DNA from: an uncultured Alphaproteobacteria bacterium
GTDB taxonomy: Bacteria; Pseudomonadota; Alphaproteobacteria; JAJTHO01; G963706365
DNA: 64,000 bases
Reading direction: 5' to 3'
Assembly: GCA_963706365.1 (NCBI GenBank)
Contig: OY970150.1
Span: 1,596,265-1,660,264 of the forward strand
Shown piece by piece: positions 1 through 64,000 of this stretch. The notes below the pieces were generated by a model, which worked only from the letters and a program-made list of their open reading frames with translations, had not been told where the DNA came from and did not search any database. Both the position numbers and the translations under genes were made by a program. How positions within the stretch are numbered: the stretch's first letter is position 1; each line of letters opens with the position of its first letter.

Positions 1-1052
1 TGCCGGTGCACCTGCGCCCTATGAATCGCGCGATGAATATGCGGAGGCCAGTGGCAGCAGGTAATGGCCTGCCTTGAACAAAAAATTTATCCGCGCGATA
101 TTGTGACACGCAAATCATTAGAAAATGCGGCCACTGTGGTGGCGGCCAGTGGTGGGTCAACCAATGCAGCCCTGCATTTGCCAGCCATTGCCCATGAAGG
201 CGGCATTGAATTTGATTTGCATGATGTGGCGGAAATTTTCCGTAAAACGCCTTATATTGCTGATCTAAAACCAGCCGGGAAATATGTAATGAAAGACATG
301 TTCGAAATTGGTGGCGTGCCGGTCTTGATGAAAGCCTTATACGACGGCGGTTTTATGCATGGTGATTGTTTGACGGTAACAGGCAAAACTATTGCTGAAA
401 ACCTGGAGGCAGTTACCTTGCCAACAGATCAGGATGTTATTTATCCAACCAGCAACCCTATTACCAAAACAGGTGGCGTGGTTGGCTTACGCGGCAATCT
501 GGCACCAGAAGGTGCTATTGTAAAAGTTGCAGGTTTGGAAACTTGCGTTTTGAAGGCGTTGCACGGGTTTTTGAATGCGAAGAAGATGCTTTTAGAGCCG
601 TAGAAAAACGCGACTATAAAGCAGGTGAAGTTTTGGTTATTCGCAATGAAGGGCCAAAAGGTGGCCCCGGTATGCGGGAAATGCTGGCCACCACCGCCGC
701 TATTTATGGCCAGGACATGGGCGATAAAGTTGCCTTGATTACAGATGGTCGCTTTAGCGGGGCAACACGTGGATTTTGTGTTGGCCATGTGGGGCCAGAA
801 GCTGTCGTGGGTGGCACCATTGGTTTGCTAAAAGATGGTGATAAAATTATTTTAGATGCAGAAAAAGGCGAACTTTCTGTTGATTTAAGTGATGCAGAAT
901 TGGCTGAACGACGCAAAAAATATCAACCGCCAAAGCCCAGTTTTGGTAGTGGCGCCATATGGCGATACGCCCAAAATGTTGGCACTGCAGAAAAAGGCGC
1001 GGTAACGCACCCGGGCGGTAAAGGGGAAATACGATGCTATAAAGATATATAA
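1..1052 (+). pseudogene. ilvD: Dihydroxy-acid dehydratase (IlvD/Edd family), 3' two-thirds only. It is cut at its 5' end by the window edge and interrupted by a frameshift near 541-552: ORF 64..603 (frame 1) and ORF 543..1052 (frame 0) together make a continuous IlvD C-terminal region.
   Basis: Frame 1 carries the IlvD motif ...[16 protein letters not shown]. Frame 0 carries [16 protein letters not shown]...[16 protein letters not shown]...[22 protein letters not shown], the conserved IlvD C-terminus. The two frames overlap at a gtttt run. Confidence 0.6.
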
Positions 1053-1100
1053 TGTCTGTTAATAGTTGAAATATAAGACAATTTATTATATAGTGCCGTC

Positions 1101-1925
1101 ATGATTACAAGAGTTAATACTTTTTTAATAATTGGTTTATCAGGCTTTTTTCTGTTAACAGGCTGTGCAATGCCGCATCAGGAAACATCCAGATATAAGA
1201 AAGAATTATTAGAAAAAGAGATCGTTGAAAAATCAGAGCAAACAGTTTGGTCTGAAGCAAAAGCTAAAAATAAGAAAAAATCGCAAGATACAGCACAAAA
1301 TACAAACGAGGAAACTGTGCCAACGCCGCCAAAAATTGTGCGTAAAGTATATATTCCAAAACCGGTTTCTGATAGTGAAAAACCAGTAGAAACTGTTGAA
1401 AAACCGTCCAAACAACCAACAATTTATGTGGAAGTGAATGACCAACGCATTCCAAAACCCTATGCTAACGCATTACCAAAACTTGTTATTTTATCAGGCA
1501 AGAAACCTTATCGACCCATGCTTGTTGGCCGCCCCTATAAAATTAAAGGTATTACCTATAGACCCAAGAAATATAAGCAATACGACAAAACAGGGGTTGC
1601 TTCGTGGTATGGTGGTAAATTTCATGGTCGCTTAACTGCCAATGGCGAAGTTTATGACAAACATTTGTTGACAGCGGCGCATAAAACATTGCCATTACCA
1701 AGCTATGTGCGGGTAACAGATATGAACACGGGGAAAAAACTGATTGTTCGTATCAATGATCGTGGGCCTTATAGTGATGGCCGTATTATTGATTTATCGC
1801 GTGGTGCAGCTGAACTTTTAGGTATTCGTGGCACAACTGGTTTGGCGAAAGTGCGCGTACAACTGGCCAGCAATCAGGAAATTGCCAAGGCGAAACAGCA
1901 GAAGCATTTGTATTATAATTATTAG
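1101..1925 (+). CDS. rlpA: Septal ring lytic transglycosylase RlpA family lipoprotein (double-psi beta-barrel domain)
   Basis: The N-terminus has a signal peptide and lipobox (LLTGC). The C-terminal RlpA domain reads GVASWYGGKFHGRLTANGEVYD...SYVRVTDMNTGKKLIVRINDRGPY. Confidence 0.8.
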   Translation: MITRVNTFLIIGLSGFFLLTGCAMPHQETSRYKKELLEKEIVEKSEQTVWSEAKAKNKKKSQDTAQNTNEETVPTPPKIVRKVYIPKPVSDSEKPVETVEKPSKQPTIYVEVNDQRIPKPYANALPKLVILSGKKPYRPMLVGRPYKIKGITYRPKKYKQYDKTGVASWYGGKFHGRLTANGEVYDKHLLTAAHKTLPLPSYVRVTDMNTGKKLIVRINDRGPYSDGRIIDLSRGAAELLGIRGTTGLAKVRVQLASNQEIAKAKQQKHLYYNY

Positions 1926-2019
1926 AGTACTTTGCTTTAACGAACGTTTATTAAGTATATTACGGCACCGCAACACAGCCAATCCTTGACCAGTGCCGTG
2001 CGGCCTTTCATAAAGCGGC

Positions 2020-4287
2020 ATGGATAATAAAAACCCCAATAATTCAGCTGTTACAGATCAAGAAGCCCTTGACCTGCATCAATTTCCCACGCCGGGAAAA
2101 ATTGAGATGGTTCCTTCTAAAAAGCTTACAACGGCAAGGGATTTGTCGCTGGCTTATTCCCCTGGTGTGGCTGTGCCTTGCTTACATATTCATAAAAACC
2201 CTGAAAAAGCCTATGACTATACAGCCAAGGGCAATATGGTTGCAGTTATATCTAACGGTACTGCCGTGCTGGGTTTGGGAAACTTGGGCGCTTTGGCGTC
2301 TAAACCGGTGATGGAAGGAAAATCAGTTTTATTCAAACGCTTTGCAGATGTAAATTCCATTGATTTAGAGGTTTCTACCGAAAATGTGGATGAATTTGTT
2401 AATTGTGTGCGTTATCTGGGTGCCAGTTTTGGTGGTATTAACCTGGAAGATATTAAGGCACCGGATTGTTTTTATATTGAACAACAATTGCAGGAAATGC
2501 TGGACATTCCTGTGTTTCATGATGACCAACATGGCACGGCGATTATTGTGCTGGCAGGTTTGCTAAATGCGCTAGACGTCACCAAGCAAGACATTGGCAA
2601 AGTTAAAGTGGTAATGAACGGGGCAGGGAGTGCCTCTATTGCCTGTGCTGATCTCATGGTTTCAGCCGGGCTTAAAAAAGAAAACCTGATTATTTGTGAT
2701 AGTAAAGGCGTTATCCATCAGGGTCGTTTGGAGGGCATGAACCCCTGGAAGGAAAAATTTGCCAATAAAACGGATAAGCGTACGCTGGCCGAAGCACTAG
2801 ACGGTGCAAATGTGTTTATGGGCTTGTCGGTAAAAGGTGCAGTAACTCAGGAAATGGTGAAAACTATGGCCAAGCGCCCGATTGTTTTTGCTATGGCTAA
2901 TCCTGATCCGGAAATAACACCGGAAGACGTTAAAGCCGTGCGACCTGACGCTATTACCGCAACAGGGCGCTCCGATTATCCCAACCAAATTAATAATGTG
3001 CTGGGTTTCCCCTATATTTTTCGCGGCGCTTTAGACGTTCGAGCCTCTAAAATTAATGAAGAAATGAAGATTGCCGCAGCAGAAGCAATTGCTGGCTTGG
3101 CACGCAAGCATGTGCCCGATGAAGTGCGCAATGCCTATGCCGGGCGAAAGTTGCAATATGGGCCGGAATATTTAATTCCGGTTCCATTTGACCCGCGCCT
3201 GATTAGCCATGTGCCGGTTGCCGTAGCAAAAGCAGCGGTAAAATCAGGGGTGGCCAGAACGGCTATGCCTAATGAGCGAGATTATAAACAACAACTTTCT
3301 GCCAGATTAGACCCCACTGTGACCAGTATGCAGGCGATCTTCCAGAGTGTGCAGGAAAACCCGAAACGCGTTATTTTTGCCGAAGGAGAAGAGGAAAAAA
3401 CCATTCGTGCGGCTATTGGTTTTAAACAAGCTGGCTATGGTGAGCCTATTTTAATTGAATCCGATGCTGGGCGTATTCAGGATTCTGCCACAGCATTAGG
3501 GCTGGATATTAGCGGTTTAGAAGTTCGCCGTGCTGCCAGTTGGCCACAAGCGCCTAAATATGCCGATGATTTGTATAAAAGATTGCAACGTAAAGGCCAT
3601 TTATTGCGGGATTGCCATCGCCGTATTCAACGCCAGCGTAATGTATTTGGTGCTGCAATGCTACAGCATGGTGATGCTGATGCGATGGTAACCGGTCTTA
3701 CCCGCAATTATACAAATACTTATAACGAGGTAAGTTGGGTGTTACAACCTAAGCCAAATTGCGAAGTTTTTGCAATGCTCATGATGGTTTCGCGTGGCAA
3801 GACGGTCTTTATTAGTGATACAGCAATTCATGATTTGCCCGATGCCAAAACATTGGCCAGCATTGCGAAACAATCAGCCGGTGCCGCCCGAAATATGGGA
3901 TTTACACCGCGCGTGGCCTTATTAAGTTTTTCAAATTTTGGTAACCCGATGCGCCCACATGCAGATAGAATCCGCGAGGCTGTGCAGGAACTGGATCAAC
4001 AAAAAGTTGATTTTGAATACGACGGTGAAATGACTGCCGATGTAGCACTGAATAAGGACTTATTAAAACTATATCCTTTTTGCCGTTTGTCAGACACTGC
4101 CAACGTGTTGATTATGCCTGCCTTGCACACCGCTCATGTTTCCAGCAAGCTGCTACAATCCTTAGGTGGCGGCACAATCATCGGGCCACTGCTAATGGGG
4201 CTGGAAGAGTCAGTGCAAATTGTACAAATGAGTGCTTCGGTCTCTGATATCGTCACCGCTGCATCTTTTGCAGCGTATCGGGTTTAA
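2020..4287 (+). CDS. maeB: NAD(P)-dependent malic enzyme, long form with a C-terminal phosphotransacetylase-like domain
   Basis: It is 755 aa. The N-terminal malic-enzyme domain shows YSPGVA and VISNGTAVLGLGNLG. The C-terminal half is PTA-like. Confidence 0.9.
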   Translation: MDNKNPNNSAVTDQEALDLHQFPTPGKIEMVPSKKLTTARDLSLAYSPGVAVPCLHIHKNPEKAYDYTAKGNMVAVISNGTAVLGLGNLGALASKPVMEGKSVLFKRFADVNSIDLEVSTENVDEFVNCVRYLGASFGGINLEDIKAPDCFYIEQQLQEMLDIPVFHDDQHGTAIIVLAGLLNALDVTKQDIGKVKVVMNGAGSASIACADLMVSAGLKKENLIICDSKGVIHQGRLEGMNPWKEKFANKTDKRTLAEALDGANVFMGLSVKGAVTQEMVKTMAKRPIVFAMANPDPEITPEDVKAVRPDAITATGRSDYPNQINNVLGFPYIFRGALDVRASKINEEMKIAAAEAIAGLARKHVPDEVRNAYAGRKLQYGPEYLIPVPFDPRLISHVPVAVAKAAVKSGVARTAMPNERDYKQQLSARLDPTVTSMQAIFQSVQENPKRVIFAEGEEEKTIRAAIGFKQAGYGEPILIESDAGRIQDSATALGLDISGLEVRRAASWPQAPKYADDLYKRLQRKGHLLRDCHRRIQRQRNVFGAAMLQHGDADAMVTGLTRNYTNTYNEVSWVLQPKPNCEVFAMLMMVSRGKTVFISDTAIHDLPDAKTLASIAKQSAGAARNMGFTPRVALLSFSNFGNPMRPHADRIREAVQELDQQKVDFEYDGEMTADVALNKDLLKLYPFCRLSDTANVLIMPALHTAHVSSKLLQSLGGGTIIGPLLMGLEESVQIVQMSASVSDIVTAASFAAYRV

Positions 4288-4377
4288 TTGTCGTAGTGAA
4301 TAATCTTTATTTTTAACAAACGTTTATTGTAAGGACGGGTCAATCAATACGTTTAAAATGACAAGTTGCTTTGGTTT

Positions 4378-4405
4378 ATACGTGGGTTTCCGCGCAAGCG
4401 CTAAA
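4378..4405. repeat. Copy of repeat family A (tacgtgggtttccgcg[c/t]aagc), one arm only, between the convergent 3' ends of maeB and purL
   Basis: tatacgtgggtttccgcgcaagcgct matches the copies near 17181 and 53575. It overlaps the purL stop codon. Confidence 0.6.
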
Positions 4406-6611
4406 GCGTATCAAAAAACGTTTGCTGGTTTGTAATTTCCAAAGTTGTATCATTTAAAATGAAATCTTTTTCTGTAACTCTTCCAATACGCACTGCATCA
4501 ACGGCGGTTATGCCTGCTTCGAGAATAAGTTGATCGGCATCATTGGTGGCTATAATATAAAGCCCCTGATCTTCACCAAACAGGTAAGAATCATTATCAT
4601 TCATATCAAGTTTCATCCCAACTGTAGTGGAGATATCCCTTGGCGCGGCGCGGGATGACAGTAGATTGGCGAATTTTATTAAATGCACTAATAGCCCACC
4701 GGTTGAAACATCATGACAGGCTTTGATGGTGCCTGCTAAAATTTGCTCTTTTACAAATAAGCCGGTACGTTTCTCTACAGGCAGGTTAACGGGGGGCGGG
4801 GCGTAAGTTTCTTTTGTATTTAAAATAAGTTGGCTATAGAGGCTTTGACCTAGCCAACCCTCTACGGTTCGTTGTCCAATCAAGACCAGTTCTTGGCCTA
4901 TGTTTTGAGGCGTTAACTTGTTCGGTGCTGCTTTTTTATAATCCTTAATTAAACCGACACCACCAATTACCGGGGTGGGTAAAATAGCCTGCCCCTCTGT
5001 TTCGTTATAAAGTGAAACATTGCCGGAAACGATAGGGAATTCTAAAATTTCGCAAGCTTCTGCCATTCCCTTAATGCATCCGACAATCTGCCCCATAATT
5101 TCTTTTTTTTCTGGGTTACCAAAATTCAGGTTATTGGTGCAGGCCAAAGGCGTTGCGCCGGTTGTAATAATATTACGCCAGGCTTCTGCCACCGCCTGCT
5201 TGCCGCCTTCAATTGGGTCAGCATAGCAATAGCGTGGGGTACAATCAGTGCACATCGCCAAAGCCTTTTGTGTATCATGTACCCGCACCAAGGCCGCATC
5301 GCCGCCGGAGCCACGTATTGTATTATTACCAACCATACTGTCGTATTGCTCTGCTATCCAGCTTTTAGAAGCAATGTTTGGGTGCGAGAGTAGTTTATTT
5401 AAAACATTTTGAATGTCGTCGTGGGATATCTCCGCTTCGGTCGGGATGACGGGAGGCGGGGAGGGGATTTTATAGTCTCTTTGATATTCCGGTGCTTTAT
5501 CAACTAGTGGCGGCACGGGCATATTGGCTACTTTCTTTCCAAAACGATGCAGTTCTAGGTGATTTGTATCCGTTACCTTGCCAATAACAGCAAAATCTAG
5601 TTCCCATTTCGTGAAAATCGCCTGGGCTTCCTCTTCGCGCCCTGGCTTTAGTACCATTAGCATACGTTCCTGACTTTCTGACAGCATAATTTCCTCAGCT
5701 GCCATATTCTCCTCACGTAGTGGCACAAGATCGAGATTTAATGCCACGCCTACTTCGCCTTTAGACGCCATTTCAACAGAAGAAGAGGTAAGGCCAGCTG
5801 CCCCCATATCCTGAATCGCAATTACTGCATCGGTGGCCATTAATTCTAGACAGGCTTCTAATAAAAGTTTTTCTGTAAAAGGATCACCTACTTGTACAGT
5901 AGGGCGTTTTTCTTCAGAATCTTCGGAAAATTCTGCTGAGGCCATGGTGGCACCATGAATGCCGTCGCGCCCGGTTTTGGCGCCAACGTATACAATCGGG
6001 TTGCCAACTCCTGCCGCCTTGGCATAAAATATTTTGTCGGCATCCGCCACGCCAACGGTCATGGCGTTGACCAAAATATTACCGTTATAAGCCTTATCAA
6101 ATTCGCATTCCCCGCCAACAGTGGGAATGCCCATACAATTTCCATAGCCACCAATACCGGCCACCACACCCGTAATTAGATGGCGGGTTTTTGGATGATC
6201 TGGTTCACCAAAACGTAAGGCATTCAAATTAGCCACAGGCCTGGCGCCCATGGTGAAAACATCACGCATAATGCCGCCAACACCGGTGGCCGCGCCTTGA
6301 AAAGGTTCAATAAATGAAGGGTGGTTGTGGCTTTCTATTTTGAAAACAGCCGCTTGATTATCGCCAATGTCAATAACCCCTGCATTTTCCCCTGGCCCCT
6401 GAATAACGCATTCCCCTGTGGTAGGCAGTGTTTTCAACCAGTATTTAGAAGATTTATAAGAGCAATGCTCACTCCACATTACCGAGAAAATACTTAATTC
6501 GACCAGATTAGGATCGCGCCCTTCATGCTTTTGCATAATTTCGCAGGCAAGATTGTATTCTTCTTCATTCATGCCAAAGGATTGCGCTAGTTCTAGGGAG
6601 ATTGCTGTCAT
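4401..6611 (-). CDS. purL: Phosphoribosylformylglycinamidine synthase subunit PurL (FGAM synthase II)
   Basis: It is 736 aa and reads [19 protein letters not shown]...[17 protein letters not shown]. The AIR-synthase-like domains are present. Confidence 0.92.
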
Positions 6612-6654
6612 GCCGCATACATAATGGATGGGCGGTTATACTGCAAAAGGAAAT

Positions 6655-6700
6655 TAAGAACCAGTCAACTTAGAGCTTACCCCAAAACCCACGTAAGTTC
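6655..6700. repeat. Degenerate repeat copy: family B half-site (aagaaccagtcaact) followed by a family A left-arm-type sequence (agagcttaccccaaaacccacgtaagttc)
   Basis: It matches the left arm of the composite element near 53438-53470 (agagcttacaccaaaatccacgcgcaagttgaa). It lies between the purL start and the stop of the VirB6-like gene. Confidence 0.5.
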
Positions 6701-8139
6701 TAAGCCTTAGATTTACCCGCCCCTGAACTTTTTAAAGCGGATGTTAAGCGTTGGTTATACTGTTTTCTATTAGAAAAGTTTTTCGCTAAGGCGTTGCCCG
6801 CTGCTCCGCCTGTTAAACCATAAGCCGTGCTGGCGATAGTGCCGAACATTTTACTACCCAGCTCAGGAATTTTCAAAGTGTTTGACATGGATAGTGCGCG
6901 ACTGGTTAAGGCCGGTACACCGTCGACCATCGCCTTGCCGAACAGCCCAATTGTTAGCATATAAATTAGTAATTTACTGGCTAAACCTTTGGTAACAATT
7001 TCCTTGCTTTCGTAAACGTTTGCCACGCTGCCATAATCACTGTCGTTAATAACAAACACGATTAAAGCAAAAATGATAGAGACAGCGGCTGCCAAAATAA
7101 CCAGGGTGAAAGCAGAGTGAAAAAGCACTTTTAAGCCAGCGGTGGCAATATTACGGCTGACGGGGAACAGGAAGGCCACCAGCATTACGGGCGCTAAAAT
7201 TGTAATAATCGTCCATTTAAAAACCACATCAATAATGCGAAACGGTATAGCGATCATGATAGAGCCAAAAAAGTACATCATGGCCAAGGATACGGGTAAT
7301 AGAATAGGTCGCTTGGCTTCTTGGGAGCTTTGTTTTTTAAACTGATCCCACGAGTTTTGACTGGCATTACCCTGGCCACCATTATTTTTACCGGTAAATA
7401 AATCAATGCCCATTTTAAGGCCTATGCCAAGAGTTTTGGCGGTCATTTCAACGGTACATTCCAGCTGCGCTATTGCCAGGCTTTCATCAATAGGGTCAGT
7501 ATTGCCAGGATCAGACTGTTTTAATTCTCCGCTGGCTGTTATAAATTGTTCACCACAGGTAATGTCTGCTAGGTCAGGGTCATCTACTAAAGAAGCTGCC
7601 GCTGTCACCATTAATTGTGCTACTCCGGTGCCAGCAGTGGCCACAGATTCATGGATTTTCCATACAATATCCGGGCTGCGGATTAGCAATGCGACAATCA
7701 TTGCCAGTAAAATACGCATCACTATATCATTTAAAACTTTACTGCTGTTGCCCTCCATCGGCCCAAAGGCTGTTAATAGTTTACCGACCTGAAAAAGTAG
7801 CCAGATTACAAGGAAAACAGCCATAAACTCCATTAAATCTTTTTGAAGAATAGCAGATATTGTACGTGCTGATTTTCTGCTTTCCATCGCAATTTCTACC
7901 AAAGATTTCATCCAGGCGCCTTGCACCCAATCTTCTTTTTGTTCAATAACGTAGGCTGTTGCTTTGCGAGCAGGATCTTCTTCTTGCCCAACTATATTTG
8001 CCGGGGCATCCTCTTCCAGCCGGTTAAGAATTCGTTCTCTTTCCAGAAAAATCAGTTCGCCTTCGGCATTACGAGAAACATTATTTTGTGCATGGGCGGT
8101 GCTGAAACAGAATAAAATTAAAAGAAAAAGGATGCGCAT
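6700..8139 (-). CDS. VirB6/TrbL-like polytopic inner-membrane protein (short paralog) with a signal peptide
   Basis: It has a signal peptide (MRILFLLILFCFSTAHAQ) and several TM helices. The block RIIDVVFKWTIITILAPVMLVAF is paralogous to IDALIKWTVISILTPVLAG in the upstream 1365-aa gene. Its start is coupled to the upstream stop (TAATG). Confidence 0.5.
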   Translation of the reverse strand: MRILFLLILFCFSTAHAQNNVSRNAEGELIFLERERILNRLEEDAPANIVGQEEDPARKATAYVIEQKEDWVQGAWMKSLVEIAMESRKSARTISAILQKDLMEFMAVFLVIWLLFQVGKLLTAFGPMEGNSSKVLNDIVMRILLAMIVALLIRSPDIVWKIHESVATAGTGVAQLMVTAAASLVDDPDLADITCGEQFITASGELKQSDPGNTDPIDESLAIAQLECTVEMTAKTLGIGLKMGIDLFTGKNNGGQGNASQNSWDQFKKQSSQEAKRPILLPVSLAMMYFFGSIMIAIPFRIIDVVFKWTIITILAPVMLVAFLFPVSRNIATAGLKVLFHSAFTLVILAAAVSIIFALIVFVINDSDYGSVANVYESKEIVTKGLASKLLIYMLTIGLFGKAMVDGVPALTSRALSMSNTLKIPELGSKMFGTIASTAYGLTGGAAGNALAKNFSNRKQYNQRLTSALKSSGAGKSKA

Positions 8140-11100
8140 TAGCTATCTGATCCTCGGCTAGTGCTGCCTGCCATGGCCGGTTGTTTCGTGCCGGCTGTGG
8201 CGGTTGGTTTGCCAGCGGCAATTCTGTCAGATAAACTTTTGGCCAGGTTAGAATCAGATTTAGTATTGTCTAAGATATCTGTTTTGGCGCGGCGGCTGAA
8301 TGGTACAATATCATTGCGGGCATCTTGCATGTCATCAAAAATAGAACCTCTTTTGACTAAATTACCGGCATCTGCATCGGTGTTTTGTGGTTTCGGGCGT
8401 TCTGCTGTGATGCTGTCCAAGGCCATTTCGCGCTTTTCTGCTTCGCTATAGGCATTAAAGCTGTTGCGGTCTGCTGCGGTGGCGGTGGTTTTTTCCCATT
8501 CCTGTTTTTTAAATACATCGCCTGCGGCATGTCTTGCCCGGTTAGCATGAGCAGCTATATTATCAATTCTTGTGTTGGTGCCGCTGGTGGCTTGTAGGGA
8601 ATCTTTATAGTTATCAGAGACACTTTTCATTTGTGCTTTAATGGCTTGTTTATTGCTGCCAGCAACGCTGCTCATCCCGGCAATGCTTGCCACACCGGCA
8701 GCGGCCAATAAACCAGCGTTAATAGACTGTGTCTGACGATCTTCGCCCACAACATTCATATATTTTTCAACCGCTCTATCCATCTCGGCTTTATATTCTT
8801 TAACACTGCGTATCTCGCTTACATTGGCACTGGCCATGGCTTCAATACGGTCTTTCATGTAATCGTGTCTGCCTGTTGTGTCCTGTGTGCCAGCAACGGT
8901 TGTCGCCATTTTCATACTCGTGGCCTGAATTAAGGCAATATGCGCATTTTTCTCTAGTTCACGTTTTTCTTTACCACTCACAGCACCGCTTTGCAGATGG
9001 TCATTAAATTTATTTAAGCGGTCAATCAATTGATCTACATTTTGGTCATCATCGGCCAGTTGTGCAAGACGGTCTACTTGCTCTTTTTGTGTGGTGGCGG
9101 TGGGTTGGCCTGCGCGTCGCTGGGCATCAGCCATCAAGTTTAAACTTGCGTTCACGGCCTGGCGGCCAACACTTTTTCCTTTTAGAGCCTCGGTGAAATT
9201 ATCCATACCAATTTCACTGCCTAAACCGGCTCCTTCTAGAATATTGTTAGCTACATTCAGGCTTATTAAACCTGTTAATTTGGCGCCTCCCCAAGCAACC
9301 TTACCAGGTGTCACAGACGCAGCAACACTGCCAGGTATTCTTGACAGGCCTTTACCCATGGCACCAAAATATTCTTTGGTGCTGCCTACTTTATCAGCGG
9401 CAAAGGATCCCACCATAATGGCCGCCCCTAACGAAGTATTGATTGCAAATTCAACCACATTAAAGTTCTCAGCGGCATCAAACATATCATTAATCGCCTG
9501 TTTTGCTTCTTCAATTTGTTCCTGCACACGTTCTTGTAGATTGCTGATTTCTTCTTGTTTCTCTTCTTCTGTTACTTCGTTTTGTTGCAGTTCTTGTTCT
9601 TGCAATGCAATGTTTTGCTCGGTCATCTCGTCGATTTGACGATCTGCTTGTTTTAGTTCCTTAGAGGATATTTCGTCTAAAAGCTCATCATTAATTTCAC
9701 CGGCTTCTGCTATGGCTTCGGCATGTTCTGCATCAATTTCATTACCAGCCTGAACGGCATTAATGTTACCACCTGCCAAGGCTGCAACTGTTCCCATGCC
9801 CATACCTGCCATGGCTAGTGTCATAGTTTCTAATAATTCAGCTGCTTCTTCAGGATTTTCTTGCATGGCACGTGCTTGTTCTGCGGTAATACCCATTCCA
9901 GAAAGCTCGAAATCTTGCATAAAGCCATAGCCTTCTTCATAGCGGGGGCCATAACCGGCCGCCGTATCCTCCGTTCGGGGAATAGGTGCCGTAGTGTTGC
10001 CATAAGTTGCATTTTTATCGATGCCTAAGGCATTCGCCATTCCTTCCGGTAGCATAGACTGTGCAAATGGCGTTGCCACCCCGGCAACTGCGCCGCCGCC
10101 CTGTTTTAAGCCACTACCCAATAGCCCCGCCATAGAACCAAAAATCGCCATACCAATACCGCCCAAGGCAGGAGAGCCTAGAATAGTAGAGGTCATCGGG
10201 GCAATGTTTTTCATGGAATGTTTAGAAATTAAACCTGTTGCAAACAACAACCACCAGTCAACATTAGCCATAGAAACAGGCGGTGTTTTTTCTGGGGAGC
10301 CTGCACCGGCAACGCCAACCGCGCCTTCGGCTTGGTTGTAGACGATATCTGTCGGGTTTATTAGGCCGCCATTTAACCGAATCTCAAGGTGCATATGGGG
10401 GCCTGTTCCTATGCCGGTATTCCCAATTAAACCGACAACCGCACCGGCCCCTACTGTTTGACCGGCCGATGATAGTATTTTACTAAGGTGACAATACTTT
10501 GTTTCATACCCATCCTGATGGTCAATTTTAACCATATTACCACATCCACCCCCTACATTTTCAGCTACAAGAATCACTCCGGGTTTCATTGATAATTGTT
10601 TAGCACCAGCATCACAGCCTATATCAATACCGCCGTGGCGTCTGGTGCAATAAGAACGACACGCGCCCCATTTCTGTCCGCCATGCGTTCCGGGGGTACA
10701 CATTGTTTTATAATCATTCGCATCAATAGGAAATGTCCAGCCTGACCCCATAGGAAGTTCGTTTATAAGAGTTCCTGATTCACTACCATCAGCTTGTAAT
10801 AGTGTATCATAATATTCTAGCGTCTCTTTACGGGCATGCGTATATTCATCGACAGCGCCGCTGGCCGCGTAATCCTCGTAAATAGGTAATGCTGCAACAG
10901 GCTCATTCGGGTTAGAAATAGCCGGATCAACGCCATCTTCCACACCGTCTTCCGGTGTTCCATTCTCAGCGGCTTCGGCAGCTTCCGCATTTTCAATTTG
11001 TTCTTTAACGACCTCGGGAAAGGCATTAAACGCACCGGCCAGGGCAGATTCTGCGGTAGTTAAACGAATAACCGCATAGTGCACCATATGGCTTAGCAAT

Positions 11101-12236
11101 ACGGCAATGATGGCGGCAATAATAAAATTTAGGGCGGATTCCAGCACAACCTTGTAACCCAAAACAGCAAATTTTCGGGTAGAAGGGAAACAGGCACAAC
11201 CGGCTAGCACCGGTGTTAAAATACTAATAACTGTCCATTTAATCAGGGCATCAATCACCATCACTGAAAATAACAGGATAGGCAGAATAAACATGATGAT
11301 TAGTAACCCACCGGAAAATTTCCCGTCCCAGCTTCCATAACTACTAAACGTATGTATACCAACAGCCAGCCCATAGGAAAAGGCGCGTTGCAAGGTATGG
11401 ATCTGGCATTCCAGTTTATCCTTCATCAGGTGTTTTTCATTGGGTTCGCCATTAACGGTACTCATGCCCTCTAGGGCGGTTAAGTTAGTTGCATAACAAC
11501 CACGATCCCCTTTGTCCGGGTCAGAGCCCTGGTATCGTGCTTTATAAAGAAGAGAATCCTTTGGGCTGCCTTCTGTAATTATATCATAACCAAAATCAAT
11601 CCCACCACTTACCACCGGTTTATAGACATATTCCCAGTAAATATTATAACCACTGGCTGTAAAAGTGCCGACAACAAACAGAACCAGCATAACACGCACG
11701 AAAATGCTATTGCCGATATTGGCAATGCCGTTACTCGCGCCAAACGGCATCAAAATTTTAATAACCTGCCACATTATCCATAAGGCGAGTATGATGGCCA
11801 ATAGCTGCATAAATTTATCGCCGGCTTTATCCATCATTTCCGGTGGGTAAAGCATGGCCGCGGTAAAAATATGCGCGGCTATGGGGCAGACAAAACAGAA
11901 TTTCGACAAATTACCCTGAATTTCGCCAACAGATTTTTTGGCACCAGGGTCAGCAGCAACCATTTTGGTGCCATCATCACTTTGTGGAGTGCCTGCCCCT
12001 CCGTCTTGTGTTGTACTATCAGCAGGATCTAGCGTAGGGTCTTCCTCTGATGGTGTTTGACTTCCTCTTGTCTCGTTTCCCAGATTACTACCGTCCTGGC
12101 CAGGGTTGGCCGCATCATTATTGGCCTCAACATTATCCTGAGCATAAGCATCGCCAGAAAAACAGAGCATCAAGCAGCAAAAAATAACGAATAAAATGTG
12201 TCTAATCCGATACCTTTCCTGCTCTAAGTGATTCAT
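8139..12236 (-). CDS. Large VirB6/TrbL-like membrane protein with an embedded M23 (LytM-type) metallopeptidase domain and a long Gly-rich and coiled-coil C-terminal extension
   Basis: It is 1365 aa. A signal peptide and an acidic region precede the TM segments. A TrbL-like core spans about aa 110-390. The M23 motifs are HGGID (H-x3-D) and GNTGIGTGPHMHLEI (HxH), at about aa 495-630. Coiled-coil and Gly-zipper segments follow, running from about aa 640 to the C-terminus. Confidence 0.55.
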   Translation of the reverse strand: MNHLEQERYRIRHILFVIFCCLMLCFSGDAYAQDNVEANNDAANPGQDGSNLGNETRGSQTPSEEDPTLDPADSTTQDGGAGTPQSDDGTKMVAADPGAKKSVGEIQGNLSKFCFVCPIAAHIFTAAMLYPPEMMDKAGDKFMQLLAIILALWIMWQVIKILMPFGASNGIANIGNSIFVRVMLVLFVVGTFTASGYNIYWEYVYKPVVSGGIDFGYDIITEGSPKDSLLYKARYQGSDPDKGDRGCYATNLTALEGMSTVNGEPNEKHLMKDKLECQIHTLQRAFSYGLAVGIHTFSSYGSWDGKFSGGLLIIMFILPILLFSVMVIDALIKWTVISILTPVLAGCACFPSTRKFAVLGYKVVLESALNFIIAAIIAVLLSHMVHYAVIRLTTAESALAGAFNAFPEVVKEQIENAEAAEAAENGTPEDGVEDGVDPAISNPNEPVAALPIYEDYAASGAVDEYTHARKETLEYYDTLLQADGSESGTLINELPMGSGWTFPIDANDYKTMCTPGTHGGQKWGACRSYCTRRHGGIDIGCDAGAKQLSMKPGVILVAENVGGGCGNMVKIDHQDGYETKYCHLSKILSSAGQTVGAGAVVGLIGNTGIGTGPHMHLEIRLNGGLINPTDIVYNQAEGAVGVAGAGSPEKTPPVSMANVDWWLLFATGLISKHSMKNIAPMTSTILGSPALGGIGMAIFGSMAGLLGSGLKQGGGAVAGVATPFAQSMLPEGMANALGIDKNATYGNTTAPIPRTEDTAAGYGPRYEEGYGFMQDFELSGMGITAEQARAMQENPEEAAELLETMTLAMAGMGMGTVAALAGGNINAVQAGNEIDAEHAEAIAEAGEINDELLDEISSKELKQADRQIDEMTEQNIALQEQELQQNEVTEEEKQEEISNLQERVQEQIEEAKQAINDMFDAAENFNVVEFAINTSLGAAIMVGSFAADKVGSTKEYFGAMGKGLSRIPGSVAASVTPGKVAWGGAKLTGLISLNVANNILEGAGLGSEIGMDNFTEALKGKSVGRQAVNASLNLMADAQRRAGQPTATTQKEQVDRLAQLADDDQNVDQLIDRLNKFNDHLQSGAVSGKEKRELEKNAHIALIQATSMKMATTVAGTQDTTGRHDYMKDRIEAMASANVSEIRSVKEYKAEMDRAVEKYMNVVGEDRQTQSINAGLLAAAGVASIAGMSSVAGSNKQAIKAQMKSVSDNYKDSLQATSGTNTRIDNIAAHANRARHAAGDVFKKQEWEKTTATAADRNSFNAYSEAEKREMALDSITAERPKPQNTDADAGNLVKRGSIFDDMQDARNDIVPFSRRAKTDILDNTKSDSNLAKSLSDRIAAGKPTATAGTKQPAMAGSTSRGSDS
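10347..10754 (-). other. M23 peptidase catalytic domain within the 1365-aa VirB6-like protein
   Basis: The sequence TRRHGGIDIGCDAG ... YCHLS ... GNTGIGTGPHMHLEIRLNGG is the canonical LytM/lysostaphin-type zinc-binding motif set. Confidence 0.8.
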
Positions 12237-12243
12237 ATCACAT

Positions 12244-12272
12244 ATTTTATATTGATTTTATCAAATTTGCAA
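12244..12272 (-). promoter_or_regulatory. Candidate sigma70-like promoter for the VirB6-like operon: TTGCAA, 17 nt, TAAAAT, ending about 7 nt before the ATG, so the transcript would be leaderless or nearly so
   Basis: On the minus strand the sequence is ttgcaa atttgataaaatcaata taaaat atgtgat ATG. No SD-like sequence precedes the start codon. Confidence 0.25.
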
Positions 12273-12353
12273 CGTATAATAAGTTAATAAGAAAAAGAAA
12301 ATTTTTAAGGTTAAACAGTATTTAGCACATGGAAAGTAATTAGGTGAATTAAA

Positions 12354-12875
12354 ATGGGATGGCGGAATAGGACAAATAGAAATCTGATTGCTAAAGAATT
12401 AGTGAATCGGAGTGACAGAGCGCAAAGGTGGGGTGCTTTTGCTGTTGTTAGTCTAATATCTACATTATCACTTGCTGTTGGTAATTTTACCGGCTGGAAT
12501 ACTTACAACTCAAATCAGCCAAAAAATCCTGATCAGCCTCAACCTGTAGATGTTATTGCCTCAGCGCCGACATTAAATGCTCATATTGAAGTTTTAGAGG
12601 AAAATTTAGAAGCACCAAGGATAGGTGGTTCAAGTACCATGACAATGGATCAAATTAATACGGCTGCAAAGCAGCTAGGATGGTCAACTGATATTGACCA
12701 GAATGCTATTGCTTCAGCAAACGAGACCGATAGCATTAAGACTTCTCCAGTAGAACAAGCACCCAGTGGGTATATAGGCGATATCGCTTTTACTATGCCG
12801 TCATCAGCCACCCCATCTGAAATTAATATGGCAGAATTTTCTATGTTGGTGTTAGGTTCTGGCAGAACAGGCTAA
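12354..12875 (+). CDS. Hypothetical membrane-anchored protein, divergent from the VirB6-like operon
   Basis: It is 173 aa. One N-terminal TM helix (GAFAVVSLISTLSLAVG) is followed by a low-complexity Pro/Gln/Ser-rich region. No recognisable domain. Confidence 0.4.
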   Translation: MGWRNRTNRNLIAKELVNRSDRAQRWGAFAVVSLISTLSLAVGNFTGWNTYNSNQPKNPDQPQPVDVIASAPTLNAHIEVLEENLEAPRIGGSSTMTMDQINTAAKQLGWSTDIDQNAIASANETDSIKTSPVEQAPSGYIGDIAFTMPSSATPSEINMAEFSMLVLGSGRTG

Positions 12876-12922
12876 TAAAACAAACCTCTTGCATCCTAAT
12901 TAAAACTATCTAGGTAAAACAT

Positions 12923-14563
12923 ATGCCTAGTTCTTCACCAATTTTACTAACAGTTGTTGCCGATGGCTTGGGGTATCCATTACAAGACCCGGCCACGGAT
13001 ATGCATGTAAACAGCGCTGTTCGCCCTGACACATGCCCCAATATTTTTCGATTGATACAGCAAGGCAGCACCACTTTGCTGGAAGCTTCTTGCGAACCTG
13101 TTGGTTTGGCGGCTGGCCAAATGGGGGGATCAGAAGGCGGACATGCAACTATTGGCTCTGGCCAGCCCGTAGCGTTGGGCGCCGGCGCAATTGTAGACGC
13201 TTTTAAAAGTGGTGCTTTCGAAAAAAGCGCCCCGATGCAAGATGCTATTAATCATTTAAAAACAATGGGAAAAACCATGCATTTGCTTGGTATTTTATCC
13301 GATGGCGGTGTGCACAGCAATTTAGATGATATCATTAGAACAGCAAAAATATTCGCAGATAAGGGTATTAAGGTTCATGTTCATGGTCTTGCCGATGGCC
13401 GCGATGTTTTTCCCCATTCTGTAAAAACCTATCTACAACAATTTTACGAAGCAACCCACGATAATGATAACATCGAACTGGTTAGCCTTTGTGGTCGGGC
13501 AAAACTAGACCGTGCCGAAAATTGGGAGGTGACCAATAAGCTTATCCAAAATATTTGTACGGCGCATACAAAGACCTGGCATGATGGAATCGAAGCGGCT
13601 GAAGATTTTTATAGTCAATCCAGTGAACCTGATGAACATATGGGGTTTTATGCCTTGAAAGGGCATAGCGGTATTCAGGATGGGGACTGTGTTTTAATTT
13701 GCCATCACCGCCCGGATAGAGTGCAACAACCAGCCGCCGTTTTTGATGGCAATTACAGTGGCTTTACGGAAAAACCCTACGTACCTTTTATACCGCCAAA
13801 AATCCACAGTATTGCTGCCTTTATCCCGCTGGGTAAGGTGTCGGTTCCTTACATCACAGACATCTCTTATCCCCTCCAAACAGTTACTTCCTTATATACC
13901 GATGCTGGGCATAAGGTTTTGAAAGTGGCCGAAAAACAAAAAGGCCCGCATGCAACAGTTTTTTACAATGGCGGCAATATTAAAAAGCATGAGGGGGAAA
14001 CACAAATTATTATAGCTTCCGATAAGGATAATTTTGATCAAAACCCGGCTATGAAAGCGCCGGAAATCACTGAACGCGTTATTGAAGGTTTACAATCGGG
14101 TGATTATAGCCATATTTTTGTTAATTATGCCAACCCAGATATGGTGGGACATACTGGTAATTTAGCAGCCACAGAACAAGCTGTTAAAATTGTTGATGAA
14201 CAACTAGAACGTATCTTAAAAGTTATCCGGCAAATGCAGCAAGAAGTTGTATTAGTATTTACCGCCGATCATGGCAACGCCGAGAAAATGGCGGTTGATG
14301 GTAAAATGCAAACCAGCCATTCTGTAGGTGCTGTGCCCTGTGTGTTTTATAATCGAAAAATTCATGGTAATTTTGATTTCAATACAACGCCGGTTTATAT
14401 TGCTGCCGAGCAGTTGAGAACAGCACAAACAAGATCAATCGCCAATATTGCCGCAACGTCGCTAAAAATTATGCAGGAATTTGGTTTAAATTTACCTATT
14501 CCGGATACAATGGAACCTGCCCTAGATGTGATAACCGAGCAATTTTCCAGGTTGGCAGCATGA
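12923..14563 (+). CDS. gpmI: 2,3-bisphosphoglycerate-independent phosphoglycerate mutase
   Basis: It is 546 aa. Motifs include SDGGVHS, HGLADGRDV, the GHTG metal-binding region and TADHGNAE. Confidence 0.9.
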   Translation: MPSSSPILLTVVADGLGYPLQDPATDMHVNSAVRPDTCPNIFRLIQQGSTTLLEASCEPVGLAAGQMGGSEGGHATIGSGQPVALGAGAIVDAFKSGAFEKSAPMQDAINHLKTMGKTMHLLGILSDGGVHSNLDDIIRTAKIFADKGIKVHVHGLADGRDVFPHSVKTYLQQFYEATHDNDNIELVSLCGRAKLDRAENWEVTNKLIQNICTAHTKTWHDGIEAAEDFYSQSSEPDEHMGFYALKGHSGIQDGDCVLICHHRPDRVQQPAAVFDGNYSGFTEKPYVPFIPPKIHSIAAFIPLGKVSVPYITDISYPLQTVTSLYTDAGHKVLKVAEKQKGPHATVFYNGGNIKKHEGETQIIIASDKDNFDQNPAMKAPEITERVIEGLQSGDYSHIFVNYANPDMVGHTGNLAATEQAVKIVDEQLERILKVIRQMQQEVVLVFTADHGNAEKMAVDGKMQTSHSVGAVPCVFYNRKIHGNFDFNTTPVYIAAEQLRTAQTRSIANIAATSLKIMQEFGLNLPIPDTMEPALDVITEQFSRLAA

Positions 14564-14594
14564 TTTGTCCTAGTTAATGCCTTGTATTTACAAC

Positions 14595-15935
14595 CTATTT
14601 TCCGTTTAGTCTCTCCACAATTTTTTCCCGGCCAATTAAAGGCAATAATACGGGCAGTTCAGGGCCATGCTGTTGGCCTGTTAAAGCTAAACGTAAAGGC
14701 ATAAACAGTTGTTTGCCTTTGCGGCCAGTGGCTTCTTTAAGGGCTGTTGTCCATTCCTGCCAGCTAGCCATATTAATGGTTGTGGGCAATAAATTTGCTG
14801 CCATGGTAATAAATTCTGCATCTTCATCGGCAATGGCGGGCTGAACATCGCCATAGCATATGTGGTGCCATTCTTTAAAGTCATCTATTTTTTCCAGGTT
14901 ATCGCGCACCCCAATCCAGAAAGCTTCATCGGCGTTATCTGGTAATTGATTTTTCACCGCTTCAAAAGGCAATTGATGCACTAGCAAAGCATTAAGGCGA
15001 TTCAGTTCATCCATATCAAAGCGTGGGGTGTTGCGACCATAATTGCTGATATCAAAATCTGCAATGAGTGCGGCCAGGTTTTTTTGTGGCTGCACGGCTT
15101 CACTGCTGCCCAGGTAAGCCAGTAAGCTATTAATCGCCATAGGCAGATAGCCATCTTCTCGTAATTGCTCAATACTAAAAGAGCCAAATCTTTTGGATAG
15201 TCCTTCGCCATCCTTACCGGTTAGTAAAGATAAGTGGCCATAGGTTGGAGGTGTGCCGCCCAAAGCCTGACAAACCTGAATTTGGGCGGCGGTATTAGCC
15301 ACATGATCTTCGCCGCGCAAAACATGGGTAACTTGATGGTCGATGTCATCAACCACAGATGCCAATGTATAAATAGGGCGGCCATTGGCGCGGAATAACA
15401 CAGGATCAGAAAGATTGGCACCGTGAAAAGCAACCGCGCCACGCCCTAAATCTTGCCATTCTATAGGCTCGTGTTCCAGTTTGAAACGCCAATGTGGTTC
15501 CATATCCTTGCTGTTATATTCATCAATCTGCTGCTGTGTAAGCGACAACGCCGCACGATCATAAACGGGTGGCTTGCCGTTATTTAGCTGAATCTTGCGC
15601 TTTAAGCTAAGTTCTTCTGGCGTTTCATAGCAAGGGTACAAACGGCCATTTTTTTTTAATGTTTCAAATGCCCAATCATAGCGATGATCACGGTTGCTTT
15701 GCGCATCCGTTTCATCCCAGTTCAAACCCAGCCAGCCTAAATCGCGCTGAATGGCCTCGGCAAATTCCTGGGTAGAGCGTTCAGTGTCTGTATCATCAGA
15801 TCTTAATAAAAAAACCCCATTTTGCTTGCGGGTAAATAACCAGTTAATAAGGGCAATACGAATATTACCCACATGCAATTTACCGGTGGGTGAGGGGGCA
15901 AAACGGGTTTTTACGGTGGTTGTTGACATATCCAT
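14595..15935 (-). CDS. gltX: Glutamate--tRNA ligase (class I aaRS, GltX family). A glutamyl-Q tRNA(Asp) synthetase-like paralog is less likely at this length.
   Basis: RFAPSPTGKLHVGNIRIAL is the HIGH motif. The sequence LRSDDTDTERST is also present. Length is 446 aa. Confidence 0.8.
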   Translation of the reverse strand: MDMSTTTVKTRFAPSPTGKLHVGNIRIALINWLFTRKQNGVFLLRSDDTDTERSTQEFAEAIQRDLGWLGLNWDETDAQSNRDHRYDWAFETLKKNGRLYPCYETPEELSLKRKIQLNNGKPPVYDRAALSLTQQQIDEYNSKDMEPHWRFKLEHEPIEWQDLGRGAVAFHGANLSDPVLFRANGRPIYTLASVVDDIDHQVTHVLRGEDHVANTAAQIQVCQALGGTPPTYGHLSLLTGKDGEGLSKRFGSFSIEQLREDGYLPMAINSLLAYLGSSEAVQPQKNLAALIADFDISNYGRNTPRFDMDELNRLNALLVHQLPFEAVKNQLPDNADEAFWIGVRDNLEKIDDFKEWHHICYGDVQPAIADEDAEFITMAANLLPTTINMASWQEWTTALKEATGRKGKQLFMPLRLALTGQQHGPELPVLLPLIGREKIVERLNGK

Positions 15936-15950
15936 GTGGTGATACTGGCT

Positions 15951-16382
15951 TTAAAATGGCTTGGCAACGGCTAGAATAACAATCAGGATAAACAGCAGGG
16001 TTGGTACTTCATTTAACAGGCGATAAAATTTACCGGGTCTGCGTAGGCCTTCGGCTAATCTGATGCGTTCTTTACCTAAAAAGCCGTGCAAGGCGGCCAT
16101 GCCCAATACGAGAATAACTTTTAGAATTAGCCATGTCGGCCAAACACCGGCAACAATCTGTGTTATCAAAAATAACCCGAATATAAAGGTTACCAGCATG
16201 GCGGGTGTCATGATGTAGCGAAGCAGTTTATATTCCATAGTTTGCAGCATTTTATCTTGCTCGCTATTTTGCAGGGCGCATTCTGTATGGTAAACATATA
16301 ACCTGGGCAGATAAAACATTCCTGCCATCCAGGAAGTGAAACCAACGATATGGATTATCTTACAGGCAAGATAGAAATTCAT
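15951..16382 (-). CDS. hemJ: Protoporphyrinogen IX oxidase HemJ (CopD-like membrane protein, UPF0093)
   Basis: It is 143 aa and reads KIIHIVGFTSWMAGMFYLPRLYVYH. This is the typical HemJ family signature, with four TM helices. Confidence 0.75.
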   Translation of the reverse strand: MNFYLACKIIHIVGFTSWMAGMFYLPRLYVYHTECALQNSEQDKMLQTMEYKLLRYIMTPAMLVTFIFGLFLITQIVAGVWPTWLILKVILVLGMAALHGFLGKERIRLAEGLRRPGKFYRLLNEVPTLLFILIVILAVAKPF

Positions 16383-16423
16383 TTCATTGATTTAAACACT
16401 TAGGTTGGCTATGAAAAGCTTAT

Positions 16424-17146
16424 ATGAACCAAGAATATACATTTCATATTTTCGACGGTATTGTTTTGGCAGTATTGGCAATTTCTGCTCTGGTTGGCTT
16501 ATCACGTGGTATTGTGCGAGAGGTTTTGGGTATAGGCTGCTGGGTTGTTGCCTTTTTTGCTGCCATTTATGCTTATGACGCGTTTTACCCTTTTTGGACG
16601 GGGGTTATTAGCAACAAAATGGTGGCGAGTGTGGCGGCCTATGCTGTAACGTTTATTGGTGTATTGTCGATTTGCTTGTTACTATCCAGTCAGATTTCTC
16701 GTCGTATTGATGACAGTGAATTGAATTCCCTGGATCGTAGTTTAGGCCTGGTCTTTGGTTTAACGCGCGGTGCTGTTATTATTTGCTTGGGCTATCTAAT
16801 TATCGCCAGCTTTCATGATTCAGAGGAAACCTTACCCGATGCTATTAAAAATGCGCGTACGGTTCCCCTGGTGCAGGATGGCGTACAGGTGATGCTCGCC
16901 TTGTTACCTGATAGCATGAGCCAGGATACCGAAGAAATGGTTGAAGAGCAGCAGAAGGCTTTGGAGGAATTAAAAGCTGTAGATGACAAAGCAGAAAAAC
17001 CTTCTATTACGCCTATTGATCGTAAGCCTGCTGAAAAACCCGTTATCATTTTGAACAAAAAAGAAGAAGCCCCCAAACCAGCAGCCACAACCTACGATAG
17101 CCGAGAGCAGCAGCGTCTGGAACAGTTGATTGAGAGTGTTCAGTAA
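16424..17146 (+). CDS. cvpA: CvpA family (colicin V production) membrane protein
   Basis: The N-terminus FDGIVLAVLAISALVGLSRGIVREVLGIGCWVVAFFAA is typical of CvpA. Confidence 0.8.
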   Translation: MNQEYTFHIFDGIVLAVLAISALVGLSRGIVREVLGIGCWVVAFFAAIYAYDAFYPFWTGVISNKMVASVAAYAVTFIGVLSICLLLSSQISRRIDDSELNSLDRSLGLVFGLTRGAVIICLGYLIIASFHDSEETLPDAIKNARTVPLVQDGVQVMLALLPDSMSQDTEEMVEEQQKALEELKAVDDKAEKPSITPIDRKPAEKPVIILNKKEEAPKPAATTYDSREQQRLEQLIESVQ

Positions 17147-17149
17147 ACT

Positions 17150-17212
17150 ATAGAACCCATTTATTGTCAAATGGGTTCTATACGTGGGTTTCCGCGTAAG
17201 CTCTTATACCTT
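17150..17212. repeat. Composite palindromic element: family C hairpin (tatagaacccat...atgggttctata) fused to a family A copy (tacgtgggtttccgcgtaagctctta), between convergent cvpA and nadE
   Basis: It has a 12-bp inverted repeat with a 10-nt loop, followed immediately by the 24-nt family A motif. Confidence 0.65.
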
Positions 17213-17222
17213 AAAACACTTT

Positions 17223-18062
17223 TCAAAACCGATTAGTAATTGGTAAACGCCAATCTTTGCCAAAACTCATGGAACTTAACTTTACGCCTGGCGGGGCTTG
17301 AAAGCGTTTATATTCGTTGCGGCGTAGCATTTTCCATACTTTTTCTACCGTAGCAGGGTTATGGCCGTAGGTCGCTATTTCATCTGGGCTTAAACTTTGC
17401 TCAATAAAGCCTTTTAAAATACTATCTAGTTCTACATAGTCAGGCAGGCTGTCACTATCTTTTTGATCAGGTTTCAATTCCGCAGAAGGGGGACGGTCTA
17501 TAATGCGTTGCGGGATAACCTCCTTATCGCGATTTATCCAGCGGCACATTTTGTATACATCCGTTTTATAAAGGTCTTTTATCGGGTTATACCCGCCGCA
17601 CATATCACCATAAAGGGTTGAATAGCCTACAGCCATTTCTGATTTGTTGCCAGTGGTTAGCAGCATGACACCCGTTTGGTTGCTGATAGCCATTAAAAAT
17701 AAGCCGCGCAGCCGAGATTGAATATTCTGTGCCGTAATATCGGTTAATGTGCCTAACACTGGTTCTAAACTTTTATTGGCGCTTTGCATGCTGTCTTCAA
17801 TAGGAACCGTGTCTAGTTTTACATGCAGATTTTTGGCAAGCGCAGCGGCATCTTCTAGACTAATTTGCGAAGTATACGGGGAGGGCAGCATAATGCATCG
17901 AACATTTTCTGGCCGCAAGGCGTGCGCCGCTAAGGTTGCAACCAGCGCAGAATCTACCCCGCCGGAAAGCCCCAGAATAACCTGTTGGAAATTGTTTTTC
18001 CGGCAGTAATCCTTTAAGGCCAGAACAATAGCATGATAGTAGTTTTCGATTATTTTTGACAC
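17223..18062 (-). CDS. nadE: NH3-dependent NAD+ synthetase
   Basis: ILGLSGGVDSALVATLA is the PP-loop SGGxDS motif. Length is 279 aa. Confidence 0.9.
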   Translation of the reverse strand: MSKIIENYYHAIVLALKDYCRKNNFQQVILGLSGGVDSALVATLAAHALRPENVRCIMLPSPYTSQISLEDAAALAKNLHVKLDTVPIEDSMQSANKSLEPVLGTLTDITAQNIQSRLRGLFLMAISNQTGVMLLTTGNKSEMAVGYSTLYGDMCGGYNPIKDLYKTDVYKMCRWINRDKEVIPQRIIDRPPSAELKPDQKDSDSLPDYVELDSILKGFIEQSLSPDEIATYGHNPATVEKVWKMLRRNEYKRFQAPPGVKLSSMSFGKDWRLPITNRF

Positions 18063-18126
18063 GCTGTAGTATAATCCTTGGGGTGACGTTGTTATGCCGT
18101 GATTATAAAATAATTCTATAAAGATT

Positions 18127-18546
18127 CTACAGTTTCATAACACTGTTGCTCCATTCTTCTTTAAGTGCTTCTTGTTGTTTATCGACAATCACTAAGCGGC
18201 GTTGAATAATTTTGCGTTGAATAGCTTTTACAACCACCGGAACAGTGAAAACCACTAGCCAGCCAATACCGGCATAGCCATAAATAATTAGCCATGTTAA
18301 GCTGTCGGAAACCACCTTCATACCGGCATCCATATCTTGCCCTATGGGAATGAGATCCATCATATAAGGTACAATGCCGGCCATATTAAAAAAAGCGACA
18401 GTTTTAGGAATACTTCCGTTGCTGCGCGTGTCGCTAAATTTGGCGGCCAATGTTGGCACCAGGCCAATGAACAGCAAAATGGCCGCGGGTATAGACGCCA
18501 CGGCAATCATGATAACTAGTAGTAGAATCAGTATATTACTTTTCAT
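18127..18546 (-). CDS. Small hypothetical inner-membrane protein, translationally coupled to the upstream kinase-like gene by a 4-nt overlap
   Basis: It is 139 aa with 3-4 predicted TM helices. It has no recognisable domain. Confidence 0.4.
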   Translation of the reverse strand: MKSNILILLLVIMIAVASIPAAILLFIGLVPTLAAKFSDTRSNGSIPKTVAFFNMAGIVPYMMDLIPIGQDMDAGMKVVSDSLTWLIIYGYAGIGWLVVFTVPVVVKAIQRKIIQRRLVIVDKQQEALKEEWSNSVMKL

Positions 18547-20558
18547 CTTAAAGCGATTAGCCCTAAAGTTAGTAGCCCTGCCAACCCGCCAGAAACATAT
18601 GGTGCGTATTGGTCAGAAATTCTTCTAGATATAATCGGAAGTTGCTCCATTTCTCCTAATAGCTGTTCTTTCTTTTTTTCAAGGTTTTGGTAAACATTTT
18701 GTGCACGGCCAAATTCTTCGGAATCTTTCGCCAGCTCAATTGGCTGATCAACAATATTATGAATTTGGATTAAGCTGGCTTTCTTTTTTAATTTATCTAG
18801 TTGGTTGCGCACCAAGTTTTGTCTGGTTTTACTGTGATACAAGCCAATCATGGGGGCAGAAACTTTTAACAGCCATTTACATAGATAAGGGTAGTCCGCC
18901 TTGTTACTATAGGCATTTTCAAGCATACCCAATATTTGTACATTAGCCAAAGCAACTTTAGCCTTATTTTCATGCGCGGTTAAATTATAAAGCGTAACAT
19001 CTTTTATTTTATTGGTGTGGCTAACAAGAAAAGCGGCGATATGGCGGTCTATAGGCCAAAGTTTATGGTTGCTTTCTACTTTGGCAATTTCTTCTAAAGC
19101 ATCTAAAAGCTCTGCGGGGTTTCTTACCAGGTATTTTTCAAAGAGGGGGCTTTGGCACGGCAAGGTTTTATTAAGCTCATATAGGCAACGTTCAAAACCC
19201 ATGCCATAAGCTGTTTTATTGGCTATCAAGGATAGTTTTTCATATATTTTTTGAAGTATGATAAAGTTACTCAGATTATTGGAAGATCGACGCACCAGAT
19301 GAATGCGAAATTCCATAAAATGGCTTAGAATCAAATCAAATGGAATCATACGGCTAACAGCATCATGCTGATGCGCGGCCAATGCATCACAGATACCGTC
19401 TGTTGCGATAACCTTTTTTTGATAATAGATAGGCATATGATGGTCTATGCCACTTAATGCAAAAGTCGTTGTAACGTTTTGTTGAATGGAGGTGGGGGAT
19501 CTTTTAGAACGGTTTATACCATCCCTTAAATCGGTGTAGGCCGTTTTTTGATTGTTACTACGTACCAACCAGTTTTCCATATCTTTACTGGCTAGAATAC
19601 TTAGGGTATCTTTATTGTTATCCGTTACATTGGTACCAATGGCATTCACTAATTGGGCAACGCTAACATGATCCTTTTTTTGATAGAAAAAAGGACGCGT
19701 GGCTCTTCGGGCCGCCTGATTGTGGCGTAACGGCACTTTTTGCCCGGCTGCCCAGTCATCAACATCATTCAGTGTCCAGCGCTGTCGAGTATCGTCATTT
19801 AAGGTGCCTTTTAGTAATTCTGTTAAACGTTCAGAAAGGCGATATTCTCCTAAGAAAGCAGACAAGCTATTGCTTATAAGTCTTTGTTCTTGTAATATCT
19901 CCAGATTTTTTACCTGGCTAAAATCTTTACCAATGGCCATAGAAAGAACGACCATTCCCAGGCTAAAAATATCATGGCTTACTGTACCAGCGCCTCTGGC
20001 TTCGGAATCACATAAGCTGCTTTCCACCGGTTCATAAGGCTTTGGTTGTTTATAGCCGGGCGGCAACATGTAACACTCACCAAAGGTCAGATGATTTTGG
20101 AAAAAATACAGGTTATCGGGTCTTAAGCTGCGATAACTGATGCCTTTAGAATCAAAATCTCTAAGCAGGCGGACAAAGGGCTTAATAATCAATTCTGTAA
20201 TAGATTCTTCCCGATACTTAACGCCCCGCCCATCTTTTGTTAAGGGCAGCGGCACGCCTTTTGGTTTGACAGTAATAACCAAAATTCGATAGCGTTTTTC
20301 GCCCGGTAATAAAACCGGGAAATACTTTAATGGTCGCATAAGCATTTGCATATTACTGTGCGATAATTTTTCTAAAACAGTGTGGCGCGGCGGTAAAGTA
20401 GGGTGGCTGATTAAGCCAAGATATTCAGTAGTTTCTGTTTTAACAATGTGCGCCTGTATTAAATCAGTGCTGAATTTTTCCAGCGGTTTACCCAGCTGGA
20501 CGCTGTAAATTTTATCCAGCTGCGTAACAGCATTTTCTTTTAAGGCGATGGCGCGCAT
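18543..20558 (-). CDS. Hypothetical protein with a degenerate protein-kinase-like N-terminal region (pseudokinase-like) and a C-terminal membrane anchor
   Basis: ISYRSLRPDNLYFF resembles the HRDLKPxN catalytic loop, but the catalytic Asp is replaced by Ser. TFGECY resembles DFG. SHDIFSLGMVVLSMAIG resembles kinase subdomain IX (DxWSxG). The C-terminus is hydrophobic (GGLAGLLTLGLIAL). The N-lobe is shorter than in canonical eukaryotic protein kinases. Confidence 0.3.
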   Translation of the reverse strand: MRAIALKENAVTQLDKIYSVQLGKPLEKFSTDLIQAHIVKTETTEYLGLISHPTLPPRHTVLEKLSHSNMQMLMRPLKYFPVLLPGEKRYRILVITVKPKGVPLPLTKDGRGVKYREESITELIIKPFVRLLRDFDSKGISYRSLRPDNLYFFQNHLTFGECYMLPPGYKQPKPYEPVESSLCDSEARGAGTVSHDIFSLGMVVLSMAIGKDFSQVKNLEILQEQRLISNSLSAFLGEYRLSERLTELLKGTLNDDTRQRWTLNDVDDWAAGQKVPLRHNQAARRATRPFFYQKKDHVSVAQLVNAIGTNVTDNNKDTLSILASKDMENWLVRSNNQKTAYTDLRDGINRSKRSPTSIQQNVTTTFALSGIDHHMPIYYQKKVIATDGICDALAAHQHDAVSRMIPFDLILSHFMEFRIHLVRRSSNNLSNFIILQKIYEKLSLIANKTAYGMGFERCLYELNKTLPCQSPLFEKYLVRNPAELLDALEEIAKVESNHKLWPIDRHIAAFLVSHTNKIKDVTLYNLTAHENKAKVALANVQILGMLENAYSNKADYPYLCKWLLKVSAPMIGLYHSKTRQNLVRNQLDKLKKKASLIQIHNIVDQPIELAKDSEEFGRAQNVYQNLEKKKEQLLGEMEQLPIISRRISDQYAPYVSGGLAGLLTLGLIALR

Positions 20559-20620
20559 GCTTCACTTTAGCAACAAAATGTTAACTAAAGAGTTACGGTA
20601 ATTTATATGTTGTTTTTAAA

Positions 20621-21397
20621 TTGGGTAAACTATATGTACGCAGGATGTGTTGGAGTGGTGAAGCGTCTACAGTATTGGCAGCCGTTGGTTTGGGAACAAC
20701 CGCATGGGCTGCTTATAAAAAAGAGCATCCTGCATTATGGATAACGCTGGGCTACTTCTCCTTGATGGAGGCGTTACAGGCCTATACCTATGGTGTCATT
20801 GGCCAATGTAATGACCCAGGTAACCAGATTGCCACCTTATTAGGGTATCTCCATATAACCTTCCAGCCGTTTTTTATTAATATATTATCGCTCTATTTTT
20901 TACCAAAAGCGGTGCAGCAAAAGCTCTATATTCCTGTTTATACTATCTGTTTTATTGCGGCGATTGTTATGATTATTCAGGTCTACCCGTTTAGCTGGAC
21001 AGGGCCTTGTGACCCGATAAGGCCATTGTGTGCCGAAAGGCTTTGCTCTGTTGAAGGCAACTGGCATATTGCCTGGGAAGTGCCGTCTAATGATCTAGGA
21101 AACTACTTCGCAAGGCTCGATTTTCTGCCGCTTCAAGGTATGAAAAGCGGCTTTAACGCCTATATCTTTGCGGGTCTTATTTTGCCTCTGCTCTATGGTT
21201 CTTGGCGGATGACGCTGTATCACTACGCCATGGGGCCGTTTTTAGCTTCCCTTACAACCGATAATATTAATGAATGGCCAGCTGTGTGGTGCCTGTTATC
21301 TATTGGCTTTTTGTTAATCGTGGTCAAAACACCGTTAAGAAGATGGTTGCGTGTAGAAAAATGGTGGTTATGGCCAAAATCCTGGACGGCTGCTTAG
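20621..21397 (+). CDS. Hypothetical polytopic membrane protein
   Basis: It is 258 aa with several TM helices and no recognisable motif. Confidence 0.4.
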   Translation: MGKLYVRRMCWSGEASTVLAAVGLGTTAWAAYKKEHPALWITLGYFSLMEALQAYTYGVIGQCNDPGNQIATLLGYLHITFQPFFINILSLYFLPKAVQQKLYIPVYTICFIAAIVMIIQVYPFSWTGPCDPIRPLCAERLCSVEGNWHIAWEVPSNDLGNYFARLDFLPLQGMKSGFNAYIFAGLILPLLYGSWRMTLYHYAMGPFLASLTTDNINEWPAVWCLLSIGFLLIVVKTPLRRWLRVEKWWLWPKSWTAA

Positions 21398-21413
21398 TAA
21401 TTATTAGGAAGCA

Positions 21414-21480
21414 CTTATAGAACCCATTTGACAATCAATCGTACATTAATTGTCAAATGGGTTCTATACATGGTTTAGCC
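21414..21480. repeat. Family C palindromic element, full copy: 20-bp perfect inverted repeat tatagaacccatttgacaat / attgtcaaatgggttctata with a 12-nt loop, followed by a degenerate family A sequence (tacatggtttagcc). It lies between convergent genes.
   Basis: The stem is perfect. The 17150 copy is the same element with the inner left arm deleted. Confidence 0.7.
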
Positions 21481-21481
21481 A

Positions 21482-22198
21482 CTAAAACAGCTGCTTAACG
21501 CGTTTGCCTGCATAACGTGCCAATGTTAAGATATCATAAGGCAAAGATGTGAGCCTATTATAATATTGATGCCGAATATGGATTTGTTCCAAATAGTTTT
21601 TTAATTTGGGCGTATCGGAAAGCCCGGCATTGGCACAATAGCTTAGTAATACATCGATAGTTTGTATATTAATGTTTTCATTTAACAAGTAAAGGTTATG
21701 GTCATAATCTCCATAAACTTTTAATCGATCGTCAAAAAGTTTTTCCTTGAATGAACTATGATGATAAAGTGTGCCCTGGTGGTGTACGGTGTTGCGAGCA
21801 ACCAGGCCTTTATCCAGTTTGCTGTACCACCTTACGCCGGAGTCGTATTCAGCTTGTCCTAACAATACTTGTGCATCGGGTTGTGCCTGTAATAGGGCTC
21901 TTTCCAATACATCTGGTGCGGCTAATCTGTCATTACAGCCCAAAAATAACAGCCATTTTCCTTTTGCACGGCGAATACCCTTATTCATGCCGTCATAAAC
22001 GCCATTATCTGCGGCGCTATGCCACACCAGCCGGTCATCATCATAAGTAGCAAGAATTTCGCAAGTGTTGTCTTTTGAAACGCCGTCTTCAATAATATGC
22101 TCAACATTAATATTTTTCTGCATCAGCACACTGTCAATACAGGCGGGTAATGTTGCTGCCCCGTTAAAAACAGGTGTAATAACACTAACGTCGGTCAT
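21482..22198 (-). CDS. Family 2 glycosyltransferase. The likely start is at MTDVSV; the ORF track extends it to 22249.
   Basis: VSVITPVFNGAATLPACIDSVLMQ...EHIIEDGVSKDNT is the GT2 N-terminal signature. Confidence 0.8.
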   Translation of the reverse strand: MTDVSVITPVFNGAATLPACIDSVLMQKNINVEHIIEDGVSKDNTCEILATYDDDRLVWHSAADNGVYDGMNKGIRRAKGKWLLFLGCNDRLAAPDVLERALLQAQPDAQVLLGQAEYDSGVRWYSKLDKGLVARNTVHHQGTLYHHSSFKEKLFDDRLKVYGDYDHNLYLLNENINIQTIDVLLSYCANAGLSDTPKLKNYLEQIHIRHQYYNRLTSLPYDILTLARYAGKRVKQLF

Positions 22199-23369
22199 AA
22201 ACTTCCTGATAAAAATTTTCATAAAGTTTAGCAACCACAGGGGAATCAAAAGACTTCAGAACTTTTTGGCGTGCCGCATCCGAAAGTTTTTCCAAGTTAT
22301 CCAGAATAAAGTCTAATCCCTTGCCCAGGTCTTCTGCATCTTCAGCAAGATAGCCATTGATTTGATGATCCACCACATACTTTAAACCACTGCGGTTGAA
22401 CGTCAGCACTGGCGTGCCACATGCCATGGCCTCTGATGCTGTTTGACCAAAAGTTTCCATGGTGGAAGGCACTGCCATAACATCTGCGGCTGAATACATT
22501 AAAGCCAGCGTTGCATCGTCATGTAACGTACCCATAAAATGCGCTTTAAAGGGTAGGGGAGCATCATAATGCCCCATGCCAAATAGAACCAATTCTAGAT
22601 TATCACGTTTTTGTTTCTCTAGCATGGCTAGTAAAACATCCATTCCTTTGCGTGGGTCTTTGGCTTTTAGGATGCCGGCATCGGCGCCAAACGCCAGTAA
22701 TTTTTTATCGCTGGGTAAGTTAAGAATTTGACGCGCTAATAGCTGGTCAATTGGCTTAAAAATAGTACTGTCAATAGGGTATGGAACCACTGTAGCTGGC
22801 TTATCTGCAGTAAAAGCATTATTGGCCAGGCACTCTTTTACCCATGGAGAAGGGCAGCAAAACGTTAGGTTTAAGTGTGGGTATATTTTCTCTTTTCGTT
22901 CCCGAACCCAGCTATCTAGCTTGCTGCTAAAGTTATCTTCCGGGTAATGTAAGCTGCCCGAAAGTGGCCAAAGGTCATGGCATGTCCAGACGAGTGGCTG
23001 TCGAATTTTACGCAGTTGTTCCAGCCGCAAGGTTTCAGCGCATACCCAGTGTAAATTAACAATATCGGGGTTGTTGGCTGTGGCACGTTCTGCAATACGG
23101 CTGGGTAAAACATTTAAAGATTGCAACGCCTGTGCCTTTTGCCGTTGCAATTTTTTCAGCGGAATCGTCGTATGCGGTCTAAGCATTTGCCAGGCCTGTG
23201 CCGGTTTGCCAGGAACCCGGTGGACTGAAGGATCATCGCTGTGTTTAACAGAAACATACAGCTGGCTATCCATATTTTTTTGCACGGCCTGATGGATGCG
23301 ATACATGGCGCGGGCGGCACCGCCTTTTTGATCATTATGCCCGATATGTGCAATCTTCAAGGGCTGCAT
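22185..23369 (-). CDS. Family 1 (GT4-type) glycosyltransferase
   Basis: It is 394 aa with the GT-B fold. The C-terminal region has FGMGHYD...MAVPSTMETFGQTASEAMACGTPVL, the EX7E-like region. Confidence 0.75.
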   Translation of the reverse strand: MQPLKIAHIGHNDQKGGAARAMYRIHQAVQKNMDSQLYVSVKHSDDPSVHRVPGKPAQAWQMLRPHTTIPLKKLQRQKAQALQSLNVLPSRIAERATANNPDIVNLHWVCAETLRLEQLRKIRQPLVWTCHDLWPLSGSLHYPEDNFSSKLDSWVRERKEKIYPHLNLTFCCPSPWVKECLANNAFTADKPATVVPYPIDSTIFKPIDQLLARQILNLPSDKKLLAFGADAGILKAKDPRKGMDVLLAMLEKQKRDNLELVLFGMGHYDAPLPFKAHFMGTLHDDATLALMYSAADVMAVPSTMETFGQTASEAMACGTPVLTFNRSGLKYVVDHQINGYLAEDAEDLGKGLDFILDNLEKLSDAARQKVLKSFDSPVVAKLYENFYQEVYDRR

Positions 23370-24424
23370 TAGGCAAAAATTTTAATCGTTTTTTTTTCAG
23401 TCAACTGCAATAAGTCATGGAAATAGGCGATGGTTTTTTCCAGCCCTTTTTCCAAAGGCACTTTTGGTTGCCAGCCTAAATCTTCTTTTGCACGTGTAAT
23501 ATCGGGCTGGCGCTGTTGCGGGTCATCTTGCGGTAAAGACTTGTAAATTAACTTGGAAGAAGAGCCTGTTAGCGAAATAATTTTTTCGGCTAATTCCTTG
23601 ATGGTAAATTCCACTGGGTTACCCAAATTATACGGCCCAATAATCGCATCATCGCTTTCCATTAGGGTAATTAGACCGTCTACTAAGTCATCTACATAGC
23701 AAAAAGACCGGGTTTGCAGCCCTTCGCCATAAATAGTTATGTCTTGACCCGTTAGGGCTTGTACAATAAAGTTTGAAACCACGCGCCCGTCTTGCGGGTG
23801 CATGTTGGGGCCATAGGTATTGAAAATTCGTGCCACGGCAATGCGGGCGTTAAGCTGTCGCTTATAATCGAAAAATAATGTTTCGGCACAGCGTTTGCCT
23901 TCATCATAACAAGAACGTATGCCCACCGGGTTTACATGCCCCCAGTAATCTTCTTTTTGCGGGTGCACTTGCGGATCGCCATAAACTTCGCTGGTGGAAG
24001 CCTGTAAAATACGTGCCTTTAAACGATTAGCCAGCCCCAGCATATTGATGGCACCCAAAACACTGGTTTTGGTGGTTTGAATGGGATCATGTTGATAGTG
24101 CACGGGTGAGGCAGGGCAGGCCATATTATAAATTTCGTCCACCTCAACACATAAAGGGAAAGTAACATTATGGCGCATTAAATCAAAACGCGGGTGATCA
24201 AGTAACGCATGGATATTACGGCGTTGCCCGGTGAAAAAATTATCGACACAAAGCACTTCATAATTTTTTTCTAGCAACCGTTTGCAGAGGTGTGAACCGA
24301 TAAAACCGGCACCACCGGTAACCAGCACTCGTTTGTCAAAACTGTTTTCTAGGTGTGGCACCAATGAAGATTCTGTCATAAATATGCTATAAAGGAGGTT
24401 CGTAATAATTTCTAGTGGATTCAT
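23369..24424 (-). CDS. UDP-glucuronate decarboxylase (UDP-xylose synthase family, NAD-dependent epimerase/dehydratase)
   Basis: [34 protein letters not shown] is the Rossmann fold. The YxxxK motif and UXS-like length (351 aa) are also present. Confidence 0.8.
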
Positions 24425-24496
24425 TAAGGTGATTCCGGTAGTTTCGTAAACAAGACAATCATGCTATCTAAAACGTAAGAATCACTAAGAATCTCT

Positions 24497-24811
24497 ATGG
24501 ATTTCGCCCACTACCTGCTTCCTATAACCCCATTTAAGGTGATTATTTATTTGATCGTCGTTAACCTGCTAACATTTGGTTTATATGGTATGGACAAACG
24601 CGCGGCGATTAATAAGCGTTGGCGCGTTCCGGAAAAAAGTTTTCATATTATGCATGTTGTAGGTGGCAGCCCGGCAGCCTATTTTGCACAGCGTTATTTT
24701 CGCCACAAGACCCGAAAAGAATCTTTCCAAACTGAATACTGGTTAATTGTTATTTTACAGATTCTTGGCATAGCTTATTATATCTACACTTACATGATTA
24801 CAAGACACTGA
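24497..24811 (+). CDS. DUF1294 family small membrane protein
   Basis: DKRAAINKRWRVPEKSFHIMHVVGGSPAAYFAQRYFRHKTRK is the DUF1294 signature. Confidence 0.6.
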   Translation: MDFAHYLLPITPFKVIIYLIVVNLLTFGLYGMDKRAAINKRWRVPEKSFHIMHVVGGSPAAYFAQRYFRHKTRKESFQTEYWLIVILQILGIAYYIYTYMITRH

Positions 24812-24821
24812 GTACAATAAT

Positions 24822-25535
24822 ATGGAAACTGTAACCGTTTCAGAACTACGCAACCTTAGCCGCGTTCATTTATTTCGCAACGTTAGCGAGGAAGATCGCA
24901 ATAAAATTGCAGATCGCTGTCGCTGGCATGCCTATGAAAAAGAAGAGCAAATTATTGGCGCTGAAGAAGAGGACAAAGATGTCTATTTTCTGGTGAAAGG
25001 CCTGTTGCGGGTGGTGAACTATGGCATGAATGGTAAGGAAGTTAGCTTTATTGAAATCCCGGGGGGGAATTGTTTTGGTGAAATGTCAGCGATTGACAAC
25101 AAGCCGCGTTCTGCCATGGTTATGGCGCTGGAACCTTCCCTAGTGGCCAGTATTTCTGCCGAAGCCTTTAAACAAATGTTACTAGATTACCCGGTGGTTG
25201 CCTGGGCTGTGTTGCAACAGGTAACGGCCATTGCACGGGGTGCCTCTGAACGCATTATGCGCCTTAGCACCACCAGTGCCAACCACCGTGTTTACAACGA
25301 AATTTTACGGCAAGCCAACGAGGCAGTTGCCAAAAAGCCAGATGCCGAAACCATCGTTCTATCCCCCGCACCCCTGCATAGTGATATTGCCGCCCGTGTA
25401 AGTACCACCCGAGAAACCGTCGCCCGCGCTTTCAGCAGCCTGGTACGCAAAGGTATCCTGAAACGCGTAAGAGGCGGCGTAGAGGTATTGGATATGGAGG
25501 GGTTGGAAGATATTGTGGATGAAAGTTCAGATTAG
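24822..25535 (+). CDS. Crp/Fnr family transcriptional regulator (cNMP-binding domain plus C-terminal HTH)
   Basis: FGEMSAIDNKPRSAMVMA is the cNMP-binding beta-roll. TRETVARAFSSLVRKGIL is the HTH. Confidence 0.8.
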   Translation: METVTVSELRNLSRVHLFRNVSEEDRNKIADRCRWHAYEKEEQIIGAEEEDKDVYFLVKGLLRVVNYGMNGKEVSFIEIPGGNCFGEMSAIDNKPRSAMVMALEPSLVASISAEAFKQMLLDYPVVAWAVLQQVTAIARGASERIMRLSTTSANHRVYNEILRQANEAVAKKPDAETIVLSPAPLHSDIAARVSTTRETVARAFSSLVRKGILKRVRGGVEVLDMEGLEDIVDESSD

Positions 25536-25561
25536 TTTAAATAAATGCTATAGTAGGTAAT

Positions 25562-26005
25562 ATGTCTAATCAATCAGAGCGTTCAGAGGATGCTTCAAAA
25601 ACACTATCTAACGACACTATAGATGACCTTTTACAAAAATATGATCCTAATCATAAGGATGAAGGGGATGGTGCGGAAATAGCAAAAATGTTAATTAAGA
25701 AAACGTTAGCTGCTTTAGAGGATTTTAATGGCACTAATTATAATCAACTAGGAGAACATTTTCCTGACTTGTTGAGTGTTCATCATGGTGCTTTTGGTGC
25801 AAAGTATAGACATAGGACTGATATACGTACTACTAATGGACTCAAAGATTTTCGTGCAGTACTAGGCGTAGCTATTAAAGAGTATATCACTGATCCGAAC
25901 GAATTGGAAACCAGTGAGGAAAAATTACAAAAGATATTTGATGCGCCTTGTGATCAAGACACGCTAGAGGTAACGCAACTAAATATGTTTGAGGGTAGAG
26001 ATTAG
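25562..26005 (+). CDS. Hypothetical protein, AT-rich, no recognisable domain
   Basis: It is a 147-aa ORF with an SD-like sequence upstream and AT-rich codon usage. Confidence 0.4.
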   Translation: MSNQSERSEDASKTLSNDTIDDLLQKYDPNHKDEGDGAEIAKMLIKKTLAALEDFNGTNYNQLGEHFPDLLSVHHGAFGAKYRHRTDIRTTNGLKDFRAVLGVAIKEYITDPNELETSEEKLQKIFDAPCDQDTLEVTQLNMFEGRD

Positions 26006-26096
26006 AATTAAAGGTGTTTTATCAAAACTTGAACGCTTAAATCATAGCTTTTTCTTCCCCTGGCCAGTGATTCTGATTTAAGGCTAACCTTAACAC

Positions 26097-26143
26097 TTAG
26101 AACCAGTCACCTAAATCACAAGTTTTAGGTGACTGGTTCTTAA
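26097..26143. repeat. Family B palindromic element: 17-bp perfect stem (agaaccagtcacctaaa / tttaggtgactggttct) with an 8-nt loop. It could act as a factor-dependent or bidirectional terminator after the 25562..26005 gene, but no U-tract follows.
   Basis: The inverted repeat is perfect. Partial copies lie near 6656-6670, 55875-55891 and 60185-60203. Confidence 0.6.
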
Positions 26144-26275
26144 TGGTAGTGAAGGAATGCTAAATACATCAGGGCAGAAGATAAAGTTAATGAAAGTTCA
26201 GTTTAGTTTGCATTTTAACTATATAGTGTATTTTATTTAATTTACTTTGTTTTGCAATATGTTAAACTGTAGTAT

Positions 26276-29200
26276 ATGAAAATCAATGCTATTTATGAAG
26301 TTCCAAAGAACGGAATTACAGTAAAAAACGGTGCTGATGGAACATCCTATTATAGATCAACAGAGGGGGATGATTTACAAAGTACTGATAACTGGGCAAT
26401 TAAAGATACAACTGGTCTATTTAGCGCTGTTCCAGAAGTTGTTAGTTTTCATTTTCAACTTAGTGATTTACATAGTTATGATGAGTTTTCAGCAAATGCA
26501 ACTAAAGACTACTTTGTTGTTTATGCCGATAAAACAATAAAAGTTGATAAAGCTAATGCTCCTGAAAATGCAGGTTACAAAAACTCCCATTATAGAACTG
26601 CGTATTACATTAGCAAGAAAGAGGCTGAGAAGTATGAAATTAAAACACCAGACGAATTTTTAGAATATTGCAACAGATTTACGGGCACTGCCCATAATCA
26701 AGGTATGTATGACATTAACCCTGATGAGCAAAATTTGGCTCAAGGATATGTTGCCACTTTTGCTAAAACTGCATCTGGAAAACTAAAAGATTGGCCAAAA
26801 GAAAAGCCAGCGGCTGAACGAGAGGCTTTTGAAGAAGAGGTTGTTTTAGAGTCAGATATAGAATCCTTAAAAAATACATCTACACAAGATCTCCGCCGCA
26901 GAATTTTATTTGATGCTGAGCAGTCTGAAAAAGATGAAATAGCTGTGGTTTTGGTTGATAGGGCGCTAAATATTATTAAAGACAGAGGCTTAGAAGATTA
27001 TACATTTTTAAACCGCGGTGATGAAATTGCAAATATTCACTCTGCCCTCGCAAACGCTTATAAAGCTGATTTGCAAGGGAGCAGAAGAGCCGATATTGGT
27101 TTTAAAAGTAGCACTGATAGATTTGTTGAGGATTTACAATATATTTTACATGCGGTGAATGACTTAACTAAGTCTTCGTTTCAAGATAGAATTGCCGAAA
27201 TATCATCTACTTCTAATGAGGTTGGTAGTCCGGAATCAGAAGTTGAACCTATGTCCACGGAAAGGATATCTGAGCCTGATGATGTAACTCACACTATAGA
27301 TCTTGAAGCTGACACATCGACAAAAACAGTCAAAAAAAATATAATTTCTCGCGTCTGGGATAGCACTGTAGGGAAAATTTTAATTGGTTTAGGGCTTGTT
27401 TCAGGGGCAACGTCAATTGGCTACAAAGCGATAGATTCAGCTATGAAATCTACACCAACAGCTCCTGCGCAAAGCGAGCCAAATATAGAACAGCCTTACG
27501 AGCAACCAGTCGCTGAATCAGTTCCTACAACGCCAGAGGAAATCGTTGAAGAATATAGTCTTAATGAATTCAATGCTTTGACAAGGGAGTCTGAACTCAT
27601 TCCTGATGGAAATACCTTTGTCTACCAAGATGGCGAATTAGTTGCTGAAATTAGCAATAGTGACTATGATAAGCTATCAGGTCTTTATACCCAACGAGAA
27701 CTGTCTTTATCTAACACTGATACTCAACCGTACTCTGAGCCATTTATTGAAAGTTCAGAAAGTACAGTGAATTTTGAAAAATTACAAGATACCATACCCT
27801 CAGAAATTGAAACAATTGCACCAGATGTAGCCGATGCTCAGGAACTAGAAATTGCTGATATTAAGAAAATGCAACAAGGTTTGCAAAAGGCGGCAAACCG
27901 TCTTGAAGAAGCCCGGCAAGCTTCTAATGTTGGTGGTTTCAGGTTTGAAGGATTGCAAGAGTTTTCTGGAATAGAAAATATGAATTCTGCTGAATTGCAG
28001 CAAGTTTTAGAGAGTGGTGCAGAACTTCATTCAGCGTTCAGCAGCGAGCAAGGGGCAAAAGATTTCCTTTACCATGTTGCAAGCCAAAGTGATGGTCAGC
28101 TAACATCTGATGAAATTGATTATATCCAAGGCTTGAAAGGTGAAGTGCAGCATATTACAGCCGCTGTTGAGCATGCACAAAAATCAGTAGACGAAAGCAC
28201 CGCTGCTTTTGCTGATGCTGCTGAGACTTTAAATAAAAGTGGTTTTGAAGATGTCAAAGCAGACGACCTTGTCGCAATAATGGATAGTCACGCCAATTCC
28301 AATGCAGGCGGACAGGGGATAGACCTGATGCACAACATACAGCAAGAGTTAACTTCCAATCTATCGGCTTATGAACAACAACAATTAAGCTCTCTTGCAC
28401 CTAATTCCGTTTCAAATGATTCATTTGCGCATGCTTCTGCTGATGGCAGCATACATGGTTTTACGCAAAATAATTACCAAGCGCCATTAGCTGGCCAAAG
28501 ATTGGCATGGCAGTTGGAGACGAAAATGGCGCAGGCGGGAGAAGCTTTGCAAACTGCGGGTGAAAAATTGGGTAATTTGTGGGAAAATACCGCTGGTCAA
28601 TTGTCGAGCGAGCAATGGGCAGTTGTTGGTAAAGTTGGCGGATTCGCTGCATCTGCTGCTTTTACAGCAGCCTCAATGCGCCGCTTGTCACAACAAGAGG
28701 AAACAACCAGAACCCAGCGTGTTAACTTTGCGGGCAGCATGGCACGTACAACGCTGATGGGTGTGGGTTTTGCAAACCCCATGGCTATGGCTGCTGCTGG
28801 TGTTGTGGGTGGTGCAACAAAGGTTTGGTCACTTGCACAGGAAGAAACTCTTCAACAGTTGCAATCTTCAAAAGAAAATTTAACAGCAAAACGTATAGAT
28901 ATCCATGAAACAAAATCTACTGGTGTGCTAAGTGGTTTGCATAATACTTTTGCAAAAACATCCAATAGTGTCAAACTAGGTATGACCAACGCACAATTAA
29001 CTGTTTCACAACCTTTAAATGCATCGCGGCAGGTAACAGAAGCGGTGGCAACTGATGCTGCTAATAAAATTGCAACAGGCGTTGACTCTATTCATAGTAT
29101 GGCTCCACAAGATGGTGCGCTAGCCAATTTTATCGTAAAAAAATCAACAGGCACTTTACAGGCTGTAACCGATTTAGGAAAAGAAACAGGCGGCATGTTC

Positions 29201-38258: not shown

Positions 38259-39351
38259 GTGTTGATTGATGTAACGGAAACAGTGAATGCTGTAGAAGAG
38301 TCGCTGGCTCTTTTAAGGAGGCGGCTTTGACCCTGAATCAACAAAACAGCAGCTTCTAGAGCTTGATAAAAAAGCAAATGCCCCTGATCTTTGGGATAAC
38401 CCTGAGTTAGCACAGGAAGTTTTACAAGAACGCACACGCCTAGAAAAATCTTTAAGTGGCTATCAGTCGCTTGTACAGCAATTAGAAGATCAGCAGGAAC
38501 TGCTGCAAATGGCGCAAGAGGAAGATGATGAAGATACGGCAAAAGAAGCCGTAGAGGGGCTTTGTAAATTACAGGAAACCGCCCGAAGAAAACAACTGGA
38601 AGCGATGCTCTGTGGTGAGGCGGACGGTAACAATTGTTACTTATCTGTAAATTCCGGTGCAGGGGGAACAGAAGCGCAAGATTGGGCTTTGATGATTTTA
38701 CGGATGTATTTGCGTTGGGCAGAGGCGCATGGCTATAAAGTGGAGACTCTGGAAGAATCAGATGGTGATGAAGCTGGTATTAAATCAGCCACTGTAGAAA
38801 TAAAGGGCGAAAATGCTTACGGCTGGCTACGCAGTGAATCTGGCGTGCATCGTCTGGTAAGAATTTCACCCTTTGATAGCAGTGCGCGGCGGCATACCAG
38901 TTTTTGTTCTGTATGGGTTTCGCCAGTGGTGGACGAAAAAATTGATATTGTGGTGGAAGACAAGGATTTGCGGGTGGACACCTACCGAGCCAGTGGTGCA
39001 GGGGGGCAACATATTAACAAAACGGATTCTGCCATTCGTATTACGCATTTACCCACCAATATTGTGGTGCAATGCCAGAGCGATCGCTCCCAACATCGTA
39101 ACAGGGCACAGGCGATGCAAATGTTAAAAGGCCGTTTGTATGAACTGGAACTGCAAAAACGCCAGGCCGAAGCTGATGCCACCGAAGCGGGTAAGACAGA
39201 TATTGGCTGGGGGCATCAAATACGCTCCTATGTTCTGCATCCCTATCAAATGGTAAAGGATTTGCGAACCAATGAAGAGACTAGTAATACGCAAGCAGTT
39301 TTAGACGGTAATATTGATTTATTTTTAGCCGCCAGCCTAAGCCAAGATTAA
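38259..39351 (+). CDS. prfB: Peptide chain release factor 2 with a programmed +1 ribosomal frameshift. Frame 0 runs from about 38259 to the CTT at about 38327, then shifts +1 over the TGA and continues in the frame of ORF 38509..39351.
   Basis: The site is tta AGGAGG cgg CTT TGA C: an SD-like element, a 3-nt spacer, then CUU UGA C. The upstream short frame reads ...VNAVEESLALLRRRL. Downstream are DPESTKQQLLELDKK..., SPFDS and GGQHVN, the GGQ motif. Confidence 0.85.
38316..38331 (+). promoter_or_regulatory. prfB autoregulatory +1 frameshift site (internal SD AGGAGG plus CTT TGA C)
   Basis: The motif, the SD spacing and the frame relationship (0 to +1) all match the canonical RF2 recoding site. 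Confidence 0.85.
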
Positions 39352-39370
39352 AAACGATATTAATTGTACA

Positions 39371-40111
39371 GTGAACCCAGAACAGACCCAACGTTACAAT
39401 CGGCATTTAATTTTAGAAGACTGGACAACAGCGCAACAAGAAAAAATATTGCAGACAAAATTGCTATATATTGGTGCGGGTGGATTGGGCTGTGCAACCC
39501 TGCCTTTACTGTCTGCAGCAGGTATAGGACATATAACGGTTATGGATAGTGATCGTATTGAACTATCCAATTTACAGCGCCAGCTGGCCTATACAGAACA
39601 GCAAATAAACCAAAGTAAAGTAACCGCTTTAAAAGGTTATTTAACAGCACGCAACAGTGATGTGCACATTAATAGCATACAAGAATTTTTTACAGAGCAG
39701 CAGGCTTTTATTCTTAAAGATTATGACATCGTTGCCATTGGTACAGACACGGCCAGCAGCCGATATCTGGTTAATAAATTTGCAAAGCAGTATAATAAGC
39801 CCGCTATTATTGCTTCGGTAAGCCGTACAACCGCGCATATTTTTGCAATGCAGCATAATACTGTTGCCCCCTGTTACAACTGTCTATTCCCTGATGGCAG
39901 TAAGGGAAATAACAGGGGTATTGTTGGAGTTTTAAATGTAATGGTTGCTATTGCCGGGGCACAGCAGGCAGCAGAAATTTTACACTATGCGCGATACAAC
40001 AAATTTGAACACCCGAACAGGTTAAAGCAAATCACTTTGGATGATATTAAAATTTTTGATGTGCAGAAAAATAGCACATGCGCTATTTGTGGCGATGTAG
40101 GTATTTGCTGA
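39371..40111 (+). CDS. moeB: ThiF/MoeB/HesA family adenylyltransferase (molybdopterin or thiamine sulfur-carrier activating E1-like enzyme)
   Basis: RYNRHLIL...IGAGGLGCATLPLLSAAGIGHITVMDSDRIELSNLQRQ is the family signature. C-terminal CxxC motifs are present. Confidence 0.75.
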   Translation: MNPEQTQRYNRHLILEDWTTAQQEKILQTKLLYIGAGGLGCATLPLLSAAGIGHITVMDSDRIELSNLQRQLAYTEQQINQSKVTALKGYLTARNSDVHINSIQEFFTEQQAFILKDYDIVAIGTDTASSRYLVNKFAKQYNKPAIIASVSRTTAHIFAMQHNTVAPCYNCLFPDGSKGNNRGIVGVLNVMVAIAGAQQAAEILHYARYNKFEHPNRLKQITLDDIKIFDVQKNSTCAICGDVGIC

Positions 40112-40523
40112 AAATTTCCAAAGCTGTTAAGGTCATGAAAGAAAAGGCCGTAATGATAAGCGCGGTACTGTACATTCCATAACCGCAGGCAACCCCAACT
40201 GCCCCTGCAACCCAAATGCCTGCCCCTGTTGCGGTGCCTTTAATGCTGTCACTGGATTGAATAATTGCCCCTGCGCCAATAAAACCAATGCCGGAAACAA
40301 TTCCCTGTATGGCACGCGTGGGGTCAATTTTAATGCCACTTTCATCAGTTAAAGCCAGCTCAGCAAATTGATGTGCTAAAAGGCTAAAACCGGCAGCACC
40401 TAGACATACAAGCGTAAATGCACGCAAGCCTAAAGGCTTCTCTTTTAATTCACGGTCAATACCAAGGATTAAGCCACATAAAACAGCACAGCCAAGCCTT
40501 GTTAGAATAGTTAGTGTATCCAT
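40083..40523 (-). CDS. MgtC/SapB family membrane protein
   Basis: RLGCAVLCGLILGIDRELKEKPLGLRAFTLVCLGAAGF is the MgtC N-terminal signature. Confidence 0.75.
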   Translation of the reverse strand: MDTLTILTRLGCAVLCGLILGIDRELKEKPLGLRAFTLVCLGAAGFSLLAHQFAELALTDESGIKIDPTRAIQGIVSGIGFIGAGAIIQSSDSIKGTATGAGIWVAGAVGVACGYGMYSTALIITAFSFMTLTALEIFSKYLHRHK

Positions 40524-41366
40524 TTAGCTATTCGTATATTTCAGGTAATGACGCCACAATGTTAGGGAAATATCGCCGGGTTTTCCATTACCAATAATTT
40601 GTGCATCAACTTGCACGACGGGTAAAATGAAATTTGTGGTGCTGCTTAAAAAAGCTTCGTCCGCTTCTTTTGCTTCCTGTACCGTAAAGCGGCGCTCATC
40701 AACAGTGTAGCCAGCTTTTTCAGCAAGCTCAATTAGGGTGGTGCGGGTAATTCCCTTTAAAATACTGTTGCTAACAGGGTGGGTAATAATCTGCTCATTT
40801 TTAATGATAAAGGCATTGGTGGAAGAGCCTTCTGTTACATAGCCTGTTTCATTAACTTGCCAGGCTTCAAAAGCGCCGGCCTCTTTGGCGGCTTGTTTTG
40901 CCAAGGTTGCGGGTAATAAAGCAATAGATTTAATATCGCAACGTGCCCAGCGTTGGTCGGGCACGGTAATAACTTTTACACCTTTCTTAACTTTCTGCGG
41001 TGTAGGCGTGGCGGTGCGTCTTGCTATTATAATAACAGAAGGTTTAGGGTTCTTAGGGAAAGGAAAATCTCGCCGGGCAGTGCCGCGGGTAATTTGTAAA
41101 TAGATGCTGCCATTGTTCATGCGATTGCGCTTAATAACTTGCTGACAAATATGCTGCAGTGCCTGCATATTCATGGGTCTGTTCAGGCTGATGTTATCCA
41201 AAGAATATTGCAGCCTTTCAAAATGGCCATCACGGTCAATCAATTGGCGATTTTTAAAATAGATAACTTCATAAACACCATCAGCAAACTGAAAACCACG
41301 ATCTTCGACATGTACATGCGCCTGATGATAAGGCAAATAACGCCCATTGGTGTAAACAATAGACAT
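40524..41366 (-). CDS. dat: Class IV (D-amino-acid/branched-chain) aminotransferase, most similar to D-alanine aminotransferase
   Basis: VEDRGFQFADGVYEVI matches the ExGxxFGDGVYE-type motif. Length is 280 aa. Confidence 0.7.
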   Translation of the reverse strand: MSIVYTNGRYLPYHQAHVHVEDRGFQFADGVYEVIYFKNRQLIDRDGHFERLQYSLDNISLNRPMNMQALQHICQQVIKRNRMNNGSIYLQITRGTARRDFPFPKNPKPSVIIIARRTATPTPQKVKKGVKVITVPDQRWARCDIKSIALLPATLAKQAAKEAGAFEAWQVNETGYVTEGSSTNAFIIKNEQIITHPVSNSILKGITRTTLIELAEKAGYTVDERRFTVQEAKEADEAFLSSTTNFILPVVQVDAQIIGNGKPGDISLTLWRHYLKYTNS

Positions 41367-42182
41367 TTAACAGTTAACTTTCATGCCTTCCTGGGCAATA
41401 AAGCATTTTGGCCAAGCCTGTTGCGCTGCAACAGAAATCTCATCCATTTTATCGTCATTATGCTGCGGGTTATGATGAAAGATGGCCAATTGTTTTACAT
41501 TGGCTGTTTGACAAAGACGAATACCTTCTTGCCACGTGGAATGCCCCCAACCAATATGGCTATCAAACATTTCATCAGAATAGGTGGAGTCATAAACAAC
41601 TAAATCGGCATCTTGAATTAATTTAAGAATGTTTTTATCGGGCTTGCCGGGTATATGCTCTGTATCAGTAACGTAACAAATTGTGCTTTTACCGTTACTA
41701 AAGCGATAACCTGTGGCGTTGTTTGGGTGATTTAATGCGGTTGTCTGAATTTTAATATCGCCAATATGAAATTCATGCCCGGCGGTAAAATCATGCCAGT
41801 CAATATCGGCCTGAAAAGCATCTGGGCTAATGGGAAAAAACGGTGGTGCCATTAACTTGTGCAACATTGTTTTTAGTTGATATTCTGGCATTAAGTGCCC
41901 AGCATGAAAAGTAACTTTCTGTGCCTTCTGATAAACTTGGCTAAAAAATGGCAGCCCGGCAATGTGGTCGCCATGGGTGTGTGTTAACAACAGGTGCAGC
42001 GGCTCTTCATTCTCTGATAAATCATCACTTAATTTTCGAAGACCAGTGCCTGCATCCAAAATCAATTTTTGATTTTCACTTTCCAGCAACAAGCAAGACG
42101 TATTCCCGCCGTATTTCATATAATCTTTATCGGGGCAGGGCATGGAACCACGCACGCCATAAAATGTTAGGGATAAACTCAT
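41367..42182 (-). CDS. Metallo-beta-lactamase-fold hydrolase (PhnP or RNase-Z-like subgroup)
   Basis: LLLTHTHGDHIAGLPFF is the HxHxDH motif. Confidence 0.7.
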   Translation of the reverse strand: MSLSLTFYGVRGSMPCPDKDYMKYGGNTSCLLLESENQKLILDAGTGLRKLSDDLSENEEPLHLLLTHTHGDHIAGLPFFSQVYQKAQKVTFHAGHLMPEYQLKTMLHKLMAPPFFPISPDAFQADIDWHDFTAGHEFHIGDIKIQTTALNHPNNATGYRFSNGKSTICYVTDTEHIPGKPDKNILKLIQDADLVVYDSTYSDEMFDSHIGWGHSTWQEGIRLCQTANVKQLAIFHHNPQHNDDKMDEISVAAQQAWPKCFIAQEGMKVNC

Positions 42183-42327
42183 TAATATTTTTTATAGTAG
42201 GTTTTGGTTAAGTTACCGTAAGAGCGGTCACGAATCTATAGAGATTTTCGTTTAAAGTTTTAGCTGACTTTAAGCTAGTTACGTAAAACATTTGGCCATC
42301 CTTTAAAATAATGCTAAATAACCTCGC

Positions 42328-43317
42328 ATGGCCTCTAAAAAATCTATTTCGAAAAATAAACCAAATAAAGAAGAGTTATTAACGCTTTACCGAGAAATGC
42401 TAAAAATCCGCCGTTTTGAAGAACGTGCCGGGCAACTTTATGGCATGGGATTAATCGGTGGGTTTTGTCATTTATACATCGGACAAGAGGCCGTAGTGGT
42501 TGGTGTGCAAGCAGCCATGAAAGATGGCGACAGTGTTATTACCAGTTACCGAGATCACGGGCATATGTTGGCCACCGGTATGGAAGCACGCGGTGTAATG
42601 GCAGAACTGACCGGACGGGAAGGCGGTTATTCTCGCGGGAAGGGTGGCTCAATGCATATGTTTAGCCGTGAAAAGAATTTCTATGGTGGCCACGGAATTG
42701 TTGGCGCACAGGTGCCGATTGGTACAGGCATTGCCTTTGCAAACCAGTATAATGATACTGATTTTATTTGCGCCACTTATTTAGGTGATGGCGCCGTGAA
42801 TCAGGGGCAGGTATATGAATCGTTTAATATGGCTGCTTTGTGGAAATTGCCGGTGTTATATATCATTGAAAACAATCAATATGGTATGGGAACCTCCGTT
42901 GCGCGTGCCAGTGCAGTGACCGAGCTGTATAAACGCGGTTCCGGTTTTGGCATTCCTGGTATGGCTGTTGATGGCATGGATGTTTTGGCCGTGAAAGACG
43001 CCGCTAATGAAGCGATTACTGAAATGCGTAAAGGTAATGGCCCGATGATTTTGGAAATGAAAACTTATCGTTATCGCGGGCACAGTATGTCTGACCCGGC
43101 AAAATATCGCACTAAGGAAGAATTAACCCAAATGCGTGATGAGCGAGACCCCATTGAAAATATTAAAAAGCATCTGATTGCAGCAAAAATTCCAGAAGAT
43201 GAACTGAAAAGTATAGATAAAGAAATGAAAGACTATGTTCTGGATGCCGTAGAGTTTGCAAAAGAAAGCCCAGAGCCAGCAGAATCTGAACTTTGGACAG
43301 ATATTTTGGTTGCGTAA
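42328..43317 (+). CDS. pdhA: Pyruvate dehydrogenase E1 component alpha subunit (TPP-dependent). No pdhB follows it.
   Basis: GGFCHLYIGQEAV...YRDHGH...GGHGIVGAQVPIGTGIAFA...YRYRGHSMSDP is the PdhA signature. Confidence 0.9.
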   Translation: MASKKSISKNKPNKEELLTLYREMLKIRRFEERAGQLYGMGLIGGFCHLYIGQEAVVVGVQAAMKDGDSVITSYRDHGHMLATGMEARGVMAELTGREGGYSRGKGGSMHMFSREKNFYGGHGIVGAQVPIGTGIAFANQYNDTDFICATYLGDGAVNQGQVYESFNMAALWKLPVLYIIENNQYGMGTSVARASAVTELYKRGSGFGIPGMAVDGMDVLAVKDAANEAITEMRKGNGPMILEMKTYRYRGHSMSDPAKYRTKEELTQMRDERDPIENIKKHLIAAKIPEDELKSIDKEMKDYVLDAVEFAKESPEPAESELWTDILVA

Positions 43318-43373
43318 ACTATAAGGTTGACGATTCCTTAATTATTTTCCTAGATACCTTTAAGAACAATTAG

Positions 43374-44348
<975 letters not shown>

Positions 44349-44384
44349 GAATTTATTTATATTTAGCTCTCAATTTGAGATAGA

Positions 44385-44753
44385 ATGACATATTCAGAAT
44401 TTGTATCCGGTTTAGAGGCTAGCTATCTTCAGGAGAGAAAAACTTTAGATAGACTTGTAAAAGATAATAATAATCCGAAGTCTCACTCAAGTCGACCTCA
44501 ATACAAGATATGTGAAAAGCAAGAAATTTTAAAGTTGCAGACTTTAATTAGTTATCAACTAATGGAAATAGTTGATGAATCCAATGAAGATTATACAATT
44601 CAGTACAATCGGAATCGTATCCCTAATTTTGAAAGCATGCTTAGTAAAGAAAAAGCAAGAGATGTACCTGATCCTAATACGAAAAGTATGTATGCTAGAA
44701 GTTTTGCTGAAGCATATGCTGCTAGTTCCCTACCTAGCCATCGGGAATACTAA
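44385..44753 (+). CDS. Hypothetical protein, AT-rich orphan
   Basis: It is 122 aa with no recognisable domain. Its composition looks more AT-rich by eye than that of the flanking mdh and dapD. Confidence 0.35.
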   Translation: MTYSEFVSGLEASYLQERKTLDRLVKDNNNPKSHSSRPQYKICEKQEILKLQTLISYQLMEIVDESNEDYTIQYNRNRIPNFESMLSKEKARDVPDPNTKSMYARSFAEAYAASSLPSHREY

Positions 44754-44808
44754 AAGGCAGCGAATATAATCCTACCCATCATCGCAAAATCGTATTAAAA
44801 CACTGGCG

Positions 44809-45645
44809 ATGACTTTAGAAAATATTATTGAAAAAGCCTGGGAATCTAGGGATACTATCACGCCAGAGACAACAGGGGAAACGCGGGATGCTATTGAGAC
44901 TGTGTTAAGTGGTTTGGACAGTGGCCAGTATCGAGTAGCAGAGAAATCTGCTGCTGGCTGGAACGTTAATCAATGGCTGAAAAAGGCGGTACTGTTAAAT
45001 TTCCGGCTGAATAACATGCGAACCATGACCGGCAATGTAGATGGTGGGTATTGGTATGATAAAGTAGATTCCAAATTTGCCAATTGGGGAGATTCAGAAT
45101 TTCAACAAGCTGGCTTTCGCGCGGTGCCTAATTGTGTGGTGCGGCATTCTGCCTACATTGCCAAGGGCGTTGTGTTAATGCCTTCTTTTGTTAATATCGG
45201 TGCTTATGTTGACGAGGGTACTATGGTTGATACCTGGGCAACGGTTGGTTCTTGTGCGCAAATCGGTAAGAATTGTCATATTTCAGGCGGTGCCGGAATC
45301 GGTGGTGTTTTAGAACCATTGCAGGCTGACCCGGTAATTATTGAAGATAATTGCTTTATAGGTGCCCGCGCCGAAGTAGCCGAAGGTGTGCGGGTTGAAG
45401 AGGGTAGCGTTTTATCCATGGGGGTCTATCTGGGGGCTAGTACAAAAATTATTGATCGCGCCACAGGGGAAATATTCATGGGGCGCGTTCCGGCTTATTC
45501 CGTGGTAGTTTCCGGCAGTTTGCCTGCTGACAAAACAATGCCTGATGGCAAGCCGGCACCGAATTTATATTGTGCCGTTATCGTAAAGCGCGTAGATGAA
45601 AAGACACGTAGTAAAACCAGCATCAATGATTTACTGCGAGACTAA
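44809..45645 (+). CDS. dapD: 2,3,4,5-tetrahydropyridine-2,6-dicarboxylate N-succinyltransferase
   Basis: The hexapeptide-repeat region ([36 protein letters not shown]) and the DapD N-terminal domain are present. Confidence 0.88.
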
Positions 45646-45665
45646 CCATTTGACTGATTTACAAT

Positions 45666-47105
45666 ATGTTCGATAAATTTAACGATGAATGCGGTATTTT
45701 TGGTATTTATAATATCGAAGCAGCAGCTTCTCGTGTGGCCTTGGGTCTGCATGCTTTACAACATCGTGGGCAGGAAGCAGCCGGTATTGTTACTTTTGAT
45801 CATGAAACCAAACGCTTTTACGCTCATCGAGCCTTGGGGCATGTAGGGGATAAGTTTTCGCAAAAATCGGTTATTGATGCCTTGATGGGCTCTGCCGGTA
45901 TCGGGCATGTGCGTTATTCTACGGCGGGTGAAACACTAATGCGCAATGTGCAGCCGCTGTTTGCAGAGTTGCACAGTGGCGGTTTTGCCATTGCTCATAA
46001 TGGAAATTTAACTAATGCATTAACTTTGCGGCATAAGCTTGTGGAGAAAGGCTGTATTTTTCAATCTACCTCTGACACGGAAACGATTATTCACCTACTA
46101 GCCAATGCCAAAGGAAATGATCTGGTTAGTCGTTTTTCCTATGCTTTACAGCAAATAGAAGGTGCGTATTCTCTAGTTGTGTTAACATCTAAAAAGCTAA
46201 TTGGCGTGCGTGATCCTGCCGGGGTTCGCCCATTGGTATTGGGGTATGATGGCAGCAGTTATGTGTTGGCTTCGGAAACATGTGCCCTCGATATTATCGG
46301 CGCTGACTATGTACGCGATATCGAAGCGGGTGAGATGATAGTTATTGATGAACATGGTATTAGAAGCTATCACCCCTTTACAGAAAATCGTCCGGAGCGT
46401 TTTTGCATTTTTGAATATGTTTACTTCGCCCGGCCAGACAGCATTTTAAACGAAAAGAGCGTTTATAATACACGTAAAAACATTGGTAAGGAACTGGCGC
46501 AAGAGCATCCACTAGACGCGGACGTGGTTATTCCGGTGCCTGATTCTGGTGTGCCTGCTGCACTGGGATATGCCGAGGCTGCAGGAATTCCCTTTGAATT
46601 AGGCATTATTCGCAACCATTATGTAGGCAGAACATTTATTGAACCGACCGACCAAATTAGGCATTTGGGGGTAAAACTGAAACACAATGCCAACATTATT
46701 TGCCTGAAAGGTAAACGGGTTATTTTGGTGGATGATAGTATTGTGCGCGGTACAACCTCTACAAAAATTGTGGAGATGGTGCGCGCAGCTGGAGCCACAG
46801 AAGTGCATATGCGTATCGCCAGCCCGCCAACAACAAACCCTTGTTTTTATGGGGTTGATACGCCGTCTAAAGAGAAGTTACTCGCGGCTAACTATTCTTT
46901 AGAGGAGATGTGCGCTTATATAAAAGCGGATAGTCTGCAATTTGTTTCCGTAGATGGCCTTTACAGGGCGGTGGGTGAAACAGCGCGACAGGAGAACCGT
47001 ATTTACTGTGACGCGTGCTTCACCGGTGATTATGATATTCCTTTAATTGACCGCCAAAATGCGCATCAGGCTAACAAGCATCATATGCTGAAAGAAGCTT
47101 GGTAA
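45666..47105 (+). CDS. purF: Amidophosphoribosyltransferase
   Basis: CGIFGIYN carries the N-terminal nucleophile Cys. The PRTase domain reads VILVDDSIVRGTTS. The C-terminal Cys cluster may bind an Fe-S cluster. Confidence 0.92.
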   Translation: MFDKFNDECGIFGIYNIEAAASRVALGLHALQHRGQEAAGIVTFDHETKRFYAHRALGHVGDKFSQKSVIDALMGSAGIGHVRYSTAGETLMRNVQPLFAELHSGGFAIAHNGNLTNALTLRHKLVEKGCIFQSTSDTETIIHLLANAKGNDLVSRFSYALQQIEGAYSLVVLTSKKLIGVRDPAGVRPLVLGYDGSSYVLASETCALDIIGADYVRDIEAGEMIVIDEHGIRSYHPFTENRPERFCIFEYVYFARPDSILNEKSVYNTRKNIGKELAQEHPLDADVVIPVPDSGVPAALGYAEAAGIPFELGIIRNHYVGRTFIEPTDQIRHLGVKLKHNANIICLKGKRVILVDDSIVRGTTSTKIVEMVRAAGATEVHMRIASPPTTNPCFYGVDTPSKEKLLAANYSLEEMCAYIKADSLQFVSVDGLYRAVGETARQENRIYCDACFTGDYDIPLIDRQNAHQANKHHMLKEAW

Positions 47106-47121
47106 AAAAAGCCGTGAAGAA

Positions 47122-48285
47122 TTGCACTGCAATAAGATAAAAATCTTTTATACTGTGTGCGTGCAACATTTAAAATATTCACTTTCTCTTGCCTTCTTCT
47201 TGGTGCAACCGCTGCAAGCGCAACAGCAAGAGCTGCCTGAAAAATGGTTGGCTGATAAAATGACCAATTGTAAATTGTTGGTTGCTGGCCGTGCGAAGCG
47301 GCTTATTTATAAAGGCGATTGCGAAAACGGCTTGGCAGAAGGTTATGGGGATGTCGAAATATACAAAAAACCTATTGGCCGTGAACGTTACGACGGTGGT
47401 TTTACATCAGGTTTACACATTGGCGAGACTTATACAAAAGGCGAGATTTTTGAAGTTGCCAATACTTATTATTTCACACTGGCGCCAGACAAGTCTTTTT
47501 ACACAATTATTCAGCCCAAATCTGAAAATACGGTTTTGTGCAGTGGCCAGGCGGCAATGGGGGTAGAGGGTTCGAATGTAGAAGTTGCTGCAAAATCTTT
47601 GGGAGCGCAATATAACACGGTCTGTCAGGAACGAAGTAATACAACATCACAATTGTTTGTGCAACTGTTAGACAAAAAAGCATTGGATAAAGGCCAGCAA
47701 CTGGTTACCGGTTCCCTTATGTTGAATTTGAATGGCGACCAATGGGCTGTTTCTGATTTACAAATAACTCAACCCACTAGAACAGTTAAAAATCCTCAGC
47801 AACAGCCGCCCGATGAATTACAGATAGAGCAAACGTCTGCCCCTGTTAAGTTAGTGAGGCAGCCCGTAAAAGAGGTGGCGTCGTCTACGCCTTTAAACTT
47901 AACGTTATACTCTGAGGTAATTGGCAAAAAGCAACCGCGTTGTAAGCTTAATCTTTCATTTCATAATACTGGCGTAAATACCATTGGCAGTTTTTCCACA
48001 ACGGGCAATCTGTTAAATAGAAATGGTAATATTTTGACGCCTTTTCAATTATCCAGCAAAGCTATGTTACCAGAGGGTTCCAGGCACAAAATGACCAAGG
48101 TTTTGCCTTTTGAATTTTGTAAACCCTATGGGCAGCCTGCCCAGCTAGCAGAAAAAGTCAATTTTCAGCAGCTAACCTGTAGAAACGCCAGTGGTCAAAC
48201 GATCTCTTGCTTTGATAAGATTCGCTTAATACCGTTACCACAAAATTTACGGCAAACACAGACAGCGCTATTTGTTATGCAATAA
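47122..48285 (+). CDS. Hypothetical secreted protein
   Basis: It is 387 aa with an N-terminal hydrophobic signal-like region (SLSLAFFLVQPLQAQQ) and no recognisable domain. Confidence 0.4.
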   Translation: MHCNKIKIFYTVCVQHLKYSLSLAFFLVQPLQAQQQELPEKWLADKMTNCKLLVAGRAKRLIYKGDCENGLAEGYGDVEIYKKPIGRERYDGGFTSGLHIGETYTKGEIFEVANTYYFTLAPDKSFYTIIQPKSENTVLCSGQAAMGVEGSNVEVAAKSLGAQYNTVCQERSNTTSQLFVQLLDKKALDKGQQLVTGSLMLNLNGDQWAVSDLQITQPTRTVKNPQQQPPDELQIEQTSAPVKLVRQPVKEVASSTPLNLTLYSEVIGKKQPRCKLNLSFHNTGVNTIGSFSTTGNLLNRNGNILTPFQLSSKAMLPEGSRHKMTKVLPFEFCKPYGQPAQLAEKVNFQQLTCRNASGQTISCFDKIRLIPLPQNLRQTQTALFVMQ

Positions 48286-48719
48286 TGCCTATTATAATAC
48301 CTGAGTATGTTAGCCGCTCGCTGGCCAGCGAGCTTTATCAGATAAAGCAGCAGGCTTATGAAGCCACTGCGATGACGATATGGTCAGAAAGTCTTTTCTA
48401 TAACAGCGTTAAAAATGGTCGGCTGTTGGTTGCTTATGATCAGCAACCTACAGGATTTTTATTATTTCAGGAAAATGATGATTGTTGTGAGATATTAATA
48501 CTATCAGTTTCATTATCATTTCAACAACAAGGTATTGGATATAATTTATTAAAGTATTTAATTAGCCTGGCAGAAAAACCTATAATACTGGAGGTGGCTT
48601 CTAATAATGCAGCTGCTATCAAGCTGTATACAAAATGCGGTTTCCGGCAAGTAGGGAAGCGCCCCGATTATTATAAAAACGGAGTTTGTGCGCTAGTTTT
48701 ACAATATACGAAATTTTAA
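48285..48719 (+). CDS. rimI: GNAT family N-acetyltransferase (RimI-like)
   Basis: The acetyl-CoA-binding motif QQQGIGYNLLKYLISLAEK matches the Q/RxxGxG/A pattern. Length is 144 aa. Confidence 0.65.
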   Translation: MPIIIPEYVSRSLASELYQIKQQAYEATAMTIWSESLFYNSVKNGRLLVAYDQQPTGFLLFQENDDCCEILILSVSLSFQQQGIGYNLLKYLISLAEKPIILEVASNNAAAIKLYTKCGFRQVGKRPDYYKNGVCALVLQYTKF

Positions 48720-48759
48720 AGTAGAAGGGTTATAAATCTTTTGGCAGTATGCCAATATC

Positions 48760-49512
48760 ATGGATCTTAAAATTCAAATCCGCAATTTATCAAAATCATT
48801 TGGCAAAAAACATGTTTTACAGGGGCTGTCTTTAGATATTCCCGCGGGTAAATCCATGGTCGTTATTGGCGGTTCGGGAACAGGTAAATCTGTATTGCTA
48901 AAATGTGTTTTAGGTCTATTGCAGCCAGATAGCGGCGAAATCTTAATAGATGGTCAAAATATTTGTAGAATTCCTTTTCACAAAAGACAAAAACTTATGC
49001 GGCGTTTCGGCATGCTTTTTCAGGGTGGGGCGCTATTTGATAGTTTGCCAGTTTGGAAAAATATTGCGTTTGCAACTAAGGGATTATCCCTGAAAGAACA
49101 ACAGGATTTAGCCATTGAAAAGTTGAAAGCTGTTGGCCTAAGCGAGGACACCGCCTTTCGATTTCCAGCGGAGCTATCAGGCGGGATGCAAAAGCGGGTA
49201 GGGTTGGCACGCGCCATTGCGTTAAACCCTGAAATTTTATTTTTTGATGAGCCCACAACAGGGCTAGATCCTATTATGTCCAATGTTATCAATGACTTAA
49301 TTCGGAAAAGTGTTAAGGAATTAGGTGCTACTGCACTTTCTATTACACATGATATGAATTCTGTTAAGCGTATCGCTGATGAAGTGGCGATGCTTTATGA
49401 AGGGAAAATTCTTTGGACAGGCGATGTGCGCGATATGCAGCATACAGAAAATGCCCATGTGCGACAGTTTATTAACGGCTTTATGGATGGGCCAATTCCT
49501 GTCGCCTTGTAA
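48760..49512 (+). CDS. ABC transporter ATP-binding protein (MlaF-like)
   Basis: GGSGTGKS is the Walker A motif. LSGGMQKRVGLARA is the ABC signature. ILFFDEPTTGLD is the Walker B motif. Confidence 0.8.
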   Translation: MDLKIQIRNLSKSFGKKHVLQGLSLDIPAGKSMVVIGGSGTGKSVLLKCVLGLLQPDSGEILIDGQNICRIPFHKRQKLMRRFGMLFQGGALFDSLPVWKNIAFATKGLSLKEQQDLAIEKLKAVGLSEDTAFRFPAELSGGMQKRVGLARAIALNPEILFFDEPTTGLDPIMSNVINDLIRKSVKELGATALSITHDMNSVKRIADEVAMLYEGKILWTGDVRDMQHTENAHVRQFINGFMDGPIPVAL

Positions 49513-50189
49513 TGCGTTCGCCTAATTATGATAATCGTACGAAGCCAATATCTGTATTGGTAATGCATTATACAGGCATGAAAACCGGGGCGGCGGCATT
49601 GGATCGATTGTGTGAATCCGCGGCAAAGGTTAGCGCCCATTATTGTATTGAAGAAGACGGCACTTTGCATAAGCTTGTGGAAGAAAGCCACCGTGCGTGG
49701 CATGCAGGATTAGGATGCTGGCAGGGGGAAACGGATGTTAATAATATTAGTATAGGTATTGAACTGGTTAACAAGGGGCACAAATACGGCTATACTACTT
49801 TTCCTGATGAGCAAATTAATCAGTTAATTGATCTATCTCAACGCATTATAGAAAAATACGCCATTAACCCTGATAATATTATTGGCCACAGTGATCTTGC
49901 CCCTGATCGCAAAGAGGATCCTGGCGAGTTATTCCCGTGGAAGCATTTGGCACAACAGGGCATTGGTTTATACCCAGGCATTCATTCAGTTTCTGAAAAA
50001 CAGCAGGTTCTGGAAGAATGTAACAATATTATCGCAGAAAATAACTATAATGTAACGGAATTGATGCAATATAATAAGTTATTTTTCTTGCTTAAGAAAT
50101 ACGGTTATTCCATTGAAAGTAAAGAAAAAACTTTGATAGCTTATATGAGGCATTTCGTGCCAGCATATTTTATTAGCCACGCTAGTTAA
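49512..50189 (+). CDS. ampD: N-acetylmuramoyl-L-alanine amidase (Amidase_2, AmpD-like)
   Basis: VLVMHYTGM...AHYCIEEDGTLHKLVEESHRAWHAG is the AmpD/PGRP signature. Confidence 0.8.
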   Translation: MRSPNYDNRTKPISVLVMHYTGMKTGAAALDRLCESAAKVSAHYCIEEDGTLHKLVEESHRAWHAGLGCWQGETDVNNISIGIELVNKGHKYGYTTFPDEQINQLIDLSQRIIEKYAINPDNIIGHSDLAPDRKEDPGELFPWKHLAQQGIGLYPGIHSVSEKQQVLEECNNIIAENNYNVTELMQYNKLFFLLKKYGYSIESKEKTLIAYMRHFVPAYFISHAS

Positions 50190-50210
50190 ATCTGTTTAAA
50201 ACAGTATGCT

Positions 50211-50687
50211 ATGCAAAAAATACCGATGACACCTGGCGGCTATAAAACTTTAGAGACAGAACTAAAAAAATTAAAGCATGAAGATCGCCCCTCTATTATT
50301 GAAGCTATTTCCGTAGCACGAGAGCACGGCGACCTTAAAGAAAATGCCGAATACCATGCGGCAAAAGAGCGACAGGCCTTTACAGAAGGGCGTATTTTGG
50401 AACTTGAAGCCAAACTTGGCCAAGCTGAAGTTATCGACATCAGTAGCATGTCTGGCGATACCATCAAATTTGGGGCAACAGTTAAAGTTTTGGATGAAGA
50501 TACAGAGCAGCAAGCCACTTATCAACTGGTAGGGGAAGATGAATCCGATATTAAAGCGGGTAAACTATCGATTGGTGCGCCATTGGCCAAAAAATTAATT
50601 GGTAAAAAAGTGGGTGATTCTGTTGAAATTAATACGCCCAAAGGCGAAAAAGGCTATGAAATACTGGATATTTCCTATATTGGCTAA
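50211..50687 (+). CDS. greA: Transcription elongation factor GreA
   Basis: It is 158 aa with an N-terminal coiled coil. The C-terminal FKBP-like domain reads [17 protein letters not shown]...[19 protein letters not shown]. Confidence 0.9.
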
Positions 50688-50798
50688 AAGTTAATGATGA
50701 TTAAAAGTGATAAAAATCACATTTAATCAATAACGCTATTGAGACTCGTACATTTAGTTGCTACATAAACTGTAGATACAAGATTTACAGGAAATAGA

Positions 50799-51257
50799 AT
50801 GCAAACATTAGAAGATTTACGCGGCGCTTTGCCTGCCTATGAAAAAGACACACGTATTAACTTGTCTAATATTTTAAAGGAAAGTGGTGCGCCAGGTTTA
50901 ACGCAAGATCAAATTGCTGTCATTGCTTTGTCTAGTGCGTTGGCAATTAGAGATAGTAATATTATTAAAGTTGTTCGCCATGAATTGGCGGATTCATTAA
51001 ACGATAGCGCCTTGGAGGCCGCCCATACTGCGGCCACCATCATGGCGATGAATAATATTTACTACCGTTTCATACATTTAGTTGAAGATGCGGAATACAG
51101 CAATATGCCTGCTAATCTACGGATGCAAGCAATTGGTAAGCCTACTGTTGACAAGGTAACGTTTGAATTGGCCTGCATGGCTGTATCCGCCGTAAATGGC
51201 TGTGGTATGTGCATGGCTTCTCATGCTAAAGCGATTACTGCAGCAGGTGCAAGGTAG
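50799..51257 (+). CDS. ahpD: Carboxymuconolactone decarboxylase family protein (AhpD-like alkylhydroperoxidase)
   Basis: The C-terminal CxxxH-like motif region (AVNGCGMCMASHAK) is present. Length is 152 aa. Confidence 0.65.
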   Translation: MQTLEDLRGALPAYEKDTRINLSNILKESGAPGLTQDQIAVIALSSALAIRDSNIIKVVRHELADSLNDSALEAAHTAATIMAMNNIYYRFIHLVEDAEYSNMPANLRMQAIGKPTVDKVTFELACMAVSAVNGCGMCMASHAKAITAAGAR

Positions 51258-51345
51258 GCAATCCGTGCAGTCTGCCGTTCGCATTGCTGCAATTTTGCAT
51301 GCAGCGGCACAAGCCCTGTTTAATGCAGATAGTGGGGGATAAGGC

Positions 51346-51361
51346 TTAAGTGTTACTTAAC
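51346..51361 (+). promoter_or_regulatory. CtrA-box-like site TTAA-N7-TTAAC (ttaagtgttacttaac), about 25-40 nt upstream of divK
   Basis: It matches the alphaproteobacterial CtrA consensus exactly. In Caulobacter, divK is CtrA-regulated. Confidence 0.5.
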
Positions 51362-51383
51362 TTAACAATACTATAGTGTTTAT

Positions 51384-51761
51384 GTGCCCTCTATCAAAAA
51401 AATTCTAATTGTCGAGGATAATGCCCTGAACCTTAAGCTATTTCGGGATATTTTATCCACACAAGGTTATGAAATTATTGCAAGCAAAGATGGCGTTAAT
51501 GTTGTGGAAATTGTAGCCGAGCAACAGCCTGATTTAATTCTCATGGATATACATCTACCGGAATATTCTGGCATGGATATAACAGCTGCCTTAAAAGCAG
51601 ATGGACGGACAGCACATGTACCAGTTGTGGCCATTACCGCCTTTGCAATGAAAGGGGATAGAGAAAGAATCATTGAAAGCGGTTGCCAAGATTATATTAG
51701 CAAACCAGTCACCTCAATCCCCGATTTTATTGCTACAATTCAAAAGAATATGGGGGAATAG
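51384..51761 (+). CDS. divK: Single-domain response regulator DivK (CheY-like receiver)
   Basis: It is 125 aa and receiver-only. The phospho-acceptor Asp sits in LILMDIHLPEYSGMD. It is followed by pleD, as in Caulobacter. Confidence 0.8.
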   Translation: MPSIKKILIVEDNALNLKLFRDILSTQGYEIIASKDGVNVVEIVAEQQPDLILMDIHLPEYSGMDITAALKADGRTAHVPVVAITAFAMKGDRERIIESGCQDYISKPVTSIPDFIATIQKNMGE

Positions 51762-51762
51762 T

Positions 51763-53151
51763 ATGTCTGGGCGCGTCTTAATTGTTGATGATATTGCACA
51801 AAACGTCAAGTTGCTGGAAGCCAAGCTATCAGCAGAATACTTTGATGTTATTAGTGCTACGAACGGCGAGGATGCCTTAAAAATAGCCGAAGAACAGTTG
51901 CCGGATATCATTTTGCTGGATGTGATGATGCCGGGAATGAATGGGTTTGAGGTTTGTGAGCGGCTGAAAGAAAATAAGGCAACAAGACAAATTCCTGTGG
52001 TGATGGTAACAGCGTTAAGTGAAACGGAAGATCGTGTAAAAGGCTTGCAGGCCGGTGCAGATGAATTTTTAAGCAAGCCTGTAAGAGATATTCCTTTAAT
52101 GGCGCGTGTGCGTTCCTTGGTGCGACTAAAAAGTTTGCTAGATACCTTGCAAATTAGAGAGGGCAATACCGGAGATATAGATTCGTTTCAGCGGGAAGAA
52201 GACGAGCCGTTAGCCGCAAATATTGCCTTTGTCAGTGATGACCGCATTGCTTCTAGACAATTTAAACGTATTTTAGAGGAAGATGGCCATCATCTGAAAG
52301 TTTTTGATACTATCGATGAATTAAAGCAGTATATGGCCGAATTCCATGATAGCAGTATGGGGGTAGACTTGGTTATCAGCCTTTTACATATTAATGGTCA
52401 GGAAATATTACGCGATTGTGTAGGCCTAAGAAATATGGAATACAGCCGACACACCCCAGTTTTGTTAGTGGCGGAAGAGGAAGACGAGCAGCTGTTGGCA
52501 AAGGCGCTAGAGATTGGCGTTAGTGATTACATTATGCGGCCTGTTGATGGACATGAGTTGCTGGCACGGGTTCGCACCCAACTAAAACGTCTACGCTATC
52601 AACAACGCCTGAAACGCACCTACCGTCGATCCATCAAAATGGCGCTAACGGATGATTTAACCCGCTTATATAATCGTCGTTACTTTAATATGTACATGAA
52701 CGATTTGCTGACTAAATCTTTAGCAACCAATAAATCGGTTAGTTTATTACTTATTGATATTGATAAATTTAAAAATGTTAATGATACCTATGGCCATGAT
52801 GTGGGGGATCGTGTGTTGCAGGTAACTGCAGAGCGACTGCGTAATAGTGTAAGGGATTGCGATTTAATCGCACGCCTGGGTGGAGAAGAATTTATCGTTG
52901 TCATGCCTGATTCACGCATAGGGCTGGGGGTTGATGTGGCAGAGCGCTTACGCCACGCCATGGAAAGCCAACCCATTGAAATAAGGCAGGCAAATGGCGA
53001 GCCGCTATCTTTACAAATAACCATCAGTATTGGCATTTCCTGTAGTAGAACGGTGCAGAATGCGACACGCGATGTTTTATTAAAGGTAGCTGATGATGCC
53101 CTTTATCAAGCTAAAAATTCTGGCCGAAATTTAGCTGTAGTGGGCACCTAA
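51763..53151 (+). CDS. pleD: Response regulator and diguanylate cyclase PleD (two receiver domains plus GGDEF). The start is at MSGRVL; the ORF track begins at 51673.
   Basis: Two receiver domains are followed by a GGDEF domain (RLGGEEFIV). The divK-pleD synteny is preserved. Confidence 0.85.
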   Translation: MSGRVLIVDDIAQNVKLLEAKLSAEYFDVISATNGEDALKIAEEQLPDIILLDVMMPGMNGFEVCERLKENKATRQIPVVMVTALSETEDRVKGLQAGADEFLSKPVRDIPLMARVRSLVRLKSLLDTLQIREGNTGDIDSFQREEDEPLAANIAFVSDDRIASRQFKRILEEDGHHLKVFDTIDELKQYMAEFHDSSMGVDLVISLLHINGQEILRDCVGLRNMEYSRHTPVLLVAEEEDEQLLAKALEIGVSDYIMRPVDGHELLARVRTQLKRLRYQQRLKRTYRRSIKMALTDDLTRLYNRRYFNMYMNDLLTKSLATNKSVSLLLIDIDKFKNVNDTYGHDVGDRVLQVTAERLRNSVRDCDLIARLGGEEFIVVMPDSRIGLGVDVAERLRHAMESQPIEIRQANGEPLSLQITISIGISCSRTVQNATRDVLLKVADDALYQAKNSGRNLAVVGT

Positions 53152-53245
53152 CTTATACTATATTTATAAGCTTATCTATATGTCATAGAGTAAACTTAGC
53201 TAAAAGCAGAGTATATTCCTCTAACAATTATTTACAGGAGTATAT

Positions 53246-53416
53246 ATGCTTAGTTGGGCTTTGACATTTTTCATTTTAGCAATTATTGCCGGTGTTCTCG
53301 GTTTTACGGGGATTGGCGGCGCCTTAAGTCAGGCTGCTATTATTTTATTCTGGGCTTTTGTAGTACTGTTGATTGTTTCCGCTGTGGCAAACGTAGTTCG
53401 TGGTAAAAAGCTGTAA
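53246..53416 (+). CDS. DUF1328 (UPF0391) small membrane protein, 56 aa. It is below the size cutoff of the ORF track.
   Basis: atg at about 53246 is preceded by aggag. The translation is [56 protein letters not shown], the typical DUF1328 sequence. Confidence 0.6.
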
Positions 53417-53435
53417 TTTTCCTTTCTTTTTTAGC

Positions 53436-53602
53436 TTAGAGCTTACACCAAAATCCACGCGCAAGTTGAATTTCGTCTTTTTCGCTGCAAATTCCTTTGA
53501 AAAAGATGCGAAATAGCCCGCTATTCCGCCCTTTCCCAAAGGAATTTTCGTAGAAAAATACTTCTTTCAACTTGTACGTGGGTTTCCGCATAAGCTCTTA
53601 GA
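53436..53602. repeat. MITE-like composite palindromic element of about 165 bp. Two family A-type arms of about 33 bp in inverted orientation flank an internally palindromic core.
   Basis: The left arm is agagcttacaccaaaatccacgcgcaagttgaa. The right arm is ttcaacttgtacgtgggtttccgcataagctctta, its imperfect reverse complement. Inner inverted repeats are aattcctttg / caaaggaatt and cgtcttttt / aaaaagatgcg. Confidence 0.7.
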
Positions 53603-53682
53603 TAGGCTGATAATTGGTTATTGTTTTTTTTGCGAAGTCGCTATAGTTAAGGCGAAGCTATTATCGTTAGGACTATAACAAC

Positions 53683-54384
53683 ATGAGTAAAAAAAACACG
53701 ATTCTGATTGTTGAAGACGAACCGCAAATTCGTAAACTATTGACAATTACTTTGGAAACAGAAGGCTTTAAAGTTATTGAGGCGCATAATGGTGGCGAGG
53801 GTACACGCATGTCTATGAGTGTGAAGCCTGATTTAGTATTACTAGATTTAGGCTTGCCGGATATGGACGGTAAAGATGTGGTGGCTGCTATTCGAGGCTG
53901 GTCACAGGCCATGCCGATTATTATCTTATCTGTTCGTAGCGATGATGACGAGGTTTCTAATGCATTAAACGTTGGGGCTGATGATTATATTACCAAACCT
54001 TTTAACCCTGATGTTTTGTTAGCGCGTATTAATGCGAATCTTCGCAAAGCCGCACGGCAAGAATCAGGGGGCGAAACGGAACTTATAAACGGCCATATTA
54101 AAATGGACTTGGTGCGCCATGAAGTGTTTGTGAATAATAAGAAGGTATCCTTTACACCCAAAGAATATGAATTGCTGCGTTACTTAATTGTGCACCGCGG
54201 TAAAATGCTTACGCATAAAATGCTGTTAAAAGATGTTTGGGGGCCAGCACATGCCGATGATATGCAATACCTGCGTGTTTACATCAGCCAAGTACGTGAA
54301 AAAATTGGTGAAGACCCTTCAAGCCCGCGTATTATTATAACAGAACCAGGGGTTGGGTATAGAATGGAAACAGTTGCCAGTTAA
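53683..54384 (+). CDS. OmpR-family response regulator, KdpE-like (receiver plus winged helix). It is an orphan: no sensor kinase or kdp genes are adjacent.
   Basis: ILIVEDEPQIRKLL...LLDLGLPDMDG is the receiver. LTHKMLLKDVWGPAHADDMQYLRVYISQVREKIGEDPSSPRIIITEPGVGYR is the winged helix and closely parallels the KdpE C-terminus. Confidence 0.75.
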   Translation: MSKKNTILIVEDEPQIRKLLTITLETEGFKVIEAHNGGEGTRMSMSVKPDLVLLDLGLPDMDGKDVVAAIRGWSQAMPIIILSVRSDDDEVSNALNVGADDYITKPFNPDVLLARINANLRKAARQESGGETELINGHIKMDLVRHEVFVNNKKVSFTPKEYELLRYLIVHRGKMLTHKMLLKDVWGPAHADDMQYLRVYISQVREKIGEDPSSPRIIITEPGVGYRMETVAS

Positions 54385-54539
54385 AATAAACTTTTGTAGC
54401 TAAGCTTTTTCAAGCGTCTTTTCTATTACAACATTCTGTAAATGTGATAATTGAATATTATCAATGAATTGCATCAATAATGTATTGACAACCTGCGTTT
54501 AGATAAATCTATTAAGTTCATATAAATCAGAGCATTATT

Positions 54540-55877
54540 ATGAACTTACCAAATGTACCTACCAAGCTTTTAGAAAAAATTGCAAAAAAGCGTGATGTTG
54601 TTAAAAGTCCATATTCTGTTGAGGAGCTAATAGCAGCTTGTTCAGATGAGGCATTGGTAGATGATGATGTTAAGGCCTTAATAGATCTACTGAATGCGAA
54701 AAATGCGCAACAGGAATTTGCTTTTTATGAACATGAAAATGTTGTCTATTTTTGTCACTTTGATAAGTCAGGCACATTGTTAAAAGATGATCCTGTCTTT
54801 TATAGAATCGATGATGTGCTGCATGTAAAGACAGAAAATGGTGATTTTGTTGAATATCTTGAGCCGCATATTAGGCGTAAAGATAAAGAACTATTACGAA
54901 AGCTTGATGAAGAACCTAAAACAAAATATCTCTGGTGTGCGCAAAGGGGTAATGTAAAAGGAAAACTTAACTTTAGTTATCAAGGACTTTTGATTTCCTT
55001 TAATAGGGAACAGGAATATGGTGTTTTCAACCATGTTTTCAGTTCATGTAACGGCCATAACCGCCATTATATGTTTGAAACAGGCCATGACCAGCCACCT
55101 AATAGTGAATTTAGCTTGCAAGAAAAAATAAGTTATAGTATGCAGGCGCTTTGGTTTAGTAGGGTTGGTGATAAAGCGCGTATTAAAAATATGGGGCGCT
55201 CCGTTGGTGCACTTGATGAGGCTATGGGAATACCGGTTAGTGAAACACAAGCCGCTTTTTATCATGCTGATTTATGCTACGATAAGATGTACACAGACGT
55301 TGGTTTACGTTACATGATTAAACCAGGAAATCCCCACATAGATAACGAGCACTTAGGCAATAAATACCGGCATTGTGGTGTTGATCTATTTAGGGTTTTA
55401 CATTCTTTAGGCCTATTTCCACATGTTAATCCTAGTATAGCAGGGCATCAGCAGGAAATCAGTTTGGCACGAGAGGATACGAACAATAAAAAAATAGATA
55501 GCACAGAAAGAATTAATAACAGGCTAAATATTTTCCGACCAGATACCTTAAAACGGATTCAAGATTGGTGCTTAGGTAACCATCAAGCAATTATAGGTAA
55601 ATTTAATACACAATGGGGAGAGGTTAAGCTTTGTGAAACAAAAACACGTGTAGGTATGTCTACCCTTATGCTAGATACCAGTAATCTCAAAGAGATGGAT
55701 GATATCCCACTCATACTTCAAGATTTGAAAAATCGGTATGGATTAAATTTTGAGGGCAATATTTCAGAAGGACAACTCTACAAAATTGAAAATTTAGATT
55801 ATTATCAAGCTGCACGGATGCATGATAAAATAGCTGAATCTTCACCATATAGAAATTACGAACTAGCTAGAAACTAA
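54540..55877 (+). CDS. Hypothetical protein (445 aa), AT-rich orphan and candidate effector
   Basis: The frame is clean and the upstream region is AT-rich. No recognisable domain. Confidence 0.4.
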   Translation: MNLPNVPTKLLEKIAKKRDVVKSPYSVEELIAACSDEALVDDDVKALIDLLNAKNAQQEFAFYEHENVVYFCHFDKSGTLLKDDPVFYRIDDVLHVKTENGDFVEYLEPHIRRKDKELLRKLDEEPKTKYLWCAQRGNVKGKLNFSYQGLLISFNREQEYGVFNHVFSSCNGHNRHYMFETGHDQPPNSEFSLQEKISYSMQALWFSRVGDKARIKNMGRSVGALDEAMGIPVSETQAAFYHADLCYDKMYTDVGLRYMIKPGNPHIDNEHLGNKYRHCGVDLFRVLHSLGLFPHVNPSIAGHQQEISLAREDTNNKKIDSTERINNRLNIFRPDTLKRIQDWCLGNHQAIIGKFNTQWGEVKLCETKTRVGMSTLMLDTSNLKEMDDIPLILQDLKNRYGLNFEGNISEGQLYKIENLDYYQAARMHDKIAESSPYRNYELARN

Positions 55878-56599
55878 GAACCAGTAACAATATTTTCTTC
55901 CAGCCAAGTTGTTAAACAGTCTGTTTCATAATCGACAAAATCTTGGTGCCCGGAGGGACTCCCCAAATATTTGTATTCATCGTGTTCTACTTTTATCAAA
56001 ACAGTGGCAATGCCCAAGGCTGCGGCGGGTTCAAGGTTGCGAGGGATGTCTTCAAACATTATGGCGCGCTTGGGGTTAATATTTAATTTTTTCAGCATCT
56101 GGTCATAAATTGATTTATTCGGTTTTGGCAGATAACCCGCATCAATAATATCAAAAGAGCCATGAAAGAGATGCTCCATTTCCATATGTGTTAAAATATT
56201 TTGCATATGGTTGCGGCAACCATTGGTAAAAATAACTTTTTGGCCTGGATAATTTGCAAGAAAATTAACCAATCTGACATTTGGGGGAATAGGGGAGGCG
56301 TCAATGTCATGCACGTAGTTCAAAAACTCTTCTGCATCAACCTTATGATTTTTTAGCAAACCTTGTAGCGTGGTGCCATGATCGTAAAAATACTGTTTCT
56401 GCAATTTGCGAGCGGCTTCAATATCTAAATCTAGTAAATTAGCTACATATTCTGTCATCTTCCTATCAACCTGATCAAATAAGCGGCAGGAAGCGGGGTA
56501 AAGGGTATTATCCAGATCAAAAATCAGGACATCACGTTCAGCAATAGAAGAAACAAGCGGCATTGTAAACTTTGTAACAGGGTTTAAGCGCTGGTGCAA
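55874..56599 (-). CDS. HAD superfamily hydrolase (pyrimidine 5'-nucleotidase-like)
   Basis: VLIFDLDNTLY is HAD motif I. The HAD fold is present. The start may be at M13, which would remove the overlap with doxX. Confidence 0.75.
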   Translation of the reverse strand: MHQRLNPVTKFTMPLVSSIAERDVLIFDLDNTLYPASCRLFDQVDRKMTEYVANLLDLDIEAARKLQKQYFYDHGTTLQGLLKNHKVDAEEFLNYVHDIDASPIPPNVRLVNFLANYPGQKVIFTNGCRNHMQNILTHMEMEHLFHGSFDIIDAGYLPKPNKSIYDQMLKKLNINPKRAIMFEDIPRNLEPAAALGIATVLIKVEHDEYKYLGSPSGHQDFVDYETDCLTTWLEENIVTGS

Positions 56600-57027
56600 T
56601 TTATGCGTTTGTGTAAAAGGTAGTCTAGGCCAAACTTGCCGCTACCCTGTGTGAAAATTATAGCGGTCAATAGCATCCAATAGTAATGCTCTGTTGTGTT
56701 GGGGTAAACCAATGTTTCAATAACTAATGACATCACAAACAAGCCTAATGCCGCAACAGGTGTAAATAAGCCAATAATTAATAAGGAGGGTAATATAAGT
56801 TCACCCGCTGTACCCAAATAAGCCGCCAGTTCATAGGGTATAATTGGCAAAGAATATTCAAAATCGAACAAAGCCAACGTACCTTCCCAATCTTTTAATT
56901 TTAATAGGCCAGCTTTTAAAAACACATTGGCAATCCACAATCTGGCAGCCAGTAGAGCGATGGACTGCAATAGATAGGGTGCAATAGTAAGCGATGGCTT
57001 GGTAGCTAAGCACAATAATTTTTTCAT
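56584..57027 (-). CDS. DoxX family membrane protein (bufferin operon accessory, BufD-like)
   Basis: It is a DoxX-like four-TM protein of 147 aa. It sits in an operon with DUF2063, DUF692 and DUF2282. Confidence 0.7.
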   Translation of the reverse strand: MKKLLCLATKPSLTIAPYLLQSIALLAARLWIANVFLKAGLLKLKDWEGTLALFDFEYSLPIIPYELAAYLGTAGELILPSLLIIGLFTPVAALGLFVMSLVIETLVYPNTTEHYYWMLLTAIIFTQGSGKFGLDYLLHKRINCTSA

Positions 57028-57758
57028 AACTTTTCCTGTGTGGTGAAAACACCGTTGTTGATGATATGCGCGAACAGTTGCTGGAACAGTTGCGGTTCAG
57101 TAGTTTGTTGTAAGGTCGTTTGCAAAGCTGTTAAAAAAGGTGATTGAAGCATTACTTTTTTCAGAAAAATTAACGTGATAGCATCAACTGGCAACATCAT
57201 TATAATGTCTTTTTGATTGCGCCATACCAGTAAATGATTCTTACCTGTTGTTAGAGAAATCTCGGGCACCGGGGATTGTTGATGGGCTTGCCATATTTCC
57301 AGGGCGTTATGCTCTAAAATTAATAAATGGGCAGAAGGATGCAGGTGTAATGTATCAGCAGCTGTTAAGAAGGATAGTTTTTCAAAACCAATGGCCAAAG
57401 CATCTTTTGCGGTGCCTGCATCAGCATAGGCATACTCTAGTGTTGCGATATCGCCTAGATAGGGTAAGTCAGTGCTATCTTGTTTTAGAAATGCTGCAAA
57501 GCCTTGCCCCACGCTGTTAGAATGCCCTAATGTTTGGGGGGATTGTTTGATATATTTTTGAGCCAGCTGCTGAAAATAATGCTCTCCCACAATTTGCTGT
57601 GTTGCTGGAAATATATTTTGTAATACATTTGTCATACCTAATAAGACATTGTTTTGATAAATATTTAATCGCTCAATGGGGGAGGCTAATGAGGTTTCTA
57701 TGGTTGATGAGCCTTGAAATATATCACGCAAAAAGTCTTGCTGTAATTTAGCTAGCAT
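57024..57758 (-). CDS. DUF2063 protein (BufC-like partner of the MNIO enzyme)
   Basis: Its position immediately downstream of, and overlapping, the DUF692 gene is the conserved gene order of bufferin/MNIO operons. Confidence 0.6.
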   Translation of the reverse strand: MLAKLQQDFLRDIFQGSSTIETSLASPIERLNIYQNNVLLGMTNVLQNIFPATQQIVGEHYFQQLAQKYIKQSPQTLGHSNSVGQGFAAFLKQDSTDLPYLGDIATLEYAYADAGTAKDALAIGFEKLSFLTAADTLHLHPSAHLLILEHNALEIWQAHQQSPVPEISLTTGKNHLLVWRNQKDIIMMLPVDAITLIFLKKVMLQSPFLTALQTTLQQTTEPQLFQQLFAHIINNGVFTTQEKL

Positions 57759-58587
57759 GGGTGACCTTTTGAAAAGAACGGTTATGATTTGCTAAAATAG
57801 CATCCGCTTTCGCTGCCTCTTTTAACAAAATATCAATATCAGGAATATCCGTATCCCATTCAATAAGTGTCGGAACAGTGCCAAATTTTTCTATCGTATA
57901 CTGATACAATAGCCAGACACTATCGTGCACTGTTTTGCCGTGTGTATCGAGATATATTTCCTCTCCATTAGCCAATTTATTCACCTGGTAACCAGCTAAA
58001 TGGATTTGATCAATTTTTTGAATGGTATCTATATAGGCGTTGGCATCGTAGCCAAGGTTATGGGCGCTTACGGCAATATTATTAATATCGAGTAACAGGC
58101 CACAGCCAGTTTTATCTGTTAAAATATTCAAAAATTCTGGCTCAGAATACTTTGTTTCTTTGAAAGCAATGTAATTAGAGGGATTTTCAATTAAAATTTC
58201 TCGACCAATAAATTTCTGAAATTGTTGAATATGCTTTATAAATATATTCAAGGATTCATCAATAAAAGGAATAGGCAGTAGGTCAGGAACATGCCGGTGA
58301 TTATAGCTGCTCCAGCTTAAGTGCTCGGAAACAAATAGTGGGTCAATATCATCAACCAGAGATTTTAATTCGGTTAAATGTTGTTCTTCCAAGCCGCTGG
58401 CGTCCCCCAAAGAAAGGCCGACACCATGCAAACTAATGGGGTAATGTTGCCTTAGCTGTTTCAGTTGTTTGCGCGGTTTACCACCCCCAAAATAGTTTTC
58501 GCTGTGTACCTCCAAAAAACCTACATCATAGGCTTTTTCAAGAAAGTCTTGTTTATGCGGCGCACGCAAACCTATACCGGTTTTCAT
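57748..58587 (-). CDS. DUF692 (UPF0276) multinuclear non-heme iron oxidative enzyme (MNIO, BufB-like)
   Basis: MKTGIGLRAPHKQDFLEKAYDVGFLEVHSENYF is the typical DUF692 N-terminus. The fold is TIM-barrel xylose-isomerase-like. Confidence 0.8.
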   Translation of the reverse strand: MKTGIGLRAPHKQDFLEKAYDVGFLEVHSENYFGGGKPRKQLKQLRQHYPISLHGVGLSLGDASGLEEQHLTELKSLVDDIDPLFVSEHLSWSSYNHRHVPDLLPIPFIDESLNIFIKHIQQFQKFIGREILIENPSNYIAFKETKYSEPEFLNILTDKTGCGLLLDINNIAVSAHNLGYDANAYIDTIQKIDQIHLAGYQVNKLANGEEIYLDTHGKTVHDSVWLLYQYTIEKFGTVPTLIEWDTDIPDIDILLKEAAKADAILANHNRSFQKVTHAS

Positions 58588-58656
58588 TAAGAATATTTTA
58601 CGAAAATTATCATCTCTTAAAAGAAAATACCCCGAGAAACCCCGGGGTAATATTCG

Positions 58657-58926
58657 CTACATTTTTGCTTCTTTTTCTACAACTTTACCACCAGCGATTT
58701 TTTCGCATGTACCTTTTGGCACAGAAATCCACTCGTTAGGGTCGTTGTCTACTTTTGCTTGCCCGGCACAACTGTGGCCGTTTGCCGCGCAATCGTTCAT
58801 TTCCGCTTTCACAATTCCAGCACACTTTTCGCGTTTGGCGGCATGGGCATCTGTAGGGGTTGCTAGCATGGCGGCACCAGCGATAAACGCGGTTACTGTT
58901 GCTGTTGTTATTAGAGGTTTTACCAT
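58657..58926 (-). CDS. DUF2282 bufferin-type RiPP precursor peptide (BufA-like): Sec signal peptide plus a core with four Cys residues
   Basis: [29 protein letters not shown] is the signal peptide. The core is [51 protein letters not shown]. The Cys spacing is typical of DUF2282. Confidence 0.7.
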
Positions 58927-59051
58927 AATTCTTATCCTTTTGGTTTACACAGGCAGCACCTGATAAAAAAACAATAAATAGAAATATTATCAATGGCTAT
59001 CAGTTTTTAAGGATTCATTATTGATATAATATTGTGCTATAAGCATCAGCA

Positions 59052-64000: not shown

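Follow-up and report, generated by a model that had tools for sequence, protein, structure and literature searches.

A modular family of REP/MITE-like hairpin repeats at gene 3' ends in an alphaproteobacterial genome segment

The 64-kb window analysed here (the whole stretch of DNA, over which repeats were searched and modules and gene contexts counted) contains eight or nine loci of short palindromic repeats, built from three sequence modules and spread over 56 kb in unrelated spacers. The evidence supports a true repeat family of the REP/MITE kind. The explanation favoured, with moderate confidence, is a lineage-specific, non-autonomous mosaic family of small non-coding hairpin repeats resembling REPs, REPINs and BIMEs, for which any effect of the hairpins at transcript 3' ends would be a by-product.

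Repeat modules

Module A (26 nt, TACGTGGGTTTCCGCGTAAGCTCTTA) occurs five times in the window, with three plus-strand copies at 4379-4404, 17181-17206 and 53575-53600 (at most three mismatches; three matches against 0.00 expected by chance) and two inverted, diverged copies on the minus strand at 6669-6697 and 53435-53464. A profile built from all five recovers exactly these (E 3e-8 to 8e-7), the next match having E=2.3. The module contains the short palindrome TAAG-CT-CTTA, and copies A2 and A3 are identical at 25 of 26 positions. Module C (TATAGAACCCATTTGACAAT) is represented by three exact arms (0.02 expected by chance) in two hairpins, its arms being identical at 20 of 20 positions between loci. 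Matches far beyond chance expectation establish that the repeats are real, and the A and C counts bear out the repeat family that the original prediction had proposed from five loci. Module D (TTTAGGTGACTGGTTCTTAA), which did not figure in that prediction, gives four matches at up to three mismatches (0.00 expected) and four to six copies or fragments in total. The loci are as follows.

4368-4408: locus 1, copy A1 (4379-4404, plus orientation), in the convergent spacer between the malic enzyme gene (plus) and purL (minus)
6654-6705, minus strand: locus 2, D termini around copy A4, between two minus-strand genes, VirB6-like and then purL
17149-17207, plus strand: locus 3, short C hairpin fused to copy A2, in the convergent spacer between a cvpA-like gene (plus) and nadE (minus)
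21416-21478: locus 4, full C hairpin with an A stub, in the convergent spacer between a DUF5765 gene (plus) and a glycosyltransferase gene (minus)
26096-26143: locus 5, full module D hairpin, between two plus-strand genes; new relative to the original prediction
30822-30849, plus strand: locus 8, reduced D derivative, TTAAGAAC-GCC-TAGGTGACTGTTTTTAA
53432-53604: locus 6, REPIN/MITE-like element, in which inverted A5 (53435-53464, minus) and A3 (53575-53600, plus) flank an internally palindromic core
55875-55888, minus strand: possible D-arm fragment, GTTACTGGTTCTTA, 13/14 identical, on the overlapping stop codons of a convergent gene pair
60187-60206, plus strand: locus 7, solo D arm, TTTAGGTAACTGGTTCTGAG, 17/20 identical

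All modules share the outer end yTWAGArC...GyTCTWAr (read as TATAGAAC; as CTTAGAAC/TTAAGAAC; and as CTTAGAGC/CTAAGAGC/ATAAGAGC), while their combinations differ by locus: C joined to A, D ends around A, and A-core-A in a long hairpin of 173 nt. No similarity was found between the flanks of different loci.

Structure of the individual loci

The full C hairpin (21416-21468) has perfect 20-nt arms, a 13-nt loop and up to 24 pairs in RNA (-32/-36 kcal/mol, z -8/-9), in agreement with the proposed description of module C as a 20-bp perfect palindrome with a loop. This description does not extend to the C hairpin at 17149-17182, a centre-deleted version of the 21416 hairpin with a left arm shortened to 14 nt and a stem of 13-14 bp. 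Likewise, of the two places (17150 and 21414) where modules A and C had been described as fused, only the first carries a complete A; at the second, A is reduced to a stub of about 11 nt after the hairpin (TACATGGTTT), which the A profile does not detect. At locus 3, A2 (17181-17206) folds on its own into a 6-bp hairpin (ACGUGG/GUUU/CCGCGU), the locus has TATAGAAC ... GCTCTTATA as its outer ends, and the whole folds at -24.8 kcal/mol (z -4.7).

The D hairpin of locus 5 (CTTAGAACCAGTCACCTAAA-loop-TTTAGGTGACTGGTTCTTAA) has a 17-bp stem (-34 kcal/mol, z -6.4) and lies 90 nt past the stop codon of a 147-aa gene. Locus 2 shares its termini (8 nt and 15 nt) and has module A as its interior, reading on the minus strand as CTTAGAAC, A4 (TTACGTGGGTTTTGGGGTAAGCTCTAAG) and TTGACTGGTTCTTAA; it contains a single D arm at 6654-6673, and on the plus strand it forms a 12-bp stem, CTTAGAGCTTAC/GTAAGTTCTAAG. 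Locus 7 is a D arm 7 nt after the stop codon of a Smr-domain gene, upstream of mfd. Locus 8, a reduced D copy, fills the 25-nt convergent spacer between an aminotransferase gene (plus) and a pyridine nucleotide-disulphide oxidoreductase gene (minus), its last bases supplying the stop codon of the latter. The match at 55875-55888 is weak and may have arisen by chance, 0.57 such matches being expected in the window. In locus 1, A1 is enclosed by a weak outer stem, GCTTTGG/CTAAAGC (z -1.9).

The most complete form of the family appears to be the 173-nt element, in which two inverted A units surround a palindromic core, in the manner of a REP doublet (REPIN) or a MITE. The element starts 16 nt past the stop codon of a DUF1328 gene, and 78 nt separate its end from a response-regulator gene; the two genes are on the plus strand. 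Its arms (74 nt each, 73% complementary, 25 nt apart) fold into one long hairpin (-69 kcal/mol on the plus strand, -81 on the minus strand; z about -8 to -9), confirming the predicted arrangement of inverted A arms around a palindromic core at 53436-53602. The further suggestion that this is a MITE is not clearly supported: terminal inverted repeats of about 27-36 nt are present (TAGCTTAGAGCTTAC... at one end, ...TAAGCTCTTAGATA at the other), but no convincing target-site duplication was found and the full-length element is a single copy in the window. The ends begin TA...TAG, and the only possible duplication is TA/TA (53432-33 and 53603-04), equally explicable as part of the inverted repeat; no direct repeats were found flanking any other locus in the window. 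The short ORFs of the element (38-64 aa) gave no homologues, and a search of a plasmid database with the 173-nt sequence gave noise only (E=6).

Placement at gene 3' ends and possible hairpin function

Non-coding DNA makes up 3.2 kb (5%) of the window, and all loci lie within it except the doubtful 14-mer at 55875-88, which is also the only module match inside ORFs of the window. Reckoned on the window, the 1.87-Mb source genome is about 95% coding. Every locus lies 0-90 nt after a stop codon, and members occupy four of the five non-overlapping (open) convergent spacers and none of the seven divergent promoter spacers. Three TAG stop codons fall within or at element ends: that of purL (4401-4403) inside the end of A1, that of the VirB6-like gene (6700-6702) inside locus 2, and that of the glycosyltransferase gene (21482-21484) directly abutting locus 4. 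The predicted location at gene 3' ends is thus upheld, with a correction to the count of four convergent sites among five loci: only three are convergent (4379, 17150 and 21414), while 6655 lies between minus-strand genes and 53436 between plus-strand genes. The same placement (extragenic, between convergent or unidirectional ORFs and near the 3' end) has been reported for REPs (PMC3733652).

Such positions could also be expected if the hairpins were selected RNA elements, acting as U-tract-independent bidirectional terminators or 3'-end mRNA stabilisers and resembling one another through reuse of one solution, by analogy with plastid 3' inverted repeats. The occupancy of convergent spacers and the proximity to stop codons favour this possibility, as does the high predicted stability of the stems on both strands (z -4 to -9). 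The sole Rfam match in the window, of the C hairpin to a plastid convergent-gene 3'UTR hairpin, points the same way but is weak and below threshold (E=0.16). Against it, no hairpin with an adjacent U-tract was found: by direct reading, T-runs immediately 3' of loci 1, 3, 4 and 5 do not exceed 3-4, the U-rich stretch on the minus strand of locus 2 starts 9 nt past the stem, and the T8 run of the 173-nt element lies 18 nt downstream. A terminator scan of 4000-22000 called none of loci 1-4. The genome does use a canonical hairpin with a T-run elsewhere, at 58631-58648 on the minus strand. The bidirectional-terminator role originally suggested is therefore not borne out. Moreover, structure would suffice for such functions, which do not call for 20/20 or 25/26 sequence identity; poor folders (loci 1, 7 and 8, and the A stub at 21469) still keep their sequence; and locus 2 and the 173-nt element fold worse on the strand transcribed from the upstream gene. 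Selection for RNA function is accordingly considered an unlikely primary explanation. Because near-identical sequences recur in unrelated spacers and the small hairpin of module A is not conserved in A4 or A5, the resemblance points to common descent or sequence-specific recognition and not to selection on folding; an effect of the 3' stem-loops is not what keeps the sequences alike.

Another possibility is that module A and the shared TWAGARC ends are protein-binding sites, kept as chromosomal organising or regulatory sites; the protein might be a regulator, a nucleoid-associated protein, or gyrase or IHF as in the BIMEs of E. coli. The conservation of module A at the sequence level, independent of pairing, its TAAG-CT-CTTA palindrome and the end motif common to all modules are compatible with this, but comparison by eye with known consensus sequences gave no match to CtrA, FNR/CRP or IHF, and the sites follow genes and avoid promoter spacers, divergent ones included, which makes this explanation very unlikely.

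Possible dispersal beyond the window

In two A-containing elements, short-read (Logan) contigs from the same sample run in from both sides and end: at 17167 and 17192 in the C/A2 junction, and at 53491 and 53544 in the 173-nt element. Locus 2 and the stronger perfect hairpins (21416 and 26096) are spanned without a break. This pattern hints at further copies, being easier to reconcile with sequences that recur elsewhere in the genome than with a hairpin artefact. The breaks could also reflect strain heterogeneity in the sample, one Logan contig matching the window at only 98.1% identity; within the 173-nt element the two break points lie symmetrically around the centre, and a drop in coverage over the inner hairpin could contribute.

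The alternative that the repeats are a local peculiarity of the 64-kb region, produced by old segmental duplications or gene conversions between nearby spacers, draws on several negative searches. A further 5.6 kb recovered from outside the window contained no copy; genome, metagenome and viral collections, which do not include the source genome, gave only chance single matches when scanned for exact patterns, and no second genome with the repeat family; and no ORFs overlapping other copies were found in protein space. Yet the density in the window, about one locus per 7-8 kb, predicts only about 0.7 copies for a stretch of 5.6 kb that is mostly coding, and a local origin accords poorly with eight or nine loci in unrelated spacers with dissimilar flanks over 56 kb, and with the contig breaks. 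It is judged highly improbable.

Comparison with known repeat systems

REP sequences and REP doublets (REPINs) are mobilised by RAYT tyrosine transposases (PMC3733652; PMC3116915, PMC3337134), the REPIN-RAYT system comprising a single-copy RAYT gene (IS200/IS605-like Y1 transposase) flanked by REPs. The present repeats resemble this system in being short extragenic palindromes, present singly and also, in a single example at 53432-53604, as two inverted units that fold together into a long hairpin, in the coexistence of several sub-families in one genome, in their location between convergent and unidirectional ORFs close to the 3' end, in termini that supply TAG stop codons, and in the lack of a convincing target-site duplication. 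The C+A locus also resembles the composite TIR-like structures in which a degenerate REP is joined to an unrelated stem-loop (PMC3733652). By contrast, no RAYT or other transposase gene was found among the window genes by Pfam and NCBIfam scans. Tagged REP super-families carry an unpaired GTAG or CGTC tag, or a close variant, at one end of the palindrome (PMC3733652), whereas direct reading of the present loci found no such tag, the conserved end (TWAGARC) being part of the stem (TATAGAAC, CTTAGAAC or CTTAGAGC); module A has CGTG rather than CGTC, and neither the 8-9 bp AT-started stem nor the CCA tail of CGTC-type REPs is present in it. Stems here (13-24 bp) tend to be longer and AT-richer than those of typical REPs (6-13 bp). 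Measured against the REP format of a small palindrome (20-40 bp) with a 6-13 bp stem and a short loop, the 6-bp hairpin of A fits, as does the short C hairpin, which spans 34 nt and pairs over 13-14 bp. The larger hairpins exceed the range: full C spans 53 nt with a stem of 20-24 bp, and D spans 48 nt with a stem of 17 bp.

Similarities extend to other systems. Like E. coli BIMEs, the family occupies extragenic 3' regions with palindromic units and other short conserved motifs whose order and orientation vary, but the sequences are unrelated and the host is different. The BIME motifs of E. coli have defined protein partners, namely IHF, gyrase and Pol I. Bacterial MITEs such as the Neisseria Correia elements (NEMIS; reviews PMC3184786 and PMC10969869) are paralleled by the 173-nt element, which is non-coding, intergenic and bounded by terminal inverted repeats, with TA...TAG ends that would allow a TA duplication. 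It differs in having no demonstrable target-site duplication and only one full-length copy in the window, where no parent IS with matching ends was found, and most of the other loci are simple hairpins or solo arms, not TIR-bounded units.

Rickettsia palindromic elements (RPEs) are likewise palindromic repeats in a reduced-genome alphaproteobacterium, and are noted for inserting in frame within ORFs; two of them, RPE-4 and RPE-6, belong to the CGTC type of REP. The copies in the window are all extragenic and carry no CGTC tag, so that the earlier label "RPE-like" is retained as an analogy only. The window also contains two adjacent VirB6-like genes, an arrangement found in Rickettsiales as well. 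Plastid 3'UTR inverted repeats and intrinsic terminators share the position of stable stem-loops right after stop codons, often common to convergent genes, but are defined by structure and, in intrinsic terminators, by a U-tract straight after a G+C-rich hairpin, whereas here the U-tract is missing and the sequence itself is repeated.

Proposed origin and significance

Under the favoured explanation of a REP/REPIN/BIME-like mosaic family, the units would have spread through the chromosome with the help of an enzyme whose gene lies elsewhere in the genome, or through recombination or gene conversion among themselves. In a genome that is 95% coding, they would survive only where least harmful, directly after stop codons. 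Deletions centred on the palindromes and exchange of modules would then reduce them to half-copies and stubs; the solo arms of A and D are probable remnants. Transcripts entering the elements would gain very stable 3' stem-loops, whose probable effect is to protect mRNA 3' ends or to hinder read-through from one convergent gene into the other. A bolder version, regarded as rather unlikely, holds that a single mobilisation system, so far undescribed, acts on all three modules in a deep-branching alphaproteobacterium with a reduced genome. The family would then be REP/REPIN-like but untagged, recognised through its shared paired end TWAGARC/GYTCTWA and with freely exchanged interiors; it would have colonised nearly every open convergent spacer and would serve there as a U-tract-less bidirectional 3'-end structure.

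The family represents no new kind of biology, since REPs and BIMEs are already on record with the same placement, hairpin form, mosaic decay and supply of stop codons. If confirmed genome-wide, it would extend the known REP/REPIN/MITE-like elements by an untagged modular repeat family from an alphaproteobacterial lineage that has been little sampled, the closest NadE homologue being only 60% identical. The repeats would then also be of practical use in that genome, as markers in strain typing and of assembly breakpoints. The repeats may also help explain how convergent genes are terminated or insulated from one another in a genome that is 95% coding.

Modular composition of the repeat family

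The palindromic repeats are real and slightly more extensive than first reported, with two details of the original prediction wrong. Its five repeat loci are all present on direct reading of the sequence, and a third short repeat unit, module D, which it had missed, joins modules A and C. The 26-nt module A (TACGTGGGTTTCCGCGTAAGCTCTTA) is matched with at most three mismatches three times in the window, always on the plus strand (A1-A3), against 0 expected from dinucleotide-preserving shuffles. An nhmmer profile built from these and two diverged inverted copies (A4 and A5) returns the same five in the window (E 2.7e-8 to 7.6e-7), the next-best match having E=2.3. The module C 20-mer (TATAGAACCCATTTGACAAT) has three exact matches in the window versus 0.02 expected, and module D (TTTAGGTGACTGGTTCTTAA, at most three mismatches) has four matches versus 0 expected.

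Module copies in the window
4379-4404, plus strand: A1, close copy of module A
6654-6673: single D arm, adjoining A4
about 6669-6697, minus strand: A4, diverged inverted copy of module A
17149-17182: shorter C hairpin, right arm exact (TATAGAACCCATTTGACAAT)
17181-17206, plus strand: A2, close copy of module A
21416-21468: full C hairpin, both arms exact (TATAGAACCCATTTGACAAT)
26096-26143: D hairpin, both arms, 17-bp stem
30822-30849: reduced D derivative, TTAAGAAC-GCC-TAGGTGACTGTTTTTAA, occupying a 25-nt convergent spacer
53435-53464, minus strand: A5, diverged inverted copy of module A
53575-53600, plus strand: A3, close copy of module A
55875-55888: possible D fragment, 13/14 identical, at overlapping stop codons
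60187-60206: single D arm

The possible D fragment is weak, because 0.57 such matches are expected by chance. The shorter C hairpin is the full C hairpin minus its centre, with the right arm whole and the left arm trimmed to TATAGAACCCATTT. The fusion of C to A, predicted at both 17150 and 21414, stands at 17150, where the short C hairpin is joined to A2, while at 21414 it is reduced to an 11-nt A stub (TACATGGTTT) that is undetected by the module A profile.

The loci are mosaics of modules. Locus 3 (17149-17207) consists of the short C hairpin followed by A2; locus 2 (6654-6705), in minus-strand reading, of CTTAGAAC, A4 and TTGACTGGTTCTTAA; and the D hairpin of CTTAGAAC, an interior and GTGACTGGTTCTTAA. 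Locus 2 and the D hairpin agree at both termini, over 8 nt on the left and 15 nt on the right, and the interior of locus 2 is A. Read directly from outside, all modules begin alike.

Outer ends of the modules
Module C: TATAGAAC
Module D: CTTAGAAC / TTAAGAAC
Module A: CTTAGAGC / CTAAGAGC / ATAAGAGC
Most diverged A copy: TTTAGCGC

Because the modules share this outer start, every locus, composite or simple, is bounded by short inverted ends, yTWAGArC...GyTCTWAr, an observation made post hoc, though consistent across three module types.

The 173-nt element

The predicted inverted A arms around a palindromic core at 53436-53602 were recovered as inverted A5, palindromic core and A3, within an element (53432-53604) of two 74-nt arms, 73% complementary and spaced 25 nt. 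It is a possible MITE, having terminal inverted repeats; a target-site duplication was looked for around it and no convincing one was found. A blastn search of the element against plasmids for a parent IS gave noise only (E=6). Likenesses of 6-8 nt to IS66, Tn3, ERIC and Correia ends were unaligned and were set aside as coincidental. The window has no gene for a transposase, RAYT or integrase; two unannotated proteins considered as RAYT candidates (147 aa, adjoining the D hairpin at 26096-26143, and 139 aa, adjoining locus 3) were rejected, having no HUH/Y motifs and no Pfam match.

Placement relative to genes

Non-coding DNA makes up 3.2 kb (5%) of the window, and all elements lie within it, 0-90 nt past a stop codon. 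By the ORF map, three of the five originally named copies are convergent (4379, 17150 and 21414), not four as predicted; the copy at 6655 is flanked by two minus-strand genes and that at 53436 by two plus-strand genes. Elements occupy all but one of the non-overlapping convergent spacers (four of five; 14564-14594 is empty) and none of the seven divergent spacers, and the remaining elements lie 3' of the upstream gene in tandem pairs. Two TAG stop codons, those of purL (4401-4403) and a VirB6-like gene (6700-6702), fall within elements, the glycosyltransferase TAG stop (21482-21484) directly abuts one, and the stop codon at 30846-30848 is supplied by the D remnant.

The surrounding sequence is alphaproteobacterial housekeeping DNA, including genes for PleD, a split PurL, NadE, RecA, Mfd, release factor 2 and malate dehydrogenase. 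A structured 255-nt stretch (38254-38508) that looks intergenic in fact encodes the N-terminal portion of release factor 2, with the classical +1 programmed frameshift signal at about 38318-38333 (AGGAGG, spacer, CTT TGA C) upstream of an ORF carrying the PCRF and RF-1 domains (38509-39351). Two adjacent VirB6/TrbL-like genes occupy 6700-12236 (minus strand), the larger (1365 aa) also carrying an M23 peptidase domain. Type IV secretion loci of Rickettsiales typically contain several large VirB6 paralogues, and the pair may be a clue to the lineage or lifestyle behind the 1.87-Mb genome. Adjoining nadE on the minus strand are a 139-aa membrane protein of no family (18127-18546) and, overlapping it, a 671-aa protein (18543-20558) that resembles protein kinases only weakly and in part, under the Pfam cut-off.

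Folding and transcription termination

The original prediction proposed roles as bidirectional terminators or mRNA-stabilising structures.

Predicted folds of the repeats
C+A2: -24.8 kcal/mol, z -4.7
Full C hairpin: -32 / -36 kcal/mol, z -8 / -9
D hairpin: -34 kcal/mol, z -6.4
173-nt element: -69 (plus) / -81 (minus) kcal/mol, z -8.4 / -9.1
Locus 2, plus strand: 12-bp stem, z -3.7
Locus 2, transcribed minus strand: z -1.4
Locus 1 (4368-4408): z -1.9

A 6-bp hairpin (ACGTGG/GTTT/CCGCGT) is present in A1-A3 and missing from A4 and A5, and module A is therefore conserved as sequence, not for its own fold. The minus strand of the 173-nt element is not that transcribed from the flanking genes; its wobble-compatible mismatches number six versus three on the plus strand, a non-significant difference, and RNA-level selection based on this G·U asymmetry was rejected.

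No U-run lies directly 3' of the repeat hairpins, and a terminator scan of 4000-22000 called none of them. A terminator of classical form, CCCCGGGGTTTCTCGGGG with a T-run (58631-58648, minus strand), does lie 3' of a small gene at 58657-58926, so the organism uses canonical terminators besides the repeat hairpins. That gene encodes a signal-peptide four-cysteine protein and belongs to a minus-strand cluster (56584-58926) with MbnB/DUF692 (57748-58587), HvfC/DUF2063 (57024-57758) and DoxX (56584-57027).

No Rfam family reaches its gathering threshold in the window. The sole match at E <=1 is the C hairpin (21414-21471, minus strand), which resembles the plastid ccsA-ndhD 3'UTR hairpin family at sub-threshold level (28.7 bits, gathering score 51.5, E=0.16). 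The match is almost certainly a coincidence of structure, but the plastid hairpin serves an analogous function.

Search for copies beyond the window

In a genome collection from which the source genome is absent, ACGTGGGTTTN6AAGCTCT gave 12 single chance matches, all in MAGs of unrelated organisms such as Planctomycetes and cyanobacteria, and in metagenome contigs, also lacking the source genome, TACGTGGGTTTCCGCNNAAGC gave one chance match in an unrelated, otherwise dissimilar contig (L015). Viral contigs scanned for A and C gave no match. To pick up spurious ORF calls in further copies, a set of 5.8 billion proteins was searched with the 51-aa ORF from the 173-nt element and with a 971-aa six-frame concatenation of all loci; neither gave a match. 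Literature searches with element sequence strings or the run accession returned nothing relevant.

The exact NadE protein was found on a 1,867,446-bp contig (NCBI, ENA and Logan run ERR12040027), its nearest homologue being 60% identical. Logan short-read contigs of the edge genes from this sample extend 2.1 kb and 3.5 kb outside the window and hold no copies, about 0.7 being expected in these 5.6 kb at window density; no contig was retrieved with purL or DUF5765. Contigs from opposite sides end at 17192 and 17167, within the C/A2 junction, and at 53491 and 53544, within the 173-nt element. The stronger, perfect hairpins (21416 and 26096) and locus 2 are spanned without a break. Two of about seven breaks thus fall in repeats forming about 0.65% of the region (chance roughly 1e-3 by our estimate), and other breaks lie inside genes. 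The breaks at A-containing loci are suggestive only, fitting k-mers repeated elsewhere in the genome; they could alternatively arise from strain heterogeneity or from reduced coverage across the inner hairpin. Both contigs flanking the 173-nt element lack its central 52 nt (53492-53543), stopping symmetrically about the palindrome centre, which could reflect low coverage at that hairpin, copies elsewhere that vary at their centre, or a core that inverts in flip-flop fashion.

Strain variation in the sample is indicated by one contig, L019, which is only 98.1% identical to window positions 1-3002, the other Logan contigs being 99.9-100% identical. A dihydroxy-acid/6-phosphogluconate dehydratase gene, split in the window into overlapping ORFs (64-603 and 543-1052), is intact in L019 (1479-3191, 570 aa), suggesting either strain heterogeneity or a frameshift in assembly. 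The 1002-aa ORF at 26276-29284, which lacks a Pfam match, is called as 221 + 779 aa in another contig (L017, 1514-4521), which differs by one mismatch and one gap, and hence one of the two assemblies carries a frameshift.

Relationship to known repeats

The repeats resemble REP/REPIN/BIME repeats in several ways: sequence that is almost identical between unrelated spacers, shuffling of modules, a common end motif, centre-deleted and half copies, lack of a clear target-site duplication, strict 3'-extragenic placement, and termini that supply TAG stops. Di Nocera et al. described REPs between convergent and unidirectional ORFs that supply TAG stop codons, the same placement and stop provision as here; they also described genomes in which several REP families coexist, and composite inverted repeats of a degenerate REP and an unrelated stem-loop (PMC3733652). 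The 173-nt element fits the REPIN concept put forward in two papers, in which two inverted REPs form a long hairpin and singlets are remnants (PMC3116915, PMC3337134). The repeats fall outside the tagged REP super-families because they have no unpaired GTAG or CGTC, the defining tag, and RPEs (Rickettsia palindromic elements) offer an analogy only, since all copies here are extragenic.

The original interpretation is right in kind, its mechanism putative. On these grounds the repeats are classed as a lineage-specific new addition to the small palindromic interspersed repeats in general. The units would be mobile and moved by an enzyme; a stabilising or insulating effect on RNA 3' ends is likely a by-product, not the reason for their sequence conservation.

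Follow-up and report, generated by a model that had tools for sequence, protein, structure and literature searches.

VirB6 is the central platform of type IV secretion systems (T4SSs), a pentamer that sits at the base of the stalk and binds VirB5 and VirB2. In classical T4SSs, peptidoglycan is opened by VirB1-type lytic transglycosylases, which are separate proteins. In the rvh system the rvhB6 array directly follows rvhB3-rvhB4, and a payload or delivery role has been proposed for certain Anaplasmataceae proteins of the extended VirB6 kind. Multi-copy RvhB6 counts among the defining features of the rvh T4SS (PMC11077975). The extra domains of extended VirB6 proteins have no known role according to a review (PMC12857230). 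In VirB6 of plasmid R388, only helices alpha1 and alpha2 lie in the membrane and the remainder is periplasmic (PMC9259494). We searched the literature for VirB6 or TrbL fused to M23 or another peptidoglycan hydrolase and found none; the literature on extended VirB6 likewise yielded no member with a peptidoglycan hydrolase domain. Here we describe a pair of VirB6-like genes in a 64-kb window, the whole stretch of alphaproteobacterial DNA that was analysed, of which the larger encodes an M23 peptidase domain.

The gene pair and the predicted fold of its products

The two open reading frames singled out by an earlier sequence-only reading of this DNA were both recovered, on the minus strand (Table 1). 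The stop codon of the large gene and the start codon of the small gene have one base in common, within ...AGCTAATGCGC..., and this overlap suggests coupled translation, as that reading had proposed. We found that the cores of the two proteins align with 25% identity over about 400 aa (BLASTP, E=7e-23), and that the aligned region includes the ID...KWT block by which the pair had been recognized (IDAL-IKWTVISILTPV in the large protein, IDVVFKWTIITILAPV in the small one); by sequence comparison the two cores are paralogous. Both N-termini are signal-peptide-like (...GDAYA/QDN in the large protein, ...STAHA/QNN in the small one), and hydropathy indicates several hydrophobic helices in each protein, in keeping with the signal-peptide plus polytopic architecture described before.

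The assignment of both products as VirB6/TrbL-like membrane proteins also held. Profile comparison with Pfam TrbL/VirB6 (PF04610) placed the small protein above the cut-off of 25.9 bits (3.5e-10, 40.4 bits), but the large protein fell just under it (4.2e-05, 23.8 bits). Orthologues of the large protein clear the same cut-off (44.5 bits in L006, 34.8 in P0012, and 30.3, 29.8 and 27.1 bits), and TrbL matches 76 of the 150 top family members (E<=1e-3). In structure models of both proteins some seven long helices are bundled in the manner of TrwI, the VirB6 of R388, and on these models both have the VirB6 fold; the models are of monomers and carry no information on pentamers or a heteromer. Family profiles searched against PDB sequences recovered no VirB6, and tblastn against 72,556 plasmids gave no match.

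Table 1. Features of the gene pair, by position in the window
Feature	Position	Strand	Description	Basis
Large gene, 1365 aa	8139..12236	(-)	VirB6-fold core behind a putative signal peptide; M23 peptidase inserted ahead of a conserved C-terminal helix; long tail without conservation	
Small paralogue, 479 aa	6700..8139	(-)	VirB6-fold core (~aa 61-375) behind a putative signal peptide (aa 1-17); conserved C-terminal helix, then a short basic end rich in Gly	
TAATG stop/start overlap of both genes	8137..8141	(-)		Sequence; same overlapping arrangement in L003-L008
Promoter-like TTGCAA-17-TAAAAT	12244..12272	(-)	Directly upstream of large gene	Consensus match only
Putative signal peptide of large protein, aa 1-32	12141..12236	(-)	...GDAYA/QDN	Read from sequence; hydrophobic segment 9-33
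N-terminal linker, aa 33-104	11925..12140	(-)	Low-complexity, Gly/Asp/Thr/Pro-rich; presumably periplasmic	Composition
VirB6-fold helical core, aa 105-424	10965..11924	(-)	CxxC (C114, C117), YWxYxYxPVV, LECQ...AFSYGLA, IDALIKWT..LTP, FPSTR	
Acidic low-confidence linker, aa 425-520	10677..10964	(-)		AF2 pLDDT <50; composition
M23/LytM metallopeptidase domain, aa 521-645	10302..10676	(-)	H534, D538, H583, H614, H616	
Conserved post-insertion helix and Gly-zipper-like hydrophobic stretch, aa 655-720	10077..10274	(-)	WWLLFATGLIS...; possible last membrane pass	Column alignment with non-fusion members; AF2 pLDDT 77-95
Non-conserved tail, aa 721-1365	8142..10076	(-)	Gly/Ala-rich stretches, acidic helix-prone block, polar C-terminus	Composition
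Acidic helix-prone block in tail, aa 831-930	9447..9746	(-)		Composition

The inserted peptidase, the tail and their probable topology

The full LytM/M23 zinc-peptidase motif set reported earlier is present in the large protein: Pfam Peptidase_M23 matches aa 533-628 (5.2e-25), and all motif residues are kept. Besides matching the profile, the domain has the LytM fold, the zinc site made up of HxxxD and HxH, and the catalytic histidine, as in the catalytically active M23 subgroup (PF01551). It looks catalytically intact, and 12 other fusion proteins likewise keep every zinc ligand and catalytic histidine. The helix that follows it shares alignment columns with the FW..L..IGL helix found directly after the core in non-fusion members, and M23 is therefore inserted within the family architecture. 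The peptidase had been described as lying after the transmembrane core, which is correct, but it sits inside the family fold, ahead of the conserved C-terminal helix.

A further 720 aa (646-1365) follow the M23 domain, previously described as a Gly-rich and coiled-coil tail of about 730 aa. Gly and Ala make up 30% of residues 646-830 and 31% of residues 931-1040, and residues 831-930 contain 31% Asp and Glu with a net charge of -25; coiled-coil character is judged by composition only. The tail has no homologue within the family and no PHROG or Pfam match.

A classical transmembrane count with the positive-inside rule was ambiguous and could put the C-terminus of the core in the cytoplasm; applying the rule to the whole family alignment did not decide the topology. 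From the putative signal peptides of both proteins and from four Cys conserved across the family, we read the core and the M23 domain as lying on the periplasmic side. The segment after M23 is of marginal hydropathy in the large protein (maximum 1.49) and TM-grade in relatives, and the tail of one relative, P0119, has a J domain with HPD motif (31.5 bits); on these two grounds the tail is probably cytoplasmic.

Relatives and genomic context

When either protein or a 9-sequence alignment served as query, word-indexed homology searches yielded nothing beyond the query itself or unrelated M23 proteins, and metagenome scans gave nothing or two weak partial matches only. The family was recovered only by exhaustive HMMER search, which found 310 relatives of the core profile among 1.84 billion proteins. 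Those with a name belong to Holosporales or to unclassified Alphaproteobacteria MAGs, and not to Rickettsiales, whose RvhB6 the sequence-only reading had given as an example. The M23 fusion and the large-then-small gene order are common to about ten cluster representatives and five MAG loci (Holosporales or Alphaproteobacteria), and the order is accompanied by the overlap in L003-L008 and on the P0017 contig. The fusion of M23 to the VirB6 fold, as judged from these sequences, defines a small clade beyond one genome. It had been called unfamiliar, which agrees with the literature that we searched, but it is not confined to this locus.

The number of VirB6-like copies varies, with two in tandem here, three in L005 and L006, and two cores fused in L007. 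The enzyme varies as well. For example, P0013 has NlpC/P60 at the place of M23, P0113 has YkuD at its N-terminus, and one family member has an SLT domain by Pfam; the presence of these domains in other members points to selection for a cell-wall enzyme in the family. The N-terminal domain of P0061 resembles SLT by eye and was rejected, having no Pfam match.

The 64-kb window encodes no VirB2-5, VirB7-11 or VirD4, and neither do the flanks of ten related loci, covered to a distance of about 10 kb; not even VirB4 accompanies the pair there. About 50 ORFs of the window were scanned and every one with a match was a housekeeping gene, in agreement with the earlier observation that no other T4SS gene is present; the family HMM matched only the two ORFs of the pair. 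Upstream lies a divergent 173-aa ORF without homologue and without counterpart in related loci, and purL lies downstream. Across 11 contexts the sole conserved unit is the array of VirB6-like paralogues, amid lipid A, purine, flagellar, chemotaxis and other housekeeping genes; no neighbour family is conserved across the related loci besides the lpxI-lpxB-unknown genes of one sub-lineage. Phage genes are likewise absent from the window and from the ten related loci.

Interpretation and comparison with known systems

The pair is a variant of the extended-VirB6 kind, and the reading that we favour, at somewhat better than even chances, is a platform of VirB6 type equipped with a periplasmic peptidoglycan endopeptidase of its own, which would do the job of VirB1. 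Such a platform might serve a T4SS encoded elsewhere or work by itself. The two VirB6-fold inner-membrane proteins would be made together and would probably co-assemble, each anchored by its first two helices, with the remaining long helices forming a periplasmic platform by analogy with R388 TrwI/VirB6. The large subunit would hold an apparently active M23 zinc endopeptidase in its last periplasmic segment, ahead of the conserved C-terminal helix, and the insertion would place a cross-link-cutting enzyme right at the platform, where it could open peptidoglycan locally for whatever structure stands on it. The helix after M23 probably re-crosses the membrane, in which case the tail, 680 aa long, acidic and rich in Gly and Ala, would be a cytoplasmic scaffold specific to the lineage. 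A channel subunit with its own peptidoglycan-remodelling activity was one of three options offered by the sequence-only reading, and it fits best, given that other cell-wall enzymes are found in relatives within the family.

The most serious competitor, to which we give roughly half the credence of the platform reading, is that the VirB6 fold was exapted into a stand-alone chromosomal envelope machine of Holosporales-like Alphaproteobacteria, built of tandem paralogues with their own peptidoglycan endopeptidase (M23 here; NlpC/P60, SLT or YkuD in relatives), in genomes without any cognate T4SS. Its job might then be peptidoglycan remodelling itself, for growth, division, shape or the passage of another appendage. 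The conservation of nothing but the paralogue array among housekeeping neighbours favours this possibility, as do the great distance of the family from plasmid and PDB VirB6 sequences and the fusions to four different cell-wall enzyme families. Against it, we know of no function of the VirB6 fold outside T4SSs. Moreover, Rickettsia is an example of a host-associated alphaproteobacterium whose T4SS genes are dispersed (PMC2653234), and the missing T4SS neighbours are therefore weak evidence. If true, the stand-alone machine would be the first VirB6-fold function outside type IV secretion.

We consider it improbable, though possible, that the part that matters for function is the tail, in line with the effector-like extension offered by the sequence-only reading; it would be exposed or cut off and would reach a host cell as payload, with M23 only aiding wall crossing. 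The tail is long, fast-evolving and lineage-specific, the J domain of P0119 could also act on host Hsp70, Holosporales are a largely host-associated group, and extended-VirB6 domains lack an assigned role (PMC12857230); however, the conserved hydrophobic helix between M23 and the tail suggests a cytoplasmic side, neither cleavage site nor secretion signal was identified, and the Gly/Ala-rich, acidic-helix composition gives no enzymatic clue. It is very unlikely that M23 lacks catalysis and acts as a regulator of LytM type, recruiting or activating amidases, since the degenerate LytM factors EnvC and NlpD lack the zinc ligands and catalytic histidines that are kept here and in the other fusion proteins. 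The chance is slighter still for the third option of the sequence-only reading, in which a membrane protein has captured a phage tape-measure-like module, or for a prophage remnant. Tape-measure proteins do contain M23 domains and regions that are Gly-rich or coiled-coil, but the PHROG tape-measure families match only aa 527-639, PHROG matches altogether cover only aa 522-643 in the M23 part, and the tail alone has no match; 2.9 million IMG/VR contigs contain no relative, and the gene pair is kept in chromosomal housekeeping contexts. We rejected this module on these grounds and on the lack of nearby phage genes, the very test that the reading had set for it.

Returning to the platform reading, the proteins resemble TrwI/VirB6 of R388 (PDB 7O3V) and the TrbL/VirB6 family in fold at a sequence identity of 8-12%. 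They differ from TrwI and that family in having a signal peptide of the cleaved type followed by an N-terminal linker, four Cys that are conserved, the inserted peptidase and the 680-aa tail, and in being encoded by tandem paralogues without neighbouring T4SS genes. RvhB6 of Rickettsia, VirB6-1 to -4 of Anaplasmataceae and DotA of Legionella, the latter being the second-best structural match, are likewise tandem multi-copy VirB6-like genes with large, poorly conserved hydrophilic extensions without known role. The present locus has such tandem genes with variable flanking extensions, but it is not contiguous with rvhB3-rvhB4 in a Rickettsiales genome; the rvhB6 array stands beside other T4SS genes, whereas none is nearby here. 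This consistent lack of T4SS neighbours may mean that these bacteria, which are little studied and for the most part host-associated, have a system derived from VirB6 that does something else.

The peptidase can be compared with two groups of enzymes. Housekeeping M23 DD-endopeptidases (MepM, ShyA, Csd1-3, NMB0315) are periplasmic proteins, either soluble or with a single membrane pass, whose partner domains are LysM or coiled coils; unlike the peptidase of the large protein, none of them forms part of a polytopic protein with the VirB6 fold. VirB1-type hydrolases (VirB1 SLT; PrgK, TraG and Orf14 in Gram-positives) are separate proteins, whereas the peptidase here is part of a VirB6-like subunit; VirB1 cuts glycan strands, while an M23 endopeptidase, predicted here and intact-looking, would cut peptides. 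Here one extra domain of an extended VirB6 has a readable, though predicted, biochemical identity, that of a cell-wall endopeptidase, and by the R388 structure its site would correspond to the periplasmic base of the stalk. This raises the testable idea of a trans-envelope machine that carries its own wall-opening activity, as opposed to one that relies on a separate VirB1.

The tandem pair and its peptidase domain

The two VirB6-like genes overlap by a single base, the final A of the TAA that stops the 1365-aa ORF also serving as the A of the ATG that starts the 479-aa ORF. Their products are 25% identical over ~400 residues (E=7e-23), a region that includes the block quoted in the sequence-only reading of this DNA, and both have signal-peptide-like N-termini, ending AYA|Q or AHA|Q, and several strongly hydrophobic helices. 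The Pfam TrbL/VirB6 model matches the small protein at 40.4 bits, exceeding the 25.9-bit cut-off, and the large protein at 23.8 bits, slightly under it. The earlier description of the pair (coordinates, TAATG overlap, paralogy, signal peptides, VirB6/TrbL-like architecture and M23 domain) was confirmed as written.

Peptidase_M23 was found at aa 533-628 of the large protein (5.2e-25). The NCBIfam models matching over this domain were only those of M23 endopeptidases and LytM factors (MepM, ShyA, Csd/Pgp, DipM), all far under their full-length cut-offs, while three marginal matches in the tail were at chance level. The zinc-peptidase motif set that had been claimed for this domain is complete, comprising H534 and D538 (HxxxD), H583, and H614 and H616 (HxH), and these residues vary little or not at all among 13 aligned fusion proteins. 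The domain therefore differs from degenerate LytM regulators and, judged from its residues, looks active.

In the family-wide alignment, the helix behind the M23 domain (DWWLLFATGLISKHSMKN...) shares columns with a conserved 'FW.L..IGL...' helix, which comes straight after the core in members that lack a fusion, the small paralogue among them. This correspondence shows that the M23 domain, or NlpC/P60 in one relative, is an insertion, with the core's last helix before it and a C-terminal helix of ancestral origin behind it. After the M23 domain lie 720 residues with Gly/Ala-rich stretches and a block, aa 831-930, in which Asp and Glu make up 31%. The Gly-rich and acidic parts described earlier are confirmed by composition, and the coiled coil, judged from composition, is putative. 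No homologue of the tail was found, the VirB6-like family included, and it has no match in Pfam or PHROG; in this it resembles the variable flanks seen in other extended VirB6 proteins.

Relatives and their cell-wall enzyme fusions

Word-indexed homology searches found no relatives. When a profile built from both cores was run exhaustively with HMMER against 1.84 billion cluster representatives, 310 proteins matched at E<=1e-3. Among the best 150 of these, 76 match TrbL and 8 match M23. A distinct clade scores >300 bits with its own HMM, as compared to <=166 bits for every other family member, and eight of its representatives have the core followed by M23 (P0008, P0009, P0012, P0015, P0016, P0017, P0096 and P0119). 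The M23 domain of P0119 is divergent, and its tail carries a J domain with the HPD motif (DnaJ, 31.5 bits vs a 27.8-bit cut-off). P0013 has a core nearly identical to that of P0015, with NlpC/P60 in the place of M23, P0113 has a YkuD L,D-transpeptidase domain at its N-terminus, and one wider-family member contains an SLT domain (3.7e-11). The membrane core has repeatedly been joined to cell-wall enzymes of four different families, an argument for wall remodelling as one part of what it does. Found in some 10 cluster representatives and in 5 MAG loci, the fusion is not a one-off, but it is rare and occurs only in uncultured Alphaproteobacteria of Holosporales-like type.

Throughout the family four Cys are conserved, two of them forming a CxxC where helix 1 starts and the other two lying in the long loop. 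In the large protein the CxxC is at aa 114/117; it has been lost from the small paralogue here.

Genomic contexts

The flanks of the pair are housekeeping genes. The downstream neighbour, on the strand of the pair itself, is purL; the upstream side begins with a divergent orphan ORF of 173 aa, beyond which are iPGM and gltX; farther out are genes for malic enzyme, an RlpA-like protein, nadE, recA, degP, lpdA, mfd, purF, mdh, dapD, an AmpD-like amidase and others. The window has no tRNA and no Rfam match, and the family HMM, run on all six frames, matches the two ORFs only. No other T4SS gene, as had been stated before, and no phage gene was found within the 64 kb. Both proteins are also present on a 1.87-Mb contig in NCBI/ENA, and the locus is therefore part of the chromosome of a small genome.

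When one genome from each GTDB species was scanned, five loci emerged, each in a MAG that bears the label 'Alphaproteobacteria bacterium' or 'Holosporales bacterium'. In all four with the region downstream of the large gene (L003-L006; L002 ends within that gene), a 1204-1600-aa gene is followed by an overlapping 426-454-aa gene, the orthologue of our small protein (E=1e-32 to 1e-41). A third VirB6-like paralogue follows in L005 and L006 and is missing from the window; L007 has a fusion of the second with the third. L006 and L007 are next to lpxD-fabZ-lpxA-lpxI-lpxB, ksgA, surA and pdxA, L008 is next to ispH and a peptidase, and the P0017 contig has fliP and others. More distant members are likewise in housekeeping DNA: two tandem paralogues and then purS in L011, which recalls purL here, and lone genes beside hfq, heptosyltransferase, che and fli genes in L012 and L014. 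When all ORFs of these loci were compared with one another, the VirB6-like family was the only one common across lineages, and VirB3, VirB4, VirB8-11 and VirD4 were found in none of them.

Coordinates of features in the window and in related loci
Feature	Location	Position (strand)	Remark
Large protein	window	8139..12236 (-)	1365 aa
Small paralogue	window	6700..8139 (-)	479 aa
CxxC and loop Cys	window	about 11400..11900	large protein
Dehydratase, ilvD/edd type	window	64..1052 (+)	apparently split, overlapping frames 64..603 and 543..1052; could be frameshift or pseudogene
671-aa protein	window	18543..20558 (-)	weak sub-threshold protein-kinase match (22 bits vs 31.7-bit cut-off); 139-aa orphan ORF overlaps its start
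1002-aa ORF	window	26276..29284 (+)	no Pfam match; lowest-GC stretch (0.366 vs about 0.43); may be foreign or lineage-specific
prfB (RF2)	window	38240..39351 (+)	N-terminus missing in frame
Classical +1 programmed frameshift site	window	38325	prfB; AGGAGG then CTTTGAC
MbnB/TglH/ChrH (DUF692) gene adjoining DUF2063 gene	window	57024..58587 (-)	putative RiPP-type precursor-modification pair
P0119	L009	837..4424	
Third paralogue	L005	12246..14180	
Third paralogue	L006	14715..16655	
Fused second and third paralogues	L007	7061..9595	844 aa, two cores
Conserved 283-364-aa protein	L005	6313..7170	no Pfam match; between lpxB and the large gene in one sub-lineage; missing from window
Same	L006	8854..9705	
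Same	L007	2376..3470	
Same	L002	1366..2403	

Proposed topology, alternatives and known systems

The structure of R388 VirB6 shows seven long helices, with alpha1 and alpha2 alone embedded in the inner membrane and the others building the stalk's pentameric base on the periplasmic side (PMC9259494; PMC12857230). This topology, mapped onto both proteins, would agree with the signal peptide and periplasmic N-terminal linker, with the four conserved Cys and with the periplasmic location that a wall-cutting enzyme needs. Behind M23 comes a hydrophobic helix that reaches TM grade in most relatives and is marginal in the large protein here (1.49); it is followed by Lys or Arg and so would return the chain to the cytoplasm. 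A cytoplasmic location of the tail agrees with the J domain that P0119 has there. Counting by the positive-inside rule gave an ambiguous topology. We therefore propose a platform of VirB6 type in which the co-translated paralogues probably form a heteromer; its M23 domains would be held at the periplasmic rim and may cut peptide cross-links locally, the role of a separate VirB1 lytic transglycosylase in classical systems (PMC2653234).

An exapted VirB6 working in a T4SS-independent machine is a possible but less probable reading; T4SS neighbours are wholly absent in 11 contexts, which favours it, but related host-associated bacteria have scattered T4SS genes and our search covered local contexts only. 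That the tail is a delivered or exposed effector-like module, as had also been suggested, seems improbable, and a non-catalytic LytM regulator in place of an enzyme is unlikely because the active site appears intact. The tape-measure-like or prophage origin once entertained was rejected, given the absence of phage genes from the window and related contexts, of PHROG matches to the tail and of relatives in IMG/VR.

In full-text searches we found no report of a fusion that joins VirB6 or TrbL with M23 or with any peptidoglycan hydrolase, and a 2025 review gives the roles of extended-VirB6 domains as unknown (PMC12857230). To be encoded with a T4SS is one of the features that define VirB6/TrbL proteins; no other T4SS gene is encoded locally here, and the two proteins are therefore classed as VirB6-fold or VirB6-like rather than as demonstrated T4SS subunits. 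Structurally the pair belongs with VirB6/TrbL, and it resembles both the 'extended', multi-copy VirB6 proteins of Rickettsiales and DotA.

Follow-up and report, generated by a model that had tools for sequence, protein, structure and literature searches.

The window analysed here is a 64,000-nucleotide stretch of DNA from an uncultured alphaproteobacterium. On its minus strand lie two overlapping open reading frames of 671 and 139 amino acids, referred to below as X and Y, and the ORF list bears out the positions that an earlier note had given for the pair. The features of the pair are as follows.

18543..20558, minus strand: gene X, encoding a 671-aa predicted tail-anchored pseudokinase protein; stop codon included (ORF list)
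18127..18546, minus strand: gene Y, encoding a polytopic membrane protein of 139 aa that is X's conserved partner (ORF list)
18543..18546, minus strand: ATGA stop/start overlap of genes X and Y (sequence)
19704..20540, minus strand: predicted pseudokinase domain of X, residues ~7-285, both lobes (AF2 model, Foldseek, family profile)
20406..20423, minus strand: beta3 equivalent YLGLIS, residues 46-51, with Ile50 at the VAIK-Lys position (HMM alignment to MK2 FALK)
20112..20141, minus strand: catalytic-loop equivalent ISYRSLRPDN, residues 140-149, with HRD replaced by YRS (HMMER alignment, translation)
20076..20087, minus strand: DFG equivalent TFG, followed by Glu161 (alignment)
19929..19979, minus strand: subdomain IX/alphaF segment SHDIFSLGMVVLSMAIG, with the invariant Asp196 (alignment, translation)
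18744..19703, minus strand: C-terminal conserved domain, residues 286-605, alpha-helical with two beta-hairpins (separate AF2 model, pLDDT 91.8)
19149..19205, minus strand: most conserved family motif GMGFERCLYELNKTLPCQS, residues 452-470, consensus GxGxERCLYELNPxLPCQS (alignment)
19041..19049, minus strand: invariant DRH motif, residues 504-506, which opens a predicted helix (alignment, AF2 model)
18546..18743, minus strand: single long predicted helix, residues 606-671, comprising a cytoplasmic stalk and the tail-anchor TM segment (DSSP H606-670)
18549..18605, minus strand: predicted tail-anchor TM segment, residues ~652-670 (hydrophobic window)

The product of X has an exact match in public data (P0001), and its full-length homologs range from 620 to 790 aa. 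The 4-nt overlap of the two genes is a literal ATGA, read ...TTA AGA TGA / ATG AAA AGT, which implies that they are translationally coupled. Predicted promoter and terminator sites between 17.0 and 21.5 kb were no more numerous than in shuffled controls, and Rfam and tRNA scans of the window found nothing.

The kinase-like segments quoted in the earlier note, ISYRSLRPDN, TFGE and SHDIFSLGMVVLSMAIG, translate as written, and in HMMER comparisons with PDK1 and MK2 they fall on kinase subdomains VIb, VII and IX. Searches with the single sequence of X against Pfam, NCBIfam and the PDB gave weak kinase matches only, and that to Pfam Pkinase (PF00069) was sub-threshold, with an E-value of 1.2e-4 and 22 bits, where the gathering score is 31.7. 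A profile of the X family, when searched against PDB sequences, matched MK2 from beta3 to subdomain XI (E 2.6e-14) and reached E<=1e-3 with 578 kinase chains. The AF2 model of X (pLDDT 88.8, pTM 0.83) superposes in Foldseek on the kinase domains of Aurora A, Mps1, WNK3 and PknB over ~283 columns, with a target-normalised TM-score of ~0.70 and a probability of 1.00, values that refer to a predicted rather than a solved structure. The likeness to kinases thus goes beyond chance, and a complete bilobal kinase fold is predicted with high confidence, in keeping with the original suspicion. One detail had to be revised, namely the supposedly short N-lobe: the HRD equivalent lies at residue 142, the alignment covers whole kinase domains, and the model contains the usual strands and alphaC (E11-14, E18-21, E34-40, E45-51, H59-65, E76-82, E91-96). 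The N-lobe is complete, yet it has lost its sequence hallmarks, with no Gly-rich loop, Ile50 at beta3 and no conserved alphaC Glu. An NCBIfam match to the lanthionine synthetase LanL (E 9e-8; 31 bits, with the cutoff at 650 bits) is confined to the kinase-like part of LanL, and X cannot therefore be classed as a lanthionine synthetase.

Residue conservation was scored in two independent samples, one of 85 sequences and one of 145 representatives, and the VAIK Lys, HRD Asp and DFG Asp proved to be missing family-wide in both. The beta3 Lys column, occupied by Ile50 in X, holds V, I, L, A or M in the family and Lys in 0/145. The earlier note had already recognised that the catalytic Asp is substituted; it is Ser144 in X, and the same column reads A41 N20 G8 S6 D3 among the 85 sequences and A85 G21 S17 N10 among the 145 representatives. 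Thr158 stands in place of the DFG Asp, a position that in the family is M, V, A, I, T or Gln and never Asp. No Gly-rich (GxGxxG) loop was found N-terminal to beta3, either in X or in the family consensus. The rest of the catalytic loop is largely kept (n=85), with His in 81, Arg in 74, Arg146, which occupies the catalytic-loop Lys position, in 77 and Asn149 in 80, a pattern that the 145 representatives bear out. Gly160, the DFG Gly, occurs in 85/85, the following position 161 is acidic in 77/85 (E46/D31), and Asp196 is present in 85/85 and 145/145. The retention of structural kinase residues, with D196, R260 and G160 invariant, points to purifying selection on the fold. As a kinase-fold protein that lacks the catalytic residues, X corresponds to the canonical definition of a pseudokinase, as first proposed. 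The degeneracy is no peculiarity of a symbiont; as judged from the alignments, it is ancestral to the X family. In bacterial pseudokinases degraded in all three motifs ATP binding is nearly always absent, according to the available text of a review (PMC12599244); Asn149, Arg146 and the acidic residue after the DFG Gly could nevertheless allow a nucleotide or metal to be bound in a non-canonical way.

The strongest conservation in the X family lies not in the kinase-like domain but in the ~320-residue domain C-terminal to it. G452, G454, E456, R457, Y460, L462, N463 and S470 are each present in 85/85 sequences and C468 in 83/85; among the 145 representatives Y460 is found in all, and C468 and S470 in 144. 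In the second motif D504 is invariant in both samples (85/85 and 145/145), and R505 and H506 occur in 83/85. Both motifs start predicted helices (H455-462 and H505-514). The separate, more conserved part of X, some 60% of the protein, had been missing from the earlier note. Foldseek searches of the domain model against the PDB and BFVD returned no match (best E 0.9-1.6, TM <0.2), and the trimmed profile A3 matched nothing among PDB sequences or in Pfam; the domain corresponds to no NCBIfam family either. A low-complexity match of the C-terminal profile to designed armadillo repeats in the PDB (E 0.013) contained no stretch that passed alone, and a Pfam scan revealed no family common to more than one member. 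The modelled domain is thus a fold without a detected structural or sequence relative. In Ire1 and RNase L a kinase or pseudokinase is followed by a KEN/HEPN nuclease extension, a helical domain with R/N/H/Y residues. This candidate was rejected, as the Foldseek matches include no structure of that kind and X lacks the Rx4-6H motif.

Conservation of this kind raises the possibility, tentative in our view, that X has an enzymatic activity of a non-canonical kind, located either in a repurposed kinase pocket or in a catalytic C-terminal domain regulated by the pseudokinase. Kinase-like pockets have been repurposed elsewhere, for AMPylation in SelO and for glutamylation in SidJ, and X keeps Asn149, Arg146 and the acidic position 161. 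The invariant polar set E456, R457, Y460, N463, C468, S470, D504, R505 and H506 outranks the kinase domain in conservation and is typical of active sites, and a Gly-x-Gly turn and DRH at predicted helix N-termini would offer a common anion- or phosphate-binding geometry. However, the kinase pocket has neither the Gly-rich loop nor the beta3 Lys and alphaC Glu with which to hold a nucleotide, the C-terminal domain resembles no known enzyme in structure or sequence, and the same polar residues fit a binding interface equally well.

X has no signal peptide and is predicted to be a cytoplasmic protein held by a tail anchor. The single C-terminal TM helix described in the earlier note is supported by the hydrophobic segment at residues 652-670, which is followed by a 1-residue tail, and by an equivalent C-terminal window in 83/85 family members (median tail 3 residues). 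Y probably has four membrane-embedded segments with both ends in the cytoplasm, and its conserved motifs are LPT..GMxPT, N54, YGxAGxGW, P103 and QxxLxEEW[G/S]. Of the 86 loci fetched, 82 have an intact large ORF, and at 75 of these a Y homolog (phmmer, E 6e-7 to 9e-24) lies directly downstream of X; the two genes often overlap there. The pairing of X with a small polytopic membrane protein, first seen in the window, where the overlap implies translational coupling, is conserved at 75 loci. Profile searches of Y against Pfam and the PDB identified no family, only scattered chance matches. No genuine X-Y fusion was found: the sole apparent case, an 820-aa ORF in L039, is a frameshift read-through into nonsense sequence. 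Judged only from gene adjacency and coupling, the two proteins may form a complex.

The X family comprises ~1,338 clusters at 50% identity (representatives at E<=1e-30), the top 150 of which are all full-length, and its architecture is fixed. It is present in 434 species-representative genomes, among which free-living alphaproteobacteria of water and soil predominate; free-living Magnetospirillum, Skermanella and Nisaea are included. The usual neighbourhood is hisZ-purA-[X]-[Y]-rpoH, with purA directly upstream in 63/77 loci and an rpoH-like sigma gene downstream in 52/75. The pair looks like a vertically inherited, housekeeping-type element of Rhodospirillales-type alphaproteobacteria, and the purA/rpoH synteny may reflect inheritance rather than function. 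PHROGs gave no match for X and hence no phage affiliation, and a weak match of its kinase region to MkoA in PADLOC (E 3.8e-5) indicates no defence affiliation; the stable chromosomal synteny is unlike the mobile, patchy context of defence and phage genes. A search of the literature on pseudokinases, Hanks-type proteins and tail-anchored proteins of alphaproteobacterial genera yielded no study of the X family.

This distribution bears directly on the host-interaction role first suggested for X, as a symbiont-specific degenerate kinase that is secreted or surface-exposed as an effector, or that mimics a host protein. In its favour are the ‘eukaryotic-like’ kinase fold, a VirB6/TrbL-like protein encoded in the window and a small (1.87-Mb contig), deep-branching genome. 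However, hundreds of mostly free-living bacteria carry the family, its synteny is of a housekeeping kind and the degeneracy is shared by the family as a whole. Host interaction is also made unlikely by the lack of a signal peptide and the cytoplasmic, tail-anchored topology, and the T4SS-like genes lie at least 6 kb away, beyond unrelated genes. We regard this explanation as already largely refuted and highly improbable.

The copy in the window is intact, among the most divergent of the family, fast-evolving and relocated outside the usual neighbourhood, with nadE and DUF5765 as its neighbours. The closest match of its X among the GTDB species representatives scanned is 31% identical. The nearest relatives of the window's PurL come from MAGs of Rhodospirillales or Alphaproteobacteria and share only ~65% identity with it. 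The VirB6/TrbL-like gene is suggestive only as regards intracellular symbiosis.

Such divergence could mean that the window copy is a decaying remnant in a reduced genome, heading towards a pseudogene with its function lost. X keeps 74 of the 103 positions of at least 80% conservation, compared with a family median of 97; H142 has become Y, and R378, G390 and W418 are replaced. The purA/rpoH neighbourhood has been lost, and Y is without the basic N-terminal and acidic C-terminal tails of its homologs. Against this, both ORFs are intact and full-length with the ATGA coupling preserved, the AF2 models are of high confidence, and X retains G452, G454, E456, R457, Y460, L462, N463, C468 and S470 as well as D504, R505, H506, W330, P376, D196, R260, G160 and N149. 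Moreover, its nearest relatives, the freshwater MAGs L007-L011 and L022, diverge to a similar degree, which points to rapid evolution of a subclade and not to the decay of one gene. Decay thus appears improbable.

Among known systems, the best functional analogy for X may be EssB/YukC, likewise a membrane-anchored, catalytically dead kinase fold. EssB is a membrane protein of type VIIb secretion with a cytoplasmic kinase fold that lacks the catalytic residues, according to the available text of its description (PMC3526858), and EssB/YukC is cited as a membrane pseudokinase scaffold in the corresponding text of the review (PMC12599244). However, EssB is bitopic, with a central TM segment and an extracellular domain, and belongs to the T7SS cluster of Firmicutes, whereas X is alphaproteobacterial, wholly cytoplasmic and tail-anchored. 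X also differs in its ~320-residue C-terminal domain and in the position of its TM segment at the extreme C-terminus, with a tail of 1-3 residues. No secretion genes were found near the X-Y loci, which lie beside purA, hisZ and rpoH or, in the window, beside nadE and DUF5765, and no sequence relationship between EssB and X was detected beyond the generic kinase fold.

The GLW pseudokinases, as far as they are described in the available text of the bacterial STK atlas of O'Boyle et al. and of the review (PMC12599244), have GLW in place of HRD and a poly-Leu LLLL/W beta3. They resemble X in being mostly proteobacterial, in having each of the three catalytic motifs degraded and in a hydrophobic residue for the beta3 Lys. 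In contrast, the X family has H-R-[A/N/G/S]-I-R-P-x-N and [YF]-A-L-[VI]-C at these sites, with YRS and YLGLIS in the window copy. The tail anchor of the X family (83/85) is a GLW feature too, but it is common to many families and not diagnostic; in contrast to X, those descriptions mention neither a large conserved domain at the C-terminus nor a partner gene for the GLW proteins. The actinobacterial ActPs3/MviN(MurJ)-linked pseudokinases are described, in the same partial accounts, as membrane-associated, degraded in their motifs and thought to be regulatory through protein-protein contacts, as X might be; X differs in its full-length activation segment, its own GRGxG motif and its separate small membrane partner. 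The remaining descriptions in these excerpts link CP1 to a COG3899 ATPase without a TM segment, DLHK to a helicase or DNA2, and DYD to a DYD motif. Pfam and NCBIfam searches of X did not find the linked domains, and X has a TM segment; it matches none of these three families. With Hanks-type Ser/Thr kinases (PF00069; PknB, MK2, Aurora A) X shares the bilobal fold and a set of structural residues (catalytic-loop His/Arg/Asn, DFG Gly, alphaF Asp, subdomain XI Arg), but not the Gly-rich loop, beta3 Lys, conserved alphaC Glu, HRD Asp or DFG Asp. Set against the family descriptions in the available text, the X family corresponds to none of the seven families under which bacterial pseudokinases are catalogued.

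We favour the reading, to which we give a probability of roughly 55%, that X is a non-catalytic pseudokinase scaffold or switch that forms a 1:1 inner-membrane complex with Y and has its functional site in the C-terminal domain. X would be wholly cytoplasmic, with a long helical stalk whose C-terminal tail anchor holds it at the membrane. The first 285 residues would keep the kinase fold but not permit canonical phosphotransfer, and would serve as a non-catalytic interaction or conformational-switch module, while the main functional site, for binding of a ligand or partner, would lie in the ~320-residue C-terminal domain with its new fold. Y would be the membrane partner, kept at a fixed ratio to X through translational coupling. 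Scaffolding rather than catalysis, as in the initial proposal, is the most reasonable reading; we infer both this non-catalytic role and the placement of the functional site.

A more speculative extension, which we consider unlikely, is that the C-terminal domain is a ligand-binding or catalytic site of new fold (GxGxER..Y..N..C.S plus DRH) under allosteric regulation by the dead kinase, and that X-Y is a lineage-defining inner-membrane signalling device. If true, the X family would effectively add an eighth family, with a new output module, to the bacterial pseudokinases, and its near-constant place between purA/hisZ and rpoH might mean a link to nucleotide status or to envelope and heat stress.

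Bacterial pseudokinases, though recognised as a class, have hardly been studied. The available text of the current catalogue lists seven families and cites EssB/YukC as the only functionally demonstrated membrane scaffold. X points to a further family, large and architecturally uniform, with a seemingly obligate small membrane partner. For the window itself, the module appears to be inherited housekeeping equipment and not an adaptation to symbiosis, which corrects the first reading and cautions against taking ‘eukaryotic-like’ domains in small genomes for effectors. The X family is near-universal in a major alphaproteobacterial radiation that includes culturable, genetically tractable genera such as Magnetospirillum, and X-Y is thus a well-defined, testable two-gene system for the role of a dead kinase fold at the bacterial inner membrane.

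Both ORFs proposed in the earlier note were recovered on the minus strand:

18543..20558, minus strand, 671-aa ORF, kinase-like protein X
18127..18546, minus strand, 139-aa ORF, membrane protein Y

Their junction, read directly (...TTA AGA TGA / ATG AAA AGT), is the 4-nt overlap described there, an ATGA. The kinase-like segments quoted in that note match the translation exactly, and HMMER aligns them to subdomains VIb, VII and IX of PDK1.

The kinase signal is weak from the single X sequence: Pfam Pkinase matched residues 192–265 only and, at 22 bits (E = 1.2e-4), fell short of its 31.7-bit gathering score; in NCBIfam only the kinase-like region of LanL matched, again weakly. By homology search we found 62 relatives, full-length at ∼680 aa and 24–28% identical, and a profile of 30 of these aligned to solved kinases from β3 to subdomain XI (MK2, E = 2.6e-14). 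AlphaFold2, run with that alignment, produced a confident model (mean pLDDT 88.8, pTM 0.83), which Foldseek matched to the entire kinase domains of Aurora A, Mps1, WNK3 and PknB over ∼283 columns at a target-normalised TM of ∼0.70, pointing to a genuine kinase fold. The N-lobe is complete: it has β-strands and an αC helix, and the equivalent of HRD falls at residue 142; its description as short was therefore incorrect.

Catalytic positions were scored in 85 non-identical members of the family, drawn from genome loci, and in a second set of 145 sequences, comprising the window's X and 144 representatives from an exhaustive search. The reported loss of the catalytic Asp was borne out, and the β3 Lys and DFG Asp positions proved to be degraded as well. 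At the β3 position the 145 sequences carry V, I, L, A or M, and none has Lys. The HRD Asp position is A in 41, N in 20, G in eight, S in six and D in three of the 85 members, and A in 85, G in 21, S in 17 and N in 10 of the 145. The DFG position is never Asp, being hydrophobic or Thr in the first set and hydrophobic, Gln or Thr in the second, and a Gly-rich loop is absent from the family consensus. The three members with an HRD-position Asp, from Arenibaculum and Skermanella (L029, L053 and L061), form a subclade in which this residue was kept or regained within HGD[IV][RQ]P.N; they too are missing the Lys and the DFG Asp. Structural kinase residues are retained, namely the His142 equivalent, Arg143, Asn149 (80/85), Gly160 and Asp196 (both 85/85) and Arg260 (84/85), so the fold is under purifying selection with the chemistry gone. 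Judged by these alignments, X is a pseudokinase, as is its entire family. According to a review of bacterial pseudokinases (PMC12599244), families degraded in all three motifs are nearly always without ATP binding.

The most conserved positions of X fall within residues ∼286–605. W330, Y460 and D504 are invariant in both sets, and G452, G454, E456, R457, L462 and N463 in all 85 members; S470 and P376 (85/85 and 144/145), C468 (83/85 and 144/145), R505 (83/85 and 128/145) and H506 (83/85 and 142/145) follow closely. Modelled separately, this C-terminal region reached a pLDDT of 91.8, and Foldseek found no match to it in the PDB (best E = 1.6, TM 0.18) or BFVD. The trimmed C-terminal profile likewise found no credible PDB sequence, and there was no Pfam family in common. 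The GxGxER and DRH motifs each start a predicted helix (H455–462 and H505–514), a geometry frequent in anion-binding sites, which may hint at such a site here. A non-canonical enzymatic activity, housed in this domain or in the retained Asn/Arg/acidic pocket of the kinase fold, is the chief, though less likely, alternative to the reading we prefer, in which the dead kinase fold would mediate interactions or act as a switch and the main functional site would lie in the new C-terminal domain.

The claim of a C-terminal TM segment held up, with a hydrophobic segment at this end in 83 of 85 members, followed by a median tail of 3 residues. No N-terminal hydrophobic segment is present in X, and the terminal helix of the predicted structure spans ∼65 residues. 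X thus has a cytoplasmic topology, tail-anchored on this helix. A Y homolog (phmmer E 6e-7 to 9e-24) immediately follows X in 75 of the 86 loci retrieved (the large ORF is intact in 82), often overlapping the X gene or sitting a few bases away; the exceptions are due to contig truncation, frameshifts or miscalled starts. An 820-aa X–Y ‘fusion’ in a Magnetospirillum MAG (L039:2278-4740) was rejected because it reads through a frameshift into a nonsense tail rich in Arg, Gly and Pro. Conserved elements of the Y family include LPT, GMxPT, Asn54, YGxAGxGW, Pro103 and a C-terminal QxxLxEEWG. Because a Lys/Arg-rich N-terminal tail is present in most homologs, and Y is basic both in the loop behind the first hydrophobic pair and in its C-terminal helix, the positive-inside rule suggests four membrane-embedded segments with both termini cytoplasmic. 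In an alignment of Y homologs, the window's Y lacks both the Lys/Arg-rich N-terminal tail (15–50 aa) and the acidic C-terminal tail of nearly all others, and Ser replaces the near-invariant Gly of EEWG.

Across the homologous loci (L002–L006 and L007–L086), X and Y lie in a stable neighbourhood of housekeeping genes: hisZ and purA come before them, and an rpoH-like sigma gene in convergent orientation and a pseudouridine synthase gene come after. Of 77 loci with sufficient flanking sequence, 63 have purA immediately upstream of X in the same orientation, ∼80–145 nt from the pair; the rpoH-like gene follows within 1.5 kb in 52 of 75. None of hisZ, purA, the rpoH-like gene or the pseudouridine synthase gene occurs in the window's 64 kb; this copy has moved out of its usual neighbourhood. 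Its neighbours are a divergent DUF5765 membrane protein, nadE, cvpA, a UPF0093 protein, gltX and glycosyltransferases, and no defence or phage signal was found.

20621..21397, plus strand, DUF5765 membrane protein (Pfam E = 4e-37), divergent from X/Y across a 62-nt intergenic region

This arrangement is repeated in L001, the only other contig with an identical gene, and the DUF5765 gene is not a neighbour of other family members. The window's X is 25% identical to other members, compared with 34% among those others, and keeps 74 of the 103 positions conserved at 80% or more (median 97; fifth lowest); it is one divergent member of the family. That it is a decaying remnant is improbable, given that both ORFs are intact and the invariant residues, including all those most conserved, are retained.

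The source alphaproteobacterium (1.87-Mb contig) is deep-branching, since the best matches to its PurL reach only ∼65% identity, the named ones being Rhodospirillales or Alphaproteobacteria MAGs. A symbiotic lifestyle is possible because of a VirB6-like gene in the window. This gene and its neighbour look like a type IV secretion-like pair, the sole hint of host association in the window. Two further ORFs lie in low-GC stretches:

6700..8139, minus strand, TrbL/VirB6-like protein, 479 aa (Pfam E = 3.5e-10)
8139..12236, minus strand, 1365-aa protein abutting the TrbL/VirB6-like gene; sole recognisable part a central M23 peptidase domain, residues 533–628
26276..29284, plus strand, 1002-aa ORF, no Pfam match, in the window's lowest-GC stretch (0.366 at 26–28 kb against ∼0.43 overall)
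54540..55877, plus strand, 445-aa ORF, no Pfam match, in a second low-GC stretch (0.367 at 54–56 kb)

The 1002-aa ORF may be foreign or fast-evolving. Neither tRNA genes (ARAGORN) nor Rfam families at the gathering threshold were found in 1..64000.

An hmmsearch of 1.84 billion cluster representatives gave 1,338 proteins at E ≤ 1e-30, and each of the 150 listed is 620–790 aa long and matches over its full length. Titles among 80 fetched loci include Magnetospirillum, Phaeospirillum, Paramagnetospirillum, Skermanella, Arenibaculum, Nisaea, Thalassobaculum, Oceanibaculum, Elstera, SAR116 and Azospirillaceae, and a few unexpected MAG labels (Comamonadaceae, Actinomycetota) probably reflect misbinning. 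When a single genome was scanned for each GTDB species, 434 species had a relative. This distribution, the cytoplasmic tail-anchored topology and the synteny all oppose the host-interaction role first proposed, and an effector of this kind is hardly credible. The earlier observation is thus confirmed and its interpretation partly supported.

Public annotations call family members ‘hypothetical protein’ or ‘eukaryotic-like serine/threonine-protein kinase’, and we found no paper on them in open-access and bioRxiv texts, where absence is not proof. The closest functional analogue, the membrane pseudokinase scaffold EssB/YukC, differs in topology, domain content, taxon and context. Seven bacterial pseudokinase families are catalogued (ActPs1-3, GLW, CP1, DYD and DLHK), of which GLW is nearest in outline (proteobacterial, triple loss, C-terminal TM) but is defined by GLW-for-HRD and a poly-Leu β3, neither of which the X family has. 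The X family is an undescribed, widespread group of pseudokinases that carry a novel additional domain and have a dedicated partner in the membrane. We give roughly 55% probability to the reading that Y and tail-anchored X would form a 1:1 inner-membrane complex, with the dead kinase and C-terminal domain in the roles proposed for them, and the pair offers a solid, testable lead for bacterial signalling.

Follow-up and report, generated by a model that had tools for sequence, protein, structure and literature searches.

The window, i.e., the whole 64-kb stretch of DNA that was analysed, carries four adjacent genes on its minus strand: bufA (58926-58657), encoding an 89-aa DUF2282/BufA1 precursor, bufB (58587-57748), encoding a 279-aa MNIO (DUF692) maturase, bufC (57758-57024), encoding a 244-aa DUF2063 partner protein, and bufD (57027-56584), encoding a 147-aa integral membrane protein of the DoxX family. 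A gap of 69 nt separates bufA from bufB, bufB and bufC overlap by 11 nt, and bufC and bufD overlap by 4 nt (ATGA). These exact coordinates and overlaps confirm the order DUF2282-DUF692-DUF2063-DoxX that an earlier note had proposed for a bufferin operon on this strand. The accessions that it named for DUF2063 (PF09836) and DUF692 (PF05114) are correct, and both profiles matched far above their cut-offs. BufA matched PF10048 (DUF2282) with 85.8 bits (Pfam gathering cut-off 22.4; E = 2e-24) over profile positions 2-52 of 53, BufB matched PF05114 with 320 bits (cut-off 25; E = 1e-95), BufC matched PF09836 with 66 bits (cut-off 27.2; E = 3e-18), and BufD matched PF07681 (DoxX) with 57 bits (cut-off 23.6; E = 2.5e-15) and DoxD with 27.7 bits. 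All four scores are far beyond chance. The four reading frames are intact and translationally coupled, and the GC content of the operon is that of its surroundings, with no compositional anomaly. The architecture was said to be conserved, and the A-B-C(-D) order is indeed kept in most of 74 related genome loci, with a DoxX gene 3' of bufC in most of them.

The 89-aa reading frame had been taken for a DUF2282 precursor, and the DUF2282/BufA1 profile fits it well above the cut-off. By hand inspection, a Sec-type signal peptide was assigned to residues 1-29 (58926-58840), with Lys3 in the n-region, an 18-residue hydrophobic stretch (Kyte-Doolittle 2.1) and a c-region ending at the predicted cleavage site AHA/A. 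Neither a lipobox nor a twin-arginine motif was seen on inspection of the BufA sequence. The N-terminal segment is the sole hydrophobic one, with none in the core, and the homologues have equivalent signal peptides in the alignment. The core comprises residues 30-89 (60 aa) and contains four cysteines, as the earlier note had counted: Cys35, Cys46, Cys53 and Cys74, in the spacing C-x10-C-x6-C-x20-C. The monoisotopic mass calculated for this core (AKREKC...EAKM) without modification is 6313.06 Da. All four are invariant in alignments of 24 and of 115 sequences (115/115), and the ND-C and S-C-AG contexts and the C-x10-C and C-x20-C spacings are invariant in the family as well. Three common classes of the loop between CysII and CysIII, x6, x7 and x8, occur in DUF2282 precursors, only one of which has been studied so far. 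The loop in BufA, AANGHS, belongs to the x6 class with His51, two residues before CysIII, a residue that is invariant in the 115 nearest homologues (115/115). Position 42 is Glu in BufA and Gly in 106 of the 115 homologues. In the AF2 model, the core has a pLDDT of >90 and is predicted to form strands at 32-36 and 66-70 and a helix at 73-76, in agreement with the published fold, in which CysI lies on strand 1 of a two-stranded sheet and CysIV is part of a short helix. A comparison of the model with the PDB, in which no bufferin structure is deposited, gave no meaningful fold match. The Buf2 (BufA2) model NF050166 reached 21.3 bits against a cut-off of 60, and the core has four cysteines, not six. 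The bufA gene has a good ribosome-binding site, with the Shine-Dalgarno sequence AAGGA at 58939-58935, 8 nt 5' of the ATG.

BufB scored above the cut-off of the NCBIfam equivalog NF050167 (MNIO_BufB, 'MNIO family bufferin maturase'), with 347 against 310 bits. The nine iron ligands of MbnB are known (PMC9060507), and the BufB ligands map onto them: H54, H89, E134, D167, N170, H196, D214, H216 and E243 are all present. The nine residues are conserved wherever they are aligned in 72 BufB sequences, with a gap at H54 in one. The assignment of the DUF692 protein to the MNIO enzymes, which the earlier note had made dependent on these residues, is thus borne out. The nearest solved structure is 3BWW, and the closest related BufB sequences from other genomes share only about 44-52% identity. 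No obvious Shine-Dalgarno sequence was seen for bufB.

BufC is predicted to have two domains, the N-terminal one helical and the C-terminal one an RRE-like alpha/beta domain (AF2 model, pLDDT 83.8); this model stands on a shallow alignment because the homologue search gave only 7 relatives. A Foldseek search with the model matched both domains to 3DEE (NGO1945; E = 1e-7) and to TglI (8HCI_A; E = 9e-6), and the match to MbnC was weak (E = 0.3). BufC also matched the HvfC family over its full length (E = 5.6e-16), below the equivalog cut-off. Hydropathy analysis of BufD revealed hydrophobic segments, as in an integral membrane protein. None of the Hvf equivalogs was reached: HvfB gave 217 bits against a cut-off of 360, HvfC 59 against 142 and HvfX 44 against 80. 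Scores of BufC and BufD below the HvfC and HvfX cut-offs are expected, because these models describe the sister EGKCG systems.

Directly 3' of the bufA stop codon, a terminator-like hairpin was found on the minus strand (58649-58618). The stem-loop (58649-58628) consists of a 9-bp GC-rich stem with a loop of 4 nt, and UUUUCUUUU comes directly after it (58627-58618). The terminator scan picked up this hairpin. The 83-nt stretch across the bufA-bufB gap (58670-58588) folds with an MFE of -20.1 kcal/mol and retains the hairpin in the centroid structure, and the best 45-nt window of the gap has z = -4.9 relative to shuffles. A hairpin with z <= -2 is present in the gap in 20 of 58 related loci, about one third. 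The hairpin, which separates the precursor gene from the maturase gene, is probably a partial terminator (attenuator), a feature not mentioned in the bufferin papers. If so, such hairpins would determine how much precursor is made relative to enzyme in about one third of the operons.

The upstream intergenic region of bufA (58927-59051, minus strand) is shared with a divergent retropepsin-like gene. A scan of this region for the sigma-70 consensus gave no site, a relaxed scan gave 8/12 matches at most, and the only inverted repeats are short and AT-rich. The scans lent no support to a sigma-70 promoter or to MerR-type promoters or operators. A GTAAACC sequence just 5' of the ribosome-binding site was considered as a -35 element and rejected because it is too close to the bufA ATG. 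The sigmaF motif was derived from L077, the closest relative with context, which has two divergent GTAACC-N16-CGTA boxes, and from the Caulobacter literature (GTAACC-N16-CGAA). The resulting box, GTAACC-N15-17-CGWA, has no exact match in the window; when two mismatches are allowed, 56 matches are found where chance would give 68, and upstream of bufA there is none. With no box and with two-mismatch matches at or below chance, sigmaF-type regulation was rejected. The check for copper-responsive promoter elements upstream of 58926 that the earlier note had proposed gave neither a sigmaF box nor a consensus sigma-70 site. A jackhmmer search found no SigF- or NrsF-like ORF in the window, and the statement that no ECF sigma/anti-sigma pair is adjacent holds for the whole window. 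The earlier note's suggestion that regulation may differ from that of the characterised operons is right, but it overstated how unusual this is, as the SigF/NrsF pair is present in only 15 of the 74 related loci; sigmaF/NrsF, the regulators known from the model system, are absent from most of the relatives recovered. A response regulator at 53683-54384 was considered as a metal regulator and rejected: it is an orphan OmpR-family protein below every equivalog cut-off (heavy-metal subfamily model, 146 against 279 bits). Nothing in the window supports induction by copper, since neither a copper-responsive regulator nor a sigmaF box nor a gene for copper homeostasis was found there.

The founding Buf1 bufferin system is buf1ABCD of Caulobacter vibrioides (CCNA_03363-03366; Leprevost et al., PNAS 2024, PMC11626156), and thousands of homologues of the family have been described (PMC11626156, PMC12452194). 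We compared BufA with Caulobacter Buf1 on the basis of the published positions of the cysteines and the residues around them. The two operons contain the same four gene families in the same order, including an MNIO enzyme and a DUF2063 partner, and both precursors have a Sec signal peptide and the same predicted fold. The core of Caulobacter Buf1 has Cys12, Cys23, Cys31 and Cys52, with Asp22-Cys23 and Ser30-Cys31-Ala32, so the C-x10-C and C-x20-C spacings and the D-C and S-C-A contexts at the modified cysteines are common to both. The cysteine spacing agrees with that of Caulobacter, as the earlier note had expected, except that the CysII-CysIII loop is one residue shorter, which is a common class: x6 (AANGHS, with His) here, whereas Caulobacter has x7 (KAGPGTS type, without His). 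The core has 60 residues here and 68 in Caulobacter. The locus differs further in that it lacks the adjacent sigF-nrsF pair and the GTAACC-N16-CGAA promoter and has a terminator-like hairpin in the bufA-bufB gap.

The same DUF2282-DUF692-DUF2063-DoxX architecture is found in the gig operons of Cupriavidus metallidurans and Legionella pneumophila (lpg2105-2108; PMC5413113). The Legionella copy is part of an integrative conjugative element; metals induce it, and RpoS possibly influences it (PMC5413113). The present operon, by contrast, lies amid housekeeping genes. The EGKCG captophorins (oxazolin HvfABC-X of Haemophilus, gonophorin and fontiphorin; PMC11252979, PMC13097082) are sister systems with an MNIO enzyme, a DUF2063 (PME1) protein and, in some cases, DoxX; they also install 5-thiooxazoles and bind copper (PMC11252979, PMC13097082). 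The best structural matches of BufB and BufC, 3BWW and 3DEE, belong to these systems. However, the EGKCG repeat is absent from BufA, which is not an EGKCG-repeat protein. Methanobactin biosynthesis (MbnABC) shares the MNIO fold, the identical nine-residue iron-ligand set and Cys as the target, but BufB is distant from MbnB, scoring 76 bits with TIGR04159 (cut-off 325). The methanobactin system also differs in its oxazolone/thioamide chemistry and in its partner, MbnC, in place of the DUF2063 protein found here. The methanobactin precursor is leader-dependent, and the product is a copper-acquisition chalkophore secreted by a dedicated exporter.

The observed gene content and order, family membership, and conserved catalytic and substrate residues, together with the predicted folds, lead us to read the locus, with a probability of about 0.9, as a complete and apparently functional Buf1-type bufferin operon bufABCD (gig-like, 'captophorin') in an alphaproteobacterium. 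As far as can be read from the sequence, nothing speaks against this. The family is widespread and already described, and this operon is typical of it; the earlier note read it correctly, but the finding is not new. The characterised Caulobacter system is our basis for inferring how the peptide is modified and exported, that it binds copper and what it does in the cell. In Caulobacter, both BufB and BufC are required, and together suffice, to form two 5-thiooxazoles, DoxX is dispensable for the modification, and the product binds Cu2+ with a KD of about 6e-15 M; the 5-thiooxazole assignment has been independently confirmed in the literature. By homology, bufA should give rise to a copper-sequestering peptide of the periplasm, in which Cys46 and Cys53 have become 5-thiooxazoles and Cys35 and Cys74 are joined by a disulfide. 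BufA would be made as an 89-aa precursor. Still in the cytoplasm, Cys46 and Cys53 would each undergo a four-electron, O2-dependent oxidation to 5-thiooxazole, catalysed by the iron enzyme BufB together with the DUF2063/RRE-like protein BufC. The Sec machinery would then export BufA, signal peptidase would cleave it after Ala29, and the Cys35-Cys74 disulfide would lock the small fold of beta-sheet and helix. Once mature, the 60-residue peptide would bind Cu(I)/Cu(II) in the periplasm via its thiooxazoles and thus buffer copper excess, with DoxX as a putative accessory membrane protein. The hairpin 3' of bufA probably ends part of the transcripts, so that precursor mRNA would exceed enzyme mRNA.

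The same machinery and thiooxazole peptide might instead serve a role other than copper detoxification, either the buffering or acquisition of gold, cadmium, silver or zinc, or a DoxX-linked function in redox or sulfur stress. This would suit the gig operons, which, depending on the species, respond to gold, cadmium and copper and in Bordetella are under virulence control, as well as the SUP05-type relatives, in which genes for a rhodanese and a YgaP-like protein separate bufA from bufB. At the present locus, no copper gene or regulator lies near the operon, and the loop class is unlike that of Caulobacter Buf1, with an invariant His close to CysIII; the authors of the bufferin work leave both metal specificity and the role of DoxX open. 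However, the members characterised to date all bind copper and protect against it, and thiooxazole thiolates are classic Cu(I) ligands, which makes a different role improbable. Far less credible still is that the operon is a silent or decaying remnant without a functional product in a reduced (about 1.9 Mb) genome. The lack of a recognisable promoter, of a cognate sigma/anti-sigma pair in the window and of an obvious Shine-Dalgarno sequence for bufB would fit such decay, as would the terminator-like hairpin directly 5' of bufB. Against it stand the four intact and translationally coupled reading frames, the retention of all catalytic ligands and family-invariant substrate residues, the good ribosome-binding site of bufA and a GC content that matches the surroundings.

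Within the Buf1-type bufferin reading, the only Buf1 peptide studied biochemically has a seven-residue, His-less loop. We put forward, as a speculative and rather doubtful extension, that the operon represents an uncharacterised x6-His loop class with a distinct metal site, made of two thiooxazoles and a His imidazole, and with altered affinity or specificity, and that it is tuned by the attenuator without sigmaF/NrsF in a possibly host-associated bacterium.

Rfam and tRNA scans gave nothing in the window, the remainder of which consists of housekeeping genes and orphan ORFs; the operon itself is flanked by the housekeeping genes mfd, smr and a nucleotidase gene. The host is a deep-branching, low-GC, small-genome alphaproteobacterium, in which the locus would add one more unannotated instance of a copper-buffering RiPP. 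The nucleotidase gene (56563-55874, minus strand) encodes a HAD-type pyrimidine 5'-nucleotidase (TIGR01993, 182 against a cut-off of 143 bits). With its start taken from the called gene in L001, it begins 20 nt 3' of bufD with no terminator between. It is possibly co-transcribed with the buf operon. It lies outside the bufferin system and is not linked to buf loci elsewhere, with one distant match in the 74 loci.

The four minus-strand genes were assigned to families with Pfam and NCBIfam: bufA (58926-58657, 89 aa) encodes a DUF2282/BufA1 precursor (Pfam DUF2282/BufA1, 85.8 bits), bufB (58587-57748, 279 aa) an MNIO (MbnB_TglH_ChrH/MNIO, 320 bits), bufC (57758-57024, 244 aa) a DUF2063 protein (66 bits) and bufD (57027-56584, 147 aa) a DoxX protein (57 bits), each score being far above its own gathering cut-off. 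The coordinates are exactly those of the earlier note, whose interpretation of the genes as a bufferin operon is supported by the family matches and the conserved residues. BufB also matched the NCBIfam equivalog 'MNIO family bufferin maturase' (347 bits, cut-off 310), and the sister models HvfB, MbnB, ApyH and ChrH for BufB, HvfC for BufC and HvfX for BufD stayed below their cut-offs. The operon is a bufferin system of a known kind, its proteins being already named by current Pfam and NCBI models, and we put the probability that it is of the Buf1 type at about 0.9. The bufB and bufC genes share 11 nt, bufC and bufD share 4 nt, bufA and bufB stand 69 nt apart, and the GC content (0.38-0.42) is the same as in the flanks.

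The N-terminus of BufA has a short positive region (Lys3) and an 18-residue hydrophobic stretch, with a signal peptide ending in AHA before a further Ala. Because no other hydrophobic segment was found in the whole protein, BufA appears to be a small secreted protein, and the old Pfam description 'integral membrane protein' was rejected. The predicted core of 60 residues contains Cys35, Cys46, Cys53 and Cys74, which are invariant, together with N44 and G72, across two alignments (24 and 115 homologues). In the Caulobacter Buf1 core, with Cys at positions 12, 23, 31 and 52, Cys23 (Asp-Cys) and Cys31 (Ser-Cys-Ala) become 5-thiooxazoles and Cys12 and Cys52 form a disulfide (PMC11626156). BufA shares with it the C-x10-C and C-x20-C spacings and the Asp-Cys and Ser-Cys-Ala contexts, but its central loop has six residues (AANGHS) instead of seven. 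A scan of species-representative genomes recovered 74 loci with a BufB relative (33-52% identity), and among their DUF2282 domains the loop has six residues in 20, seven in 24 (the Caulobacter type, AAGPGTS or KAGPGTS, never with His) and eight in 23 (His in 22 of the 23). His51 in the six-residue loop (codon 58774-58776) is invariant in 115/115 nearest homologues; the position of Glu42 (codon 58801-58803) is Gly in 106 of 115. The top BufA hits include precursors of 150 aa that carry two DUF2282 domains in tandem (P0002-P0004). The AlphaFold2 model of BufA (115-sequence alignment; core pLDDT >90) has strands at 32-36 and 66-70 and a short helix at 73-76. The predicted fold is that published for BufA1, with the first Cys on the first strand and the fourth in the helix, and a structure search found no solved structure resembling the model.

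The iron ligands of MbnB are His54, His90, Glu133, Asp163, Asn166, His192, Asp208, His210 and Glu239 (PMC9060507). Their counterparts in BufB by alignment are H54, H89, E134, D167, N170, H196, D214, H216 and E243, and all nine are conserved wherever aligned in 72 BufB proteins of the related loci, with a gap at H54 in one. The nearest solved structure to BufB is 3BWW, a Histophilus DUF692 protein (E 2e-38). For BufC, the match to the HvfC family is full-length (E 5.6e-16) but scores under the equivalog cut-off. The AlphaFold2 model of BufC (pLDDT 83.8, from an alignment of only 7 sequences) superposes on NGO1945 (3DEE, E 1e-7) and on TglI (8HCI_A, E 9e-6), which is the partner protein of the MNIO TglH; the superposition on MbnC is weak. 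BufC is therefore a partner protein for an MNIO, of the DUF2063/RRE type. Pfam and the hydrophobic segments identify BufD as a small, polytopic member of the DoxX family; the Caulobacter DoxX is dispensable for both modification and copper protection.

In Caulobacter Buf1, modification requires BufB and BufC, and these two suffice for it; the assignment of the products as 5-thiooxazoles has twice been confirmed. By analogy, Cys46 and Cys53 of BufA would be turned into 5-thiooxazoles through oxidation by BufB and BufC. The peptide would be exported by Sec and cleaved after Ala29, a Cys35-Cys74 disulfide would form, and the mature peptide would sequester periplasmic copper. An oxazolone or thioamide product is now unlikely, because the modification has been reassigned in the literature. 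We consider it improbable that the bufferin product serves a different metal or a stress role, and still more improbable that the operon is a silent relic, since the ORFs are intact and the residues fully conserved.

The order bufA-bufB-bufC(-bufD) is the same in most of the 74 loci, some of which have tandem bufA genes or bufB-bufC fusions (a single fused ORF in L021, L022, L031, L035, L039 and L072, mostly Oxalobacteraceae/Burkholderiales-type). The earlier note had remarked that no ECF sigma pair is adjacent, which holds for the whole 64-kb window, and had taken this as a possible departure from characterised operons. However, an ECF sigmaF/NrsF pair lies within 4 kb in only 15/74 loci, mainly of Sphingomonadales, Caulobacterales and Xanthomonadales, so its lack is the majority condition among the recovered relatives and no anomaly. 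Among the BufA relatives with usable context, the closest (L077-L079, 71% identity) has a divergent sigma/NrsF pair and two GTAACC-N16-CGTA boxes, which match the Caulobacter sigmaF motif GTAACC-N16-CGAA; no box of either form was found in the window. Searches around the operon and through the rest of the 64 kb yielded neither a consensus sigma-70 promoter nor a MerR-like dyad, and no copper gene either. In L077, the gene at 1322-2278 encodes a methionine sulfoxide reductase in which MsrA and MsrB are fused; it adjoins the sigF-nrsF pair, next to the buf operon. In SUP05/Thioglobus-like MAGs (L012, 1133-1833; L029; L034), genes for YgaP-like transmembrane and secreted rhodanese-domain proteins lie between bufA and bufB, pointing to a link with sulfur transfer in these organisms.

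A terminator scan found a hairpin directly 3' of the bufA stop (58649-58618, minus strand), with a 9-bp GC-rich stem and a 4-nt loop, followed by UUUUCUUUU. It is retained in the centroid fold of an 83-nt stretch spanning the gap, and its energy lies 4.9 standard deviations under that of shuffled gap sequences. As in the window, z of the gap hairpin is -2 or lower in 20/58 related loci, about one third, often with a perfect 10-15 bp stem; strong terminator-like hairpins between the two genes occur in L014, L016-L019, L023-L028, L030, L032, L033, L036, L038, L039 and L063. The median is -15.8 kcal/mol for the gaps versus -12.7 kcal/mol for matched upstream controls, which are slightly weaker (Wilcoxon p = 0.03). 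Two papers on bufferins mention neither a terminator nor a hairpin. Other RiPP operons offer an analogy by which the hairpin may act as a partial terminator, raising the ratio of precursor mRNA to enzyme mRNA.

The buf proteins are encoded on a 1,867,446-bp contig and in the Logan assembly of run ERR12040027. Another contig of that assembly (L076, 56-1595) carries a second, distinct bufB-bufC pair (BufC 52% identical), with no DoxX gene after it and ending before bufA, presumably from a related organism in the same sample. The plus strand at 51384-53151 encodes a single-domain response regulator of the DivK kind together with PleD (540 bits, above cut-off), a pair that is an alphaproteobacterial hallmark. 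Together with Mfd, whose relatives in Parvibaculum, Rhodospirillales and Sphingomonadales have only ~50% identity, the pair indicates a deep-branching alphaproteobacterial host. The low GC, the small contig, a VirB6/TrbL-like gene, MgtC and large ORFs without Pfam match hint at a host-associated lifestyle. Four ORFs without Pfam domain, of 1002 aa (26276-29284, plus), 671 aa (18543-20558, minus; a faint protein-kinase hit only), 387 aa (47122-48285, plus) and 173 aa (12354-12875, plus), may be lineage-specific or effector-like. At 6700-12236 (minus), a TrbL/VirB6-like protein (479 aa) is encoded directly downstream of a 1365-aa protein in which only an M23 peptidase domain can be recognised; the two may be a remnant or a module of type IV secretion. 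After PleD comes the gene for an orphan OmpR-family response regulator (53683-54384, plus), which reaches no equivalog cut-off and has no kinase gene adjoining. A 445-aa ORF (54540-55877, plus) without Pfam/NCBIfam match is convergent with a HAD nucleotidase gene, their 3' ends overlapping by 4 nt, and this pair is also present on Logan contig L001. Divergent from bufA, a gene at 59052-59687 (plus) encodes a retropepsin-like/'Zn_protease' protein (RloA3-like, below cut-off) with an acidic insert rich in Glu, EETIEDTEEEEEEEQE, that interrupts its domain.
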